Assembly: GCA_963727805.1 (NCBI GenBank)
Contig: CAVSHF010000004.1
Coordinates: 45,132-109,131, forward strand
Direction: 5' to 3'
Source of the DNA: an uncultured Nitrospiraceae bacterium
GTDB taxonomy: Bacteria; Nitrospirota; Thermodesulfovibrionia; Thermodesulfovibrionales; Dissulfurispiraceae
DNA: 64,000 nucleotides
This document shows, piece by piece, positions 1 to 64,000 of this stretch; the first letter of the stretch is position 1; each line of letters begins with the position of its first letter. The position numbers were made by a program, and so were the translations under genes. The notes beneath the pieces were generated by a model, which was not told where the DNA came from, searched no databases, and saw only the letters and a list, made by a program, of their open reading frames with translations.

Positions 1-501
1 GGTATTGCAGCACAAAGGTCTGCCGCAGACGCCGAAGCCACCGACGAGTTTGGCCTCGTCACGTACCCCAATCTGTCTCATTTCGATCCTGGTTTTGAAG
101 CGGGCGGCAAGGTCTTTTACTAGTTCCCTGAAATCGATTCTCCCCTCCGCAGTAAAATAAAAAACGATCCTCTTTCTGTCGAGGGTCGCCTCGGTCGAAA
201 CAAGCTTCATAGGGAGCCCCCTCGCCATGATCCTCTCCAGGCAGAAGTCGCGAGTCTCTTTTTCGAGTTTCTTGTTCTCCTCCTGGGTTTTAAAATCATC
301 ATCGGCAGCGAGCCGGACAACGCGTTTCAATTCCCTTTCGCTCTTCTCGATCGTAATTCGCTCTCTGACAACCCTTCCGAGGCTAAGGCCAAAATCGGAC
401 TCTACTACGACATAATCACCCTCTTTTACCTCAATAGCGTCGACTTCAAAGTCGTATATTTTGCCGCATGATTTGAATCTGATACCGATTATATCGGGCA
501 T
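1..501 (-). CDS. PSP1-domain (RicT/YaaT-like) protein, runs off the window edge
   Basis: Hand translation from ATG at 501: MPDIIGIRFKSCGKIYDF...IVFYFTAEGRIDFRELVKDLAARFKTRIEMRQIGVRDEAKLVGGFGVCGRPLCCNT; usual position after tmk-holB. Confidence 0.85.
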   Translation of the reverse strand, partial: MPDIIGIRFKSCGKIYDFEVDAIEVKEGDYVVVESDFGLSLGRVVRERITIEKSERELKRVVRLAADDDFKTQEENKKLEKETRDFCLERIMARGLPMKLVSTEATLDRKRIVFYFTAEGRIDFRELVKDLAARFKTRIEMRQIGVRDEAKLVGGFGVCGRPLCCNT

Positions 502-562
502 TTATTGTTATTCCTCCGTAAAACGCTATTTGGCAGCCGAATACTGGTTCCAGATCGTATTA

Positions 563-1513
563 TTAATGATCTCGATGTCGCGGCTGGACGACTGTATTTT
601 GTATTATACCCGATACGTAGTTCCATGTGATTGATTTGTTAAGATTAAGGTCGATCAAGCCCCGCACTTTCTGGAGGCGCTGATAAGCATCGAGTACCAG
701 CCCGATTTTCCCGGCTGTGTACTTTTCTCCGTATAAAAGGTCTGATTCCCTCCCCGTAATACCTAAAACAGCAACGTCTCTTAGAAGAACGAAGGACAGA
801 TCAAGCCACTGTTTTATTTCATTCTTGTCAGACCATGCACAGCGGGTTTCTCCCCGCGTCATGCCGGTTAAAATGTCCAGGAACCATTTCTTTTCCTTGG
901 CAAAGTCCTTTGAGATGCCGATTCCCGGTCTTCCCGTAATAAGTCCTGAAAAGGGCCCGAGGTTTTTGCCAGGGGCTTTTAAGGAAAGTACACGTTTAAA
1001 TGCTTCGTCTGAAAGCGGGCGAAAACGGATATGCATGCAACGAGACCGTATAGTTTCAGGCAACCGGTCAGGGCTAGCCGATACCAGGATGATAATGCTA
1101 TCTGACGGGGGCTCTTCGAGGGTCTTGAGAAAAGCATTGGCGGCATTGATGTTCATAAAGTCAGCGTCATCGAAGATGAGGACCTTTTTCATGCCCTCGT
1201 ATGGTCTGAGAGAAAGCATCTCTCCTGCCCGCCGAATCGCCTCTATCCTGATTTCATCATTTTCGGGTAGCAGGGTAGTGACGTCAGGATGCGACTCGAC
1301 ATCAATCTTTCTGCACGAATTACAGTGGTCGCAGGCGTCGAAATCGACAGGCTCCAGGCAGTTGAGGGCTTTTGCATAGTTGAGGGCAGCAAGCCTTTTG
1401 CCGATGCCGGAGTCTCCGGAGAGTAAAATGGAAGAGGGCACGTGTCCTGTCTTTAAAGTGCCAGAAAGGATCCGGACTGCCTTGTCCTGCCCTATGATAG
1501 TGTGCAAGGACAT
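563..1513 (-). CDS. holB: DNA polymerase III delta' subunit
   Basis: GDSGIGK, Cys4 zinc motif, ANAFLKTLEEPP, TIRSRC; adjacent to tmk. Confidence 0.92.
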   Translation of the reverse strand: MSLHTIIGQDKAVRILSGTLKTGHVPSSILLSGDSGIGKRLAALNYAKALNCLEPVDFDACDHCNSCRKIDVESHPDVTTLLPENDEIRIEAIRRAGEMLSLRPYEGMKKVLIFDDADFMNINAANAFLKTLEEPPSDSIIILVSASPDRLPETIRSRCMHIRFRPLSDEAFKRVLSLKAPGKNLGPFSGLITGRPGIGISKDFAKEKKWFLDILTGMTRGETRCAWSDKNEIKQWLDLSFVLLRDVAVLGITGRESDLLYGEKYTAGKIGLVLDAYQRLQKVRGLIDLNLNKSITWNYVSGIIQNTVVQPRHRDH

Positions 1514-1564
1514 ATCAGATTATTAGGGTTATGAGTTGATATTTATAGAGTGATACGCTCGTCA

Positions 1565-2227
1565 TCATAACAGTCCTTTTTCCTTCATTGCTGCGCCGAC
1601 AATCTCCCATAGGATGTTCTGGACTTTTTCAAGCGGAAGGGAAGCATCTATTATTTTGACCCGTATAGGGTCTTTCTTAGCAATCTCGTTAAACCCTTTC
1701 AGGACCCTTTGATGGAATTCAATATCTTCAAGTTCAAGCCTGTCGACCTTGTTGATCTTTCTGTTCCTCTTGAGTCCCGTCTCGATGTCGAGGTCAAACA
1801 GAAGGGTCAGGTCGGGTTTGATCCCGCTGGTGGCTATAGCATCGAGTGAGGCGATGAGTGCTAGATCGATGCCGCGGCCATATCCCTGATAGGCTACCGT
1901 CGAGTCGGAAAATCTGTCGGTAATGACGATCTTCCCTTCTTTCAGTGCTGGCCCGATTTTCTCCGATAGGAGCTGAGCACGTGCTGCATTGTATAGAAGT
2001 AGTTCAGTCACAAAGGACATCTCACTGTGATCGGGAAGGAGTAATATCTCCCGTATCCTGCTGCCGATAACCGTGCCTCCCGGCTCCTGGGTTAGAAATA
2101 CATCGAATCCGGTCTTTGACAAACGTTCGGCAAGTAATGCGGCCTGGGTTGTTTTGCCGGTGCCTTCGATTCCTTCAAGAGAAATGAAGAAGCCCGCTCT
2201 TTTTGTGGTTTTAGATTTGGCTGCCAT
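1565..2227 (-). CDS. tmk: Thymidylate kinase
   Basis: FISLEGIEGTGKTTQ P-loop, EPGGT, DRFSDSTVAYQGYGRG. Confidence 0.95.
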   Translation of the reverse strand: MAAKSKTTKRAGFFISLEGIEGTGKTTQAALLAERLSKTGFDVFLTQEPGGTVIGSRIREILLLPDHSEMSFVTELLLYNAARAQLLSEKIGPALKEGKIVITDRFSDSTVAYQGYGRGIDLALIASLDAIATSGIKPDLTLLFDLDIETGLKRNRKINKVDRLELEDIEFHQRVLKGFNEIAKKDPIRVKIIDASLPLEKVQNILWEIVGAAMKEKGLL

Positions 2228-2239
2228 AGTCGGACAATA

Positions 2240-3256
2240 TCATCCGACCATCGCTTCTTTTGCGCGCATGGTCAACTGAAATATCTTTGTCGCTTCTTCA
2301 ACAGTTCTCGAGCCGGTCCCGCAGGAAGGAGTGATCAGGGACTGGGAATAAACACTATCTGATCCGATGCGGGTATGCAATGCTGACACCCTCTTTTTCA
2401 AGAGGGTGGAGATATCTGTGTCAGAGACTGACAGAATCGCGTCCGAGGTCGGCACTATTCCCCAGGCCAGATATCCTCCCTTTTCGAAAAAACCTTTAAG
2501 ATCTTCGTAATAAAGGGCAAGCGTATCGAAATATTCAAAGGCATCGAAATTGAGCATCCTGACGCCGCTTTGTATGATCATCTTCCAATCGGCCTTTCCG
2601 CAGCAATGTGTGCCGGATATGCCTCCTGCACCTTCGATGGCTGATACAGTGTCGCCGAGCAACCTCATTATCTCGCTCTCCTTGACACCCATATAAGAAG
2701 AACTCCCGACGGCGGAGAAAATAGGTTCATCGATAAAAATAATCACCTCATCTGCAAATTGCTTTAGAATATCAACCTGCCAGCGGGCTTTTGCCTGCAG
2801 GAGCATGGAGCCGACCTCACGTAATTCCTCGTCGAAATAAATAGCCGCTCCCCTGCTGTCTTTAAGTCCGAGGGTAAAGGTGAGGGGACCCGTGATGTGC
2901 CCTTTCAATAGCCTGAATTTTCTATGTTTGACGGATTTCAGAAAGGCGTGCAACCCGGCAGCATAATCTTCTGATATCGCGATCCTCGTACTGTCCGTAT
3001 GTGATTCATAGAACCGCTCAAGCTCATCGCTTCCGTCCCTTTCGACGTGAACCTTTTGATGTTCCTCATCGATTTTTAAAAAGGGCATTCCCTCGGCATA
3101 CTGGAGGACCATCGACTCCCTGAAAGAGTATTTCGGCAACTGGGGCCAAAAGGGGATGTCGAAGACCGCCTCGATAAGGGCGCAGGCCTCCTGTGGGCGC
3201 GTGTGAGGGGTACTGCCTATGCCGGTGGTGGAAAAAGGGCTTATGATACTGGACAT
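2240..3256 (-). CDS. Folate-independent core methionine synthase (MetE C-terminal barrel only, MesB-like)
   Basis: GIGS-P, P-WPQLP, KGHITGPLT, FIDEP, HCC and TPSCG zinc ligands; only 338 aa. Confidence 0.7.
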   Translation of the reverse strand: MSSIISPFSTTGIGSTPHTRPQEACALIEAVFDIPFWPQLPKYSFRESMVLQYAEGMPFLKIDEEHQKVHVERDGSDELERFYESHTDSTRIAISEDYAAGLHAFLKSVKHRKFRLLKGHITGPLTFTLGLKDSRGAAIYFDEELREVGSMLLQAKARWQVDILKQFADEVIIFIDEPIFSAVGSSSYMGVKESEIMRLLGDTVSAIEGAGGISGTHCCGKADWKMIIQSGVRMLNFDAFEYFDTLALYYEDLKGFFEKGGYLAWGIVPTSDAILSVSDTDISTLLKKRVSALHTRIGSDSVYSQSLITPSCGTGSRTVEEATKIFQLTMRAKEAMVG

Positions 3257-3386
3257 GTTGTATTATAACACTCCGGCCGGGAGACTGCGGTTGGATGCCT
3301 CCAAATTCTGCCGGTCAAATATTTTTCATGATAACGGTAACTGAGATTTGATTCCGGAGAGAGACCCTGCCGAGAAATATCCCGTG

Positions 3387-3479
3387 TTATTTTCTCCTTT
3401 GGGCCCTTGTGCTCCTGCGGAGCTTACTGTGTTTGTGTTTACGCATCTTCTTTTTGCGCCATTTGACTACGCTTCCCAC
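3387..3479 (-). CDS. Small basic AURKAIP1/COX24-domain protein (30S ribosomal protein bS22-like), 30 aa
   Basis: Strong RBS AAGGAGGTG then GTG start; MGSVVKWRKKKMRKHKHSKLRRSTRAQRRK-stop. Confidence 0.8.
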   Translation of the reverse strand: MGSVVKWRKKKMRKHKHSKLRRSTRAQRRK

Positions 3480-3497
3480 GACCTCACCTCCTTTTAA

Positions 3498-6400
3498 TTA
3501 CTTCTCACTTCTCACTGCTTCCATAAAGGCTTCGAGCTGCAGTCCCATAGTCGGCGATTCACTGCCGTCGTAAGGGATACTAATGCATGGAATCCCGAAA
3601 TCTTTCCCCATTTTTTTGAGTAATGCCGTCACAATTGTGCCAGGCATGCACCCAAAAGGCATTGCGTTGATAATGCCTGCCGCCCCGCGCTCGATCAGGT
3701 CTATAGCCTTGCCGATGCTCAAGACTGTCTCTCCTTCAAAGGAGTCATGGACATATGGCGCTGCCTTCTTCATTATGTCCTTTATTTCCGGCTCGCTGAC
3801 CGACTTCAAAAAACCCTCGAAGGGTTTCGAATACCTATGCTCGATCCGCTTTTGGAAAAAGCGTTTAGTAAAGAGATTCATGATATCAGACGTGTCTTTT
3901 TTTATCAAGGCCTTCCGCATAGACATGGCATTGATATAGTTGATCCACTCATCCATGGAAGAGAGCCAGACCTCTCCCCCAAAGGCCTCAATTTTTCTGA
4001 TCAAGTCTTCGTTAGAGAATTTGTGAGACCGGACGAATATCTCGCCGACTACTCCGATAAGGGGCTTCTTTTCGGGCCATTTTGGCATCGAGAGGAACTC
4101 TTTTTTCATTTGCTTGAGAATCCCCTCCATGTTCCCATTGCCACCTACGAGAGCCCTGTAAATTTTTTCATGGTAAAGGGCATAGAGGGAATCGGCATCT
4201 CCCACCATTTTTTCATAAGGGCGTGCTTCATGGAGACATTTTGTGAGCAGATCATATGCGACAATACCCCTCCACGCTGTCATCGCGAAGCCGTTTCCTA
4301 CAATGCCAATCGCACGGTAAAATTTGACATCCTGATTGGGGGAAAAGATGGGCACGTCATCGAGTCCGAGTTTATCGAGGATAAGTTTATGCGAAACGGT
4401 ATACTGTCCAAAACGGCATGGGCCGCTACCCGAAGGCATAAAAAAGGCCGATTCATCGGGTCGAAAGTCAGAGGACAAGACCTTTTTCAGCATATCGCCT
4501 GCGGTGATCAGATACGGGTAACATTCCTTGCCAGAGACATGCCTTCTTCCGATGTCGACCGATTCCCTGTCCGAGTCGGGCAGCACCTCGGCTGAGACGC
4601 CACAGAATTCAAAGGCAGCCCTGACGGCATGGGAGTGGGCCGTCATGTGCGGCATATAGATGGTCCGTTTGTTAAGAGCGGCAGGTCTGACGCGCGAACG
4701 GGAAATTGAGGAAGTCATTTCGATCGGGTTGATCTTTCTATAGTCATTATCCCCATTACTTCTTCTTTGCTGTTCGATGCTGTCCAGGAATGCCTCGCAT
4801 CGAGTAATGGCCCCGGCATCGGCACTGTGTTCGTCGATCTCGATATGCAGGAAGGGCTTCTCACCCATTTCTTCCTTAAAATATTTCAGTATAAAAGAAT
4901 CAGGACCACACGAAAAATTCCCGATATATATCGCATAAAGGTTTGGATTGTTCCTTATGATCCGAGCGGCCTTCAATATTCGCTGGCCTGAGCGCCAGTA
5001 CATGTTCGGCCACGAATCCCCCAGACTCTCGTCCTCAAGGGCCAGGAAATCCATGGGAATTGAGAGCACATCGATGTGGGAAAGCTTCTTTGGTATTTCG
5101 AGGTTGACCCCGGGATCGTAGGAATTATACGCCCTGCCGACAATAACGATAAGAGGCCGTTCGGGAGTCACGGAATCCCTAAGTATTTCTTTACCTTTGT
5201 TCTTGATCGACCTTCTGAATTCAGACTGTGCGAGCTTTGCCGCGGTAAAGGCATGGTTAATGTCTCTCGCCTTAACGCCAAATTCAGCGAAAGTTTTTTT
5301 AATCTCTTTTTTGATATGAACTTCCCCGCGCTCGAAATCAATAACAGGTGTCAGCATCTTAAACCCGCCGATTGCCGCCATGGTGATATAGGGAATCGTC
5401 TGGGTATGAGGGCAGGCGAGGCCTGTGCTGTATTCGTTTGCTTCGTTGTTTATGTTAATAAAACTCGGGATAAAGAGTGCGTCGACCCCCTCGTCCTTTA
5501 GATATTTAACATGGCCGTGGGATACCTTTACCGGAAAGCATGCCTCGGAAAGCACGTTTTCGACTCCTAAATTGATGATCTGCTTGTTTGTCCTTGGTGA
5601 TACGACAACATCGAAGCCGAGCTCCCAGAGAAACGTTGACCAGAAGGGCAACAGGTCCTGAAAGAAGAAGATATATGGGATGCCGATTCTCGCCTTGCCT
5701 TCGCCTTGCCGCGCTTCTGCTCTTTTATTGTGCTCCTTCCAGAGCATCTCTTCCCTGTATGAGAAGAGGTCGGGGAGGACCGACTTTTGCGCGTGACGGA
5801 TGTCATACTTTTCACATCTTCCGCCATAGAAGAGGGGGGTCGTTTCTCCCTGCACTTTTACCCTGTTGATTTCGCATACATTAGGGCATCCTTTGCATTC
5901 GAAAGAATCGATCTCATAAGATCTTTGAGATAATTCGAGACCCTTAAAAGCTGTGGCTTTCAAAGGCGCGGCACTCATGCTCTTCATGGAGAGCAGGGCC
6001 ATGCCGATAGCCCCGGTGACATCGTGGTTGTCAGGAACGGTAACCTTTGCGCCGGTATATTTTTCAAAGGCGGCGACGACGGCCTTGTTAAAGGCAACGC
6101 CTCCCTGAAAGAAGATGTTCTTACCCACGAATTTCCCTGCAACTACTCGGTTTATATAGTTCTGGACGATCGAGTAGGCCAGGCCGGCGAGGAGGTCATC
6201 TTTTTCGTGGCCTTTCTGGAGGTTTGCCATCAGAGAGTTTTCCATGAAAACCGTACAGCGCTCTCCCAGTCTGCATGGATTTTTGGACCGGAACGAAGCA
6301 TCGGCAAACTCATCTTTAACCGAGATATTAAGTTTCTCAGCCTGTTCCTCCAGAAAAGATCCGGTGCCCGCGGCACACGCCTTGTTCATCTCGAAATCGA

Positions 6401-7697
6401 CGATAATACTGTCTCTGATAGAAATGTATTTCGAATCCTGACCGCCTATCTCGAAGATTGTATCGACGGTGGGATCGATATGGATAGCGGCGGTAGCCTG
6501 AGCGGTAATCTCATTTTTCACAATGTCGGCTCCAACATAATCGGCAATCATGTATCTTCCCGAACCGGTAGTGCCGACACCCCTGACGTCAATCAGATGA
6601 CCGACTTCTTCATATATCTCCTTTAGGCCGGTCCTGACCGCCTCTATGGGCCTTCCAGCGGTCATAAGATACCGTTTGGCCATCAACCTGCCTTTTTCAT
6701 CGATAATGGCAAGATTGGTGCTTATGGAGCCGATATCGATACCGAGGTAAGCATTGATTTTATCTTTCGTTTCTCCTGATTTCTTATTGCTGACTGCCGA
6801 GCCCCCATTTTTCGGCCGGTGTCTCTCAAGGAAATCATCACCTTCCGATATCAGAGGATCATACCCGCGCTCGGAATTCTGGGATTCCGAGAGAAATGAC
6901 TCGAGTTTCTCCAGATCAAATGTATTTCTAGTGTTCTCATCCATGTCTTTTCGCGCAGCTCCGATTGCGCCCATCAGGGCGAAATCAGGGGGAATGAAGA
7001 GCTCGTCAAGCTCAAAGACCTCTTTGAAGGCTCGCGCCATTCCTTTATTGGCCGCCACACCCCCCTGGAAGGAGACCGGGGGATTCAGTTCGATTCCCTG
7101 GGCGATACTCCCCTTGAAATTCCTCGCTACGGCAAAACAGAGACCGGCGACAATATCTTCGATTGGGGTGGCGATCTGCTGCAGATGGATCATATCGGAT
7201 TTGGCAAAGACGCTGCATCGGCCGGCGACCTTCGAGGGGCGTTGGGATTTCGCAGCTGTTTCACTGAATTCTTCAATGGAAAAGCGGAGACGCTCCGCCT
7301 GCTGTTCAAGAAATGACCCGGTACCAGCCGCGCACACCGAGTTCATCGAAAAGCACTTGATCCTCCCGTTTTCCAGAAGGATCAGTTTCGAATCCTCGCC
7401 GCCGAGCTCGATGATCGTACCTGTTTCCGGATAGAGCTTTTTTATCGAATAGGATTGCGATACGATTTCATTAATGGGCTTGATATTGAGGATCGAGGCA
7501 ATAATCTTTCCTGCTGATCCCGTGATGGACAGAGAACTCTCCGGATAGCGACCGGTTATCTCACGCAGCAGGTCGAGCGCCACCCTCAAAGGATGTCCGT
7601 AATGCCTGACGTAATGCCCTTCGAGCTTGTTGCCGCCTTCCTGCAGCACGACTGCCTTAACCGTGACCGACCCGGCATCAAGGCCAATAAAATGCAT
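3498..7697 (-). CDS. Acyl-CoA dehydratase activase-related fusion (two BadF/BadG/BcrA/BcrD ATPase domains plus DUF2229-type C-terminus)
   Basis: Two repeats of G(L/I)D-GS, GG(E/Q)DSK, CAAGTGSFLE, FQGGVA-N; C-terminal CGPDSF, DEHSADAG, PFGCMPG. Confidence 0.85.
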   Translation of the reverse strand: MHFIGLDAGSVTVKAVVLQEGGNKLEGHYVRHYGHPLRVALDLLREITGRYPESSLSITGSAGKIIASILNIKPINEIVSQSYSIKKLYPETGTIIELGGEDSKLILLENGRIKCFSMNSVCAAGTGSFLEQQAERLRFSIEEFSETAAKSQRPSKVAGRCSVFAKSDMIHLQQIATPIEDIVAGLCFAVARNFKGSIAQGIELNPPVSFQGGVAANKGMARAFKEVFELDELFIPPDFALMGAIGAARKDMDENTRNTFDLEKLESFLSESQNSERGYDPLISEGDDFLERHRPKNGGSAVSNKKSGETKDKINAYLGIDIGSISTNLAIIDEKGRLMAKRYLMTAGRPIEAVRTGLKEIYEEVGHLIDVRGVGTTGSGRYMIADYVGADIVKNEITAQATAAIHIDPTVDTIFEIGGQDSKYISIRDSIIVDFEMNKACAAGTGSFLEEQAEKLNISVKDEFADASFRSKNPCRLGERCTVFMENSLMANLQKGHEKDDLLAGLAYSIVQNYINRVVAGKFVGKNIFFQGGVAFNKAVVAAFEKYTGAKVTVPDNHDVTGAIGMALLSMKSMSAAPLKATAFKGLELSQRSYEIDSFECKGCPNVCEINRVKVQGETTPLFYGGRCEKYDIRHAQKSVLPDLFSYREEMLWKEHNKRAEARQGEGKARIGIPYIFFFQDLLPFWSTFLWELGFDVVVSPRTNKQIINLGVENVLSEACFPVKVSHGHVKYLKDEGVDALFIPSFININNEANEYSTGLACPHTQTIPYITMAAIGGFKMLTPVIDFERGEVHIKKEIKKTFAEFGVKARDINHAFTAAKLAQSEFRRSIKNKGKEILRDSVTPERPLIVIVGRAYNSYDPGVNLEIPKKLSHIDVLSIPMDFLALEDESLGDSWPNMYWRSGQRILKAARIIRNNPNLYAIYIGNFSCGPDSFILKYFKEEMGEKPFLHIEIDEHSADAGAITRCEAFLDSIEQQRRSNGDNDYRKINPIEMTSSISRSRVRPAALNKRTIYMPHMTAHSHAVRAAFEFCGVSAEVLPDSDRESVDIGRRHVSGKECYPYLITAGDMLKKVLSSDFRPDESAFFMPSGSGPCRFGQYTVSHKLILDKLGLDDVPIFSPNQDVKFYRAIGIVGNGFAMTAWRGIVAYDLLTKCLHEARPYEKMVGDADSLYALYHEKIYRALVGGNGNMEGILKQMKKEFLSMPKWPEKKPLIGVVGEIFVRSHKFSNEDLIRKIEAFGGEVWLSSMDEWINYINAMSMRKALIKKDTSDIMNLFTKRFFQKRIEHRYSKPFEGFLKSVSEPEIKDIMKKAAPYVHDSFEGETVLSIGKAIDLIERGAAGIINAMPFGCMPGTIVTALLKKMGKDFGIPCISIPYDGSESPTMGLQLEAFMEAVRSEK

Positions 7698-7833
7698 GCA
7701 CAGCCTCCATCTATAAAATTAACGTCTAACAATAGCTTAGTCAACTGTCAAAAACAGAAACTTCTTATAAGGAGGGTCACTCTATATCAGAGATATTATA
7801 TCAGATATGGGACGGCAAGGAGAATATGACGCA

Positions 7834-8520
7834 TTATACATCTACAATGATAGAGAGGCTTTTGTCTCCGCAATTGAAGAGCATATCGATTACTGAAAGA
7901 TAGGGCACAAAGTCTCCGTATAACTGAGTGTAAATGGGGTGTTTGTAATCCTGGAACTCCACCTTAATTCCGTGTCTTAGAAAAATGTCCGGGTCAATAT
8001 AATTCTTACCGGCCGCGCCTTCATAAAAAATATCAGCCTGAAAATGTTGGCAGATTTTGATGAGCTTTTCTATTCTATCTCCTGTAATGTCCAGTGATGA
8101 TGAGCGAACTATTTTATTTGACTCTATGCCAAGGCATACAGCTAGCAGTTTTATAAGTTGAAAATCAATATCTATCAGGCATTCCCAGTTTGTTGAGTAA
8201 ACATCCTCGAAATAGTTGATATATTTTTTGTAAAAAAAAGCTTTTGAGTAGTTTTGTCTGATCGATGACAAATGTTTCTTGCGCCAATTGACAGTGTTGT
8301 CGATCGTCACATTCTTTATTAAAGGATGTTGTTCGAATTTCATAAGAACGGGGACCGTGAGCCATTGGATTCCATTTGCTGTCTTAATCCTGTTCCTGTT
8401 TCTCCAGCCATTTTTATCATACTGGACATCATCATAAATGACAAAAACATCGCTTCTGTGCATTTGTTCGAAAAACCCAAGCCATGGGAGATAACCAGGT
8501 TGAAGGATTCCGATTCTCAT
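7834..8520 (-). CDS. WbqC family protein
   Basis: ILQPGYLPWLGFF, YDDVQY, WRNRNRI, YTQLYGDFVPYLSVID. Confidence 0.9.
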   Translation of the reverse strand: MRIGILQPGYLPWLGFFEQMHRSDVFVIYDDVQYDKNGWRNRNRIKTANGIQWLTVPVLMKFEQHPLIKNVTIDNTVNWRKKHLSSIRQNYSKAFFYKKYINYFEDVYSTNWECLIDIDFQLIKLLAVCLGIESNKIVRSSSLDITGDRIEKLIKICQHFQADIFYEGAAGKNYIDPDIFLRHGIKVEFQDYKHPIYTQLYGDFVPYLSVIDMLFNCGDKSLSIIVDV

Positions 8521-9212
8521 TTCTTACCGATGAAATATAAGGTGGCGGCTGTTTTATGTGCTTCCGGATGTTTACGGAGATAAAAATCTATAAGCTTGAA
8601 CGGCGTCAGCAGTATCATGAAGAAAATATATAGTAACTGATAGAGGACTCTGCTGCGAAAAGATAAAAGCATGGCTAACCACTCTTGCAGTATAATCAGC
8701 ATTGATGAGGTGGGGCCGCTGTAAACTCCAACTTCAATTTCGTCAAAGGAGCAGAATAAGTTTCTGATGCCTTCCTTAGTCCATCTATAGTAGTCACTGG
8801 GGGCCGAATGATACCCGAATATGAATGGAACTATGGAGTATATATGCCCTCCGGGTTTCAATATCCGATGCATTTCATCGACAACTGACTTAGGGTTCTC
8901 GACATGTTCCAGCATGGCCACAGAAATTACCCCTCCAACCGAATTCGATTTGAACGGGAGGTAATGAACGTCAGCGATAATATCAACGTTTTTATACAGA
9001 TAAAAATCGACATTCAAAATGCGGCCAGACAGTCTGGTAGGCCCGGATCCGAGATTCAGAACCATTTCCTCCGTTGGAACCCGGTCTAATATCGCTTTGT
9101 ACGACTTGCCAGTCGCAAGGACCGGAGATAGGAAGTTCAAAATAAAGATATACAGAGACGGATGTTTTTTAACGAATGCTTTTAGATAATTCAGAATGTG
9201 ACAGTTGTGCAT
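8517..9212 (-). CDS. Class I SAM-dependent methyltransferase
   Basis: LNLGSG motif I, LPF, LEHV, LKPGG. Confidence 0.8.
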   Translation of the reverse strand: MHNCHILNYLKAFVKKHPSLYIFILNFLSPVLATGKSYKAILDRVPTEEMVLNLGSGPTRLSGRILNVDFYLYKNVDIIADVHYLPFKSNSVGGVISVAMLEHVENPKSVVDEMHRILKPGGHIYSIVPFIFGYHSAPSDYYRWTKEGIRNLFCSFDEIEVGVYSGPTSSMLIILQEWLAMLLSFRSRVLYQLLYIFFMILLTPFKLIDFYLRKHPEAHKTAATLYFIGKK

Positions 9213-9218
9213 ACAATT

Positions 9219-10244
9219 CTAATACCAGACAGTAGTTCCATCAGGCATCTTAACCGGTACTTTTTTCATCGCGATCTGCTTTCTCCAGACCTGTTCATGA
9301 TCTTTATACCAGGCTATCGTTTGTATTAGTCCGTCTTCAAATGTTATGGAGGCTTGAAACCCAAGAATTGTTTTCGCTTTGTTTGCAGTTCCTATATGTT
9401 TCTGGACTTGACCGAAGCGATCAAGCATAAACTCAAGCTTCGACTGATTTCCAAACTCCGCAGCAATCATACGCGCTATATCAGCAACACTGATTGATCT
9501 GCCTGTCGCGAGATTGAACACTTCACCTTTTACCTTATCCAAAGGTGCCCGAATTGCAAGATCAATACCTTTTGCGGTATCTTCAGCAAAAAGCCAATCT
9601 CGCTCAGCCGATCCGTCGCCATGTATCGTTAAAGGCTCTTTCAAAATGCAGCTTGTAATGAATCGGGGAACAACCTTTTCAAGGTGCTGCCTGGGGCCGT
9701 AATTATTGAAGGGCCGGATAATTACTGCAGGTATGTCATGAGCTACGACGTACGAATATACAAGGCGATCTGCTCCGGTCTTTGCCGATGCATAAGGGCT
9801 TGTCGGGTTGAGGGGGTGGTTTTCATCCATAGGTTCATAGGCAGCAGTTCCGTATACTTCGGATGTTGAAATATGGATGAACCGCTCAATACGAGCCGAG
9901 TACTTCAGCACAGCATTAGCAACCGCTTGAGTGCCTAAGACATCCGTGACAAAGAACTCCCTGTGAGAATAGAGCGACCGGGCGACATGAGTCTCAGCAG
10001 CAAAATGCACAACATAATTTGACCTGCTGACGAGATCACTTACGAGATCGAGATTATTGATATTGCCATACCAGAATTCAAATCTATCGGAGTTTCTGAC
10101 TTCGGGTTGGATATTATAAATATCGCCGGCATAGGTTAAAGCATCGAGGACAAGTATTTTGTGGTCAGCATGAGTATGAAAGATATAGTTGACGAAAGTA
10201 CTTCCTATAAGGCCCGCTCCACCTGTTACCAAAATTGTTTTCAT
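9219..10244 (-). CDS. NDP-sugar 4,6-dehydratase (dTDP-glucose 4,6-dehydratase-like)
   Basis: LVTGGAGLIGS, DALTYAG, HFAAETHV, STSEVYG, YASAK; ATG at 10244 preferred. Confidence 0.85.
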   Translation of the reverse strand: MKTILVTGGAGLIGSTFVNYIFHTHADHKILVLDALTYAGDIYNIQPEVRNSDRFEFWYGNINNLDLVSDLVSRSNYVVHFAAETHVARSLYSHREFFVTDVLGTQAVANAVLKYSARIERFIHISTSEVYGTAAYEPMDENHPLNPTSPYASAKTGADRLVYSYVVAHDIPAVIIRPFNNYGPRQHLEKVVPRFITSCILKEPLTIHGDGSAERDWLFAEDTAKGIDLAIRAPLDKVKGEVFNLATGRSISVADIARMIAAEFGNQSKLEFMLDRFGQVQKHIGTANKAKTILGFQASITFEDGLIQTIAWYKDHEQVWRKQIAMKKVPVKMPDGTTVWY

Positions 10245-10301
10245 GCGATACCCTCGCAAGGAATTAGTAGGTGTTCTATCTCCGATAGATTAACATAAGT
10301 T

Positions 10302-11024
10302 TCAGGATTTTTTGGCTACAGCCACTATCGAAGTACCAATCGGCAATTTGATAAACCGTGACATGAATCTTTCACATTCGAAATATAACATCATCAGAAT
10401 ATTAAGAGCTTTGCTTATTTTAAAGTGATTGGCCACTTCCGTTTTCTTTCCCCTGCGTAGTTTCATTGGTAGATAAAGCATCATGAACATATATTCAATT
10501 GACATCGGCAGAAAAGACGCAGCGGTAAGACTTAAATTGAGATCGCTTGTCGAATAACGCCTTTTGTGAAATGCAATCTCGTCTATCCTGCTCCACAGCT
10601 CGTTTCGCGCGGGAACAGTGATAACCAGTATACCGTTTTTGTTGAGAACCCGACGGGCTTCAATCAGGATTTGTGTTTCGTCACTGAAATGCTCGAGAAC
10701 GTCAAACATGCCCACTATATCAAAGGAGTCATTAGCAAAGGGGAGAGTTGCTGCATCGCCTTGCACCTTGTCATACCCTGGCCATGCTTCATCAATAGCT
10801 TCCCTATAGAACTCACAACCCGTAACATGATAACCCTTTTGAGCAAGGAAGTTGCTGACATTGCCGGTGCCGCAGCCTATTTCGAGGACATTGGGTGCAG
10901 AATGCTCAAATCTGCGAATTCTGTCGGCTATCCACTTTCTGCGAATCTTAAACCAAAAGTAGTTTTTTTCCGCTTTCTTGAGCTGTTGAAAAAATGAAGG
11001 ATGAAATGTGCCATTGTGTTCCAT
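10302..11024 (-). CDS. Class I SAM-dependent methyltransferase
   Basis: VLEIGCGTG, DVLEH, TVPA, HKRRY. Confidence 0.85.
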   Translation of the reverse strand: MEHNGTFHPSFFQQLKKAEKNYFWFKIRRKWIADRIRRFEHSAPNVLEIGCGTGNVSNFLAQKGYHVTGCEFYREAIDEAWPGYDKVQGDAATLPFANDSFDIVGMFDVLEHFSDETQILIEARRVLNKNGILVITVPARNELWSRIDEIAFHKRRYSTSDLNLSLTAASFLPMSIEYMFMMLYLPMKLRRGKKTEVANHFKISKALNILMMLYFECERFMSRFIKLPIGTSIVAVAKKS

Positions 11025-11060
11025 ATATTTCTGTCACAAGATATATTTATACATGTCGTA

Positions 11061-11897
11061 TTATAGTTTGGGCACTTTCCCCAATCCCCAAAAGGTTTCT
11101 AGTTCATTTGATATTTCATTTGAGAAAAGATTAACTAATAAATCCCACAATTCAGACGATAATCTGCTCCATTCTTCACTGTGTGTTGGCATTGGATCAC
11201 CCAGTATCCCTTCGACTGATCGATATTGCATAGGCATGCCATAGATCTGGGAAGCATTCAATTGAAATGAATTGTTCGACTGAAATGTCTTCATTGCCGC
11301 TATTTTGGAAGCTGTAAAATATTTGTCACCGAGAATGTAATAGAGTAAAAGAAATTCTCTCCAATCTGCATGTCTACCGGGTTTTTGATTGAATCTATTC
11401 TCTATGATAGAAGAAGCTTTGTAAATACTTGTAACAAGGACGGGGCGAACCGTATCTTGTCCCTTACTATACTGTTCATTTACCATCCAATACCCAATTT
11501 CTCTTAAGGAACACTCCGCACTGCCATGACCACAAATAATTACGAGAGCGTCAAAAGGGGAATTCATGATTGAAGAGCAGACTGCTTGAGCATAAAGTCT
11601 GAATTCAGCGTCTTTAATTGATACTGTTCCATAATAATCGGCGTTAGATTGTGATGGGGTATAACTAATCGTAGGGAAGACATAACCAAAATACTTGTCC
11701 GAAAGCTGAACTGCTATCTGACGAGTTATTTTTTCTGAGATTAATGAATCTGTCTCAAGGGGAAGAAAGGGGCCATGCTGTTCCATGCATCCGACTGGAA
11801 GGTACGCAATGGTGTGTATCCTTTGTTTATTGGCACTGTCAATTGATTCGCGGAGTTCTTTTGTTGAAAAATTAATCATTACCGAAGATACTCCCAT
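11061..11897 (-). CDS. Creatininase-family amidohydrolase
   Basis: LPVGCMEQHGPFLPLETD, GHG, HAD-E. Confidence 0.75.
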   Translation of the reverse strand: MGVSSVMINFSTKELRESIDSANKQRIHTIAYLPVGCMEQHGPFLPLETDSLISEKITRQIAVQLSDKYFGYVFPTISYTPSQSNADYYGTVSIKDAEFRLYAQAVCSSIMNSPFDALVIICGHGSAECSLREIGYWMVNEQYSKGQDTVRPVLVTSIYKASSIIENRFNQKPGRHADWREFLLLYYILGDKYFTASKIAAMKTFQSNNSFQLNASQIYGMPMQYRSVEGILGDPMPTHSEEWSRLSSELWDLLVNLFSNEISNELETFWGLGKVPKL

Positions 11898-12438
11898 ATT
11901 CTTCTTTTAGTATCGCCATGTGCACGGTGTCATGAAATGTCCCATCAATTGAAACGTCCTGCCGATAAATACCTTCCTGCTTGAAGCCGAGATGTTCATA
12001 AAAAAGTCTTGCCTTCAGGTTAAAATCAAGAACATACAGGTAAAGCCTATTCAAATTTTGTTTATTGAAAGCATATTCAATAAGATGTTTAACTGCATCA
12101 CTTCCATAGCCATGGCCTCTTGTCCTATGGTCACCTATAAATATCCAGAGTTCTGCTTTTTGGTTAATAGGATCAATATTTCTCAGCCCACATTGACCGA
12201 TAAGCTTGCCTGTTCTGCTATTTTCTATCGAAAAAACTATCCGACTTTCATCGCATTGCAATTTATTATACCATTCAAGATGTGATGACCAGGTCGTTTT
12301 TTGTGAGCGATTGATGGATTTCAGAAGGTTCTTATTCTGCATCCATGAATAGAGAATGCTTAGATCTTTCTTTTGGACTTGCCGCAATATGACTTTACCA
12401 GATAGTGAAATCGGCTGTCGGCAATCACTTTTCTGCAT
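11872..12438 (-). CDS. GNAT N-acetyltransferase (RimJ/PseH-like)
   Basis: RGHGYGSDA acetyl-CoA motif, LNRLYL-V---N--A--FYE-LGF. Confidence 0.85.
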   Translation of the reverse strand: MQKSDCRQPISLSGKVILRQVQKKDLSILYSWMQNKNLLKSINRSQKTTWSSHLEWYNKLQCDESRIVFSIENSRTGKLIGQCGLRNIDPINQKAELWIFIGDHRTRGHGYGSDAVKHLIEYAFNKQNLNRLYLYVLDFNLKARLFYEHLGFKQEGIYRQDVSIDGTFHDTVHMAILKEEYGSIFGND

Positions 12439-13258
12439 AGATTATCAAATACTTGAACAGGTGCCTTGAAAGGGGCAGGATTTCTTGAAGGTATTTATGC
12501 AAGGAAATCAATGTCTCTTCGTTTCCTTCATGTATTGCTTTTGCTTCGCCCAAGAACCATTCATATTTAATATCAACTTTGGTAAAGCCAGCATCATGTA
12601 ACCTCTCTCTTAGATACTCTTCTTTAAAACCATTTTCATCATGTTTGAGGTGTTCAGCAAGTCTAATAATATTCCTGTCAATACCAAACTGTGCTTCTAA
12701 TTCTTTATCTTTATTTAATACCGCATCTATTTCTCTTTTAACAATTTCGGAGTATTCGCTGTTGGGGACGAGACTGGAAATCGCTTCCCAAAAATAAAAG
12801 TTAGGATCAAGATCTGAATAAAATACCCCACCTTTTTTAAGAATCCGGTGAATCTCCTTAAAAGTAGGTTCAAGGCTGTCGAGATGATGCAAAACTGCGT
12901 AAGCAGTGCAAACATCAAAATAATTGTCTGTAAAAGGTAAATGATCGGATTCAGCCAGTTGGACCTGAATATCGTGCGTCTCATGAGTAGTGTCAATTCG
13001 ATCCAGCATTACCTGGGTAACATCAACTCCCCTAACGACTGGGAAATAATGCTTTGCTATGTCTATGATAAACCCCATACCGCAACCCACGTCGAGAAGA
13101 CTGTTGCCGTTGGTTCTTTTATGAAGATTCGAAAGGATATTTCGCACTCGAAGAATATTTTCCGCCTTATAGTGAGGCTCCGTCTCTTTATACTTATCGG
13201 CTATGGCAGAATGCAGTTGGATATTTGCTTGAATTACTTCTTTCTTGTCATGTTTCAT
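12425..13258 (-). CDS. Class I SAM-dependent methyltransferase
   Basis: LLDVGCGMG, LPF-DNYFD, VLHHL, ILKKGG. Confidence 0.85.
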   Translation of the reverse strand: MKHDKKEVIQANIQLHSAIADKYKETEPHYKAENILRVRNILSNLHKRTNGNSLLDVGCGMGFIIDIAKHYFPVVRGVDVTQVMLDRIDTTHETHDIQVQLAESDHLPFTDNYFDVCTAYAVLHHLDSLEPTFKEIHRILKKGGVFYSDLDPNFYFWEAISSLVPNSEYSEIVKREIDAVLNKDKELEAQFGIDRNIIRLAEHLKHDENGFKEEYLRERLHDAGFTKVDIKYEWFLGEAKAIHEGNEETLISLHKYLQEILPLSRHLFKYLIIYAEK

Positions 13259-14184
13259 TTGGTTTTCTCTTTTTCCGGGTAAAAGAATTCCGAACGTCCG
13301 GCCTGCCAGTCCTTACATTTACTGCATAAGTCATGCGTAAAATCACCACGCCAGTGCCGTTCTCTGCGGAAGGACAGTTCACCTTCCCAAATCTCCTTTA
13401 TAGACTGTGTTGTCACGGTTCCGGGACTATAATTACCTTCAAAGTCGGCATCGCATTGTGCAAGCTTGCCAGACCAATGTATGGAGACAGTCCTGTTTAA
13501 CCACGGACATGGGAAATCTCTTTCGCTATCAGGAAGATTTAAGTTCTCAGCCTGAACGCCGGTACCCCAACCAAGTTTAGGCCGTATTTTTACTGTAGCT
13601 CCCTGAGCAAGCCAACAATTCTTGAATTGTTCCACCTCGTGTTCATTTTCATCCATGACTATGAACTGCAATATCACCGATGGCCGTAAGAGGTTCTTCT
13701 GTTTCTTTGACGCAAGAAGATGTTCAATATTTTTAACCGTTTCGTGAAAATCTCCGCCAATACGTATTTTATTATATGTTGCCTCGGTGAATGCATCTAA
13801 ACCCACGATTATTTCATCAAGCTCCGAGGAAATCAATTTATCTGACATTTGCGCATCGAGATATCGTGCATTCGTGTTTAGTATAACCTTTTGAATCCCT
13901 TGCCTTTTTGCGTATGTTATCATTGCAACAATCTTATCACCGAGCATTAGTGATTCGCCCATGAGAGCAAGCCAGAGCCTGCTTGATGGGCTTTCCTGCG
14001 CAATTTCATCTACGATTTTTTTGAAAACGTCAAAATCCATCTCACCACGCTGTCTTTTAAGCGTCGGTTGGGGACACATAATACATCTCAAGTTACAATA
14101 CGCTATTGTTTCAACAACTATATCGACGGGGAATGGATGTTTTACAAGGGTTCTTTTGACTTCATCTATTCTTAGTTTCCTCAT
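13255..14184 (-). CDS. Radical SAM/SPASM(Twitch)-domain protein
   Basis: CNLRCIMC (CxxxCxxC); C-terminal CPW...C...CSKC; start 14184 follows a GAGGAG RBS. Confidence 0.88.
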   Translation of the reverse strand: MRKLRIDEVKRTLVKHPFPVDIVVETIAYCNLRCIMCPQPTLKRQRGEMDFDVFKKIVDEIAQESPSSRLWLALMGESLMLGDKIVAMITYAKRQGIQKVILNTNARYLDAQMSDKLISSELDEIIVGLDAFTEATYNKIRIGGDFHETVKNIEHLLASKKQKNLLRPSVILQFIVMDENEHEVEQFKNCWLAQGATVKIRPKLGWGTGVQAENLNLPDSERDFPCPWLNRTVSIHWSGKLAQCDADFEGNYSPGTVTTQSIKEIWEGELSFRRERHWRGDFTHDLCSKCKDWQAGRSEFFYPEKEKTK

Positions 14185-15127
14185 ATATCTCCTCTTGTGG
14201 ATGAATGTTGATCTTTTCATCAATTAAAAAAAGCGGTCTGTTCAAAACTTCCTGGTATATCCTGTACATATTGTCCCCTAATATCCCCAGTGATAGTAAA
14301 ATTGCGCCGCCAATAAAAAAAATTGATACCATAATGCTTGTATATCCCGACACGTCTATTCCATAAAGCAGTTTTTTGATTATCAGTATAACTGCAATGA
14401 AAAAACTTAGTATTGCTATTAAGAATCCGGAGTAAACCATCAAAGCTATTGGAATTTTGGTATAGGTTGAAAGAGAATCCACTGCCATCCGACATAGCTT
14501 AATAAAAGAGTAATGTGTTTTACCTTTCAATCTGCTGTGCTTATTAACTGAGAGGAAGGAGCATTTAAAGCCGATAGATGTCATGAGCGGCCCGTATAAG
14601 ATTTTCCTTTCATGATATCTGTTTAAACTCTTGAGTACTTTTCTGTTAAATAATCTCAGTGTGCCTATGTTGCTGGGGACTTTAGCCCCCGAGATTTTTG
14701 AAAATACAAAATGGTACACCAACGAGTATATTTTTCTCAGGAGAGATCTTTCTTTGTTCAATATCTGTGTGAACACTATATCGTAGCCTTGTCCAATTCT
14801 TTCGTATAAAGCGGTGATATCAGCAGGATCATCCTGAAGATCAGCATCCATTAAAATTATATAGTTCCCCTTGGCGTAGTTAAAGGCAGCACTTATAGCC
14901 GGATGCTGACCAAAGTTTCTTGAAAACCTGATAACTTTCACTGCTTTATTCTTTGCTGCGATGTCTTTAAGGAGACTGAAAGAATCGTCTGAGCTGCCGT
15001 CATCAACAAAAATGATCTCATATCCCGCAATCTTTTCTAAGGATACGATGAGACGGTCATAAAGTTCCGGGATATTTTCTTCTTCGTTGTATATCGGAAT
15101 AACAACTGAGAGTTCGGGATTAACCAT
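14162..15127 (-). CDS. GT2 polyprenol-phosphate glycosyltransferase (ArnC/GtrB-like)
   Basis: SVVIPIYNEEENI, DDGSSD, RNFGQ, MDADLQD, two C-terminal TM helices. Confidence 0.88.
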   Translation of the reverse strand: MVNPELSVVIPIYNEEENIPELYDRLIVSLEKIAGYEIIFVDDGSSDDSFSLLKDIAAKNKAVKVIRFSRNFGQHPAISAAFNYAKGNYIILMDADLQDDPADITALYERIGQGYDIVFTQILNKERSLLRKIYSLVYHFVFSKISGAKVPSNIGTLRLFNRKVLKSLNRYHERKILYGPLMTSIGFKCSFLSVNKHSRLKGKTHYSFIKLCRMAVDSLSTYTKIPIALMVYSGFLIAILSFFIAVILIIKKLLYGIDVSGYTSIMVSIFFIGGAILLSLGILGDNMYRIYQEVLNRPLFLIDEKINIHPQEEIYEETKNR

Positions 15128-16250
15128 TTATAACCTCTCTGACTACCTCCATAACACGCACTATTTCTTTATCCTCCAACTTTGGATAAAGAGGTAATGA
15201 GATGGTTCTTTTCCCGATATTTTCCGCAATTGGGAAGAGGCCATCCTTATGGCCAAAGGTTTTCCTGTAGTATTGTAACAAATGTATGGGTCTATAGTTA
15301 ACTGCTACTCCGATGCCTCTTTCTTGCAAAGCCCAGAGGATAGTATCCCTTTTATCAGAATCAACAAGGATGGTGAACAGGTGTCTGGCATGTTTTGAGT
15401 TTGGGACAGTATCCAGTATTTTTATTCCTTTCATAGTTTTCAGTTGCTCTTCGTACAGGTTCCAAAGGTAGTCACGTCTTGCCCAAAGATTTTCAATTCG
15501 TTCTAATTGGCCGATAAGAAGGGATGCCTGGATATTATCCATGTTGTATTTCCACCCGAGGATTGGCATGTCCCAGTGCTGATAACGCTTTGTATATCGA
15601 TCAGCCGCTGATTTATCGATCCCATGGCTTCGCAGCATCCTTAGTAAATCTGCCTTTTCTGAATCGTTCGTGACGATTGCGCCACCCTCTCCGGAGGTGA
15701 TATTCTTTGTTGCATAGAAACTGAAACAGGCAGCATGCCCCAGCTGCCCCGGTTTAATACCGTCCCTACATCCTTCAATACAATGGGCAGCGTCCTCGAT
15801 AACGATCAGTTTGTGCTTCTGGGCGATAGTGTGAATCTTGCGCATATCACACATTTGACCATAAAGATGCACTGGTAAAATGGCTTTTGTTTTTTTGTTT
15901 ATTGCAGGCTCGATCAGGTCGGCATTAATGTTCCCGGTCTCTTCCTCCACATCGACAAAAACAGGTACTGCACCAGCATGAAGAATAGCATTAGACGTAG
16001 CACAAAAGCTCATCGGTGTTGTAATGACTTCATCTCCGAAGCCAATGCCCCAGGCAAGCAAGGAAAGATGAAGGGCGGCGGTGCAACTTGTAATGCCCAC
16101 TCCGTGTTCGCTCGAGAGATACTCGGATAATGCATTTTCAAATCTGCTCACACTATCGCCTGTCGTCAAAAAAATAGACTGCAGGACATCGGTCGCATTA
16201 TCGATGTCTATTTTTTCAATGTTGTGTTTAAAAAACTGTATATGATCCAT
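15120..16250 (-). CDS. DegT/DnrJ/ArnB-family sugar aminotransferase
   Basis: PVHLYG, EDAAH, FSFYATKNITSGEGG, SLPLYP. Confidence 0.92.
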   Translation of the reverse strand: MDHIQFFKHNIEKIDIDNATDVLQSIFLTTGDSVSRFENALSEYLSSEHGVGITSCTAALHLSLLAWGIGFGDEVITTPMSFCATSNAILHAGAVPVFVDVEEETGNINADLIEPAINKKTKAILPVHLYGQMCDMRKIHTIAQKHKLIVIEDAAHCIEGCRDGIKPGQLGHAACFSFYATKNITSGEGGAIVTNDSEKADLLRMLRSHGIDKSAADRYTKRYQHWDMPILGWKYNMDNIQASLLIGQLERIENLWARRDYLWNLYEEQLKTMKGIKILDTVPNSKHARHLFTILVDSDKRDTILWALQERGIGVAVNYRPIHLLQYYRKTFGHKDGLFPIAENIGKRTISLPLYPKLEDKEIVRVMEVVREVING

Positions 16251-16254
16251 TATT

Positions 16255-18078
16255 TCATTTCTCTATTTTCTTTTTTGGTGATATTGGATTCTTGACTTTG
16301 AACTCGCCCTCCAATATTTTGATGTTGAACCGCATCATTTGCAAGTCACTTTCTTTAAATGCATAAGAATCTCTAACGTTATCATGGTAAAAGGAAGCTA
16401 TTTCGTTGAGTTCATGCGGACCGGCAGTAAAGGCATACATTGTAAATAAATGCATGAGTACCGAGGGATCGTCAATATCATGAAAACGCGAAGGGCTTAA
16501 ATCGATCGAGTTAAACTGCGAGTTGTGTTCCTCATAAAAGGATTTAAGTACTATGACGGCCGCTATTTTGTCAAAATAGGCAAGCTTCCATTGAGGGGAG
16601 TGTAAAAACAATGATATGATCTTTTGTTCTTTGAGATTAATAAGAGCAGCTTTAAAACCGTACTTCGCAGTCAAGTTATCTAATGCTTCAGGCGTCAACC
16701 CTGACTTTAGCTCAAACCAATCTCTCACAACTCCGTTGACATATGGACCATAACGGGGATCAATAAAAACTTTATATTCCGGGTAGAGGCTCCAGATCAT
16801 ATACCCGCCTGTCAAATAATCATTAAATAAAGGACCAGGCACCTTATGTTCTTTGATAAAAGCGATTTCTTTTTCAGGGACCGAATCCATTATATTTGTA
16901 CCGAGCCATGAGAGCCTTGGGAAATAGGTTGTAAAATACATATCTGAAGCTACAAAGTAGACTAGCAGGATAAGTGCAATCCATTTGAGCAATCGCTGTG
17001 GAACAATCAATGTTCTGATACTCCGATATAGGTAAGGCATTGAGAAAAGCCAGATGAGAGGGAAATAATACCTGGAACGACCTGCCATCATGCTCAAAGT
17101 AAAAAAAAGGAAATTTATGATTATTATCGTGGGATCGACCTTTTTAGTCTTTACGTAAACATAAGCATTTACGAGGACGAATATCGTAATCATAATAATC
17201 ATAAACCATGCTATCTGGATAGGTCTTATTGAGAATCCGGGTGGGAAAAGCTGGATCCAGAGGCTATCAAAAGCTTGAATGTAGCCGACCGTATAATGCA
17301 TATAGTCCGAAAAAAATAAGTCTTTCAACAGACCGAGATGGTAATAGATACCATAAGGATTTACGAGCAGAGCGATGTAAGATAAAATAATACTGAACCC
17401 GAAGGACTTTAAAAGATTAACGGGTAGGGGGCTCTTTCGTAAAATGGCATAATCGAGTAGTTCAAGCATGAAAACGGAAGTAATAAATAGTATGCCAAAG
17501 ATGAAGACGCCGTGAATGTTTACCCAAAGCAGAAATAGAGGAGGATAAAGATAAAACAGATGCCTTGAGGAAGTCTTGGAGTAAATAAAGATAAAAACAA
17601 CCAGCGCAAAAAAGAATACTGAAAAAAGTTCAGTTTTGACAGATGCTTGATATATGGCATAAGAAACCAGGAATAAAGATAAAATATGCAGACTGTTAAA
17701 GTCATCACCGATGGTTTTCAGATAATAGAGATATAAAGAATAAATCGCCAATAGGCTTATGATTTGCATTGAGTATAAACCTGCAAATGAAAATACAGTG
17801 AAGATAAGATACATCAGGACGTCGCCAAGCCATGATACATACTGCCAGTCGGAGACGGTTTGTGACCAAGAGAATATTGAATGATCTATAATCCACGTAT
17901 GATGCTGGACAAAGTATTCACCGTACTTCAGATGCCACCATATATCATAATCATCATAAACATCGGGATAACATATCATGACAATCATAACGAGCATCAC
18001 CATGAGTAGGATACATTTTAAAATATATTTCTTATTCAGCAAGCTGGCTGTTTCCATGGGATAAAGATCTTCCTTCAT
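16255..18078 (-). CDS. Polytopic membrane protein, probable GT-C-type glycosyltransferase
   Basis: Many TM segments; acidic DDYDIWWHL motif after TM1; LWVNIHG; soluble C-terminal domain with FNDY--GGY--W and VFIDPR. Confidence 0.55.
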   Translation of the reverse strand: MKEDLYPMETASLLNKKYILKCILLMVMLVMIVMICYPDVYDDYDIWWHLKYGEYFVQHHTWIIDHSIFSWSQTVSDWQYVSWLGDVLMYLIFTVFSFAGLYSMQIISLLAIYSLYLYYLKTIGDDFNSLHILSLFLVSYAIYQASVKTELFSVFFFALVVFIFIYSKTSSRHLFYLYPPLFLLWVNIHGVFIFGILFITSVFMLELLDYAILRKSPLPVNLLKSFGFSIILSYIALLVNPYGIYYHLGLLKDLFFSDYMHYTVGYIQAFDSLWIQLFPPGFSIRPIQIAWFMIIMITIFVLVNAYVYVKTKKVDPTIIIINFLFFTLSMMAGRSRYYFPLIWLFSMPYLYRSIRTLIVPQRLLKWIALILLVYFVASDMYFTTYFPRLSWLGTNIMDSVPEKEIAFIKEHKVPGPLFNDYLTGGYMIWSLYPEYKVFIDPRYGPYVNGVVRDWFELKSGLTPEALDNLTAKYGFKAALINLKEQKIISLFLHSPQWKLAYFDKIAAVIVLKSFYEEHNSQFNSIDLSPSRFHDIDDPSVLMHLFTMYAFTAGPHELNEIASFYHDNVRDSYAFKESDLQMMRFNIKILEGEFKVKNPISPKKKIEK

Positions 18079-18174
18079 TCGGGATCCTCATGCAGGATAT
18101 TTACCAAAGACTGCGACAAAGGGTCTCCGCTCCGCGAGCTCCGAGCCGTGGATTCCATCACCGCAGGGATCCCG

Positions 18175-18600
18175 TGTATTGCCTCAGACGGAAATGGATT
18201 TTCATGCGCATGAGTTAAGGGAGAGCAATGCTCTCCTGAGCTGTGATATCCTGACGTATTTTTACCGCTCTGAGCTGTCTGACCGCATCCAGTTTTTGAT
18301 CCCGTGCTTTGAATATCTTTTTCTCCCTGTCTGTGAGTTTTTCAGCGGTAATGATTAGCCAAATGACGCTATGAAGCCGGACCGCATTGTGATGATCGTT
18401 GTAATCTGCCATAATCTTTCCGCCATCGTCAAGACACAGAAGCGTTTTCGAGCGGATGCAATCTGCCCCAATCGTTTTATGGCACCGTTCGAGCTGTTCG
18501 TGTAATTATGGATAATATTGCGAAGTCTTTGCATTCCCTGTTTGAGATAGTTCATCTCATCTAAACGAAAAGTCCATTTCAAGCTGGACTGAAACACCCG
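18175..18600 (-). pseudogene. Degenerate IS (IS3/IS481-type integrase core) 3' remnant
   Basis: Frameshifted fragments SNGAIKR... and YNDHHNAVRLHSVIWLIITAEKLTDREKKIFKARDQKL resemble a DDE transposase C-terminus; possible end TGTATTGCCTCAG at 18175. Confidence 0.55.
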
Positions 18601-18669
18601 CAGGACGCTGCGGGGAATGCACTTGAGTCTATAGGTTTAGATTTTGAGAAGTTCGTTCGTCATTTAGAA

Positions 18670-18702
18670 ACAAGAAAGGAGGGTAAAACCCTCCTTTCTT
18701 GT
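18670..18702 (-). terminator. Rho-independent terminator after pilin gene
   Basis: Perfect 15-bp stem ACAAGAAAGGAGGGT/ACCCTCCTTTCTTGT, 24 bp after the pilA stop. Confidence 0.8.
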
Positions 18703-18726
18703 CCGAAGCTAAAAGTACGGTCAGAA

Positions 18727-19089
18727 TTAATTACAGGTGAATGACGAGTTAGTGTAAGAGCAAGTTGCCGTTCCGTTGTTAACTTTCACAGCTACTGCAT
18801 TGCCAAATACAACATTGCCATTGTTATCGAGAGCCAGTGTTTGGTCAGTACCATTACAAGGAAGCTGATCATTTACATTGCCATCGTTTGCATAGGTTGC
18901 AACAAGTTCACTCGCGCAGATGGTCAAGCCAGATACTGCGTTGGAAGCAACAGCCTTTTGCCTGTACTGTGAATACTGAGGAATTGCGATCGCTGCCAGA
19001 ATGGCGATAATGGCAATGACGATTAGCAGTTCGATTAAGGTGAAACCTCTTTGGTCTTTCTTCTTCATCATATCCAGAGTCTTAAACAT
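18727..19089 (-). CDS. pilA: Type IVa major pilin
   Basis: Class III signal QRG|FTLIELLIVIAIIAILAAIAIPQY; divergent from pilSR. Confidence 0.92.
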   Translation of the reverse strand: MFKTLDMMKKKDQRGFTLIELLIVIAIIAILAAIAIPQYSQYRQKAVASNAVSGLTICASELVATYANDGNVNDQLPCNGTDQTLALDNNGNVVFGNAVAVKVNNGTATCSYTNSSFTCN

Positions 19090-19154
19090 GTTGTGTCTCC
19101 TCGTGCTGAGATATTCTTGCCGCCGAGGGCGGCTGGTTATTTTACATTTACTAA

Positions 19155-19170
19155 TGCAAATGCCATGCCA
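19155..19170 (-). promoter_or_regulatory. Sigma-54 (-24/-12) promoter of pilA
   Basis: Minus strand TGGCATGGCATTTGCA fits TGGCAC-N5-TTGCW; PilR (sigma-54 activator) encoded next door. Confidence 0.8.
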
Positions 19171-19386
19171 CTAAATATTGAGCGAGTAATAACTGCAAAT
19201 AATTCTCCCGATGCTCATTTATAGGCTAGGCTACTTAACTAAAACCATGGGGAAACAATGAGATATCTGAAAAGAGTGCCAGAGGACAATAATATCTGGC
19301 AACAAAAAAAAATGAGTTATCATTTCGACATGACGTTAATTGTCAGCGAGATTGACAAAAAACGGCAATAAATTATTTAATTCAAT

Positions 19387-20577
19387 ATGGTGCTGTCTCC
19401 GGGCTACAGTTATTATAAGATCGGCAGGGTTGTCTTTGCCCTTGCTCTGCTCGTTTCCTTTCAGATAGCCGGGCTGTTGCACGCCCTGCCGGGCCTCTTT
19501 TATATCATCACTATCTATGGTTTCATAACCCTTGTTCGGCTTGCGATAGCACAGGAAGTTATGGGCTATTTTGATTTCATTTTGGATATCGTATTCATTT
19601 CGGCCTTAGTGCATGTGAGCTTTGGAATATATTCATATCTCTCTCTTTTTTACCTGTTTCCGATCTTTTTTTCCTCAATTATAATCAGGGCCGGGAAAAT
19701 ATTTCTCTATCCCGCAATCGCTACTATTTTTTATGGAACGGTTTTTGTCCTCAATGGCGCCGCTTCATCGAGGGAAAATCTCTTGAATATTTTACTTCAT
19801 GCGTTTTCTTTCTTCATAATCTCCTTGGCAGGAAATAACTTGAATAAAAAACTTGAAACTCAGGATAAATATATAAAAAGTCTTGAAGAGGAACGGATAA
19901 AAATGCAGGGATACGAGAGGCTTTACCGGGTCAGTGCGGACCTGGCTCATGAATTGCGGAACCCTCTGGCCTCGATTTCAGCTACAGTGCAGTTTTTGAA
20001 GGAAGGCAAAAGCAGCAAGGACTTTGTAGAAATACTCGACACTGAAACAACTAGACTGACTCAGCTTGTTCAGGACTTTTTGATGTTTTCGCGACCGTCG
20101 GATGCTCCCAGGGAAGAGGTGGATCTATCCGATATGGTAAGAATCATTATCGAACGAAATAGAACTGGCAAGGCTATCTCAGCTGATATTGAGGAAGGTA
20201 TCTCTATCGCTGCAAACCGGATGTTTATCGAGGCAGCGTTGACTAATATAATCAAGAATGCCAGGGAGGCTGCTCGCTCAAATGTATTTGTGACGCTTAA
20301 GAGAAAGACTGCGGATATTGCTATCGGTGCACATGATGTAGTTATCGTGGAGGTAGATGACGACGGTCATGGTATTGATGAATCAAGCAAAGACCGTATT
20401 TTCGAGCCATTTTTTACTACTAAACAGAATGGCACCGGACTTGGACTTGCCATCGCCTACAGGGTCATAACAAGTTTCGGTGGGTATATTGTTGCGGGAA
20501 AATCGCCTCATGGGGGCGCAAAGTTTACCATTGTCATGCCACATGTAAACAATAAAAACGAAAAAGAAGGTAGATGA
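19387..20577 (+). CDS. pilS: Sensor histidine kinase, PilS-like
   Basis: Multi-TM N-terminus, LAHELRNPL H-box, N/G1/F/G2 boxes. Confidence 0.8.
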   Translation: MVLSPGYSYYKIGRVVFALALLVSFQIAGLLHALPGLFYIITIYGFITLVRLAIAQEVMGYFDFILDIVFISALVHVSFGIYSYLSLFYLFPIFFSSIIIRAGKIFLYPAIATIFYGTVFVLNGAASSRENLLNILLHAFSFFIISLAGNNLNKKLETQDKYIKSLEEERIKMQGYERLYRVSADLAHELRNPLASISATVQFLKEGKSSKDFVEILDTETTRLTQLVQDFLMFSRPSDAPREEVDLSDMVRIIIERNRTGKAISADIEEGISIAANRMFIEAALTNIIKNAREAARSNVFVTLKRKTADIAIGAHDVVIVEVDDDGHGIDESSKDRIFEPFFTTKQNGTGLGLAIAYRVITSFGGYIVAGKSPHGGAKFTIVMPHVNNKNEKEGR

Positions 20578-20580
20578 TAC

Positions 20581-21927
20581 ATGAGGGCGTTAATAGTCGA
20601 TGACGAGATCAACATCAGAAAGGTATTGAAGGTAGTCCTTGAAGAGAGCGACTTTGAGGTTCTTGAGGCGGCCAATGTCTCTGAAGGTGTTGCATTGACA
20701 AAAGACTATTTCTTTGAAGTGGCGATTGTAGACATGCGCCTGCCCGATGGATCAGGTATTGATGTGCTCAGAACGATAAAGGGTGCCAACCCCGATACGG
20801 TAGTGCTGGTCATCACCGCTTTCGCGTCCACCGAAACAGCGGTAGAGACTATGAAAGCGGGGGCTTATGATTATGTGACAAAACCTTTCAATGTCGATGA
20901 GATTCGGATCATCCTCAAAAATATCAGTGAAAAGATCTTGCTCGAAAACAGGGTCAAAGAACTTCAGCAATATGCCGACGAGTACCAAAACATGATCGGC
21001 AAATCCGAGGCCATGCAGAGGCTTTTCAAAGTAATCGATAAAGTAGCCCCTTTCGATTCACACATATTGATTATCGGAGAGAGTGGTTCGGGAAAGGAAC
21101 TCATTGCTAAAGCTTTACACAACAGAAGCCGGAGATTGAATAGGCGTCTTGTGGCAATAAATTGCGCAAGTCTGCCGTCGGAGCTTCTCGAAAGCGAACT
21201 CTTCGGATATTCAAAAGGGGCATTTACCGGTGCATATACGTCCAAGCGGGGACTGATTGAGGATGCCGATGGCGGTACATTATTTTTAGATGAGATCGGG
21301 GAGATGCCGCTTTCACTCCAGTCAAAACTGCTGAGGTTTCTTGAGGACAAGAAAATCAGACCCCTGGGCAGTGGAAAGGAAACTGAAGTCGATGTCAGAG
21401 TCGTTGCTGCGACCAATAAGACTTTCAAAGAATTGATCGAAAAGGGCGAGTTCAGGGAAGACCTTTATTACAGGCTTTCTACGTTTGAACTAATGGTACC
21501 GTCTTTAAGAGAGAGGCGTGAGGACATACCTCTCCTTGTGGATCACTTTATTAGGCTCTTTTCCAGAAAATTCGAGAAAAATATAGTCAAGGTCGATCCC
21601 GCTTTCCTGGATTATATTATGCAGCATGAGTTAAGGGGAAATGTGAGAGAACTTAAGAATATCATTGAACGCGAGGTAATCCTGTCCGAAGACGGCTGTA
21701 TCAGGTGCACAAGCGGCCAGTATCAGGTCCGCATCGATAGCACAGCGGCGGAAATCCCTGACGAAGGCCTGGATATCAACGCGTATCTTGCAGATATCGA
21801 AAATAAGCTCTTACAACAAGCACTGAAAAAAGCCAATGGAATCAAAACAAGGGCAGCCGAACTGCTAGGATTGACATTTAGGGAATTCAGATACAGGCTG
21901 ACAAAATACAAAGATACGGGAGACTGA
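20581..21927 (+). CDS. pilR: Sigma-54-dependent response regulator, PilR-like
   Basis: REC domain, GESGSGKE, GAFTGA, C-terminal HTH LGLTFREFRYRL. Confidence 0.85.
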   Translation: MRALIVDDEINIRKVLKVVLEESDFEVLEAANVSEGVALTKDYFFEVAIVDMRLPDGSGIDVLRTIKGANPDTVVLVITAFASTETAVETMKAGAYDYVTKPFNVDEIRIILKNISEKILLENRVKELQQYADEYQNMIGKSEAMQRLFKVIDKVAPFDSHILIIGESGSGKELIAKALHNRSRRLNRRLVAINCASLPSELLESELFGYSKGAFTGAYTSKRGLIEDADGGTLFLDEIGEMPLSLQSKLLRFLEDKKIRPLGSGKETEVDVRVVAATNKTFKELIEKGEFREDLYYRLSTFELMVPSLRERREDIPLLVDHFIRLFSRKFEKNIVKVDPAFLDYIMQHELRGNVRELKNIIEREVILSEDGCIRCTSGQYQVRIDSTAAEIPDEGLDINAYLADIENKLLQQALKKANGIKTRAAELLGLTFREFRYRLTKYKDTGD

Positions 21928-21950
21928 TTATAAATCTGTCTCCCGTATCT
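21912..21950. terminator. Hairpin between convergent pilR and pilC (probable bidirectional terminator)
   Basis: 13-bp inverted repeat AGATACGGGAGAC / GTCTCCCGTATCT. Confidence 0.6.
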
Positions 21951-21952
21951 CT

Positions 21953-23179
21953 TTAATGCGATCCTGAGACGACTGCACCGAGTTTAAATATCGGCAAATA
22001 GAGAGCAACAACGATAAACCCGATAACAGTGCCGAGAAAAACCATTAAAACCGGTTCAAGTAATACGGTGAGGTTTTGGACACTATTGTCAACTTCATCG
22101 TCATAAAAATCAGCAATCTTTGCAAGCATCTGATCGAGGGAACCCGTAGCTTCCCCGACGCTTATCATTTGAACAACCATAGGAGGGAAAACATCAGATT
22201 TGGCTAACGGTTCCGAGACCGTTTTCCCGGCAGAGACGTCTCTTTTTACTTCAAATACAACCTTCTCCACGACTTTATTGCCAGCAGATTTCGCGCATAT
22301 TTCGAGACCATCAAGGATGGGTACTCCGCTGCTAATAAGCGTCCCGAGGGTACGGGAAAATCTTGCTACCGCCACCTTCCTGATAAGCTCACCGATAATA
22401 GGTATTTTAAGAAAAAGCTTGTCAGTTGCTATCCGGCCACCTGTGGTTTTTCTATACTGTCGGAAGCCAACTACCGATCCAACGATAACAAAAAACACAA
22501 TGAGGCCGCCAATACCGCTTAGGAAATTACTAAAGTTGATGACTAACTGTGTTGGAAGCGGAAGCCCGACGCCCATTTCTGTGAAGACCTTGGCAAAGAC
22601 AGGGATAACGAAGATCATGATAATCGCGACAACGAGAACGGCGATAAACATAACGACGGAGGGATAGATCATAGCCCCTTTGACTTTCTTCTTAAGCTTC
22701 ATGGCTTTTTCTATATAGACTGCGAGCCTCTGAAGCACCGAATCCAGAACTCCACCTGTTTCGCCGGCTGCCACGAGGTTAACATATAGATCATCAAATG
22801 CTTTGGGATGCTTTTTCATAGCCTCAGCCAGAGTCGTACCTGCCTCTACGTCGCCTTTTACCCGTCCTACAATTTCCCGTAAGTTTTTATTTTCAGTTTG
22901 CTTGGACATAATATCGAGGCCCTGAACAATCGGAATTCCAGCGTTGTACATGCTGGCAAACTGACGGGTAAAGACGATGATATCCCTCTCTTTGATCTTC
23001 TTCCCTCTGCTAAAACCTCCAAATTTGACCACAGTGGCTTGCTTTTCTGCAACGATAGTCGGGATAATGCTCTGCCTCCGGAGAGATGCAATTACATCTT
23101 CTCTGGTTTCAGCACTAATTTCTCCGTGCTGAACGGTTCCTTTAGTAGTCTTCCCTGTCCACTTAAAGGTAGTCGGCAT
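21953..23179 (-). CDS. pilC: Type IV pilus platform protein (GspF family)
   Basis: FTRQFASM, AGETGGVLD, KVKGAMIYP, GEATGSLD, LEP...LYLPIF; ATG 23179 has an AAGGAG RBS. Confidence 0.92.
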   Translation of the reverse strand: MPTTFKWTGKTTKGTVQHGEISAETREDVIASLRRQSIIPTIVAEKQATVVKFGGFSRGKKIKERDIIVFTRQFASMYNAGIPIVQGLDIMSKQTENKNLREIVGRVKGDVEAGTTLAEAMKKHPKAFDDLYVNLVAAGETGGVLDSVLQRLAVYIEKAMKLKKKVKGAMIYPSVVMFIAVLVVAIIMIFVIPVFAKVFTEMGVGLPLPTQLVINFSNFLSGIGGLIVFFVIVGSVVGFRQYRKTTGGRIATDKLFLKIPIIGELIRKVAVARFSRTLGTLISSGVPILDGLEICAKSAGNKVVEKVVFEVKRDVSAGKTVSEPLAKSDVFPPMVVQMISVGEATGSLDQMLAKIADFYDDEVDNSVQNLTVLLEPVLMVFLGTVIGFIVVALYLPIFKLGAVVSGSH

Positions 23180-23366
23180 TCGTATCTCCTTCAAATAATT
23201 CTGCTTTCAGCATAACGAAAAAACCTGCTCTATACACTTACATCTATTCCAAAGAAATGTACCATAGATGTAACGTCCAATACAACTGTATTGCAATGAT
23301 TAATTATAAGTATACCGTCTAATCGTATATGCTTGTTGTGATACCCGTCACATATTATAGTTTCAA

Positions 23367-24272
23367 TTAGACTCCGGCATGCAACTTAGCAGATTTTACA
23401 GTGTTCTTCATGAGCATTGTAATCGTCATAGGTCCAACGCCGCCGGGCACGGGTGTGATGGCCCCTGCGATCTCCTTGGCCTTGTCAAAATCAACATCAC
23501 CCCTCAGGATGGGGACCATCTTTCCGGTCTTTTCGCTCTTCTTCTCGCCGACACGATTGACGCCTACATCGATAACGCAGGCTCCGGGTTTGATCCATTC
23601 GGGCTTTACAAGGCCGGCTACTCCCGCTGCGACGATGAGGATGTCTGCCCGTTTGCAGTGCGCTTCAAGGTTCTTCGTGCGAGTATGCACGATCGTTACG
23701 GTTGAGTTTGCTCCAGCGGCTTTTTGGACCATGATCATTGCGATCGGTTTGCCGACGATATTGGAGCGGCCCACTACGACGACCTCAGCACCGGATGTCT
23801 CATAACCGGAGCGCACGATCAGCTCCTGGATACCGGCAGGGGTGCAGGGCAGGAACTTTGCTTCTTTACCACCTATCATCAAACGGCCGACATTGACCGG
23901 GTGGAAGCCATCTACATCTTTATCGGGATCGATAGCATTGAGAATCTTCTTATCATCCATGTGCTTGGGCAGGGGCAGCTGGACCAGGATGCCGTGCACC
24001 TTCGGGTCCTTGTTGTACTTGTCGATAATCTTGAGCAGGTCTGCTTCGGAGAGGTCCTCAGGCTGGGTGTCCTGCACTGAATAGAACCCGAGTTCGTGGG
24101 CTGTCTTCTGTTTGGCGGTAACATAGCTGACAGAAGCGGGGTTCGCGCCTACAAGAATGGTGATCAACCCCGGAACTACCCCATGTTTGGCCTTGAGTTC
24201 GTCAACTTCCTTCTTGAGTTCCTCCCTGATCTGAGCGGCGACTTCTGTTCCACTAATAATCTTGGCTGCCAT
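23367..24272 (-). CDS. folD: Methylene-THF dehydrogenase/cyclohydrolase
   Basis: HGILVQLPLP, KDVDGFHP, PCTP, GRSNIVGKP, TPVPGGVGPMT. Confidence 0.97.
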   Translation of the reverse strand: MAAKIISGTEVAAQIREELKKEVDELKAKHGVVPGLITILVGANPASVSYVTAKQKTAHELGFYSVQDTQPEDLSEADLLKIIDKYNKDPKVHGILVQLPLPKHMDDKKILNAIDPDKDVDGFHPVNVGRLMIGGKEAKFLPCTPAGIQELIVRSGYETSGAEVVVVGRSNIVGKPIAMIMVQKAAGANSTVTIVHTRTKNLEAHCKRADILIVAAGVAGLVKPEWIKPGACVIDVGVNRVGEKKSEKTGKMVPILRGDVDFDKAKEIAGAITPVPGGVGPMTITMLMKNTVKSAKLHAGV

Positions 24273-24342
24273 AATTACTCCTCCTTTGATAAAAATATTT
24301 TATTGTGAAAATACCACTAAACACACTATATCAAAAATGCCC

Positions 24343-24903
24343 TTATTCCCTTTGTTTCAACAGTTCGAGCATTTCCTCCCTGGTGCTTTGCTTGCTTCTG
24401 AAAATGCCTCTGACTGCTGAAGTGACGGTCTTCGCTCCAGGCTTTTTTATCCCTCTCATGCTGAGGCAGAGGTGCTCGGCGTCAATTACTACCATGCATC
24501 CTCTGGGTTTGAGTTTCTCCATGATAATGTCGGCCAGCTGCGTGGTCAGCCTCTCCTGGACTTGAGGCCGGCTTGCCAGGTGTTCGAGGGCTTTTGCGAG
24601 TTCACTGAGACCCGTAATTTTGCCGTCTGGAATATAGGCAATGCTGGCCTTCCCGATGAAGGGCAGCAGATGGTGTTCACAGATGGAATAGAATGGTATC
24701 TCCTTGAGCAGCACCATCTCGTCATGGCTTTCACCAGCAATTGGCTTTAACAGGTCTTCGCTTGGTTCTTTCAGGCCTGAAAAAAGTTCAGTGTACATTT
24801 TTGCGACTCGTGCCGGGGTATCCTTGATGCCGGGACGGCTCGGGTCTTCTCCGATGCCTTCCAGGATAAGCTTCACGCCGTCTTCAATCTTCTTAAGGTT
24901 CAT
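24343..24903 (-). CDS. folE: GTP cyclohydrolase I
   Basis: [34 protein letters not shown]. Confidence 0.95.
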
Positions 24904-25561
24904 TACAAGTTATAGTCCTTTTATCAGTAATGACGATATCCATTTTTATATCGTGTGGATTGCAGGGGAGGGAAGATACTATTTGCTCTTCATAGGCGAG
25001 TCCGACGATAAGGGGTTTATGCGCCGAAGAGCCTCTTGCGCTCAGTAATTTGTCATAATAACCCTTACCGTATCCCAGCCTGTTACAGCTTTCATCGAAT
25101 GCGACGCCGGGTGCTAAAACGATGTCGATGTCGACCGCCTGCAGCTCCCTTTCCCTTGCTTCAATGGGTTCTAGTATCCCCCAGCTTCCAGGGGCCAGAT
25201 CAGCCCAGTTTCTGATAACATAAAGCTTAAGTGTATCGTTGATCTTGACCACGCGCGGCAGGACCGTGATTCGGAGTCCTTCAAGGGATTCCCGGATAAG
25301 TTTTTCGGTGTTCACTTCACTGCGGAACGAGGCATAAAATAGTATTGTTCGCGCGTCTTGAAACGATTTAAGTCCGGTCAACTGTTTCTCTATTGCCCTA
25401 TCTTTCACTTCTTTGATATCGGAAGGGATAGAGTCACGCCGGAAGATGATCTCTTTTCTCAGAGATTTTTTATCGAGTAATGGGGCGACGGGAATTTTGC
25501 GGCAGTTATTGGCGATGGTTTTTCCAGTTCGTTGAACAGGGGCCTCGGCCATCTCTCTCAT
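24893..25561 (-). CDS. 5-formyltetrahydrofolate cyclo-ligase
   Basis: [27 protein letters not shown]; true start may be internal. Confidence 0.9.
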
Positions 25562-26337
25562 TTGTGCGCGAAGGCATCGAGTTGCAGTTTAATCTCCTTA
25601 ACCTGTGCAACGGCTTCTGGCGAACCATGGAAAGGAGAAATCCCCTTGATGTCTGAATCCATCAGTGACTGGTTGAATCGAAGAGCGCCCAGAAACTGTA
25701 CATCTTTAATATTTCTCTTTAGGAACTCGATATCCTCATCAGTCCTGATCTTATTGGCGACGAAAAAAACCTTCTTCACGCCGAGACCTTTAGCCATTTC
25801 CTTCACGGTATTGGCCGTCTGGATGCTCCTTTGACCCGGCTCGACAACGACGATAAATGCATCGACTGCCTCGGATGTCCCCCGTGTCATATGTTCGATC
25901 CCGGCTTCCATATCGGCGATCACGATCTCATCCCTTTCGACGACAAGGTGCTTGAGAAGTTGCTTCAGGAGGACATTTTCGGGACAATAGCATCCCGATG
26001 AAGCTGTCTTCGCTTTTCCCATCATCAGGAGGGTAATGCCGTCGATCTTGTAACCTATTTCTTCGGGGAGGTCATCAACCTTGGGATTCATTTTAAAGAC
26101 GCTCCCTATAGTCCCCGGCTTTGCGCCGGTCCTTTCCTCGATCAGGTCAGCCATATCGGCGATCGGTCTTAACTTTTCTATTTCGTAAGGAGAAACACCA
26201 AGGGCCTGCGCGAGGTTCGCATCGGGATCTGCATCAACGGCAATGACCCTTTTCCCCTCTGCCGCATAGAGATGACTTAGTATTGCCGAGAGGGTTGTTT
26301 TCCCCACTCCGCCTTTGCCAGTAATAGCGATTTTCAT
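25558..26337 (-). CDS. cooC: CODH/ACS nickel-insertion ATPase (CooC/AcsF)
   Basis: GKGGVGKTT, DADPDANL, GCYCPEN, DMEAGIEH. Confidence 0.88.
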   Translation of the reverse strand: MKIAITGKGGVGKTTLSAILSHLYAAEGKRVIAVDADPDANLAQALGVSPYEIEKLRPIADMADLIEERTGAKPGTIGSVFKMNPKVDDLPEEIGYKIDGITLLMMGKAKTASSGCYCPENVLLKQLLKHLVVERDEIVIADMEAGIEHMTRGTSEAVDAFIVVVEPGQRSIQTANTVKEMAKGLGVKKVFFVANKIRTDEDIEFLKRNIKDVQFLGALRFNQSLMDSDIKGISPFHGSPEAVAQVKEIKLQLDAFAHK

Positions 26338-26392
26338 AAATGAAATTATAGCATAACTTTAATATTTTTTGGCGGATGTGTTATCATTTTGC

Positions 26393-27595
26393 ATGGAAAC
26401 CAGCAAGATCATAGACGACGCCGATCATTATCTGATGCCCACTTACAGCCGTTTCCCCGTAGTTTTGCGCAAGGGAAGAGGCATAAAAGTATGGGATACA
26501 AACGGCAAGGAATACCTCGACTTCGTGGGCGGTATCGCGGTCAATGTCCTCGGCCATTGTCATCCCAGGGTAGTAGTGGCAATTCAGAAACAGGCGCAGA
26601 GGCTTATTCATGTTTCCAACCTCTATTACATTGAACCCCAGGGCAAGCTGGCAAAACTGCTTGTGACGAACTCTTTTGCCGACAAGGTTTTTTTCTGCAA
26701 TTCAGGGGCCGAGGCGAACGAGGCGGCCATAAAGTTAGCTCGGAAATATGCCAAAGAGCAGCTGGGGTCGGAACGCTACGAGATTATCACAGCCTTAAAC
26801 TCGTTTCACGGCAGGACTATGGCCACTTTGACGGCAACGGGGCAACCCAAATTTCAGAAGGGGTTCGAGCCCCTCTTGCCCGGATTCAAGTATGTGCCTT
26901 TCAATGACATCGATGCTCTTGCCGCTGCAATAACCGAGAATACCTGCGCGGTGATGCTAGAGCCTATTCAGGGTGAAGGTGGCGTGATTCTGCCAGTGGC
27001 AGGATATCTGAAAAAGGTCCGCGAACTCTGCGATGAAAAGAAGCTGCTTCTTATCTTCGATGAGGTCCAGACTGGCATGGGGCGTACCGGAAAGCTCTTT
27101 GCTTATGAACATTACGGCATTCTCCCTGATATTATGTCTTTGGCCAAGGGGCTTGGCGGAGGTGTTCCTATTGGCGCGATGCTTGCAACCGATGAGGTCG
27201 CCACCGCTTTTCAGCCGCGTACTCACGCTTCAACTTTTGGGGGCAACCCCTTAGTCTGCGCAGCCGCAATAGCGACGATTGAGACCCTTCTGGAAGACGG
27301 CTTCATCCTTGATCAGTGCAACCGGATGTCGAAATACCTTATGGAAAGCTTGACCCAACTCAAGTATGACTACCAGGGTAAGGTTGTTGAAATCAGGGGC
27401 AAAGGACTGCTCATCGCGATGGAATTGTTGCGAGATGCTGTCCCGTATGTCTCCGCATGCATGGAAAGCGGAATCCTGGTCGGTCTTGCCGGAGGGGGCA
27501 ACGTTCTCAGGTTCACCCCACCATTGATTGTGGAGGGAAAAGATATCGATAACATGATCGAAGTACTGGAAGATGTGATGGAAAAATTGCCATGA
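26393..27595 (+). CDS. argD: Acetylornithine aminotransferase
   Basis: FCNSGAEANE, FHGRT, DEVQTGMGRTG, AKGLGGG; upstream of argF. Confidence 0.93.
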   Translation: METSKIIDDADHYLMPTYSRFPVVLRKGRGIKVWDTNGKEYLDFVGGIAVNVLGHCHPRVVVAIQKQAQRLIHVSNLYYIEPQGKLAKLLVTNSFADKVFFCNSGAEANEAAIKLARKYAKEQLGSERYEIITALNSFHGRTMATLTATGQPKFQKGFEPLLPGFKYVPFNDIDALAAAITENTCAVMLEPIQGEGGVILPVAGYLKKVRELCDEKKLLLIFDEVQTGMGRTGKLFAYEHYGILPDIMSLAKGLGGGVPIGAMLATDEVATAFQPRTHASTFGGNPLVCAAAIATIETLLEDGFILDQCNRMSKYLMESLTQLKYDYQGKVVEIRGKGLLIAMELLRDAVPYVSACMESGILVGLAGGGNVLRFTPPLIVEGKDIDNMIEVLEDVMEKLP

Positions 27596-28509
27596 AAAGA
27601 GCCACAAAGCGAGATTGTCTGACACTATTTGATTTTTCGGAAGATGAAATAGACTTCCTGCTGAAAAGGGCCATTGGACTGAAATCGGGCGTTGATGCCG
27701 GCAAATGCCCTCTTATCGGCAAGAGCATTGGGCTCTTCTTTGAAAAACCGTCCACGCGGACGAGGGTGTCGTTCGAGGTTGGCGTCTATCAACTTGGCGC
27801 TCAACCGATCTATCTCAGCCCTAAGGACATCCAGCTCGGCCGTGGAGAAACTATTGCCGATACAGCACGAACTCTTTCGCGGTATTTGCACGGAATGGTT
27901 ATGCGTGTTTTCAAGCAATCTGCGCTTGAGGAATTTGCCCGCTATGCGTCAGTGCCTGTCATAAATGGCCTCTCCGATATGCATCATCCCTGCCAGGCGT
28001 TTGCGGATCTTATGACCGTGCTTGAGCGGAAAGGGCGTCTCAAAGGTATCCGGTTTGCATTTATCGGAGACGGCAATAATGTCGCCAATTCCCTCATAGA
28101 ATCAGCATCACGCACTGGGCTCGATTTTGTCATTGCTTCTCCTGAAGGGTATGGCCCGGATGCATCAACAGTCGCTCGTGTGCGCAAGGATGGAAAGGGC
28201 AGCATTACGGTGACTAACGATCCGAAGGAAGCTGTCGCCGGTGCCGATGTACTTTATACTGACGTATGGGTGAGCATGGGGCAAGAGGCCGAGGCAGAAG
28301 AAAAGGCCAGGAAGTTCAAGGGATACCAGATAAATAGCGCTCTGCTCAGCCTGGCAAAACCGGATGCTATCGTGCTTCATTGCCTGCCTGCCTATCGCGG
28401 CAAGGAGATTACGGCAGAAGTGATGGACGGTCCCCAGAGCGCTGTTTTCGACCAGGCCGAAAATAGGCTCCACACCGAGAAGGCACTCCTCGAATTTCTG
28501 GTTCGGTGA
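27592..28509 (+). CDS. argF: Ornithine carbamoyltransferase
   Basis: STRTRVSF, HPCQ, DVWVSMG, HCLP, AENRLH. Confidence 0.96.
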   Translation: MKRATKRDCLTLFDFSEDEIDFLLKRAIGLKSGVDAGKCPLIGKSIGLFFEKPSTRTRVSFEVGVYQLGAQPIYLSPKDIQLGRGETIADTARTLSRYLHGMVMRVFKQSALEEFARYASVPVINGLSDMHHPCQAFADLMTVLERKGRLKGIRFAFIGDGNNVANSLIESASRTGLDFVIASPEGYGPDASTVARVRKDGKGSITVTNDPKEAVAGADVLYTDVWVSMGQEAEAEEKARKFKGYQINSALLSLAKPDAIVLHCLPAYRGKEITAEVMDGPQSAVFDQAENRLHTEKALLEFLVR

Positions 28510-28630
28510 CCGCTGATCATCTCTTGATCCTTTCCTTGACTTGGATTCTCTATCTTGGATAAACTAAAAATCGCTCAATTTCTTATGGAGACCGGCTGAT
28601 ACCGGATTTTGTGAAAGGAGACGCACGCTC

Positions 28631-29083
28631 ATGCTCATCGCCATCGGTTCTGACCACGCAGGTCTCGATCTAAAGAAAGATGTAATCGCACTCCTCAAAG
28701 AATTAGGTCACGAATTAACTGATTACGGCACTGACACTCCGCAATCGGTCGATTACCCCGATTTTGGAGAGAAGGTCGCTAGGGACGTTTCTACCGGGAA
28801 GGCAGACAGAGGCATTCTTATCTGTGGCACCGGCATAGGGATGTCTATCGTTGCCAACAAATTCCGCAATATCAGGGCTGCGCTCTGCAACGACCTTTTT
28901 TCGGCAAAGATGAGCAGGCTCCATAACAACGCCAATATTCTTGTGATGGGCGGCAGGATAATCGGGAAAGACCTTGCCAAAGAGATCGTCCGCACCTGGA
29001 TAGACACCCCTTTTGATGGCGGAAGGCACGTTAACAGGCTTAAAAAGATTTCGCTCATCGAATTAAAGACCCTTGAGAAATAG
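28631..29083 (+). CDS. rpiB: Ribose-5-phosphate isomerase B
   Basis: GSDHAG, DYPD, CGTGIG, HNNAN, FDGGRH. Confidence 0.95.
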   Translation: MLIAIGSDHAGLDLKKDVIALLKELGHELTDYGTDTPQSVDYPDFGEKVARDVSTGKADRGILICGTGIGMSIVANKFRNIRAALCNDLFSAKMSRLHNNANILVMGGRIIGKDLAKEIVRTWIDTPFDGGRHVNRLKKISLIELKTLEK

Positions 29084-29119
29084 CCGATAAAATATATAAG
29101 GAAACAGAGTGACCGCCCC

Positions 29120-30364
29120 ATGAACGCAGAACACCTTAAAGCCGTCGACCCCGAAATTTATGAAGCTATTCTTAACGAAGAAGAACGCGAGCGGAAGAAG
29201 ATACTTCTAATAGCCTCAGAGAATTATGCAAGCCGGGCGGTTATGGATGCCCAGGGCTCCGTCTTTACCAATAAATACGCTGAAGGGTATCCCGGAAGGC
29301 GCTACTACGGCGGATGCGAGTTCGCAGACCAGGTTGAGAGGCTCGCTATCAACCGCGCCACACAGATATTTGGTGCCGAACATGTGAATGTCCAGCCTCA
29401 CTCCGGGAGCCAGGCGAATATGGCGGTCTTCTTTTCAGTGCTAAAGCCGGGGGACACCATCCTCGGGATGGACCTGAAGCATGGTGGCCATCTTTCGCAT
29501 GGCGCTTCGGTCAACTTTACCGGCATGTTCTATAAGGCCGTATCCTACGGTGTTACCCGTGAAACCGGTTACATCGATATGGACGGGGTAAGAAAAACCG
29601 CATTTGAGCATAAGCCAAAAATTATCGTCGTGGGAGCGAGTGCCTATTCGAGGATTATCGATTTTGAGGGTTTTTCTGCGATTGCTAAAGAAGTAGGTGC
29701 TTACCTGATGGCTGACATCGCCCATATCGCTGGACTGGTCGCCGCTGGAGTGCATCCGTCTCCGATTCCACACGCTGACTTTGTGACCTCCACAACCCAC
29801 AAGACGCTGAGGGGGCCAAGAGGCGGTCTCATTATGTGTAAGGCCAATTTCGCAAAAGCCATCGACAAGATGATTTTTCCGGGGATACAGGGTGGGCCTC
29901 TTGTGCAGGTTATCGCGTCAAAGGCTGTTGCTTTGAAAGAAGCGTTAAGCCCTGAATTCACCGATTATCAAAAAAGAGTTGTCGCTAATGCGAAAAGACT
30001 TGCTGCGGGCCTGATAGCAAAGGGATTTACTATCATATCAGGCGGTACCGACAACCATCTTATGCTTGTGGATTTGAGCAATATGAATGTTACGGGAAAA
30101 GACGCCGAAGAAGCCCTCGACAAAACAGGCATTACAGTTAACAAGAACGGCATCCCATATGATCAAAAACCGGCAACTATTACGGGTGGCATAAGACTGG
30201 GGACACCCTGCGTTACTACGAGGGGGATGGGCGAGAGTGAGATGGATGAGATCGCCGACATCATCGCCAACGTCATCCGCAATATCGACAACGATGCAAT
30301 TCTAAAGGCCACGAAGCACAGGGTACAGGCCCTTTGCGAGCGATTTTCCGTTTATCAGCCATGA
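29120..30364 (+). CDS. glyA: Serine hydroxymethyltransferase
   Basis: [33 protein letters not shown]. Confidence 0.97.
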
Positions 30365-30380
30365 AGCCCCATAGTCGATC

Positions 30381-30854
30381 ATGAAGTGCCCTTTCTGCGG
30401 GAGCATCGAAGACAAGGTCATTGATTCAAGGATGGCCAAAGAAGGAGATGTCATCCGTCGCAGGAGGAAATGCCTCAAATGTGAACAAAGGTTCACCTCT
30501 TATGAGCGTGTCGACGAACCCCTTCCAATGGTCATCAAGAAAGACGGGAGCCGGGAATTCTTCGATGCGTATAAAATTATCAGCGGTCTCAAAAAGGCAT
30601 GTGAAAAAAGACCCATCCCAATCAATAACCTCGAAGGGGTCGAAAAGACGATCGAAAAGAAACTCATGAGCATGGGCGTTAAGGAAATTCCGAGTTCCTG
30701 GATAGGTGAAGAAATCATGGCCGCCCTGAAGGATCTCGATAAAGTAGCTTATGTAAGGTTCGCCTCGGTATACCGGCAATTCAAGGATATCAACGACCTG
30801 ATAAAGGAAGTGAAAAACCTGTTCGACGAAAAAGGAAGAGAAGTTAAAAGTTGA
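30381..30854 (+). CDS. nrdR: Transcriptional repressor NrdR
   Basis: MKCPFC, RRRRKC--C--RFTSYE, ATP cone, VAYVRFASVY. Confidence 0.96.
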   Translation: MKCPFCGSIEDKVIDSRMAKEGDVIRRRRKCLKCEQRFTSYERVDEPLPMVIKKDGSREFFDAYKIISGLKKACEKRPIPINNLEGVEKTIEKKLMSMGVKEIPSSWIGEEIMAALKDLDKVAYVRFASVYRQFKDINDLIKEVKNLFDEKGREVKS

Positions 30855-30893
30855 CTTGAAATGCTTTTTTTTATTATTCTACTCTTTGCCTTT

Positions 30894-30964
30894 TGGGGAG
30901 TCGTACAATGGCAGTACGGCAGGCTCTGGATCTGCTTATAGGGGTTCGAATCCTCTCTCCCCAG
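30894..30964 (+). tRNA. tRNA-Gln (CTG)
   Basis: Acceptor TGGGGAG/CTCCCCA, anticodon arm GCAGG-CTCTGGA-TCTGC, GTTCGAATC T-loop; CCA not encoded. Confidence 0.93.
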
Positions 30965-30971
30965 TCACAAT

Positions 30972-31047
30972 GGTCCCATCGTCTAGAGGCCTAGGACATA
31001 GCCCTCTCAAGGCTAAGACACGGGTTCGACTCCCGTTGGGACTACCA
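30972..31047 (+). tRNA. tRNA-Glu (CTC); integration target
   Basis: GGTCCCA...TGGGACT-ACCA, anticodon arm TAGCC-CTCTCAA-GGCTA, GTTCGACTC. Confidence 0.96.
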
Positions 31048-31438
31048 AAAAAACATATTAGTTCAGGGTTTTGTGGCAAGTAACACCTTGATCTATTGGA
31101 TTTTTATCACCATCAAGTGTTAACACTGTTGTGCGCTTGAATAGTCGCGCAGCTTTCGCACCGCAAGGCTAAGACACTGGTTCTAATCCATTTTGGATAA
31201 TCAAATAAAATTACGGCAAAAACAATGGGTTGCACCATTAATCCTTTCTTTTTAACCGCGTTATTCGTAGCAGCGTCATAAAAACGTCATGATGTCGAAT
31301 CCCACAATACACAGATTATTGATTCACATTTGATGCCGCGTCTTCTGTGCTGTCGGTAGTTAAACGTAGCGGCATCTAAAATTCGAGGCAAGCATTTGCC
31401 CGCCGCTCTATTGTAATTTGCCAGCTGAGCTAATTGTA
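31048..31438 (+). repeat. Conserved left-end sequence, copy 1 (copies at 38616-38873 and 53313-53703)
   Basis: Shared AAGTGTTAACAC, degenerate tRNA 3' half, GTCATAAAAACGT-AT-ATGTCGAATCCCACA. Confidence 0.9.
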
Positions 31439-31591
31439 GGGGATGTCGCTAAAAAGACGGGAATGCCGTTGTCTACAATTTCACGAATTGAGGGACTCAC
31501 GCATGGATTGCCTATGCTTTCAACCCTTAAAAAGATAGCCGATGCTCTTGATACAAAACTTGTGATAAGGATAGAGGGTAAAAGACGGTAG
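31439..31591 (+). pseudogene. 3' remnant of HTH antitoxin (paralog of 54093-54380)
   Basis: GDVAKKTGMPLSTISRIEGLTHGLPMLSTLKKIADALDTKLVIRIEGKRR-stop; 5' part missing. Confidence 0.85.
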
Positions 31592-31648
31592 AATGCCCTC
31601 TACTTCTCTATCTGGCAACCAATCAAATCAAGTTGTTTGTCCGTTTTC

Positions 31649-32371
31649 TCACTTTTGGCCTCGTCGTGAGCCATAGTTAGTGCGTTTATAAATCCTGATT
31701 TCATTCGTGTCCGGATCTTGAAAAACATTCTCAATTTTATTCCTTTTTGCGTTGTAGGTTATCGGCTCATCCAAAGAGTATGCGTAGAGCGGACGCAAGC
31801 TTCTCGCTGCACACAGCAGCGTCCGGAATACGTAATTCAGAAACGATCCAGTGTAACGGTAGCGCCGTATGCACGTTTCAAGTCTCTTTTGAATTTCATC
31901 GTCATATCCTTGCCAGCGAAATAAGCACTGATAACGGTCAATCCACACGTCAATAGTGTAACGAACAAGTTTGATGATCTCCCGTCTAGCTGACTGATTT
32001 CCGCACTGAGCCAATCGAACAAGTGCAATGCTGATAATGTCCTGCATGCGCCTTTCTTCTTGATCGGAGAATGCAATAAAAACGTATAAGTGTTCGTCAT
32101 ATCTCTTAAGGACGGCGCCGACCTCGGAAGAATTCTCATATGGCTTTCGGTTCTTGTGCCTTCGCCACGGAACCCACCGACGTTGGAATTTCCACTCCAG
32201 CGCATAGGTTACTCTATCCCAGTCTATATGACCGAGCTCCGTCCTGATATTCTTGTAAATGAAACGATAGCAATGTGGAGCGTGTTTCAGGATCCATGAA
32301 CTATTAAAAGCATCGGGATTTTGCCGATTCAAGGTCTCGTTGAGAATTACTATAACTTGATCGAAGATCAT
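31649..32371 (-). CDS. Conserved hypothetical protein with sigma-70 region-2-like C-terminal half (copy 1)
   Basis: Close paralog of 54441-55163; LVRLAQCGNQSARREII...SFLNYVFRTL...YSLDEPI; ATG 32371 after a GGGGG RBS. Confidence 0.6.
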   Translation of the reverse strand: MIFDQVIVILNETLNRQNPDAFNSSWILKHAPHCYRFIYKNIRTELGHIDWDRVTYALEWKFQRRWVPWRRHKNRKPYENSSEVGAVLKRYDEHLYVFIAFSDQEERRMQDIISIALVRLAQCGNQSARREIIKLVRYTIDVWIDRYQCLFRWQGYDDEIQKRLETCIRRYRYTGSFLNYVFRTLLCAARSLRPLYAYSLDEPITYNAKRNKIENVFQDPDTNEIRIYKRTNYGSRRGQK

Positions 32372-32505
32372 CAGTACCCCCCCAAATATGAGAAAATATA
32401 TGGTATTGTACTGTACGATTAGACGCGTTATGAAACTAGACAAGATAATAACGTTCAGGCAGAAAAATTATCTGCTGATTGTACTGCCAAAGGCGGTCCG
32501 TAATC

Positions 32506-34908
32506 TTGAAAGGTGATTCCGCAAACACGCTTAAAGAAGAAATAGCTGAAATCGAGTCTCGCCTCGCCGAACTATATAAGGAACGGGACAGCCTTGATGA
32601 GCGTCTTCAGTCCTTGCAGGTAAAACTGCGGGAAGTTCTGTCGAATAATCAGCAAAAGAAGACTGTATCAGTCATTCTTTCGCCTGAAGAAAAAATTCAT
32701 ATTTTCCGTGATCTTTTCCGTGGTCGAGAAGACGTCTATCCTAAACTCTGGACAAGTAAGAAGACAGGAGCAAAGGGGTACAGTCCCGTTTGCCTTAAAG
32801 AGTGGCAATCAGGCGTATGTAGAAAGCCGACGGTAAAATGTAGCGAATGTAACAATCGGGCCTTCGCACCAGTGACCGATAGTGTCATAAGACAGCACCT
32901 TGACGGACAGATTACAGCCGGTGTGTATCCTTTGCTTGAAGATGACACATGCTGGTTCCTTGCTGTTGATTTCGATAAAAAAGAATGGGAGAAAGACGCA
33001 ATTGCCTTTCTGACAACATGCGAAGCAAACGCAATTTTGGCTTACATTGAGCGGTCCAGATCCGGTAACGGTGCGCACGTCTGGATCTTTTTCAGTGAGC
33101 CAGTCCCGGCTGTACTGGCCCGCCAGCTCGGTGAGTTCCTCATAACTGAAACCATGGAGGAAAGGCATGAGCTCGATATGAAGAGCTACGACAGATTCTT
33201 TCCCAACCAGGACACTCTTCCAAGAGGTGGGTTCGGTAATCTGATAGCGCTTCCACTTCAGAAAATTCCGCGTGAAACAGGCAATAGCGTCTTTGTCGAT
33301 AAGAGCCTTACTCCTTATCCTAATCAGTGGGCTATCCTTGGCAATGTCGGCCACATCTCTTTTCCAGAACTATCTCAATTTCTCGAAGAGAACATCAAGG
33401 CAAAAGGCCTCCTTGGAATTAGAACGAGCCAGGGCGACGACGAGTCTGCACCTTGGGAAAGCCAGTCACTGTCCAAGCGCGTATTCACAAAGCTCACATG
33501 TGCCCTACCTGATCAAATAACCGTTGTTATCGCCAACAGGCTGTACATTAATGAAGAAGGTCTTCCTTCCCAACTTATAACTCGTATAAAACGTCTAGCA
33601 TCATTTCAGAACCCTGAATTCTTTAAGAAACAAAGCATGCGCTTCTCGACGGCGAAAACTCCAAGAGTCATTTGTTGCGCCGAAGAGGTTAATTCATTCG
33701 TCGCTTTGCCACGAGGCTGTCTGGAAGATCTTGGTAAACTCTTATCGATTAATGATATTAACCTCGCCATCGACGACAAGAGATTTAGCGGTGAACCTGC
33801 CGATTTCATATTCCAAGGTGAACTTAATTCGCTCCAGAAAAAAGTTCTGAAGGAGATGCTTAATTATGATACCGGGGTTTTCGTTGCTCCTCCCGGCATA
33901 GGAAAGACAATTTTGGGCATCAAACTTATAGCCGAAAGAAAGGTAAATGCTCTTATTCTGGTCCATCGCAAACCGCTTCTTGATCAGTGGCGTGCCCAAA
34001 TTGCATCATTTTTAGATATGGATATAACGAATGTTGGACAGATCGGCGGAGCTAAAGATAAAGCAACGGGAATCATTGATGTCGCTATGCTTCAGAGCCT
34101 GGACAAAGAGGATGGCATAGACGATAGGGTCAAGCAGTACGGGCAGATAATCGTAGATGAATGCCATCATATCTCTGCGGTTTCCTTTGAGCGCGTCATG
34201 ATGGCGTCAAACGCGAAGTATGTTACTGGCCTCACTGCTACACCTTATCGGAGGGATGGGCATCAGCCAATTATTATCATGCAGTGTGGCCCAATTCGTT
34301 ATTCTGTGAGCACGAAGTCAGTGACGAAAGAGGCTTCGTTTCGACAGCTTTTAGTCGAACGTAAGACAGACTTTTCATGCGAATGGGTCGAAGGCGACCA
34401 TATTACTTCGATTTGGCCACCGCTGATAGCCGATGCTGCCAGAAACGATCTCATCTGTTCGGACGTACCTAATTGCCTCTCGGAAAGGCGCTCTCCCATT
34501 ATTCTTACTGAAAGAAAAGAACACCTTGAATTGTTGAGAGGCTTATTAGAAGGATCAGTTGAGCATTTGGTCGTGTTGCATGGTGGGATGAAAGCCCCAC
34601 AGCGAAGGGAGATGCTCCAGAGGCTTTTCAATACCCCGGAGACCGAAAAGCGTGCTATTTTGGCAACCGGACCATATATTGGGGAAGGGTTTGACGATCC
34701 GAGACTTGATACACTTTTTCTGGCTATGCCCTTTTCTTTCAAAGGAAAGATGGTGCAGTATGCCGGCAGACTTCATCGCCAGCGTGAAAACAAGACTGAG
34801 ATAAGAATTTACGATTACGTCGATAGTAAGATGCCGCTTCTCGATAAAATGTATAAAAGGAGATTGAAGGCTTATAAGTCTCTTGGATATGAGAAACTGG
34901 AGTTGTAA
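32506..34908 (+). CDS. AEP primase-like (TOTE-type) domain plus SF2 DEAD/DEAH helicase fusion (copy 1)
   Basis: FRGREDVY, Cys cluster, FLAVDFD, ERSRSGNGAHVW, GNLIALPLQ; APPGIGKT, DECHH, TATP, QYAGRLHR; TTG start aligns with the ATG of copy 2. Confidence 0.8.
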   Translation: MKGDSANTLKEEIAEIESRLAELYKERDSLDERLQSLQVKLREVLSNNQQKKTVSVILSPEEKIHIFRDLFRGREDVYPKLWTSKKTGAKGYSPVCLKEWQSGVCRKPTVKCSECNNRAFAPVTDSVIRQHLDGQITAGVYPLLEDDTCWFLAVDFDKKEWEKDAIAFLTTCEANAILAYIERSRSGNGAHVWIFFSEPVPAVLARQLGEFLITETMEERHELDMKSYDRFFPNQDTLPRGGFGNLIALPLQKIPRETGNSVFVDKSLTPYPNQWAILGNVGHISFPELSQFLEENIKAKGLLGIRTSQGDDESAPWESQSLSKRVFTKLTCALPDQITVVIANRLYINEEGLPSQLITRIKRLASFQNPEFFKKQSMRFSTAKTPRVICCAEEVNSFVALPRGCLEDLGKLLSINDINLAIDDKRFSGEPADFIFQGELNSLQKKVLKEMLNYDTGVFVAPPGIGKTILGIKLIAERKVNALILVHRKPLLDQWRAQIASFLDMDITNVGQIGGAKDKATGIIDVAMLQSLDKEDGIDDRVKQYGQIIVDECHHISAVSFERVMMASNAKYVTGLTATPYRRDGHQPIIIMQCGPIRYSVSTKSVTKEASFRQLLVERKTDFSCEWVEGDHITSIWPPLIADAARNDLICSDVPNCLSERRSPIILTERKEHLELLRGLLEGSVEHLVVLHGGMKAPQRREMLQRLFNTPETEKRAILATGPYIGEGFDDPRLDTLFLAMPFSFKGKMVQYAGRLHRQRENKTEIRIYDYVDSKMPLLDKMYKRRLKAYKSLGYEKLEL

Positions 34909-35013
34909 GGTAATTTTGGGACAGATTAATATATTAACAAAATAAGGCATATTTACATATATTCAGATAATAGGTATAATTAAATATAACGTAGGAAGGG
35001 CGGGTGATAACAA

Positions 35014-35259
35014 ATGGAAACAGTCATAGTTGGAGAAAGAGGGCAGGTGACAATCCCGAAGAAATTGAGGGATCGTTTCGGCATTAAATCAAAGTCTCCT
35101 GTTGTTTTTGAACTCAGGGAAGACGGGATTATGATCAAGCCGGCCATGACCGTAACGATACGGGAGTTCCCGGACGACTTTATAAGGGAGATCACTGAGG
35201 CGGATCAACTGAAATCTGCGGAAAGGAAGGATATTCTCTCTAGATGGAGAAAAAAATAA
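35014..35259 (+). CDS. AbrB/MazE/SpoVT-family antitoxin
   Basis: VGERGQVTIPKKLRDRFGI; overlaps the PIN gene. Confidence 0.88.
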   Translation: METVIVGERGQVTIPKKLRDRFGIKSKSPVVFELREDGIMIKPAMTVTIREFPDDFIREITEADQLKSAERKDILSRWRKK

Positions 35260-35672
35260 AGGTCTTTCTCGATAGTAATGTCCTGTTTTCGATCGCGTAT
35301 ACGGGCAAGGAGAAATCGCGTTCATACTTAATCTATGAGATCCAGGGTATGGGCATCATTCAAGTATGTCTTTCAAAGCTGGTCTGCGAGGAGACTTTGT
35401 CGAATATCAGAAGAAAGAAGCCTGATTCGGAAAGCCTTCTCAAAGAGCTGATCGAGAAATCGAAGATATTGGGAGATATTGCCGCAGACCTGAAGCATGC
35501 GGAGATACGGAAACTCCCACAGAATGACCGGATTATTCTCACGACAGCTATCTATCATAAGGCAGACATCTTTGTGACCGGAAATGAGAAGGATTTCAGA
35601 AAACTTTATCATAAGAGGGTTTTTAATACTATAGTGCTTAGACCGATCGATTTCCTTAATATGAACTTTTAA
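35244..35672 (+). CDS. PIN-domain toxin (VapC-like)
   Basis: VFLDSNVLFS, E, DRIIL, VTGNEKDF. Confidence 0.85.
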   Translation: MEKKIKVFLDSNVLFSIAYTGKEKSRSYLIYEIQGMGIIQVCLSKLVCEETLSNIRRKKPDSESLLKELIEKSKILGDIAADLKHAEIRKLPQNDRIILTTAIYHKADIFVTGNEKDFRKLYHKRVFNTIVLRPIDFLNMNF

Positions 35673-35827
35673 TCATTGTTTAAAGCGTATATACGCTACT
35701 TTATCTTTGTCCACTGCCCGTTTCTAAAACTGCTACTTACGGGAGACGCGATAATATGAAACACCGGCGAAATCCGCAGGCAAGGCAAAGGAACGTTAGT
35801 CGTGATGGATATCTAGCCTAAGTCGAT

Positions 35828-35982
35828 GTCATAAAAACGTCATAAATTTAGCGGAAAACAAAGGAATCCAAGGGAATCCATAGGAAAACTCAAAACGCTG
35901 AAATGGCATTTAAAACAGTCTGTTATAATAAAATATGTAGGTATTTCAAGCCTGCTTAAAAAACCTATCTACGTACTCTCAA
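35828..35982 (+). repeat. 155-bp right-end sequence, copy 1
   Basis: GTCATAAAAACGTCATAAATTTAGCGGAAAACA...GGTATTTCAAGCCTG...ACTCTCAA; copies at 53121-53275 and 57916-58070. Confidence 0.92.
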
Positions 35983-36193
35983 CTCCACGACACTCAGATG
36001 ATTAGACTGATCATGTGTTCGATGCACTGACCGGGTAGATCATTATTTTTAAGGCAGGCAGGAACCCTGAAAAAGCCTGTTAGCCCTACAATTTGGATCC
36101 GCTTGCGTGTCCCTTCCTGCATTAAGGTATACTTTGTTGACGGGTTGTTGAGGATGATTAATTTCGAAGTAGGTAAACGGGAGACTGTCAATT

Positions 36194-37546
36194 ATGAATA
36201 ATGTTGGGAGAAATGATCCCTGCCCTTGTGGCAGTGGAAAGAAATACAAGAAATGTTGCCTTGCAGAAACCTTTCTGCAAGTTGGCAAGGAAGACTCCAT
36301 CCAAAAACAGCTTGTAGCGGAACTCCAGAACTTCTACAACAAGAATTATAAGGACACCGTTGAAGAAGCCCATGCAATGTTCTGGGATGACTTTATTCCA
36401 CGAGAACACCTTGAAGGTCATGACCTTGATATCGCTTATCAAAACTTCTTTGAATGGATTACCTTTGATTTCATTATAGATCCCGATACCGACAAGACTC
36501 TCGTAGACCTCTATATGGAGCGGAATAAGAGATTGTCACAAGACCAATATAAAATCCTGACTCTCATGAAGAACTCCGTCATAAGTCTATTTGAGGTCCA
36601 GGAGGTCTTTCCTGAGAAGGGACTGTTGCTGAAGGACTTACTGCTGGGTGGGGAATATGATGTAAAGGAAAAGTCTGCTACCCGGAGTCTTAAACGATAC
36701 GATATTTTTGCTGCCCGGCTATTGCTGATTGATGGTCAATATATCATGAGCGGTTCAGTCTTCCCATATAGCATCATGAGGAAAGAAAAGATTCTCGATG
36801 ACATCATGAACGAGTTCCGAGAGTATCAAGAGGCATTGTCCGATGGCACTATGGATATGTTCCTGAAGGAGGCAGGTGATTTATTCAACTTCCACTGGTA
36901 TTTTCCAATCCAATATCCACCGCCGCCGCTGAAACTGCATACCACAAGTGGAGAACCGGTGCTGATTTCCAGAGCGCTATTTGAGATTAAGGATCATGAG
37001 GCCGTCAAGATAGGGTTGCCCAAAATCAAGGGATTTGAACAAGACCACGATGGTTTTACTTGGTATGACAAGAGGAAGCCGGATGGTAGTGCCACGATCC
37101 TTGGCACAATCGAGATCAAGGGTAATAAACTTACACTTGCATGCCATTCAAAGAAAAGACTTGACCGCGGCAAGAAACTTATTCTCGGGGCTCTATCCAA
37201 TACCGTTGTCCACAAGTTAGACACATTTCAAGATCCGATGGAAGCCATTAAATCTCTCAAGGAACAAGCTCCCAATACCACCCCTGAGAATGACTTGCCG
37301 ATGGAGATCCAGCAACGACTATATTATCAGTTCATGCAGAACCACTATGAGAAATGGTTTAGTGATAGAATCCCAGTTCTTGATAACAAGACCCCGTTGG
37401 AGGCTGTTAAGACTGAAGCGGGAAAGCTAAAAGTTATAGAGTTACTTAAACTATATGAAAATGGAGAGGAACTGAATAAACGGGAATCCAGGCCTTATTA
37501 TGACCTTGCTTGGGTTTGGCAACGACTTGGCATTGAAAAGGAATAG
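36194..37546 (+). CDS. SEC-C zinc-motif protein with Xre/MbcA/ParS-like C-terminal domain
   Basis: GRNDPCPCGSGKKYKKCC; C-terminal WFSDRIPVLDNKTPLEAVKTEAGKLKVIELLK. Confidence 0.7.
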   Translation: MNNVGRNDPCPCGSGKKYKKCCLAETFLQVGKEDSIQKQLVAELQNFYNKNYKDTVEEAHAMFWDDFIPREHLEGHDLDIAYQNFFEWITFDFIIDPDTDKTLVDLYMERNKRLSQDQYKILTLMKNSVISLFEVQEVFPEKGLLLKDLLLGGEYDVKEKSATRSLKRYDIFAARLLLIDGQYIMSGSVFPYSIMRKEKILDDIMNEFREYQEALSDGTMDMFLKEAGDLFNFHWYFPIQYPPPPLKLHTTSGEPVLISRALFEIKDHEAVKIGLPKIKGFEQDHDGFTWYDKRKPDGSATILGTIEIKGNKLTLACHSKKRLDRGKKLILGALSNTVVHKLDTFQDPMEAIKSLKEQAPNTTPENDLPMEIQQRLYYQFMQNHYEKWFSDRIPVLDNKTPLEAVKTEAGKLKVIELLKLYENGEELNKRESRPYYDLAWVWQRLGIEKE

Positions 37547-37677
37547 ATACAAGCCAGGGAAATGTATCAAAGGTGGCCGGGATTAATTGCTGGTCTTTTG
37601 TCCTCTTGACATGAGTTAACGTGCAGGTGAACATCTTAATGGGTGAAGGTCTTTGCTGAACACAAAAAAGCGGGATC

Positions 37678-37947
37678 TTATTTATAAACATCACCACGAG
37701 GCGCGATATTGACAATGGCTATGGTGAGAATCTCCGGCATTAACGCAAAGACGATCCGATAATCGCCAACGCGAAGACGGTAAAGTCCCCTCAACTCGCC
37801 GGTCAACGGTTTTACATGGCGGTGTTCAATAGGTGAGTTGCATTCAGCCAACTCCTGGAGATCTTTTTTTATCCGCTTGCGAAGGTCCCTGTCGAGCCGG
37901 GTGAAATAGGCTTCAGCTTTGGACGATATCTTAATCGTCCAGGTCAT
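37678..37947 (-). CDS. RelE/ParE-family toxin
   Basis: KPLTGELRGLYRLRVGDYRIVF...PRGDVYK. Confidence 0.9.
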   Translation of the reverse strand: MTWTIKISSKAEAYFTRLDRDLRKRIKKDLQELAECNSPIEHRHVKPLTGELRGLYRLRVGDYRIVFALMPEILTIAIVNIAPRGDVYK

Positions 37948-38170
37948 TTAAGATTTTCCCGCCACCAGCGTGGATTTCGGCTAGGCCCTCTTTGCACTCT
38001 TCTAGGAAGCCGGGTATGCCAAGCAGTTCTAGGGTCTCTTTGTGTCTACCAATATACTCATCGGTCAGTTCCGTATATATGTCGGAAAGCGATCTATTTT
38101 CGTAACCTGCGATAGCTCTGATGACCTTGAGGCGGTCATCAGGTAGTCTTAATGTCGTTGAGCCTTTCAT
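37931..38170 (-). CDS. Antitoxin (ribbon-helix-helix-like)
   Basis: STTLRLPDD N-terminus, acidic C-terminus, overlaps the relE start. Confidence 0.75.
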   Translation of the reverse strand: MKGSTTLRLPDDRLKVIRAIAGYENRSLSDIYTELTDEYIGRHKETLELLGIPGFLEECKEGLAEIHAGGGKILNDLDD

Positions 38171-38569
38171 TGTTTTTCACCAGTCCTTATAAGATACTTA
38201 CTGTATTAATATTATAATACTATGATATTACAATATCAAGACACTCACATGTTATGGCAGTAAACTAACAGGATCGATTACAGGGAACTACGTTGGAAGC
38301 TCTCCTTTTTCAGCAGTCCAGATCAAGATCTTGATTTGCACCGTTTTGCATGTGGGGGGCTGCCTGAGCGATTACTGGTCGGGCATGTGGGGTCCTTTTA
38401 AGTGTCAACACTTTTGTCAACATATATGAAAGAAATAGGCACTTTTTACCGGAAATAATGGTAAATAAGAGAAATGACAGAAATAACAGAAAGCTCAAAA
38501 CACCCTGAAAACTAAAGTAAATCGCCCAAACCGTTGACAGACAATAGAATTAATAAAATGCTACTAACA

Positions 38570-38615
38570 CCCTCTCAAGGCTAAGACACGGGTTCGACTC
38601 CCGTTGGGACTACCA
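38570..38615 (+). repeat. att-like direct repeat: tRNA-Glu 3' half
   Basis: Identical to 31002-31047 (CCCTCTCAAGGCTAAGACACGGGTTCGACTCCCGTTGGGACTACCA). Confidence 0.95.
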
Positions 38616-39338
38616 ATAAAGCATTTTAGTTCACGGTTATATGGCCGGCAACCTACTGATCTATTTTATTTTTCTCACTATCAAGTGTTAACACGTTTGT
38701 GCGCTTGAATAGTCCTGCAGCGTTGCCTTCGCAAGGCTAAGACACTGGTTCGCATCCATTTTGGATACGAAATAATATTGCAACAAAAACAAGGTGTTGC
38801 ACCATCAACCATTTCTTTTTAAACGAATCATTATTAGCAACGTCATAAAAACGTAATAATGTCGAATCCCACACCTCCAGGTTTCACTGAGAAGAGTAAA
38901 CGTTAGTTTCCCGTTCTAGTGCTCGCGTGTTTTTTTAACTGCGGATAAGGAATTAGTACGGGGAGGTGGCAAAAGTATGTGGGATGAACTTACCGATTAT
39001 TTGATCATCGTATAGTTGAAAGTCAATACATCCCAAAATATTTTAGCATCTTACCAAAGATAAGGGCATCCTCCATCTCGGTATTCATCATGTTTGAAGT
39101 GCTGATGTGTTGTATCGGCAATAATCGATAGTCGTTTCAAAATATCACCGAGATAGTTCTATCAATTGCATGTCGTAATTATTGAGGGCAGCCACATCAA
39201 GGCTGCTGACTTAGTCCTGCTGAAAACGCTGTACCGCCAGCATACGAAATCTGATGATTTGCAAAATAATCTATCAGTGCTCCCGCTACACAATTGGAGC
39301 ATTAGACAGCATCACGCACGTGCCATTTCTTTATTCTT

Positions 39339-40751
39339 CTACTTGCCGAATGGACACACTGGATAGCGGCATTCGGCGCAATGCAGGCAGAGACCTCCGT
39401 GACCCAATGCGGCGAGGTCATCGCGGCCTATGCGTTCTCCTGCAAGAACACGCGGCACGACTACGTCGAAGATGGTAGTTTTATGATACATGCCGCATGC
39501 GGGGATACCGATTATCGGTACGGAACGAGTTGTGGAAGTATCGTCCAAATAGGCAATCAGAAACATAGCACCAGGCAATACTGCAGATCCATACGTAATA
39601 TCCTTTGCGCCAAGCTGGCGTATCGCAAACCGTGTCACGTCATCGGGGTCTACCGACATCCCGCCCGTTGTTATAAGCATGTCAGCCCCTTGCGCTAGCA
39701 GATCCTTCAGTTTTTCTTCTATTATTTTTTCATCGTCGGGAGCATAATGAATGCCGACAATGGTGCCACCAAGTTCCGCTATCTTTCGGGACATAATCGG
39801 TCCAAAGGCATCGGCAATCCGACCATGATAGACTTCATTACCGGTGATTACAATACCTGCTTTTGGCTGCCGCATTGGTAGAACTTCAACAGCTCGCGGC
39901 TGTCCATGCACCGCCTGGACCGCTTTTTCAACGATAGTTTTCTTGACTACAAGCGGAATTGCACGCGTGGCAGCGACCACTTGGCCTTCGCGTACAACCG
40001 TATTGCCATGCAAAGATGCACACATCACGTCGCCGAGACGGTTAAAACGACGGAGTGCCTCGGTGTTTATTTTCAGGAGGCCTTTTTGGGAAGCAACTAG
40101 GTTCAGCTTGCCTTCCTTAGGTTCGTCAGGTACAGACACACCACTCCCTTTCAGAGCATCAGCAATGAGAGCAGCTGCCTCATCTTCGTGTATCTCATCC
40201 TCCTGAATCGAAAGCACAAAAAGATTCTCCTTGCCCAACCGTTGCAGATGTTCAATATCGTCAGGACGGACTATATGACCCTTGCGAAACGCACGCCCCT
40301 TAAATTCATCTTTTCGGATTTCGGTAATATCATGGGCAAGCGCCATCCCGATAGCCGCACTCACCGGTACCGTCATGCCATCGTTGCGACTGCATGCTAA
40401 TTCAGAAACATTATTATCAGCCCCGCCGAATATTTTGCTGAAACGGTCGTCAACAAGTTCGTGGATGCCCTGCTCAAGCATGCGGTATTTCTTCAGAAAC
40501 TGTTTAGCCTCTTCTGTCAGACAGGCTCCGCCACCGTCCTTGCCCCCTGTTTGACAATCGACGAGCGCGAATCCAAGCCGCTTCTCCATTGCTTTGATAT
40601 AGCCCCATGCTTTTCGATAGGATATGTTAACTTCCTTTGCCGCCTGAGTGATCGAGCCGTGCTTGTCTATGGACTCAAGCAGGAATCTTCGTCCTCTGCC
40701 AAATACCGGTTGTCCATCTACCTCTATCCAAAGCTTCGAACGTATCTCCAT
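39339..40751 (-). CDS. ModE-type winged-helix fused to MoeA-like molybdopterin-binding domain
   Basis: GRGRRFLLESIDKHGSITQAAKEVNISYRKAW...GGKDGGGA; then LAHDITEI, TGNEV, TGGMSVDPDD, GGLCLHC--C-YP-CPFGK. Confidence 0.8.
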   Translation of the reverse strand: MEIRSKLWIEVDGQPVFGRGRRFLLESIDKHGSITQAAKEVNISYRKAWGYIKAMEKRLGFALVDCQTGGKDGGGACLTEEAKQFLKKYRMLEQGIHELVDDRFSKIFGGADNNVSELACSRNDGMTVPVSAAIGMALAHDITEIRKDEFKGRAFRKGHIVRPDDIEHLQRLGKENLFVLSIQEDEIHEDEAAALIADALKGSGVSVPDEPKEGKLNLVASQKGLLKINTEALRRFNRLGDVMCASLHGNTVVREGQVVAATRAIPLVVKKTIVEKAVQAVHGQPRAVEVLPMRQPKAGIVITGNEVYHGRIADAFGPIMSRKIAELGGTIVGIHYAPDDEKIIEEKLKDLLAQGADMLITTGGMSVDPDDVTRFAIRQLGAKDITYGSAVLPGAMFLIAYLDDTSTTRSVPIIGIPACGMYHKTTIFDVVVPRVLAGERIGRDDLAALGHGGLCLHCAECRYPVCPFGK

Positions 40752-40797
40752 AGTAATCCTTCCCTCATTCCGTTATGGATTTATTGCATAACGCATG

Positions 40798-41436
40798 TCA
40801 AAAAATATCATCTTTCTGAGACTTATAATATCCACCTCCGGCACATACTCGGCATAAGACTTTCTCCCCTTTACAAACTTCCCGCATGTCCTGAATATAC
40901 TCAGCACACAAATCGCATCTTACCCTTCCCAACGGCCTGCCGGGTATGTCCTCGGGCTTAAGGTCTATCTTCACATCCATAACATCAAAAAGCTCCCTGT
41001 CAGTCATGATTTTATATGCCTGAAGCTGGGCCTCGTACTTGTTTTTAATCTCAGGAAAATATTCCTTCGCCCTCTGCCTCGATTCCTCTTTTGCTATAAC
41101 CCTCACGGCCTTGCCAGTCTTGAGGTTCAGAAATGTTGCCGCCATCTTACCGTAGTCCATGAACTTCATAGTGCGATGGCCCAGGCTGCATCCAGTAACA
41201 GACTGAACCGCATCAGTAGCACAGCGGTCCATTTCAACAAAGACGATAATACTCTTTCTGTCCTTCCCCTTCGGATCTTCGATGCCTATCTCACGGAGCC
41301 CGAGAATGGACATCTTAACTCCCAGCACTTGGCCAGGGCAGAGGTGTCCATGGATCCTTGTCGACTCAGCGAGAAGAGATTCAAACCCTGAAGTCCGATC
41401 CAGCTCTTCGCTCTTATTCATTTTGTCATCTCTCAA
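40798..41436 (-). CDS. FmdE-family protein with C-terminal zinc finger
   Basis: HGHLCPGQVLG, DRCATDAVQSVTGCSLG, CDLC...CRVC. Confidence 0.85.
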   Translation of the reverse strand: MRDDKMNKSEELDRTSGFESLLAESTRIHGHLCPGQVLGVKMSILGLREIGIEDPKGKDRKSIIVFVEMDRCATDAVQSVTGCSLGHRTMKFMDYGKMAATFLNLKTGKAVRVIAKEESRQRAKEYFPEIKNKYEAQLQAYKIMTDRELFDVMDVKIDLKPEDIPGRPLGRVRCDLCAEYIQDMREVCKGEKVLCRVCAGGGYYKSQKDDIF

Positions 41437-42061
41437 TCAGGTCGATCATAGACCGAGTCACTCTTGCCAATGTTTTATAAAATGAGAGATCAGCTGCATC
41501 TTCCATGTCCAGTGCGAATTGCGGCGCCCACTTTAGAATATGATCAGAAAGAAACCCTTTTGCGAGGTCCCGATAGTATGGTTCTTTTCCGGGATCACTA
41601 TTCGCCTTCTGAAGAACAACAGCGAGGAAGTTAAGCTCCGCCCCGATGTGATCCGCCATGATGCCCTGATTGTTGACAGTCAACCCGGCTTTGCTGTAAT
41701 AGTCCCTGACTTCGTCGTATGCTTCTTGCATCAGGAGTCTTTTCGGTGACGTATAAACGGACTCCCAAGGAGGACATGGCAACTTGTAAGGACCGATAAA
41801 TAGTCTGGTGTATTCCCATAACAAATCTTCCAACTCACTGTCTGACGAGATGTCTATTTTATCCAAGGCATTCTTCAAGTCTGACAGAATATCCGGGACT
41901 GCTTCTGATAACAAAGCTCTCCAGCTATCCAACGTCTCTCTATCTGGTTTGCATAGATACATGCTTCCCAAAAGCCCGCATGCGTCTATCAGCTCGCTAT
42001 CCGTCATCGTAGCATTTTGCATAATCCGAAACTCCTTAAAGGAACTTTTGTGCAGGGGCAA
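41426..42061 (-). CDS. TorD/DmsD-family molybdoenzyme chaperone
   Basis: EYTRLFIGP, PPWESVY, DHIGAELNFL. Confidence 0.9.
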   Translation of the reverse strand: MPLHKSSFKEFRIMQNATMTDSELIDACGLLGSMYLCKPDRETLDSWRALLSEAVPDILSDLKNALDKIDISSDSELEDLLWEYTRLFIGPYKLPCPPWESVYTSPKRLLMQEAYDEVRDYYSKAGLTVNNQGIMADHIGAELNFLAVVLQKANSDPGKEPYYRDLAKGFLSDHILKWAPQFALDMEDAADLSFYKTLARVTRSMIDLIER

Positions 42062-42096
42062 CCCAGTGGTTACCCCTGCGGTCTCTGGTTAAAAGC

Positions 42097-42687
42097 CTAC
42101 TTCTTTATATTCTTTGCCTCTACGAACCTTATTGACGGGATGGTCAGTTTTGGGTCGGCAAAATGCGGCAGCCGGTCCTGAATCTTGGTTTTAAAAACTG
42201 GATCTGGAAAGGCATTGCCAGCTTCGACATCGGGCATTTTGCCATTTGAAAGGGCATAGCCCATGCAGGTTCTGACACAGGCAGGTGGGAGACCAGCCTT
42301 CAATCTGTGTATGCAAAAATCACACTTGTCCACCTTCTTTTCCTTTTCATTAAATTGAGGGGCACCGTAAGGACAAGCCGCCATACAGCGCTTGCATCCG
42401 ATGCATTTCTTCTTGTCATGAAGAACTACGCCGAATTCCTCTTCCTTGGAGTACGCTCCCACAGGGCAAGCTTTCAGGCACGATGGTTCCTCACAGTGAT
42501 TGCAAGAAACCGAAATATATCTCACTTCCGGATTAGGATACTTTCCCGCTTCCTGGATAATGACCCTCCTTCGTCTAATGCCGACGGGGAGGTCGAATTC
42601 CTGCTTGCAGCCGGACTCGCAACCCCGGCAAGCGATGCAATTATTTTCATTGTAAAGCCATGTCATCTGTTTAGGGTTCTTTGCCAT
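42097..42687 (-). CDS. Four-cluster 4Fe-4S electron-transfer subunit (PsrB/DmsB-type)
   Basis: CIACRGC---C, CNHCEEPSC---CP, CIGCKRC---CPY, KCDFC...PACV--C. Confidence 0.92.
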   Translation of the reverse strand: MAKNPKQMTWLYNENNCIACRGCESGCKQEFDLPVGIRRRRVIIQEAGKYPNPEVRYISVSCNHCEEPSCLKACPVGAYSKEEEFGVVLHDKKKCIGCKRCMAACPYGAPQFNEKEKKVDKCDFCIHRLKAGLPPACVRTCMGYALSNGKMPDVEAGNAFPDPVFKTKIQDRLPHFADPKLTIPSIRFVEAKNIKK

Positions 42688-42698
42688 TTGTCCCTCCT

Positions 42699-45029
42699 CT
42701 ACGCCCTTGTTACCTTAACGCCGATTTCTTTGTGGACAGCCATGCCTGAAGTTTTCTCAGACACACCAGCAAGGAATTGTCCATCTCCGGTGCCTTCGGG
42801 AGACCACCTGTTAATCTTGTTCATTGAACCTCTTGCGATCTTCCCGAACCCCCAATGTCCAAATCCATGATGAAGAGCCACTACCTCCGGATGGATCCTC
42901 TCCGTTACCTGAACTGACCCCTTTGCCTTTGCATAAGGGGACTCTATCCATATAGGGTCTCCGTCCTTAAGTCCAAGCCTAGCAGCTGTGGCGGTATTCA
43001 TGAGAAGAGGATTATCAGGCTTCATCTCCATCAGCCAGTCGTTGTTAAACGTCCTTGAATGGGTGTGTTCGGCCTGCTTATAGTTGACTAGATAGAGAGG
43101 AAACTCAGGGGTCGGATTGTATATAGGCTCAACATAGTCAGGCAATGGATTTAGTCCCTTCTTCGCCATCTGTTCAGAATAGAACTCTATCTTCTTCGAC
43201 GGAGTTGCAAAGCCTTTTTCTTTATACTTTTCATAATGGGTCTCGCCACCGATGAACACGGCTCCAGGAAGAGCCAACATTTCATCCAGGGTCTTTCCTA
43301 TGGGTCCGTTTTTGAGCTGATCGGACATGTATTCCGGATAAGTATCAGGCAGGGTCTTGCCGTCCTTGTCCTTCAGTCCCATCTTTTTTGCCAGGGCGAG
43401 GATGAACTCCTGTTCAGTCATCCCGTTTATTACCGACTTGACCGCAGGCTGCCTTATTGACGTCGCGGGGAAGGTAACCCAGTTTCCATGTATCTCCCAT
43501 CTCTCCAGGTAGTGACTGCCCGGTATCACGATATCAGCAAGCTCTGCTAGCTCGCTCATCATCGTATCCAGAACGACAACGTAATCGAGTTTCTTGACCG
43601 CCTCGATGTTCTTCTTCGTATTGGGGACAGACATAATAAAGTTTTGGAACATAAATACGCCTGCTCTGAGCTGGTAAGGTTGCCCTGAAATCATGGCATC
43701 CCTTGTCTCGGTGTATATCCCAGACGAATGAGCGAAGGGATACTTTGTACCTAGACCATCAATCCTAGCTGCCTTAGGTTTGTCCACGTCAAATGCCCTG
43801 CGCTTGCCCCCCTTTGCCTCTCTGCTTATCATTGTGCCGGGTTTATCGTACTGCCCCAAGAGAGCAGGCAACATTGCAATGGCTCTTCCGCCATCGGTTG
43901 CATTGGTGTGGTGCCCGGGGCCGCTCCATGTGTCGATGGCAGCGGGTTTTGTGGATGCAAGCTCTTTTGCTATCCTTCTAGTTGTTTCGGCTGGTACCGA
44001 GGTGATCTTCTCGGCCCATTCCGGGGTTTTATCTTTCACAAGCTCCGCATACTTATCGAAGCCGACTGTATAATTATTTATAAACTCTTGGTCATGCCAG
44101 CCATTTTTAACTATCTCATGCCCCAGCGCGAGAGCAAATGCTCCGTCGGTGCCCGGTCTGATGGGAACCCATTCATCAGCCTTTGCGGCTGTCTGGTTAT
44201 AGAAGGGATCGACATAGACCATCTTTGCGCCTTTAGCTTTCCCCCAATTCCAGATTCCCGGAAGGTGCGCCCACTTTGTAGCCGCAAGCATATTCCAGCC
44301 GAATACAAGGGCATACTTAGTATTGGCGAAATCGGGGAGTGGTCTGTCATCGCCCATCACCAGCTTAAAGGAGGCCTTTCTTGCGACATCGCAGGTATTG
44401 GAATGCATCGAGTAGTTTGGAGAGCCATACAGGAGGTTGAAGTCCGCTTGCATGTCGGTGAATGAGGAATCCTCAGTGCACCAGAACATCGTCTCGGGTC
44501 CATATTTCTCTCGGATGTCTAATAGGTTTCTTGAAACGTCATCGAGGGCCTCCTCCCACGAAATGGCTTTCCACTTGCCAGATTCTCTCGGTCCCACTCT
44601 CTTCATAGGTGTTTTCAGCCTGTCGGGATCGTAAAGCGCTCTCGCCCCGGCATTACCCTTTGCGCAGATCCTTCCGCCAAGAGTCTTTTTCTGTTCGTAA
44701 TCTGTCGAGATATTGGCCACACCTATGGGGTTGAATTCGCTTGGTTCTATCTTAACGACTCTGCCATCTACAACATGGACTTTTATCCCAGATGTCCCGC
44801 CGCACATATGGCATGTCGTATATATCCACTTGCCTTTCCCTGCCATTTTCTCCTCTGCCGATGCCTCCCTGAAAAGACCGAGTTTGTCATCCCACAGAAG
44901 GCCGCTCGCAATGGCTGCACCTGCAAGGGCTGACGACCATTTAAGGAAGGACCGCCTGCTAAATTCTTGTCCTGTCGTTTTTTCGAAAATGTCTTTTTCG
45001 TCTTCGGTGATCATTCTGTTTTCGCTCAT
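42699..45029 (-). CDS. Tat-exported Mo/W-bisPGD oxidoreductase catalytic subunit (Psr/Phs/Arr-related clade)
   Basis: SRRSFLK Tat motif, CHMCGGTS...CAKG, YDPDRLKTPMKR, HSNTCD, molydopterin-binding C-terminus; ATG 45029 after AGGAGG. Confidence 0.88.
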   Translation of the reverse strand: MSENRMITEDEKDIFEKTTGQEFSRRSFLKWSSALAGAAIASGLLWDDKLGLFREASAEEKMAGKGKWIYTTCHMCGGTSGIKVHVVDGRVVKIEPSEFNPIGVANISTDYEQKKTLGGRICAKGNAGARALYDPDRLKTPMKRVGPRESGKWKAISWEEALDDVSRNLLDIREKYGPETMFWCTEDSSFTDMQADFNLLYGSPNYSMHSNTCDVARKASFKLVMGDDRPLPDFANTKYALVFGWNMLAATKWAHLPGIWNWGKAKGAKMVYVDPFYNQTAAKADEWVPIRPGTDGAFALALGHEIVKNGWHDQEFINNYTVGFDKYAELVKDKTPEWAEKITSVPAETTRRIAKELASTKPAAIDTWSGPGHHTNATDGGRAIAMLPALLGQYDKPGTMISREAKGGKRRAFDVDKPKAARIDGLGTKYPFAHSSGIYTETRDAMISGQPYQLRAGVFMFQNFIMSVPNTKKNIEAVKKLDYVVVLDTMMSELAELADIVIPGSHYLERWEIHGNWVTFPATSIRQPAVKSVINGMTEQEFILALAKKMGLKDKDGKTLPDTYPEYMSDQLKNGPIGKTLDEMLALPGAVFIGGETHYEKYKEKGFATPSKKIEFYSEQMAKKGLNPLPDYVEPIYNPTPEFPLYLVNYKQAEHTHSRTFNNDWLMEMKPDNPLLMNTATAARLGLKDGDPIWIESPYAKAKGSVQVTERIHPEVVALHHGFGHWGFGKIARGSMNKINRWSPEGTGDGQFLAGVSEKTSGMAVHKEIGVKVTRA

Positions 45030-45039
45030 TCGATCCTCC

Positions 45040-45393
45040 TTACTTTGCAAATAAATTCCACGCGCCATTCACACCGCCGCTGTGGCAACCAGCACAGACT
45101 TGAGGGTCAACCTCTTTCCTTAATGAGGCCGCTGAACTGTCCCTCAGATCGACAGATTGATGACAGTCTGTACACAGCTTCGGCGTTGCGAGTTTCGATT
45201 CGAGGTGGACCCGGTGAAACATCTTATACTTTTTGTTGAGCGACACTTCCTTCAGGACACTTGCATGACAGTTCAAACATTCCTTGTTGCTGAGTTTGGC
45301 TGCGTTCTTATGGAGGTCTACAAGGTTCTGCTCCAACGCAACCGCGCTCGTGGAAAACATCAGCACCAGACAAATAACCAAGGCATTCCGCAT
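45040..45393 (-). CDS. Small periplasmic triheme cytochrome c
   Basis: Signal peptide; three CxxCH (CLNCH, CTDCH, CAGCH). Confidence 0.85.
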   Translation of the reverse strand: MRNALVICLVLMFSTSAVALEQNLVDLHKNAAKLSNKECLNCHASVLKEVSLNKKYKMFHRVHLESKLATPKLCTDCHQSVDLRDSSAASLRKEVDPQVCAGCHSGGVNGAWNLFAK

Positions 45394-45488
45394 GATTTCC
45401 TCCTTTTATATATTGCTATTCTGCACTGACTCTGTGCTCCAATGCTTTGACCTGCCTCCATGCATAAGTGAGTAATCTTAGCGATATT

Positions 45489-45514
45489 AACACATATACT
45501 TTAGTATATGCGTT
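45489..45514. promoter_or_regulatory. Palindromic operator upstream of the molybdoenzyme operon
   Basis: AACACATATACTTTAGTATATGCGTT, near-perfect dyad. Confidence 0.5.
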
Positions 45515-45653
45515 GAATACGTGTTGAATAGGAGTCAGCTCACTTGCCGTATGTCTCAGCTCAGGGCATTTTCATCCTTTTCCCCTGTTATCAATTAATA
45601 ATATACAGATTATTTTGGTATAGTTAAATATATGAAAGATTATACGATAATTC

Positions 45654-46022
45654 ATGGAGGTTCGCAAAGACATGAAGAATATGATAGATGTCTTTAAGTC
45701 ACTGACTGATGAGACCAGGCTCAGGATACTGAAACTCCTGGAAAACGGAGAACTCTGCGTTTGCGAGATTGTTGCCGCTGTGAATGTTGTGCAGCCCCAG
45801 GTGTCTTTCCATCTCCGTACATTGAAACACGCCGGACTGGTCAAGGATAGCAAACATGGCAAATGGACACATTACCGCCTCGACGATTCAGATATATTTA
45901 AAAGGTTTCTTTTGATGGGCGTACTGGAAAGGGTAGAGGGTGATAAGATCCTGAAAGATAGATCAAGACTCGAAAAATTCCGCCAGGGCAAGGATGTTGC
46001 GGCTGCCTGTGGCAAGTGTTGA
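45654..46022 (+). CDS. arsR: ArsR/SmtB-family repressor
   Basis: FKSLTDETRLRILKLL--GELCVCEI, VSFHL--L. Confidence 0.88.
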   Translation: MEVRKDMKNMIDVFKSLTDETRLRILKLLENGELCVCEIVAAVNVVQPQVSFHLRTLKHAGLVKDSKHGKWTHYRLDDSDIFKRFLLMGVLERVEGDKILKDRSRLEKFRQGKDVAAACGKC

Positions 46023-46173
46023 AAGGAATTCCATCATTAGTGAGAAAAGCGGTGGCAGAATTTAATGCGATTGTAACACTTCTGTAATCACAAAGTGGTA
46101 ATACTAAACATAGTTTACGAAAAAGCGGATGATCTTATAGGGCCGGTTTACGAAAGAATGAGGAGGTAGAGAT

Positions 46174-46644
46174 ATGGATAAGAAACGTGTGTTGTTCGTA
46201 TGCATTCACAATAGTGCAAGGAGTCAGATGGCACAAGCTTTTCTGAACTTGATAGCCGGGGATCGTTTTGTGGCTGAGAGCGCAGGTCTCGAAGCCGGTA
46301 CATTAAATCCCATTGCAGTAGAAGCGATGGCTGAAGTGGGCATTGATATATCAGGCAATACCACCCGGAGAGCGTTTGATTTGCTTAAAAGCGGCAAGCG
46401 TTTCCAATACGTTATTACCGTTTGCGATGCGGCAAATGCACAGAAGTGTCCTGTGTTCCCCGGCGCGCTACAGCACATAAACTGGAGTTTCCCCGATCCT
46501 GCTCAATTGCAGGGTACTCACGAAGAGAAAATGACGGAAGTCAGAAAGATTCGTGATGCTATTAAAGCAAAAATAGAGTCTTGGGTCTCCGATAAGAGAG
46601 AGCGCACCGGGGTTGAGATTCCACCTTTCAAAGTCGGGTTATAA
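46174..46644 (+). CDS. arsC: Thioredoxin-dependent arsenate reductase (LMW-PTP fold)
   Basis: [29 protein letters not shown]. Confidence 0.88.
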
Positions 46645-46808
46645 TCTCCTCGAAAAGCCTTAGCATCTTCTTTTTTAGCGAGTCCTGTATCACTCTTGAT
46701 ATTCGCTTATAGACTGTCCAGATTTTTCTGATTGCAGTACAAACAGCCCATTCCCTACTTGACATCATATAAAATTTAGTTTATGTTTAAATTAGGGGAA
46801 GGGAAAGA

Positions 46809-47756
46809 ATGCTAAAACAATTTGCCGACTATGTTACCTATGCCTTGCTGAAGCTGGAGCCTGCCAGTCATGTCGGAGATGCGCTAAACTTCTTTATATA
46901 CGATACCATAAAGATATTCTTATTGCTCACCACGATAGTTTTTGTCGTAGCGGTCATCCGTGCGTACTTCTCGCCAGAGAAGACCAAAAGAATACTAACG
47001 CATAAAAAAGAAATTATAGGTAATATACTTGCCGCCCTGCTTGGCATCGTCACTCCTTTCTGCTCATGCTCGGCAGTCCCTCTCTTCATCGGGTTCGTAG
47101 AGGCAGGAGTGCCACTTGGGGTCACTTTTTCATTTCTCATCTCTTCTCCCATGGTCAACGAAGTGGCGCTGATAATGTTATGGGGGCTTTTCGGATGGAA
47201 GATTGCTATGATTTACGCTGGAGCGGGTGTTGTCCTAGCGATTCTCTCCGGCATAGTCATCGGCAAGCTAAGGATGGAAAAGTACGTTCAAAATTACGTT
47301 TGGGAGATGCAGGTGGGTGAAATGGAGGTCACGGAAACCGGCTTCCGCGACAAGCTTGTGTATGCCCGTGGCTATACAGCAGACCTGCTAAAAAAACTCT
47401 GGCCCTATGTTGTTATAGGTATTGGCTTGGGAGCTGCCGTGCACGGGTACATACCGGCAGACTTTATCGTTAAATATGCTGGGCCGGATAATCCTATAGC
47501 GGTACTGGTTGCAGTTTTGATCGGCATACCGCTTTATAGCAATGCCGCCGGCATGATTCCAGTTGTTCAGGCGCTCGTGGGAAAAGGTATGGCCATGGGT
47601 ACGGTGCTGGCATTCATGATGTCGGTCACTGCAATTTCATTCCCGGAGGCTGTAATACTGAAGAACGTATTGAAGCTGCCTCTTATCGTCACCTTTTTTA
47701 GCATAGTTGCGGTAGGAATCGTCATTGTCGGATATCTGTTTAATGCCATTTTGTGA
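46809..47756 (+). CDS. ArsP/DUF318-family permease
   Basis: TPFCSCSAVPLF, ISSPMVNE, GIPLYSNAAG. Confidence 0.85.
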   Translation: MLKQFADYVTYALLKLEPASHVGDALNFFIYDTIKIFLLLTTIVFVVAVIRAYFSPEKTKRILTHKKEIIGNILAALLGIVTPFCSCSAVPLFIGFVEAGVPLGVTFSFLISSPMVNEVALIMLWGLFGWKIAMIYAGAGVVLAILSGIVIGKLRMEKYVQNYVWEMQVGEMEVTETGFRDKLVYARGYTADLLKKLWPYVVIGIGLGAAVHGYIPADFIVKYAGPDNPIAVLVAVLIGIPLYSNAAGMIPVVQALVGKGMAMGTVLAFMMSVTAISFPEAVILKNVLKLPLIVTFFSIVAVGIVIVGYLFNAIL

Positions 47757-47795
47757 AGATCCTTGGTCTTCCGATTTCAACACCAGGAGGAATAT

Positions 47796-48146
47796 ATGTC
47801 AGAGTGTGCATGCGGCGGAAATACCTATATTTTTTCATGTTCAGGCGCGGCAGACGTAGGGGCTCTATCTGATCGGATAGCCAGAAAATTGTCAAAGGAT
47901 GGAAAGGGGAAAATGTATTGCATGGCTGCGGTGGGGGCGAACATCCCTGAAAAGATAGCACCGCTGAAAGCGGCCTTAGGTGCTGTTACCATCGACGGAT
48001 GCTCCTCTTTATGTGCAAAAAAGGTGCTGGAAAATGCCGGCTTCAAACCCGTCTCTTATAACTTGGAGGATTTCGGTTTTAAGAAGGGCAAAACAGATGT
48101 GAATGATGCAGCGATAGATCTTGCAATCGGAAAGTTAGGACTATAA
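47796..48146 (+). CDS. DGC-domain putative zinc-binding protein
   Basis: FSCSGAADVG, MYC, IDGCSSLCAKK; ATG after AGGAGG. Confidence 0.8.
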   Translation: MSECACGGNTYIFSCSGAADVGALSDRIARKLSKDGKGKMYCMAAVGANIPEKIAPLKAALGAVTIDGCSSLCAKKVLENAGFKPVSYNLEDFGFKKGKTDVNDAAIDLAIGKLGL

Positions 48147-48173
48147 TTCGAGGAAGAGAAGGGAGCGTAGGCA

Positions 48174-48413
48174 ATGGAGATTAAAGTATTGGGTCCAGGC
48201 TGTGCTAACTGCCACAAGATGGAGGCGTTGGTGAAACAGGCTATCAAAGAGTTGGGCATTGACGCCAAAATAGAAAAGGTGAGCGATATCCGCGATATAA
48301 TGAAATATACAATGTCTACGCCCGGGTTCGTGGTGAACGGTAAGCTCAAACATTTTGGCAAACCTTTACCAAGCCTCGATAAGGTTAAAGAGCTTATCAA
48401 ATCGGAGGCATAA
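48174..48413 (+). CDS. Small redox-active disulfide protein (MTH895-like thioredoxin)
   Basis: IKVLGPGCANC, TPGFVVNG. Confidence 0.88.
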   Translation: MEIKVLGPGCANCHKMEALVKQAIKELGIDAKIEKVSDIRDIMKYTMSTPGFVVNGKLKHFGKPLPSLDKVKELIKSEA

Positions 48414-48417
48414 TCTG

Positions 48418-48807
48418 ATGCAGGAGATTCTTAACATTTTCAAGGCCCTCTCCGATGAAACGCGGTTGAGGATATTGAAGCTCCTCGAACATGGAGAATT
48501 ATGCGTCTGCGACCTATTTTCAGCCCTCGAAATGGTCCAGCCAAAGGTCTCTTTTCACTTGTCTGTTCTCAAAGACGCTGGATTGATAACGGATAGAAAA
48601 GAAGGGCGCTGGGTTCACTATCGCCTCGATGATAAGGACATACTAAGAAGGTTTATGTTGCTTACCGTCATGGAGAGGGTTTCCGAAGATGTCATTAAAG
48701 ATGATAGAGCGCGTCTCACGGCTTTTCTGGAAAGTAAGCAGGAAGCTAATAATAATGAAAAGACGACGACAACGCCTATTAAGAAAAGTAAATGCTGCGG
48801 GAGGTAA
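48418..48807 (+). CDS. arsR: Second ArsR/SmtB-family repressor
   Basis: FKALSDETRLRILKLL--GELCVCDL; C-terminal CC. Confidence 0.88.
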   Translation: MQEILNIFKALSDETRLRILKLLEHGELCVCDLFSALEMVQPKVSFHLSVLKDAGLITDRKEGRWVHYRLDDKDILRRFMLLTVMERVSEDVIKDDRARLTAFLESKQEANNNEKTTTTPIKKSKCCGR

Positions 48808-48816
48808 TACAATCAA

Positions 48817-49896
48817 ATGAGCACCGTCACTAAGCGTCTCTCCTTTCTCGACCGCTATCTAACACTCTGGATATTTGCCGCGATGCTCCTGGGTGTTGGT
48901 CTTGGCTATTTTGTGCCGCAAGTAGAGGGTTTAATCAACAGTTTTCAGGTAGGTACTACCAACATTCCCATTGCTATCGGCCTCATTCTCATGATGTATC
49001 CGCCCCTCGCAAAGGTGAAGTATGAAGAGCTGGGTGAGGTCTTCAAAAATAAAAAAGTTTTGGGACTTTCCCTAATTCAAAACTGGGTGATCGGGCCGAT
49101 ACTTATGTTTCTGCTGGCAATTATTTTTCTTCAGGATTATCCGGAATATATGGTAGGCCTCATTATGATCGGGCTGGCGCGCTGTATTGCCATGGTCATT
49201 GTCTGGAACGACCTGGCGTGCGGAGATCCGGAGTACGCAGCCGGATTGGTCGCCTTCAATTCGATATTTCAGGTGCTCTTCTTCTCGGTCTATGCCTACA
49301 TATTCATAACAATCCTGCCTGCGTGGTTCGGACTCAAAGGTGCGGTTGTGCATGTCACAATCGGCCAGATCGCCGAAAGTGTATTTATCTATCTGGGGAT
49401 TCCTTTTCTGGCTGGAATGTTGACCCGGTTCAGCTTGCTCAAAATTAAGAGCCGCCAATGGTACGAACACGAATTCATACCGAGAGTAAGCCCTCTTACT
49501 CTTGTCTTCCTGCTATTTACTATAGTTGTGATGTTTTCCCTGAAGGGAAATTATATAGTCAGGTTGCCAATGGATGTAGTGCACATTGCAATACCCTTAC
49601 TGATCTATTTTGTAGTAATGTTTCTTGTTTCGTTCTACCTCGGCAGAAAGATAGGAGCAGATTATGCCAAGACCGCTACGCTTTCGTTCACTGCTGCGAG
49701 CAATAATTTCGAACTGGCCATAGCCGTTGCCGTAGCTGTTTTCGGGATAAACTCTGGCGCTGCCTTTGCTGCAGTCATCGGCCCTCTTGTGGAAGTGCCG
49801 GCCTTAATCGGCTTGGTAAACGTTGCACTCTATTTTCAGAGAAAATATTTTTCGGACAAATACTGCAAGGTGGCTGAGGTAAAACCTCATTTGTAA
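48817..49896 (+). CDS. acr3: ACR3-family arsenite/antimonite efflux transporter
   Basis: [46 protein letters not shown]. Confidence 0.95.
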
Positions 49897-49931
49897 TATG
49901 TAACACGGTGAATATCGGAAAGGAATACCGC

Positions 49932-50621
49932 ATGCTCAAGATCGATCCTGCACCAGATTATCCGACCGAAGAAGGCCGATACCTCAGAGGGAACGACTAT
50001 TCTCCAGTGGCCGTCGCTGTTATCCTGATCTATGACAGCGATAAAATCCCAAAGGACATCGAAATGCTTGTGAGGACCGGGGTCGAAGCGGGGGCCGCGC
50101 TTTCCGGCACAATACAGACCGAAAACATCGGCGTCGAAAAGATGGTCTGCAATATCATTGGTAATCCCAATATCCGGTATCTCGTACTGACCGGCCCTGA
50201 ATCTCCCGGTCATTCGACCGGCGAAGCCATAATGTCACTGCTTAAAGATGGTGTCGATGAGCGCAAGAGGATCAGGAACACCGGTGCGCCTACACCTTAT
50301 CTATTCAATCTTCCAATAGAATATATCGAGCGATTCAGAAAACAAATTATTTCCGTAGTCGATCTACTTAACCGTGGAACTCCCGATCTCGTAAGAAAGG
50401 CTGTCTGGTCCTGCTACCAGGAAACCCCAACGGAGTTTGAGGAGCATATGTTGTACGATATCGGCGCGTATCCTGAAACGCCGATAAGTGCCGTCCTCAC
50501 ATGGAGGGTTACTAATCCTGCTTTTGAACCAAAGGATGAACAGGAGCGAAAGCAGAAAGATGATTTTGCAAAGAAGATGGAGGAGATCAGAAAAAAAGTT
50601 CAGGAGAAACACAGAACATGA
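49932..50621 (+). CDS. MtrA-like (tetrahydromethanopterin methyltransferase subunit A domain) corrinoid-binding protein, soluble
   Basis: YP-EEGRY, SPVAV, GAALSG--QTENIGVEK---NIIGNPNIRYL---G-E--GHSTGEA; no C-terminal TM; alternative GTG start at 49908. Confidence 0.8.
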   Translation: MLKIDPAPDYPTEEGRYLRGNDYSPVAVAVILIYDSDKIPKDIEMLVRTGVEAGAALSGTIQTENIGVEKMVCNIIGNPNIRYLVLTGPESPGHSTGEAIMSLLKDGVDERKRIRNTGAPTPYLFNLPIEYIERFRKQIISVVDLLNRGTPDLVRKAVWSCYQETPTEFEEHMLYDIGAYPETPISAVLTWRVTNPAFEPKDEQERKQKDDFAKKMEEIRKKVQEKHRT

Positions 50622-50645
50622 CATGTTTAAAAATGGAGGCATCAG

Positions 50646-51023
50646 GTGAAACTTGTTAAGGTTTTTATATTGATTGGCTTTCTGGTCTTTTCATATGGCA
50701 CCGGCTGGGCGGCCGATTTCGATGCGTTGCTAACAAAAGCAAAGATAGAGAAAAAAGTCGTAATGCTGGAGCTCGGATCAGTTGGTTGCGTTCCCTGTGA
50801 TCAGATGAGACCGGTGATGGACAAGCTCACGCAGAACTATAAAGGCAAGCTCGAAGTCATCTTCGTGGATGTCAGGAAGAATACTGAACCTGCCCGTCGC
50901 TTCAGGGTGTTCGGTATCCCGACCCAGGTCTTTCTCGATAGCGATGGTAAAGAGTTTCACCGCCATATCGGCTATTACGATTATGATTCAATCGTGCCTG
51001 TGTTGAAGAAGGCCGGCATCTGA
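50646..51023 (+). CDS. Exported thioredoxin-family protein
   Basis: Signal peptide, CVPC, IPTQVFLD. Confidence 0.85.
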   Translation: MKLVKVFILIGFLVFSYGTGWAADFDALLTKAKIEKKVVMLELGSVGCVPCDQMRPVMDKLTQNYKGKLEVIFVDVRKNTEPARRFRVFGIPTQVFLDSDGKEFHRHIGYYDYDSIVPVLKKAGI

Positions 51024-51027
51024 ATCA

Positions 51028-51717
51028 ATGGATGCATTGTTTCACAATATTCAAGTCCTTATCCAAGGGCAGCAGCTTCTCGCCTTCCTGCTCGTTTTCG
51101 TTGCTGGGCTGATTTCGGCGAGCAGTCCATGCATTCTCGCTGCGATTCCTCTTATAATCGGATATGTGGGTGGGTATTCCAACGGTAGCCGCGCACGTGC
51201 GGCACTCTTCTCCGCTGTCTTTGTGCTCGGGCTTTCGCTCACCTTTACCCTGCTCGGGGCTGCAGCATCCTCTATCGGTCAACTTCTCGGTTTCCTCGGA
51301 GTGTGGCTGGATTACGGCTTTGCGGCGATAGCGATAATAATGGGTCTTCACCTATTGGGAGTCATTGTTGTGCCCCTTCCGTTACAGAAGACACATCAGA
51401 TAGCAACCAAGGGCTTGTTCGGAGCATTCCTTCTCGGTGTCCTGACAGGCTTGGTTTCGACGCCATGCGCCACTCCTGTCTTGGCGGTGATTCTAGCCTA
51501 TGTGTCGACTGAAGGAGATCTCTATTACGGCAGCGCTCTCCTCTTCATCTATGCCATCGGACACTGTGCATTAATATTTGTGGCTGGGCTATCGGTTGGT
51601 ATTGCAGAAAGTCTTATATCATCTAAAGGAATGAAGAACATTTCACTTTATTCCAAAAGAATAAGCGGTTTGGTATTACTATCAGTCGGCATTTACATTG
51701 GCTTTATCAGTGTGTGA
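51028..51717 (+). CDS. CcdA/DsbD-family membrane thiol-disulfide transporter
   Basis: SPCILAAIP and TPCATPVL cysteine motifs, six TMs. Confidence 0.88.
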   Translation: MDALFHNIQVLIQGQQLLAFLLVFVAGLISASSPCILAAIPLIIGYVGGYSNGSRARAALFSAVFVLGLSLTFTLLGAAASSIGQLLGFLGVWLDYGFAAIAIIMGLHLLGVIVVPLPLQKTHQIATKGLFGAFLLGVLTGLVSTPCATPVLAVILAYVSTEGDLYYGSALLFIYAIGHCALIFVAGLSVGIAESLISSKGMKNISLYSKRISGLVLLSVGIYIGFISV

Positions 51718-52188
51718 GCATTAACAAAAAATCGCAAGGAAGATTTCAACAAGCTAATTGATTTGCCCATTGCATTTCCCTCAATCTCGACGAGTATTGG
51801 AAGAAATACCAGGCAGAGAGAGTCGCTGACACAATGAACTTCGCGGAGAATATGAGCGTGGACCCCTGATGATTGCCGCTCATATCCTCCAGTGTATTCA
51901 GGATCCTGTCCCTTAAGGACTTCTGTAAGAATATGCTCCCATATATGCAGAAATGTGGATCAAGCAATCTATCGACTTCTGCACGTAACCTTTGAATGCA
52001 GGCTTCTCTGTTTAAAAAGGCACAGAATCGATGTTTCTATCGGCTATCACCAAATTCATGATACTGTTAAAATCGACAACTTCCAGTCGTACCAAATTCC
52101 GACTTTATCGAAACCATATGCTAAGAGTTGTTCTTTTGGTTTTCCGGTGTTGATCCGCCGGTTCGGGTATCTTCTGGATAGAGATGTG

Positions 52189-52506
52189 TCAAATGCGAGC
52201 CAATTCAGGTAATCTTTTTATTTTATTTATTTCCTTTGCAATTGATGAATGGGTGACATGATATAAATCCCATGCTAACTGCAAATTAAGCCAAAACTGA
52301 GCCTCCATGCCAAAAAGTCTCTCCAAACGAAGTGCTGTATCCGGAGTTACCCCACGCTTCCCATGAATCAGTTCATTAACACGAGGATATGAAACCCCTA
52401 GTTTTTCAGCCAATTCACTTTGAGTCATGTTCAGTGGTTTAAGAAATTCCTCCAACAGCATTTCGCCTGGATGTGTCGGCGGACCATTCTTGGGTATGCG
52501 TACCAT
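52189..52506 (-). CDS. higA: HigA antitoxin
   Basis: PTHPGEML-EEFLKP, GKRGVTPDTALRL, FWLNLQ. Confidence 0.92.
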   Translation of the reverse strand: MVRIPKNGPPTHPGEMLLEEFLKPLNMTQSELAEKLGVSYPRVNELIHGKRGVTPDTALRLERLFGMEAQFWLNLQLAWDLYHVTHSSIAKEINKIKRLPELARI

Positions 52507-52518
52507 CTTCAGCCTCCT

Positions 52519-52812
52519 TTAGTGGTAGTCTGTAATTTCAACGTTTTCCGCACCATCATCAGTCCACACAAAACAAACACGGAACTGGTCGTTAATTCGT
52601 ATGCTGTGCTGCCCCTTCCGTTCATCTCTTAGAGACTCCAAGAAATTTCCCGGCGGGATTTTCAACGAATCCAACGAAACTACACCATTGAGTTGATCTA
52701 ATTTTCGTTGTGCCACACGCCAAATTTGTGCCGGACAGGTCTGACGCGCCTCTCTTGTGTTGTTCCTATCAAAAATATCCTCTGTGCCTCTGTTACGGAA
52801 CGATTTGATCAC
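52519..52812 (-). CDS. higB: HigB toxin (plasmid-maintenance killer type)
   Basis: MIKSF, PPGN-LE-L, HSIRINDQFRVCFVW, EITDYH. Confidence 0.92.
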   Translation of the reverse strand: MIKSFRNRGTEDIFDRNNTREARQTCPAQIWRVAQRKLDQLNGVVSLDSLKIPPGNFLESLRDERKGQHSIRINDQFRVCFVWTDDGAENVEITDYH

Positions 52813-53120
52813 CAGGCAACCTCACGTTTTTTACGTTGACACGATGATATGAGTATAATGGATAACGTTATATATAGCAAGAGATATTAACAGTATTAAC
52901 TTTAAATCAAGATAATGGCAAGTACCTTGTGTTCTTGGACTACAAACACAGGCATACACATTACTCTAATTATAACGATAACGCACAAGATTAAGTGTAG
53001 GCATTTCAGTGCAGATTAAATAATCTGTTCTATCCCTAGTGCAATTAATATGCTATTAAAGAAGCAACAAGGATAAGGGAAAACAACGGTAGTTACGATT
53101 GTCATCGAGACCGAGTGAAT

Positions 53121-53275
53121 GTCATAAAAACGTCATAAATTTAGCGGAAAACATAGGGATTTGTGAGAATCCATAGGAAAACTCAAGACACGTAAATTGT
53201 AATTTAAAACAGTCTGTTATATAAAATATCTAGGTATTTCAAGCCTGTTTAAAAACCCTATCTAAGCACTCTCAA
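53121..53275 (+). repeat. 155-bp right-end sequence, copy 2
   Basis: Aligns with 35828-35982 and 57916-58070. Confidence 0.92.
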
Positions 53276-53312
53276 GGCTAAGACACGGGTTCGAATCCCG
53301 TTGGGACTACCA
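53269..53312 (+). repeat. att-like direct repeat: tRNA-Glu 3' half (one substitution in T-loop)
   Basis: CTCTCAAGGCTAAGACACGGGTTCGAATCCCGTTGGGACTACCA versus 31004-31047. Confidence 0.95.
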
Positions 53313-53705
53313 ATAAAGCATTTTAGTTCACGGTTTTATGGCCAGCAACATCTTGATCTATTTGATTTTTCTCACCATCAAGTGTTAACACGTCTGTGTG
53401 CTTGAATAGTCCTGCAGCTTCGCCTCCGGAAGGCTAAGACAGTGGTTCAAATCCTTTTTTGACGACCAAATAAAATCACAATAAAAACAAGGTGTTGAAC
53501 CATCAATCCGTCTCTTTTTTACAGCATAATTCTTGGCAACGTCATAAAAACGTAATAATGTCGAATCCCACAATACACAGATTATGGATTCACATTTTGA
53601 TGCCGCGTCTTCTGCGCCAAGGCAGTTAAACGTAGCGGAGTCGAAATTCAAGGCAAGCATTTACCTGCCACTCTATTGTTATTGGCCAGCCGAGCCAATT
53701 GTAAT

Positions 53706-53723
53706 TATAGCATTAATGCTATA
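53706..53723. promoter_or_regulatory. Perfect 18-bp palindrome, probable TA autorepression operator
   Basis: TATAGCATTAATGCTATA, 10 bp before the toxin ATG at 53734. Confidence 0.6.
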
Positions 53724-53733
53724 TACTATACCC

Positions 53734-54087
53734 ATGAACTGGACGATAAATTATTACGTGACAAGCGATGGAAAATGTCCGGTCAAGAAATTCATCGATC
53801 TGCTTTCTGCCGAGAGCAAAGCAAAATTTGTTTTTATTGCTGATCTGCTCGAAGAATACGGGTTGAAGGTAAAAGAACCTTATGTGAAACCGATTACGGG
53901 CTTTAGAAAGCTGTTTGAAATACGAATAAAGGATAAGTCAAACATCCACAGGATATTCTATTTTGCCTATACCGGCAAGAGACTTATTTTGCTTCATGGA
54001 TTTACAAAGAAAACGGAAAAGACTCGGGGCAGGGAAATTGTAGTAGCCGAAAGAAGAATGGAAGAGTATCTTTTAAGAAAGGAGTAG
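53734..54087 (+). CDS. RelE/HigB (Gp49-like) toxin
   Basis: YYVTSDGKCPVKKFI, LFEIRIK, RIFYF, LLHGFTKKT. Confidence 0.88.
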   Translation: MNWTINYYVTSDGKCPVKKFIDLLSAESKAKFVFIADLLEEYGLKVKEPYVKPITGFRKLFEIRIKDKSNIHRIFYFAYTGKRLILLHGFTKKTEKTRGREIVVAERRMEEYLLRKE

Positions 54088-54092
54088 TCACC

Positions 54093-54380
54093 ATGATAAC
54101 TTACAGAGAGCATAGAAAAGAGCTTTTAAAAGACAAAAAGGTAAAAGACGAGTACGAAAAACTTCTTCCCGAATATGAGCTGGCGAAAAGTTTGATCGAT
54201 CAGCGGCTGAAAAGAAGGATGACCCAAGGGGATGTCGCTAAAAAGACAGGAATGCCTCAGTCTACAATTTCGCGAATTGAGGGGCTCACGCATGGATTGC
54301 CTAAGCTTTCCACCCTTAAAAAGATAGCCGATGCTCTTGATGCAAAACTTGTGATAAGGATAGAGGGTAAAAGACGGTAG
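54093..54380 (+). CDS. XRE-HTH antitoxin
   Basis: MTQGDVAKKTGMPQSTISRIE...LSTLKKIADAL. Confidence 0.9.
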   Translation: MITYREHRKELLKDKKVKDEYEKLLPEYELAKSLIDQRLKRRMTQGDVAKKTGMPQSTISRIEGLTHGLPKLSTLKKIADALDAKLVIRIEGKRR

Positions 54381-54440
54381 CATGCCATCTGATCCACTAT
54401 CTGGCAACCAATTGCAAAATAAAGGTGTCTGTCCGCTTTC

Positions 54441-55163
54441 TCACTTTTGGCCATGTCGCGCGCCACAATTAGTGCGTCTATAAATTCGGATTTCATTCGT
54501 GTCCGGATCTTGAAAAACATTCTCAATTTTGCTCCTTTTTGCGTCGTAGGTTATCGGCTCATCCAAAGAATATACATAGAGCGGACGCAAGCTTCTCGCT
54601 GCAAATAGCAGCGTCCGGAATACGTAATTCAGAAATGATCCAGTATAACGGTAGCGCCGTATGCATGTTTCGAGTCTCTTTTGAATTTCATCGTCATATC
54701 CTTGCCAGCGAGATAAGCACTGATAACGGTCAATCCACACGTCAATAGTGTAACAAACAAGTTTAATGATCTCCCGTCTTGCTGACTGATTTCCGCACTG
54801 CGCCAGTCGAACAAGTGCAATGCTGATCATGTCCTGCATTCGCCTTTCTTCTTGATCAGAGCATGCAATAAAAACGTATAAGTGTTCGCTATATCTCCTA
54901 AGGACGACGTCGACCTCAGAAGAATTCTCATAGGGCTTTCGGTTCTTGTGCCTTCGCCACGGAACCCACCGACGCTGGAATTTCCACTCCAGCGAATAGG
55001 TTACTCTATCCCAGTCTATATGACCGAGCTCCGTCCTGATATTCTTGTAAATGAAACGATAGCAATGTGGAGCGTGTTTCAGTATCCATGAACTATTAAA
55101 AGTGTCGGGATTATGCTGATTTAAGGTCTCGTTGAGAATTCCTATGACTTGATCGAAGATCAT
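54441..55163 (-). CDS. Conserved hypothetical protein with sigma-70 region-2-like C-terminal half (copy 2)
   Basis: Close paralog of 31649-32371. Confidence 0.6.
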   Translation of the reverse strand: MIFDQVIGILNETLNQHNPDTFNSSWILKHAPHCYRFIYKNIRTELGHIDWDRVTYSLEWKFQRRWVPWRRHKNRKPYENSSEVDVVLRRYSEHLYVFIACSDQEERRMQDMISIALVRLAQCGNQSARREIIKLVCYTIDVWIDRYQCLSRWQGYDDEIQKRLETCIRRYRYTGSFLNYVFRTLLFAARSLRPLYVYSLDEPITYDAKRSKIENVFQDPDTNEIRIYRRTNCGARHGQK

Positions 55164-55297
55164 CTGTACCACCCCAAATATGTGAAAATATATGGTATTG
55201 TACTGTACGATTAGACGCGTTATGAAACTAGACAAGATAATAACAGTCAGGCAGAAAAATGAACTATTGATTATCCTGCAAAAGGCAGTCTGCAATC

Positions 55298-57706
55298 ATG
55301 GAAGGTAATTCCGTAGACGCACTTAAAGAAGAAATAGCGGAGATTGAGTCTCGCCTCGCTGAACTCGACAAGGAACGTGGCAGCCGTCATGAGCGGCTTC
55401 AGTCCTTGCAGACACAACTACGGGAAGCTCTGTCGAATAATCAGCAAAAGAATACTGTATCAGTCGTTCTTTCGCCTGAACAAAAAATTCATATCTTCCG
55501 TGCTCTTTTCCGAGGTAGAGAAGACGTCTATCCTAAACTCTGGACAAGTAAGAAGACAGGAGCAAAGGGGTACAGTCCTGTTTGTCTTAAAGAGTGGCAA
55601 TCAGGCATATGCAGAAAACCGACGGTAAAATGTAGCGAATGTAACCATCGGGCCTTCGCACCAGTTACCGATAGTGTCATAAGACAGCACCTCGACGGAC
55701 AGATTACAGCCGGTGTGTATCCATTGCTTGAAGATGACACATGCTGGTTCCTTGCTGTTGATTTCGATAAAAAAGAATGGGCCAAAGACGCAACTGCATT
55801 TCTGGTTACTTGCAAGGCAAACACAATTCCTGCTTACCTTGAAAGATCCCGGTCTGGTAATGGGGGCCATATATGGATCTTCTTCAATGAGCCAGTCCCG
55901 GCGGCTCTGGCTCGCCAACTGGGTGAGTTCCTGATAACCGAGACAATGGAGGCGAGATCCGAGCTAGACATGAAAAGCTATGATAGGCTCTTTCCAAATC
56001 AAGACACTCTTCCAAAAGGTGGATTTGGGAATCTAATAGCGCTTCCTCTACAGAAAGTTCCAAGGGAGGCAGGCAATAGCGTTTTCGTCGACGAAGACCT
56101 AACTCCAAACCCTGATCAGTGGGCTATACTGGCCAATGTCAGTCGAATCTGCCTTCCAGAACTCACCCAATTCCTCAAAGAAAACATTAAGATAAAGGGA
56201 CTCCTTGGTATCCGAAAAAGCCAGATTGATGAAGAGACTGCACCGTGGGAAAATCAGTCTTTATCTGAACGAATATTCAAGAAACTCACATGTGCACTTC
56301 CCGATCTGATCACAGTTGTGATGGCCAATCAGCTTTACATTAAGAAAGACGGTCTTCCCTCTCAACTCATAACTCGCATCAAAAGGCTCGCATCATTTCA
56401 AAACCCTGAATTCTTCAAGAAGCAAAGTATGCGCTTTTCTACAGCCAAGACCCCAAGAGTTATTTGCTGCGCTGATGAAATTGATTCCTTTGTTGCAATA
56501 CCGCGGGGTTGTCTGGATGATCTTTCAAAGCTTCTGTCCACTAATGAGATTAACATCGCCATCGATGACAAGAGGGTTACCGGGGAACCTACCGATTTTT
56601 CCTTCCAAGGCGAACTTAACCCCTTGCAGGAAAGGGCTCTTAAAGAAATGCTTAAATTTGATACTGGGGTCTTCGTAGCACCTCCGGGCGTCGGGAAGAC
56701 GGTGCTGGGCATCAAACTTATCGCCAAAAGGCAGGTAAATACACTTGTTCTGGTGCATCGTAAGCCGCTCCTTGATCAGTGGCGAGCCCAGATTGCATCA
56801 TTTTTCGATATGGACGTAAAAAAAATAGGGCAGATTGGCGGAGCCAAGGACAGAGCTACGGGAGTCATTGATGTCGCTATGCTCCAGAGTATGGACAAAG
56901 AAGATGGAGTTGACGATCGAATCAGGCAATATGGGCAAATAATTGTAGATGAATGCCATCATATCTCAGCGGTTTCTTTTGAGCGCGTAATGATGGCGGC
57001 TCGTGCAAGATATGTTGCAGGTCTAACTGCCACTCCGTATCGGAGAGATGGACATCAGCCTATCATTACCATGCAGTGCGGCCCGATTCGTTGCTCAATA
57101 AGTACAAAGTCTGTCGCTAAAGAGGCAGCGTTCCGACAGCTTCTGATCGAACGTCAAACCGATTTCTCGTGCGAATGGACTGAAGGGGACCATATTACTA
57201 CAATTTGGCCGCTCTTGATAACGGACGATGCCCGAAACGATCTCATATGCAAAGACGTGCTTACTGTTCTCTCAGAAGGAAGATCTCCCATTATTCTTAC
57301 TGAAAGGAAGGAACACCTCGAACTACTAAAAGGTAAGCTTGAAGAATCGATCGAGCATTTGGTCATACTTCATGGAGGGATGCGAGCTTCTCACCGAAGG
57401 GAGATGCTCCAGAAGCTTTTCAACACCAAGGAAACTGAAACTCGGGTTATTCTTGCAACCGGACCATATATTGGAGAAGGGTTTGACGATCCAAGACTTG
57501 ATACACTTTTTTTAGCCATGCCTTTCTCGTTCAAGGGTAAGATGGTACAGTATGCCGGCAGACTTCATCGTCAGAGAGAAAACAAGAAAGAGATCAGAAT
57601 TTACGATTATGTTGATAGCAAGATGCCTATCTTTGATAAAATGTATAAACGGAGATTAAAGGCCTACAAGTCCCTCGGCTATGAAAGAGCGACGGCTGTC
57701 GATTAA
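55298..57706 (+). CDS. AEP primase-like (TOTE-type) domain plus SF2 helicase fusion (copy 2)
   Basis: Same motifs as copy 1, intact: DFD, SRSGNGGH, GVGKT, DECHH. Confidence 0.8.
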   Translation: MEGNSVDALKEEIAEIESRLAELDKERGSRHERLQSLQTQLREALSNNQQKNTVSVVLSPEQKIHIFRALFRGREDVYPKLWTSKKTGAKGYSPVCLKEWQSGICRKPTVKCSECNHRAFAPVTDSVIRQHLDGQITAGVYPLLEDDTCWFLAVDFDKKEWAKDATAFLVTCKANTIPAYLERSRSGNGGHIWIFFNEPVPAALARQLGEFLITETMEARSELDMKSYDRLFPNQDTLPKGGFGNLIALPLQKVPREAGNSVFVDEDLTPNPDQWAILANVSRICLPELTQFLKENIKIKGLLGIRKSQIDEETAPWENQSLSERIFKKLTCALPDLITVVMANQLYIKKDGLPSQLITRIKRLASFQNPEFFKKQSMRFSTAKTPRVICCADEIDSFVAIPRGCLDDLSKLLSTNEINIAIDDKRVTGEPTDFSFQGELNPLQERALKEMLKFDTGVFVAPPGVGKTVLGIKLIAKRQVNTLVLVHRKPLLDQWRAQIASFFDMDVKKIGQIGGAKDRATGVIDVAMLQSMDKEDGVDDRIRQYGQIIVDECHHISAVSFERVMMAARARYVAGLTATPYRRDGHQPIITMQCGPIRCSISTKSVAKEAAFRQLLIERQTDFSCEWTEGDHITTIWPLLITDDARNDLICKDVLTVLSEGRSPIILTERKEHLELLKGKLEESIEHLVILHGGMRASHRREMLQKLFNTKETETRVILATGPYIGEGFDDPRLDTLFLAMPFSFKGKMVQYAGRLHRQRENKKEIRIYDYVDSKMPIFDKMYKRRLKAYKSLGYERATAVD

Positions 57707-57915
57707 GCGCACTGACGAGGCGGTGTCAGACAAACAAGCCACAGGTGACATCAAAAGAAAAAATGTATAATATTGCATTCGCCTCAAGATGCAGCCGTTC
57801 GTCGAGTATAGGACCATCCTTGGTGTCACACTTCATCTTCAAATCAGCACCGCAGAAATATCGTCGGAGGTAAGAATTTCAAAAAATAACTGTCGGCAAT
57901 AGAACCCAAGTTGAC

Positions 57916-58076
57916 GTCATAAAAACGTCATAAATTTAGCGGAAAACATAGGAATTTATGAGAATCCAGAGGAAAACTCAATGCACCAAAAAAGGATTTT
58001 AAAACAGTCTGTTATGTGAAAAAAGTAGGTATTTCAAGCCTGCTAAAAAACCCTGTCTATGTACTCTCAAGGCTAA
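57916..58076 (+). repeat. 155-bp right-end sequence, copy 3, followed by GGCTAA
   Basis: Ends CTCTCAAGGCTAA (13 bp identical to tRNA-Glu), then diverges. Confidence 0.9.
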
Positions 58077-58615
58077 ATTATAGGACTTAGAAAAACTAGA
58101 CAAATCAATATGATACTCCAAACTGGACTTGTGGAAATTCCTGAGTGGTTCGGGCATCGATTCCGGAATACGTTGGACAGTTGTTCCGCTTTAGTTCGGA
58201 CCCCAGACCGCCTGAGTTGTCGTGTCCTTGCAGTCAATATTATATAGCCCCTAAACAGGAGTCACCTGCAAGTCTTATAAAATAAGCACGGCCTTTTATC
58301 GTTAGGTTCTCACAGGAACTTTAAGGGAGAGCATCTCGAATACACTGGAGAGTATAAATGGAAAGCATCGATGGTCGTTTCTAAAGTTCAACCCGATAGT
58401 TCTGTCAATAACATGTCGTAATCTTTGAGGCAACCATATCAAGGCGGCTGTCTTGATTGCTATTCATAACCTCCATTGCGGCATATCGGGCCTGTGTAGA
58501 GATTATTTACGGCTATCAACAAAGTCGTTCCGGGAGAAGGTAATATTTCAGGAACACTGATTTTCAGTTCGCTCTTGAATTAATTAACTCATAGTATTGA
58601 GTAAAATTACTCAAT

Positions 58616-58771
58616 ATGAAAGACAAGGCATTAATAACCGAGTATAGGCGTCCTGGATATGCACAACTCCGAGCACGCTTGCATGAGCAGCGACGTTTCA
58701 TTCAGGTGGTGGCCGGGCCACGGCAGGTCAGCAAAACAACAATGGTCAGGCAGGTCCTTGAAAATCTTTAA
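58616..58771 (+). pseudogene. Truncated AAA-ATPase (AAA_14-like) fragment
   Basis: 51 aa; FIQVVAGPRQVSKTT degenerate Walker A, then stop. Confidence 0.6.
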
Positions 58772-58875
58772 AAAAAGATGATTCTCTTCTATAAGATATA
58801 ATATAATGTCAATGTACGTTCAGAAAATCCCGGGGTTTTAAATCATATACGGGGATCCCGTCCTGAAATGGTTGA

Positions 58876-61800
58876 GTGCCTTGGAAACCAGCTGCCGGAG
58901 ACCTAATGGAGCCTGATAAGACCCAGGAAGAAAAGAAGCCTGATACCCTGCTCCCTATTGTCGGCATAGGCGCGTCGGCAGGCGGCCTTCACGCCCTTGA
59001 CTGCTTTCTTGAGGCGCTGCCGAAGGATTTCGATTTCGCTGTCGTCTTCATACAACACCTTTCTCCTACGCATAAGAGCCTGATGCCTGAAATCCTCCGC
59101 CAGAAGTGGCGTGACCTTGAGTTCATAGAGATTGAAGACGGGCTTCAGTTGCTTCCCGGCAGAATCTATCTATGCCCGCCTGCTATTGAGGTCAGGGTTC
59201 AAAAAGGTGTATTTCGCATAATCGCCAGGCCTGATGAGCATATCCATTTCCCTATCGATGAGTTTCTGGTACCACTTGCCGAGGACTCTGCCGAACGTGC
59301 CATTGCCGTTGTCTTCTCCGGCGCGGGTACGGATGGAGTCCGCGGGATTCAGGCAATCAGAGCAGCGGGCGGCACCGTCTTTGTCCAGGACCCTGCCACA
59401 GCCCAATTTCCCGATTTGCCGCAAGCGGCGATCAAGACGGAGAAGGTAGACAGCGTGCTTCCTCCAGCGGATATTGCCAGGGAGATAGTGAAGCTGCTCA
59501 GTTCGGGTGCAATGACTGAGACCCCTGACAAGCTTATAACTCCGGCTGACCTGGAGCCCTTTTACCTGCTGATACGCGAAATAACCGGCCTCACCTTCAA
59601 CCATTACAAGAAGAGCGTAGTATCTCGCAGACTCAGAAGGCGGATGTACCTTCACGGGGTAATGTCCGTCAGTGAGTATCTAGATATGATTGCCAATAAA
59701 GATGAAGAAGCGGCCTTGCTCGCATCAGACCTCATGATAGGCGTCACCTCCTTTTTCCGTGACAGCCTTGCCTGGAAGTCCCTGCGTACAAGTGTGATTG
59801 AGAAGCTTGTAGTCCAGGAGGATGACACTCCCCTTCGCGTCTGGACTCCTGCCTGCGCAACGGGTGAAGAGTCCTATTCCATAGCAATGATGCTGCGCTA
59901 CGAGCTGGATCTGGCAGGTAGAAAAAGAGAACTTCAGGTCTTTGCCACCGATGTCAACGACAGGGCGCTCGAAAAAGCGAGGGAGGGCAAGTATCCTGCG
60001 AGCATCTCAGCCGATGTCCCGCAGAAGTTCATGAGGAAGTTCTTCACGCATTCAGACAACGGCGTTTCAGTTACGGTCAGTAAGGAGATGCGGCAGCACG
60101 TCATCTTCGCTAAACAGGATCTTCTCATAGATCCACCCTTTTCTCGTCTTGATCTCGTCATCTGCCGTAACCTCCTGATCTATCTCGAACCCGAGGCGCA
60201 AGAGAAATGTATCACACTCTTTCACTATGCCCTCAAGCCGGGCGGGTACCTTTTCTTAGGGAATGCCGAGTCTCCGGGCAGGAAGAGCGCATTCTTTAAA
60301 TCCCTGGCCCACGAGAAGTGCCGGGTCTATGAGAAGATAGAGATCGAGCCGTCTTCAAGGCTGCCGCTCCCCGTCCCCTTCGCTGCCGAACGAGCAACTG
60401 TCACCAGCAGACAGCAGCCAGCCTCAGATGAGAGACATTCTCTTATCCAGTTAAGCCAGGACACACTGCTTGAAACGCATGCTCCTGCTGCTGTGACAAT
60501 CGATCAGAATCATGAAATCGTTTACCATAACGGCCCCACAAAAAGATATCTGACCCAGCCCCACGGCGCACCCACCCAGAACTTGCTCGAACTCATGCCT
60601 GAAAACCTGCGGAACAGGATCAGGGGCGCTATTTACAAAGTCACACGTGAGGATAAACCCATTACCATCCGAGCCAGTATCGTCGGAGACGAAGGACAAA
60701 AACGGCAGGTGTCTATCCTTGTTTCAAAGATAAAGGACAACCTTTTTCTGTTAGTCTTCAGGGAAAAAGCAGGCCCGCCATCCGAGGCCTTGTCCGAAGC
60801 TCTTGAAGCTATATGCGTGGAAGAGCCTGCGATGCGGCAGCTCGAAATCGAGCTAACCACGACCCGGCAGGAACTGCAGACCAATATCGAACAGCTCAGA
60901 AGCATGAATGAAGAGCAGCAATCTTCAAACGAGGAGCTGCAGGCCGCGAATGAGGAACTGGAAACCTCACGGGAAGAACTCCAGTCCCTGAACGAAGAGC
61001 TTATAACTGTCAACACACAGCTTCAGGTCAAGGTAGAGGAACAGGAAGGAACGAACAACGACCTGAACAACTTCCTCGGAAGCACAAACATCCCCACCAT
61101 CTTTCTTGACCACCACTTCAGGGTGAAACGATATACACCCGCAATAACCAAGCTCATCAAGCTTATTCCGTCAGATGTGGGCCGCCAGATCATCGATATG
61201 TCCCAGGAGCATCTCGGCCCCGACCTTATCGCCGACGCTCAATCCGTTCTGGAGAATCTGGTACCGGTAAAGAAAGAGATTAAGATCAACAGCGACTGGT
61301 ATGTTCGCACCGCACTGCCCTACAGAACACTCGACAACCGAATCGAAGGAGTCGTCGTCACCTACAACGACGTCACCGAGCTCAAGCGGGCAGAAGAGCG
61401 CGCTAATCATCTTGCATCTTTCCCTCGACTGAACCCAAATCCTGTCATTGAAATCGATTCCTCGGGCAAAGTTGCCTTCTACAATCAGGGTGCCCTGAAA
61501 ACACTGGAAAGCCTGGATATGGACAAGGGGGAGGTCAATGTTTTTCTACCTCCAGACCTTGGCGCAACAATGCTCGGCTGGGACAAGGACAAGGAAACGT
61601 CTTTTCAGCGCGAGATAATTATTAAGGACCGGATTTTCGGCGAGACCATTCAGCTTGTTCCCCAGTTTGAAGTCGCACGCATTTATGCGGCTGACATCAC
61701 CGAACGCAAACGGGCCGAGGAAGAGCTGCGGAAGAGCGAGGAGCGATTCAGGTTGTTGGTCGCCGGGGTGAAGGACTATGCCATTTTCATGCTCGATCCG

Positions 61801-63189
61801 GAAGGCAGAGTCGAGACATGGAATGCAGGCGCCGAAAGCATGAAGGGATATAAAGCAGAAGAGATCATCGGGGAGCACTTCTCTAAATTCTATACTCCTG
61901 AAGACATTGCCGGGCACAAGCCGGAAAAAGAATTGAGAACCGCAATGGAAATTGGCCAGTTTGAGGAAGAAGGCTGGCGTGTGCGTAAGGATGGTTCTTC
62001 ATTCTGGGCCAGCGTGTTGATGACAGCATTGCGCGACGACAATGGAACGCTTCGCGGTTTTGCCAAGATCACAAGAGATATCACCGACCGCAAACGGGCC
62101 GAGGAGGCGCTGCATCGGCAAGCCGAGCTTTTGAAGCTTTCTTACGATGCCATCATCGTACGGCGGCTGGATGGCGGCATCGAGAGCTGGAACCGCGGCG
62201 CTGAACAGTTATACGGTTTTACCGAAAACGAGGTGCTGGGCAAGATCACCCACAAGGTGCTGGCAACCACTCATCCCAAACCGTGGGACCAGATCGAGGC
62301 AGAACTTCTCGAAAAAAGCCTGTGGGAAGGGGAGCTTCGCCACCATACGAAGGACGGTCGTGAAGTCATTGTGTCCGCCAGACATCAACTCATTAGAGGT
62401 GATGATGGTGTCGATGTGGTGCTGGAAACCAACCGTGATATCACCAACCGCAAACGGGCCGAGGAGGAAATCAATACGCTGAACAATGACCTACTTGAAA
62501 GAAATGAACAGTTAGGGGTTACGAATAAAGAGCTCGAATCTTTCATCTATTCTGTTTCCCATGACCTGCGCGGGCCGCTGCGTTCCATTTCCGGGTTCTC
62601 CGAAATGGTGATGAAGAACAATGCAGACAAACTCGACGATAAGGGGAAGCGATATCTTTCCCGTATCCACGTTGGGACAGAAAAGATGAGTCGTCTGATT
62701 GACGATCTTCTAAACCTTTCCAAAATCTCGAGGCAGGAAATCCGACGCAAGTCGATTGATCTGACCCATATGGCGTCATCCATTGTCACCGAACTGAGCG
62801 AGGCCAATCCGGGCAGGGATGTAGAAGCAGATATCGTAGAAGGCCTTACCGCCTATGTGGATCCCGGGCTGATAGAGATCGTCCTTTCGAATCTGCTTGG
62901 GAATGCATGGAAGTTCTCCTCAAAAAAGGAGCAAGCCCGCATAGAATTCGGGACTGTCGCTCAGAATGGCAAGGTCGTTTATTATGTCAGGGACAACGGA
63001 GCCGGATTCAACCAGGAGTATGCTCAGAAAATGTTTTACCCCTTCCATAGACTTCATTCGGAGGAAGCGTTTGAAGGCACCGGGATAGGCCTTGCCCTTG
63101 TTGAACGTATCATCAACCGTCATGGAGGAAAAGTCTGGGCAGAAGGCTTAGAGGGAAAAGGGGCGGCGATCTATTTCAGCTTGACCTGA
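58876..63189 (+). CDS. CheB-CheR-PAS histidine kinase fusion
   Basis: GIGASAGG/QHL/GTDG (CheB), IGVTSFFRD/CATGEE/CRNLLIY (CheR), NEEL coiled coil, several PAS domains, SHDLRGPL kinase; start may be ATG 58906. Confidence 0.92.
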   Translation: MPWKPAAGDLMEPDKTQEEKKPDTLLPIVGIGASAGGLHALDCFLEALPKDFDFAVVFIQHLSPTHKSLMPEILRQKWRDLEFIEIEDGLQLLPGRIYLCPPAIEVRVQKGVFRIIARPDEHIHFPIDEFLVPLAEDSAERAIAVVFSGAGTDGVRGIQAIRAAGGTVFVQDPATAQFPDLPQAAIKTEKVDSVLPPADIAREIVKLLSSGAMTETPDKLITPADLEPFYLLIREITGLTFNHYKKSVVSRRLRRRMYLHGVMSVSEYLDMIANKDEEAALLASDLMIGVTSFFRDSLAWKSLRTSVIEKLVVQEDDTPLRVWTPACATGEESYSIAMMLRYELDLAGRKRELQVFATDVNDRALEKAREGKYPASISADVPQKFMRKFFTHSDNGVSVTVSKEMRQHVIFAKQDLLIDPPFSRLDLVICRNLLIYLEPEAQEKCITLFHYALKPGGYLFLGNAESPGRKSAFFKSLAHEKCRVYEKIEIEPSSRLPLPVPFAAERATVTSRQQPASDERHSLIQLSQDTLLETHAPAAVTIDQNHEIVYHNGPTKRYLTQPHGAPTQNLLELMPENLRNRIRGAIYKVTREDKPITIRASIVGDEGQKRQVSILVSKIKDNLFLLVFREKAGPPSEALSEALEAICVEEPAMRQLEIELTTTRQELQTNIEQLRSMNEEQQSSNEELQAANEELETSREELQSLNEELITVNTQLQVKVEEQEGTNNDLNNFLGSTNIPTIFLDHHFRVKRYTPAITKLIKLIPSDVGRQIIDMSQEHLGPDLIADAQSVLENLVPVKKEIKINSDWYVRTALPYRTLDNRIEGVVVTYNDVTELKRAEERANHLASFPRLNPNPVIEIDSSGKVAFYNQGALKTLESLDMDKGEVNVFLPPDLGATMLGWDKDKETSFQREIIIKDRIFGETIQLVPQFEVARIYAADITERKRAEEELRKSEERFRLLVAGVKDYAIFMLDPEGRVETWNAGAESMKGYKAEEIIGEHFSKFYTPEDIAGHKPEKELRTAMEIGQFEEEGWRVRKDGSSFWASVLMTALRDDNGTLRGFAKITRDITDRKRAEEALHRQAELLKLSYDAIIVRRLDGGIESWNRGAEQLYGFTENEVLGKITHKVLATTHPKPWDQIEAELLEKSLWEGELRHHTKDGREVIVSARHQLIRGDDGVDVVLETNRDITNRKRAEEEINTLNNDLLERNEQLGVTNKELESFIYSVSHDLRGPLRSISGFSEMVMKNNADKLDDKGKRYLSRIHVGTEKMSRLIDDLLNLSKISRQEIRRKSIDLTHMASSIVTELSEANPGRDVEADIVEGLTAYVDPGLIEIVLSNLLGNAWKFSSKKEQARIEFGTVAQNGKVVYYVRDNGAGFNQEYAQKMFYPFHRLHSEEAFEGTGIGLALVERIINRHGGKVWAEGLEGKGAAIYFSLT

Positions 63190-63225
63190 ATCTGTAATTT
63201 CTATGAGAGAGTGTAATAAAAAAGA

Positions 63226-63609
63226 ATGATACTTATTGTTGATGACACTCCAGACGATATAGAGCTTACAACAATCGCGCTGGAGGCTACTAGGCGGGAA
63301 ATAAGTATACGCTCCGCCACTGACGGACAGTCCGCGCTTGCAATGCTCAAAAATGGACATGAGTTGCCCGAGCTGATATTGCTCGATCTTAAGATGCCGT
63401 GCATGGACGGCATCGAAGTGCTCCATGAAATACATGCCGAAGATCGCCTAAGAGATATACCCGTTGTGGTGGTCACATCGTCCTGTCTTGAATCGGACAG
63501 GGCGGAGGCAATTGCTGCCGGTGCCAGCGATTATATCCAGAAGCCTTTGAATTTGGGCCAATTCAGCAAAGCTTTAGAGGCTATGCTGCAGCGCTGGCTT
63601 CCAAATTAG
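63226..63609 (+). CDS. Single-domain response regulator
   Basis: IVDD, LLDLKMP-MDG, TSS, KP. Confidence 0.92.
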   Translation: MILIVDDTPDDIELTTIALEATRREISIRSATDGQSALAMLKNGHELPELILLDLKMPCMDGIEVLHEIHAEDRLRDIPVVVVTSSCLESDRAEAIAAGASDYIQKPLNLGQFSKALEAMLQRWLPN

Positions 63610-64000
63610 TATGGGACGAAACACGTAAACGACTGTTAACATATTCTTTTGGAATCCAACAATGTCGCTGTGATACGCTGAGCGTCGAGTACTTGGTGAA
63701 ATTGTCGTCCATCTATCCATAAAAAAGGCTTCATCATTTTAAAGACTTCTTCACGTAACCTTGTCGGGGTAGTGCTCGAGCCTGCGTGAATTTTCAAAAG
63801 AATCTATCGCGTGTGGTGGAAATGCTACAGTGTGATGTACAGGAAGGATTATTGAAATAAACTCAGGGTTTTTCTTGTTGGGAGTATAGGCAGGACCTCA
63901 CAGTAGTCGGGTTTTGCTAACACCTCCAAGCCAACACTTTAGCCCTCTCGCCTAATATAATGACTTCGGAAAATAACTATTGAAATCAACTTCGCGAGTA

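Follow-up and report, generated by a model that had tools for sequence, protein, structure and literature searches.

The locus analysed here raises the question of how a series of gene blocks, none of which encodes an integrase, came to be stacked at a single tRNA gene. The initial annotation of the window (the whole stretch of DNA that was analysed, 64,000 nucleotides) had read these blocks as a dedicated integron-like cassette system. Our results support the part of that reading in which the units are non-autonomous, joined at the 7-bp anticodon loop and in need of another element's integrase. The integron-like system itself was not borne out, as the ends are ordinary att arms, belonging to elements that carry an integrase at the same tRNA in relatives; three mixed arm families, blocks of 2.6-65 kb and the lack of a resident partner integrase also oppose it. 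These units are more probably tandem integrase-less islands with arms from integrative elements of relatives, built and moved by a visiting element (CIME accretion, cis-mobilization). Mobilization by a visitor is likely because the integrase gene is absent and the docking arms are well preserved.

One class of lambda-type integrases crosses over at the 7-bp anticodon loop, and Williams, in 2002, is said to have classified tRNA sublocations. Here, a tRNA-Gln(CTG) gene (30893-30966) immediately precedes the tRNA-Glu(CTC) gene, these two being the only structured RNAs that Rfam recovered over 30000-64000. The tRNA call places the anticodon at gene position 35, and the heptamer CTCTCAA at 31004-31010 is therefore the anticodon loop. 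Its recurrences at 35976, 38572, 53269 and 58064 were confirmed, as were the lengths of the four units that they delimit (Table 1). By itself, the heptamer carries no statistical weight: the window contains 12 copies where 11.85 would be expected, and three plus-strand copies inside the array are off the junctions. Combined with the right half-site, it has eight matches in the genome, all within the array, and none in three shuffles of the largest contig. In the autonomous elements of relatives, right-end identity with the tRNA also begins at the core heptamer.

The array had been thought to end at 58076, but four more cores are present on contig C3. Crossing from the window into this adjoining contig, it comprises nine cores and at least eight units over about 131 kb. 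In two congeners, the tRNA is followed by backbone genes that are placed here on contig C5, so that a rearrangement hides the island's true right end. Repeats misjoined around the tRNA could in principle have produced such a pattern, and the window does end at a contig break inside the array. Nevertheless, an assembly artefact is hardly credible: the arms are only 81-93% identical, independent contigs span the junctions (L067 over 34947-36074 and 38366-38691; L064 over 51921-53310), the C4/C3 break is bridged by a homologous repeat at C5:44021, and a genome of the same genus, G003, carries an array of the same kind at the same tRNA.

Table 1. Coordinates of the array features (window positions, unless preceded by a contig name).
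Feature	Position	Strand	Remarks
tRNA-Glu(CTC)	30972..31047	+	intact target gene; ARAGORN, Rfam
7-bp core, junction J0	31004..31010	+	anticodon loop; putative crossover region
Unit A	31004..35975		4972 bp; also truncated HTH antitoxin, unannotated ORF (-)
Composite left arm, copy 1	31004..31306	+	
Integrase C-terminus remnant, left arm 1	31209..31286	-	tblastn, weak alone, E 0.11
AEP-TOTE primase-helicase, unit A	32479-34908		
AbrB/MazE + PIN toxin-antitoxin pair, unit A	35014-35672		
Right arm R, copy 1	35828..35982	+	ends in core J1
Unit B	35976..38571		2596 bp
Minimal left half-site S	35983..36004	+	about 11-22 bp, without tRNA half
SEC-C protein, unit B	36194-37546		
ParE toxin, unit B	37678-37947	-	upstream 79-aa partner ORF ends near 37931
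Right arm R'	38402..38578	+	second family, different direct repeat; ends in core J2
Unit C	38572..53268		14697 bp
Composite left arm, copy 2	38572..38873	+	
Integrase C-terminal remnant, left arm 2	38791-38880	-	30 aa, 53% identity to G003 integrases
TAT molybdopterin oxidoreductase operon, unit C	39339-45393	-	
Arsenic-resistance-type cluster, unit C	45654-51717	+	ArsR, ArsC-like, permease, Acr3
HigB/HigA pair, unit C	52189-52812	-	
Right arm R, copy 2	53121..53275	+	ends in core J3
Unit D	53269..58063		4795 bp; homologous to unit A; also unannotated ORF (-)
Composite left arm, copy 3	53269..53572	+	
Gp49-like toxin + HTH antitoxin, unit D	53584-54380		
AEP-TOTE primase-helicase, unit D	55298-57706		
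Right arm R, copy 3	57916..58070	+	ends in core J4, then degenerate tRNA half
Unit E, start	58064..64000		CheB/CheR-PAS kinase, response regulator; continues to core C3:59126
Further cores	C3:59126, C3:80902, C3:87143, C3:98268		

The units range from 2.6 to 65 kb and are multi-gene, with operons on both strands. Their cargo, described at first as heterogeneous, is so only in part, as units A and D are homologous (84% identity over 3459 bp), with their paired primase-helicase genes differing at 128 of 286 four-fold sites. The minus-strand ORFs of these two units have no Pfam match, and that of unit D also none in PADLOC. In unit C, Acr3 and HigA exceed their cut-offs, and the oxidoreductase remains under every family cut-off, with PhsA as the best. 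A toxin-antitoxin pair is located within about 0.9 kb of an end in all four window units.

The ends of the units appear to be lambda-type attachment arms of three integrase families, mixed in the array. The junctions at the heptamer are real, but the single standardised end that had been proposed does not hold, as right ends are R or R' and left ends long, minimal or degenerate. Three of the four right ends in the window are one arm R of ~155 bp, that at 38572 being the different arm R'. The long left arm is present at three of five left ends, the others being the ~20-bp half-site S (35976) and a degenerate end (58064). At 38572 and 53269, the tRNA 3' half and the shared left end were recovered as reported, with 84-88% identity over 304-441 bp. 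Over the whole genome, core and arms occur at nine junctions, with a full right arm on 8/8 units (six R, one R' and one R'') and a full left arm on 3/8.

Read against the layout of lambda att and the IHF consensus, R copy 1 presents a direct repeat, an IHF-like site, a box also found in the integrase leader, a core-type site and the core; we infer IHF and RDF roles for such sites. In left arm copy 1, the tRNA 3' half is followed by a gene-less micro-unit of 156 bp, a decayed second core (+156) and the left arm of family 1, whose direct repeat is at +271. The family-1 arm is now 270-272 bp from the usable core, versus 114 bp in the autonomous element. A palindromic motif of the micro-unit at +113, which resembles the R' repeat, fits the autonomous +114 position, and the overlap of the second core varies between copies. 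Altogether, the 7-bp core, core-type sites, arm repeats and accessory-protein-like sites appear to match the ends of autonomous relatives.

The absence of a recombinase ORF was confirmed, since none of the 30 window ORFs scanned (from 31649 on) matched a tyrosine or serine recombinase family. Genome-wide six-frame searches with PF00589 and PF00239 gave no match inside the window, and a six-frame profile of 11 related integrases recovered only remnants in the array and no intact matching integrase in the genome. Decayed remnants, as expected of ordinary degenerate islands, are found in part: the 3' end of the integrase gene persists in the left arms outside any ORF, each full left arm still encoding its last ~30 codons, and a frameshifted remnant of ~120 codons follows core C3:87143. 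All seven complete composite left arms exit the integrase frame at one common breakpoint.

The matching gene is found in relatives. At the same tRNA, G003 has two intact integrases (396 and 391 aa), which occupy the first and second places after it, and their 3' ends overlap the arm repeat also seen in the left arms of the window. The second adjoins HTH_17, actin-like, Replic_Relax and DUF3854/DUF927 genes. An element with the same arm repeat in G036 carries an integrase, a TrwB-type coupling protein, a TrwC relaxase and HTH_17. The nine best of 17 integrase loci inspected are all at tRNA-Glu(CTC). In four of four autonomous elements tested, the integrase leader and its own right arm have a 14-21-nt word in common (7-14 nt for other pairs). 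The leader of the first G003 integrase has 18-20 nt in common with the three R arms of the window, whereas its match to the five remaining arms is 7-11 nt.

Candidate resident partners were rejected. The product of C3:91776-92867 (PF00589), near the array, is fused to Mop/TOBE domains and is presumably a molybdate-type regulator. The other 12 PF00589 matches (two Xer-like genes, eight dispersed, identical and insertion-sequence-like copies of 314 aa, a 328-aa gene and a broken fragment) are no better than 22-26% identical to the matching integrase over long stretches. The weak profile match C3:2137323-2138374 corresponds to a gene of a different type that is interrupted, and all four resolvase-domain matches are distant from the array. 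A phage helper was also discarded, as the viral contigs scanned had neither the arm motif nor an integrase relative. No conjugation or mobilization genes were found by Pfam among 30 window and 54 C3 ORFs (most of the ORFs), tblastn of six helper proteins gave no match in the genome, and the only helper backbone DNA in the array is one 103-bp match (C3:30481-30580). The array may be frozen in this genome, because neither an intact matching integrase nor an excisionase, relaxase or common oriT-like DNA was found in it.

These absences could also indicate ordinary decay, in which autonomous islands lost their integrases independently, are now immobile and have similar ends through common ancestry. 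The genome without a matching integrase, the frameshifted remnant, the damaged ends (the halves at 58064 and C3:80902 are degenerate, R' is truncated at C3:58114-58208, and insertion sequences interrupt arms in G003 and L063) and the G003 cargo blocks fused across former junctions agree with it. Nevertheless, independent losses would not yield one breakpoint in 7/7 left arms, and the motif-biased conservation, fixed spacing and varied pairings of the arms described below also oppose decay, which we regard as improbable.

Motif blocks of the composite left arms are 93-100% identical versus 73-87% for spacers, and in the seven R copies not selected by pattern the values are 94-100% for motifs, 65-80% for spacers and 40-55% for the outer flank, contrasts that are inflated because the blocks were drawn after the alignments had been seen. 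In the six R arms of this genome, with blocks so drawn, 45 of 55 motif columns are invariant versus 58 of 100 elsewhere (p = 0.003). The R arm-to-core distance is 139-143 bp in 18/18 full copies. The arms likely remained in use after the loss of the integrase gene, since motifs and spacing were kept, spacers drift and the left arms have a single breakpoint. Nevertheless, gene conversion among arms could mimic selection, and selection on R could date from the autonomous-element stage. The 18 full R arms represent 11 combinations of left flank and right partner (four left classes with two or three partners each), drawn from contigs of six metagenome assemblies as well as from G000 and G003. A tree of these arms was set aside because of its poor resolution, with good support for 1 of 15 branches.

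As anticipated, the same ends surround other cargo elsewhere, with new left/right pairings in G003 and in 12 metagenome contigs; these are short (1.3-12 kb), so the lack of an integrase in 11 of them shows little. G003 was the sole match of the arm search in 61 relatives, and a species-wide genome scan returned two matches, both in G003. Among 301 genomes of the order (excluding G003 and G036), the S motif was found in this genome only and the exact arm repeat in three. The ends are clade-restricted among the genomes searched. The literature searched, mostly outside subscription journals, held no description of the locus or clade.

The conserved arms could instead belong to professional non-autonomous elements, each excising and integrating alone with an integrase in trans, the composite left end serving two integrase families. 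In favor of this, the composite left arms diverged by 11-17% after their one breakpoint and yet conserve the arm repeat, the IHF-like site and the second core-type site; the micro-unit motif fits both the autonomous position and the R' repeat; its 156-bp insert approximates 15 helical turns (arithmetic, and weak); one L...R cassette is present in two diverged copies, units A and D; and toxin-antitoxin pairs stand near the ends. However, the long left arm starts only three of eight units, no integrase of the second arm family was identified, the second-core overlap differs between copies, and neither a relaxase nor an oriT-like sequence was recovered, which leaves a lone circle without an evident route between cells. 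We therefore consider this unlikely. Rather doubtful, too, is the idea that one ancestral integrase deletion gave long-lived arm-only cassettes, in which a composite left end serving two families and a right arm of fixed length would allow integrases from two or more families, in passing, to reshuffle blocks of 3-65 kb. If true, such cassettes would relate to lambda-type integrases as MITEs do to transposases, and defence, arsenic-resistance and respiratory gene blocks would be excised and reshuffled at the tRNA.

In the preferred accretion model, an integrative mobilizable element that encodes a relaxase and an HTH excisionase besides its lambda-type tyrosine integrase would enter the intact tRNA at the 7-bp loop, displacing older units away from it. 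At excision, the integrase would pair the left site of this helper with any downstream right arm and core of its family, and helper and stack segment would exit as one circle and transfer together. The later excision or deletion of the helper would leave integrase-free units, of which those beginning with the whole tRNA 3' half could stand first and those with an S end only downstream. Deletions and insertion sequences would then fuse and erode the units, while selection would retain arm motifs, arm-to-core spacing and end-proximal toxin-antitoxin pairs. The excess of right arms over long left arms is as co-excision predicts. Integrase action in trans is possible, and cis co-excision with a visiting helper would account for the anatomy no less well; that the family-1 left arm stayed conserved once the integrase was lost is unneeded for pure cis-mobilization and points to a trans role.

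Circles and excision were sought in contigs of seven distinct runs and no interpretable circle was found. One contig, with 30 letters on the short side, holds a junction that exactly skips unit B (35974 to 38571), which excision and a different array order fit equally well. The 22 runs listed were all available as contigs, none with half of the words; such small shares are no evidence of habitat, and contigs of RNA runs cannot show expression.

CIMEs and a three-step model of their accretion have been defined previously (PMC5704250, PMC7563491), and such accretion is already in print (also PMC3146451), as far as the available parts of these papers go. The array units agree with this definition: they have no functional integrase or mobilization genes and retain attL/attR, and their derivation from an ICE or IME by deletion is supported by the ~30 integrase codons and by the relaxase genes of autonomous relatives with the same repeat. 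Functional elements are also nearest the target, as judged from one array, that of G003, whose two integrase-bearing elements are first and second. In contrast, IMEs, ICEs and tycheposons have their own integrase, which the array units lack.

In the available sections on Streptococcus (PMC5704250, PMC7563491), CIMEs and microCIMEs have likewise lost integration and transfer genes and kept attL/attR, are stacked at a tRNA or other target gene with functional elements nearest it, and carry heavy-metal and toxin-antitoxin cargo; gene-less microCIMEs of 130-220 bp match our 156-bp micro-unit. The S. salivarius survey gives, in those sections, tandems of two or three and no same-family ICE/IME tandems, whereas this array has eight units over 131 kb and reuses one right-arm family six times. 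In addition, only in the array, judged against those sections, do micro-unit and next arm form a fixed composite end with one integrase-loss breakpoint, do left ends shrink to a ~20-bp half-site, and is the crossover at the anticodon loop, with the tRNA 3' half restored by the element. Mobilization has been proven for Streptococcus CIMEs (PMC5704250, PMC7563491) and is a proposal for our array.

Similarly, the account of Dehalococcoides available in part (PMC3146451) describes several tandem ssrA islands with respiratory cargo, clustered around a single RNA gene over about 100 kb; 15 of the islands are without an integration module and were proposed as CIMEs. Those islands use serine recombinases and a 20-bp repeat at the tmRNA, unlike the tyrosine integrase, 7-bp anticodon-loop core and conserved arms of ~150-300 bp here. 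In Prochlorococcus, according to the available parts of bioRxiv 10.1101/2020.12.28.424599, where tycheposons and tRNA-seeded islands are found, new elements likewise enter at the tRNA and displace earlier material outwards, old events can be recognized from partial tRNAs and integrase fragments, and primase-helicase genes are present. However, tycheposons encode their own integrase, and most island material there has no clear ends, whereas the array arms are conserved and integrase-free.

The comparison with integrons holds loosely. Integrons have an IntI-family integrase, attI, and palindromic attC sites recombined as folded single strands. The matching integrase is not IntI-type (34.8 bits versus a TIGR02249 cut-off of 265), and none of the 25 longest inverted repeats listed is at a junction. 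The array ends can be explained as direct-repeat att arms that originate from mobile elements, in three mixed families, and the units, with genes on both strands, differ from small, mostly single-gene, co-oriented cassettes. Nevertheless, the available part of PMC11389934 shows exchangeable units with toxin-antitoxin pairs near their ends in integrons and CALINs, and CALINs, too, rely on an integrase encoded elsewhere.

Accessory genes of this genome amounting to about 131 kb (3.4%) are gathered at the locus, including arsenite efflux, molybdenum oxidoreductase, multiheme cytochrome and secretion genes, and such ends would be missed by integrase-anchored island finders. With the arms, the matching integrase and a candidate excisionase all identified, it is a testable case of whether CIMEs are maintained substrates or dead ends. 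In addition, the leader/right-arm box of 14-21 nt, which identified the partner in 4/4 cases, can assign orphan arms to their integrase.

By itself, the heptamer CTCTCAA is at chance level in the window (12 found against 11.85 expected). Together with the right half-site it matches eight times in the 3.9-Mb genome, always within the array, and has no match in three shuffled versions of the largest contig; a ninth junction, the degenerate one at 58064, lies beyond these matches. The initial annotation had identified the first heptamer as the anticodon loop of tRNA-Glu, with recurrences at 35976, 38572, 53269 and 58064 delimiting units of 4972, 2596, 14697 and 4795 bp; the tRNA gene (Table) confirms the former, a position count the recurrences, and the lengths are correct. 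The window ends with its contig, C4, and a homologous repeat elsewhere spans the break between C4 and contig C3 of the same genome, which supports their joining; the outermost cores of the array are then 131,262 bp apart. The backbone genes found 3' of tRNA-Glu in two congeners sit here on another contig (C5 near 107154, versus C4/C3), and a large rearrangement therefore lies between the array and what was once its right flank.

Target gene, cores and left ends of the array (C3: positions on contig C3; others, positions in the window)
Feature	Position	Description
tRNA-Glu(CTC)	30972-31047	target gene
Core / anticodon loop of tRNA-Glu(CTC)	31004-31010	
Further cores on C3	C3:59126, 80902, 87143, 98268	
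Composite left arm	31004, 38572, 53269	tRNA 3' half, gene-less 156-bp unit, decayed second core, second left arm
Minimal left end (S)	35976, C3:59126, C3:98268	~20-bp half-site
Broken left end	C3:87143	tRNA half, then broken integrase

Six junctions are preceded by one and the same right arm of ~155 bp (R), consisting of a direct repeat, an IHF-like site, a conserved box, a core-type site and the core. Another arm, R', precedes the junction at 38572, and a third, R'', that at C3:98268; R'' is similar to the right terminus of an autonomous element from genome G216. The layout of the lambda att site, together with comparison with relatives, served for naming these parts, so that arm repeat, IHF-like and excisionase box are putative labels. 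The left ends are of three kinds: composite, minimal, and a degenerate or broken remainder, which apart from C3:87143 consists of degenerate tRNA halves. A perfect extended -10-like hexamer directed at the core is present in the R arm of 35976 (35917-35935), although a cassette-driving promoter is doubtful because the other copies deviate from it. A second repeat family, possibly insertion-sequence ends, lies just within several unit ends (39117-39212, 58360-58454 and 51861-51989); in other parts of the genome, further copies are located close to dispersed recombinase genes. At C3:58114-58980, nested scraps of old ends (a truncated R', a vapC-region tail and a LigD phosphoesterase gene) are fused upstream of an R arm.

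The same ends do flank different cargo, a point on which the initial annotation had made its reading depend. An exact 27-nt pattern retrieved 12 metagenome contigs from six assembly prefixes, which together with the source genome and its congener G003 contain 20 R arms. The 18 complete ones represent 11 different pairings of an upstream flank with a downstream partner, and every one of the four upstream-flank classes is paired with two or three partners. The S and tRNA-half partners part ways immediately after the heptamer, and the tRNA, R, R' and R'' immediately before it, the pattern expected of crossover at the core. That the junctions are products of misassembly is very improbable, since three of them are spanned by independent contigs; among seven distinct contig sets, one joint skips unit B (35976-38571) exactly, which a different array order fits equally. 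An integrase was found in one of the 12 contigs (L065, 45% identical, right of the core), its absence from the other 11 carrying little weight as they are short. Cargo also moves by internal deletion, as with the unit B genes, found in G003 at 95% identity but with neither end present.

ORF scans and six-frame searches of the locus and the whole genome (two family searches and a profile of 11 related integrases) detected no intact matching integrase in the source genome, which is not among the 52 of 251 genomes with a match; to this extent, the array is integrase-less as first described. The gene at C3:91776-92867 (L018:15776-16867) was rejected, its tyrosine-recombinase-like domain being fused to two Mop/TOBE domains; it is likely a molybdate/tungstate regulator and a false lead in integrase searches. 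Among 60 other relatives, only G003 matches the arms at the DNA level. At the same tRNA it too carries an array, with tyrosine integrases of 396 and 391 aa, both oriented towards the tRNA, encoded by the first and second elements. The 3'-terminal codons of these integrase genes overlap an arm repeat also present in the window left arms, which still code for that C-terminus (copy at 38572: 30 aa, 53% identity, E 0.002-0.009). Seventeen integrase loci were inspected, of which the best nine are at tRNA-Glu(CTC) and the remaining eight at other tRNAs; the right ends of these integrase-bearing elements have the R layout, the tRNA match beginning at the heptamer.

In four of four such elements, a word of 14-21 nt occurs both in the integrase leader and in the right arm of that same element. 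The leader of the first G003 integrase has 18-20 nt in common with the three window R arms, versus 7-11 nt in the case of five other arms; that of the second integrase has only 12 nt in common at one mismatch and 19 at three. This leader box, upstream of the integrase start (loci L076-L092), is repeated in the own right arm (L106-L114, L126) and co-varies between families, one version recurring 5' of integrases that target other tRNAs; it is possibly an excisionase site coupling integrase expression to excision. The autonomous elements with the arm repeat, carrying HTH_17, Replic_Relax and a primase-like gene in G003 and TrwB, TrwC and HTH_17 in genome G036, look like integrative mobilizable elements (IMEs). 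In L122 (G025:C57, from about 15750), a family-1 left arm comes after tRNA-Glu, and the ~600 bp remaining to the contig end contain no integrase frame.

The arm-to-core distance is 139-143 bp in 18/18 full R arms. With motif blocks drawn after the alignments had been seen and gene conversion a possible source of identity, seven R copies not selected by pattern are 94-100% identical in motif blocks, 80% in the core-type site, 65-80% in spacers and 40-55% in the outer flank, invariant columns in the six own copies number 45/55 in motifs versus 58/100 elsewhere (p = 0.003), and composite left arms reach 93-100% in motif blocks versus 73-87% in spacers. The primase-helicase genes of units A (31004-35975) and D (53269-58063) differ at 128 of 286 four-fold sites. 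At the sequence level, there are thus signs of continued use of the arms. Integrase remnants beside the att sites, which the initial annotation had regarded as incompatible with its reading, do exist in the left-arm coding and at C3:87143, and damaged ends would fit pure decay of the elements. Nevertheless, the integrase frame is left at the same place in all seven complete composite left arms, so that their divergence postdates one integrase loss, and this single breakpoint makes pure decay improbable.

The initial annotation had proposed serial capture of the units by a trans-acting integrase. Left-arm conservation leaves some room for excision of units in trans, which we consider unlikely, and we favour accretion of cis-mobilizable elements devoid of their own integrase (CIMEs) as the probable mechanism. 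A helper IME would enter the tRNA, its integrase being able to pair the helper left site with any downstream R-core; helper and stack segment would exit and transfer together, and the helper would depart later. CIME accretion needs right arms more than left, which fits the eight right against three left here, explains the first place of a unit with the whole tRNA half and the confinement of S units to downstream positions, and agrees with the tRNA-proximal integrases of G003.

CIMEs are defined as having lost integration and transfer genes while keeping attL and attR, and their movement depends on accretion with an integrative conjugative element or IME, microCIMEs being 130-220 bp (PMC5704250, PMC7563491), a size like that of the 156-bp unit of the composite left arm. 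In Dehalococcoides, islands stand in tandem at ssrA, and 15 of them have no integration module (PMC3146451), Prochlorococcus islands grow outward from tRNAs (bioRxiv 10.1101/2020.12.28.424599), the same direction as here, and integrase-less integron cassette arrays (CALINs) are the integron counterpart of this array (PMC11389934); PMC5812530 gives general background only. The likeness to integrons first suggested holds only loosely: the locus lacks the testable integron features and has the testable CIME ones. It is real and probably an unusually clear case of a known process, a few of its features being absent from the literature searched; compared with streptococcal CIMEs, it differs in size, in the six-fold use of one arm family and in its fixed composite end.

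As to cargo, a 700-bp unit directly 3' of tRNA-Glu in L060 (G006:C6, about 91850-92550) comprises a left arm and a putative toxin-antitoxin pair, the next core being reached without a right arm. Units A and D share a conserved ORF (31649-32443 and 54441-55295, minus strand) that is oriented divergently from their AEP-TOTE primase-helicase gene, neither copy having a Pfam match. The largest unit contains a group II intron reverse transcriptase (C3:7002-8474) and, at C3:14270-25387, a cluster of type II secretion/type IV pilus genes.
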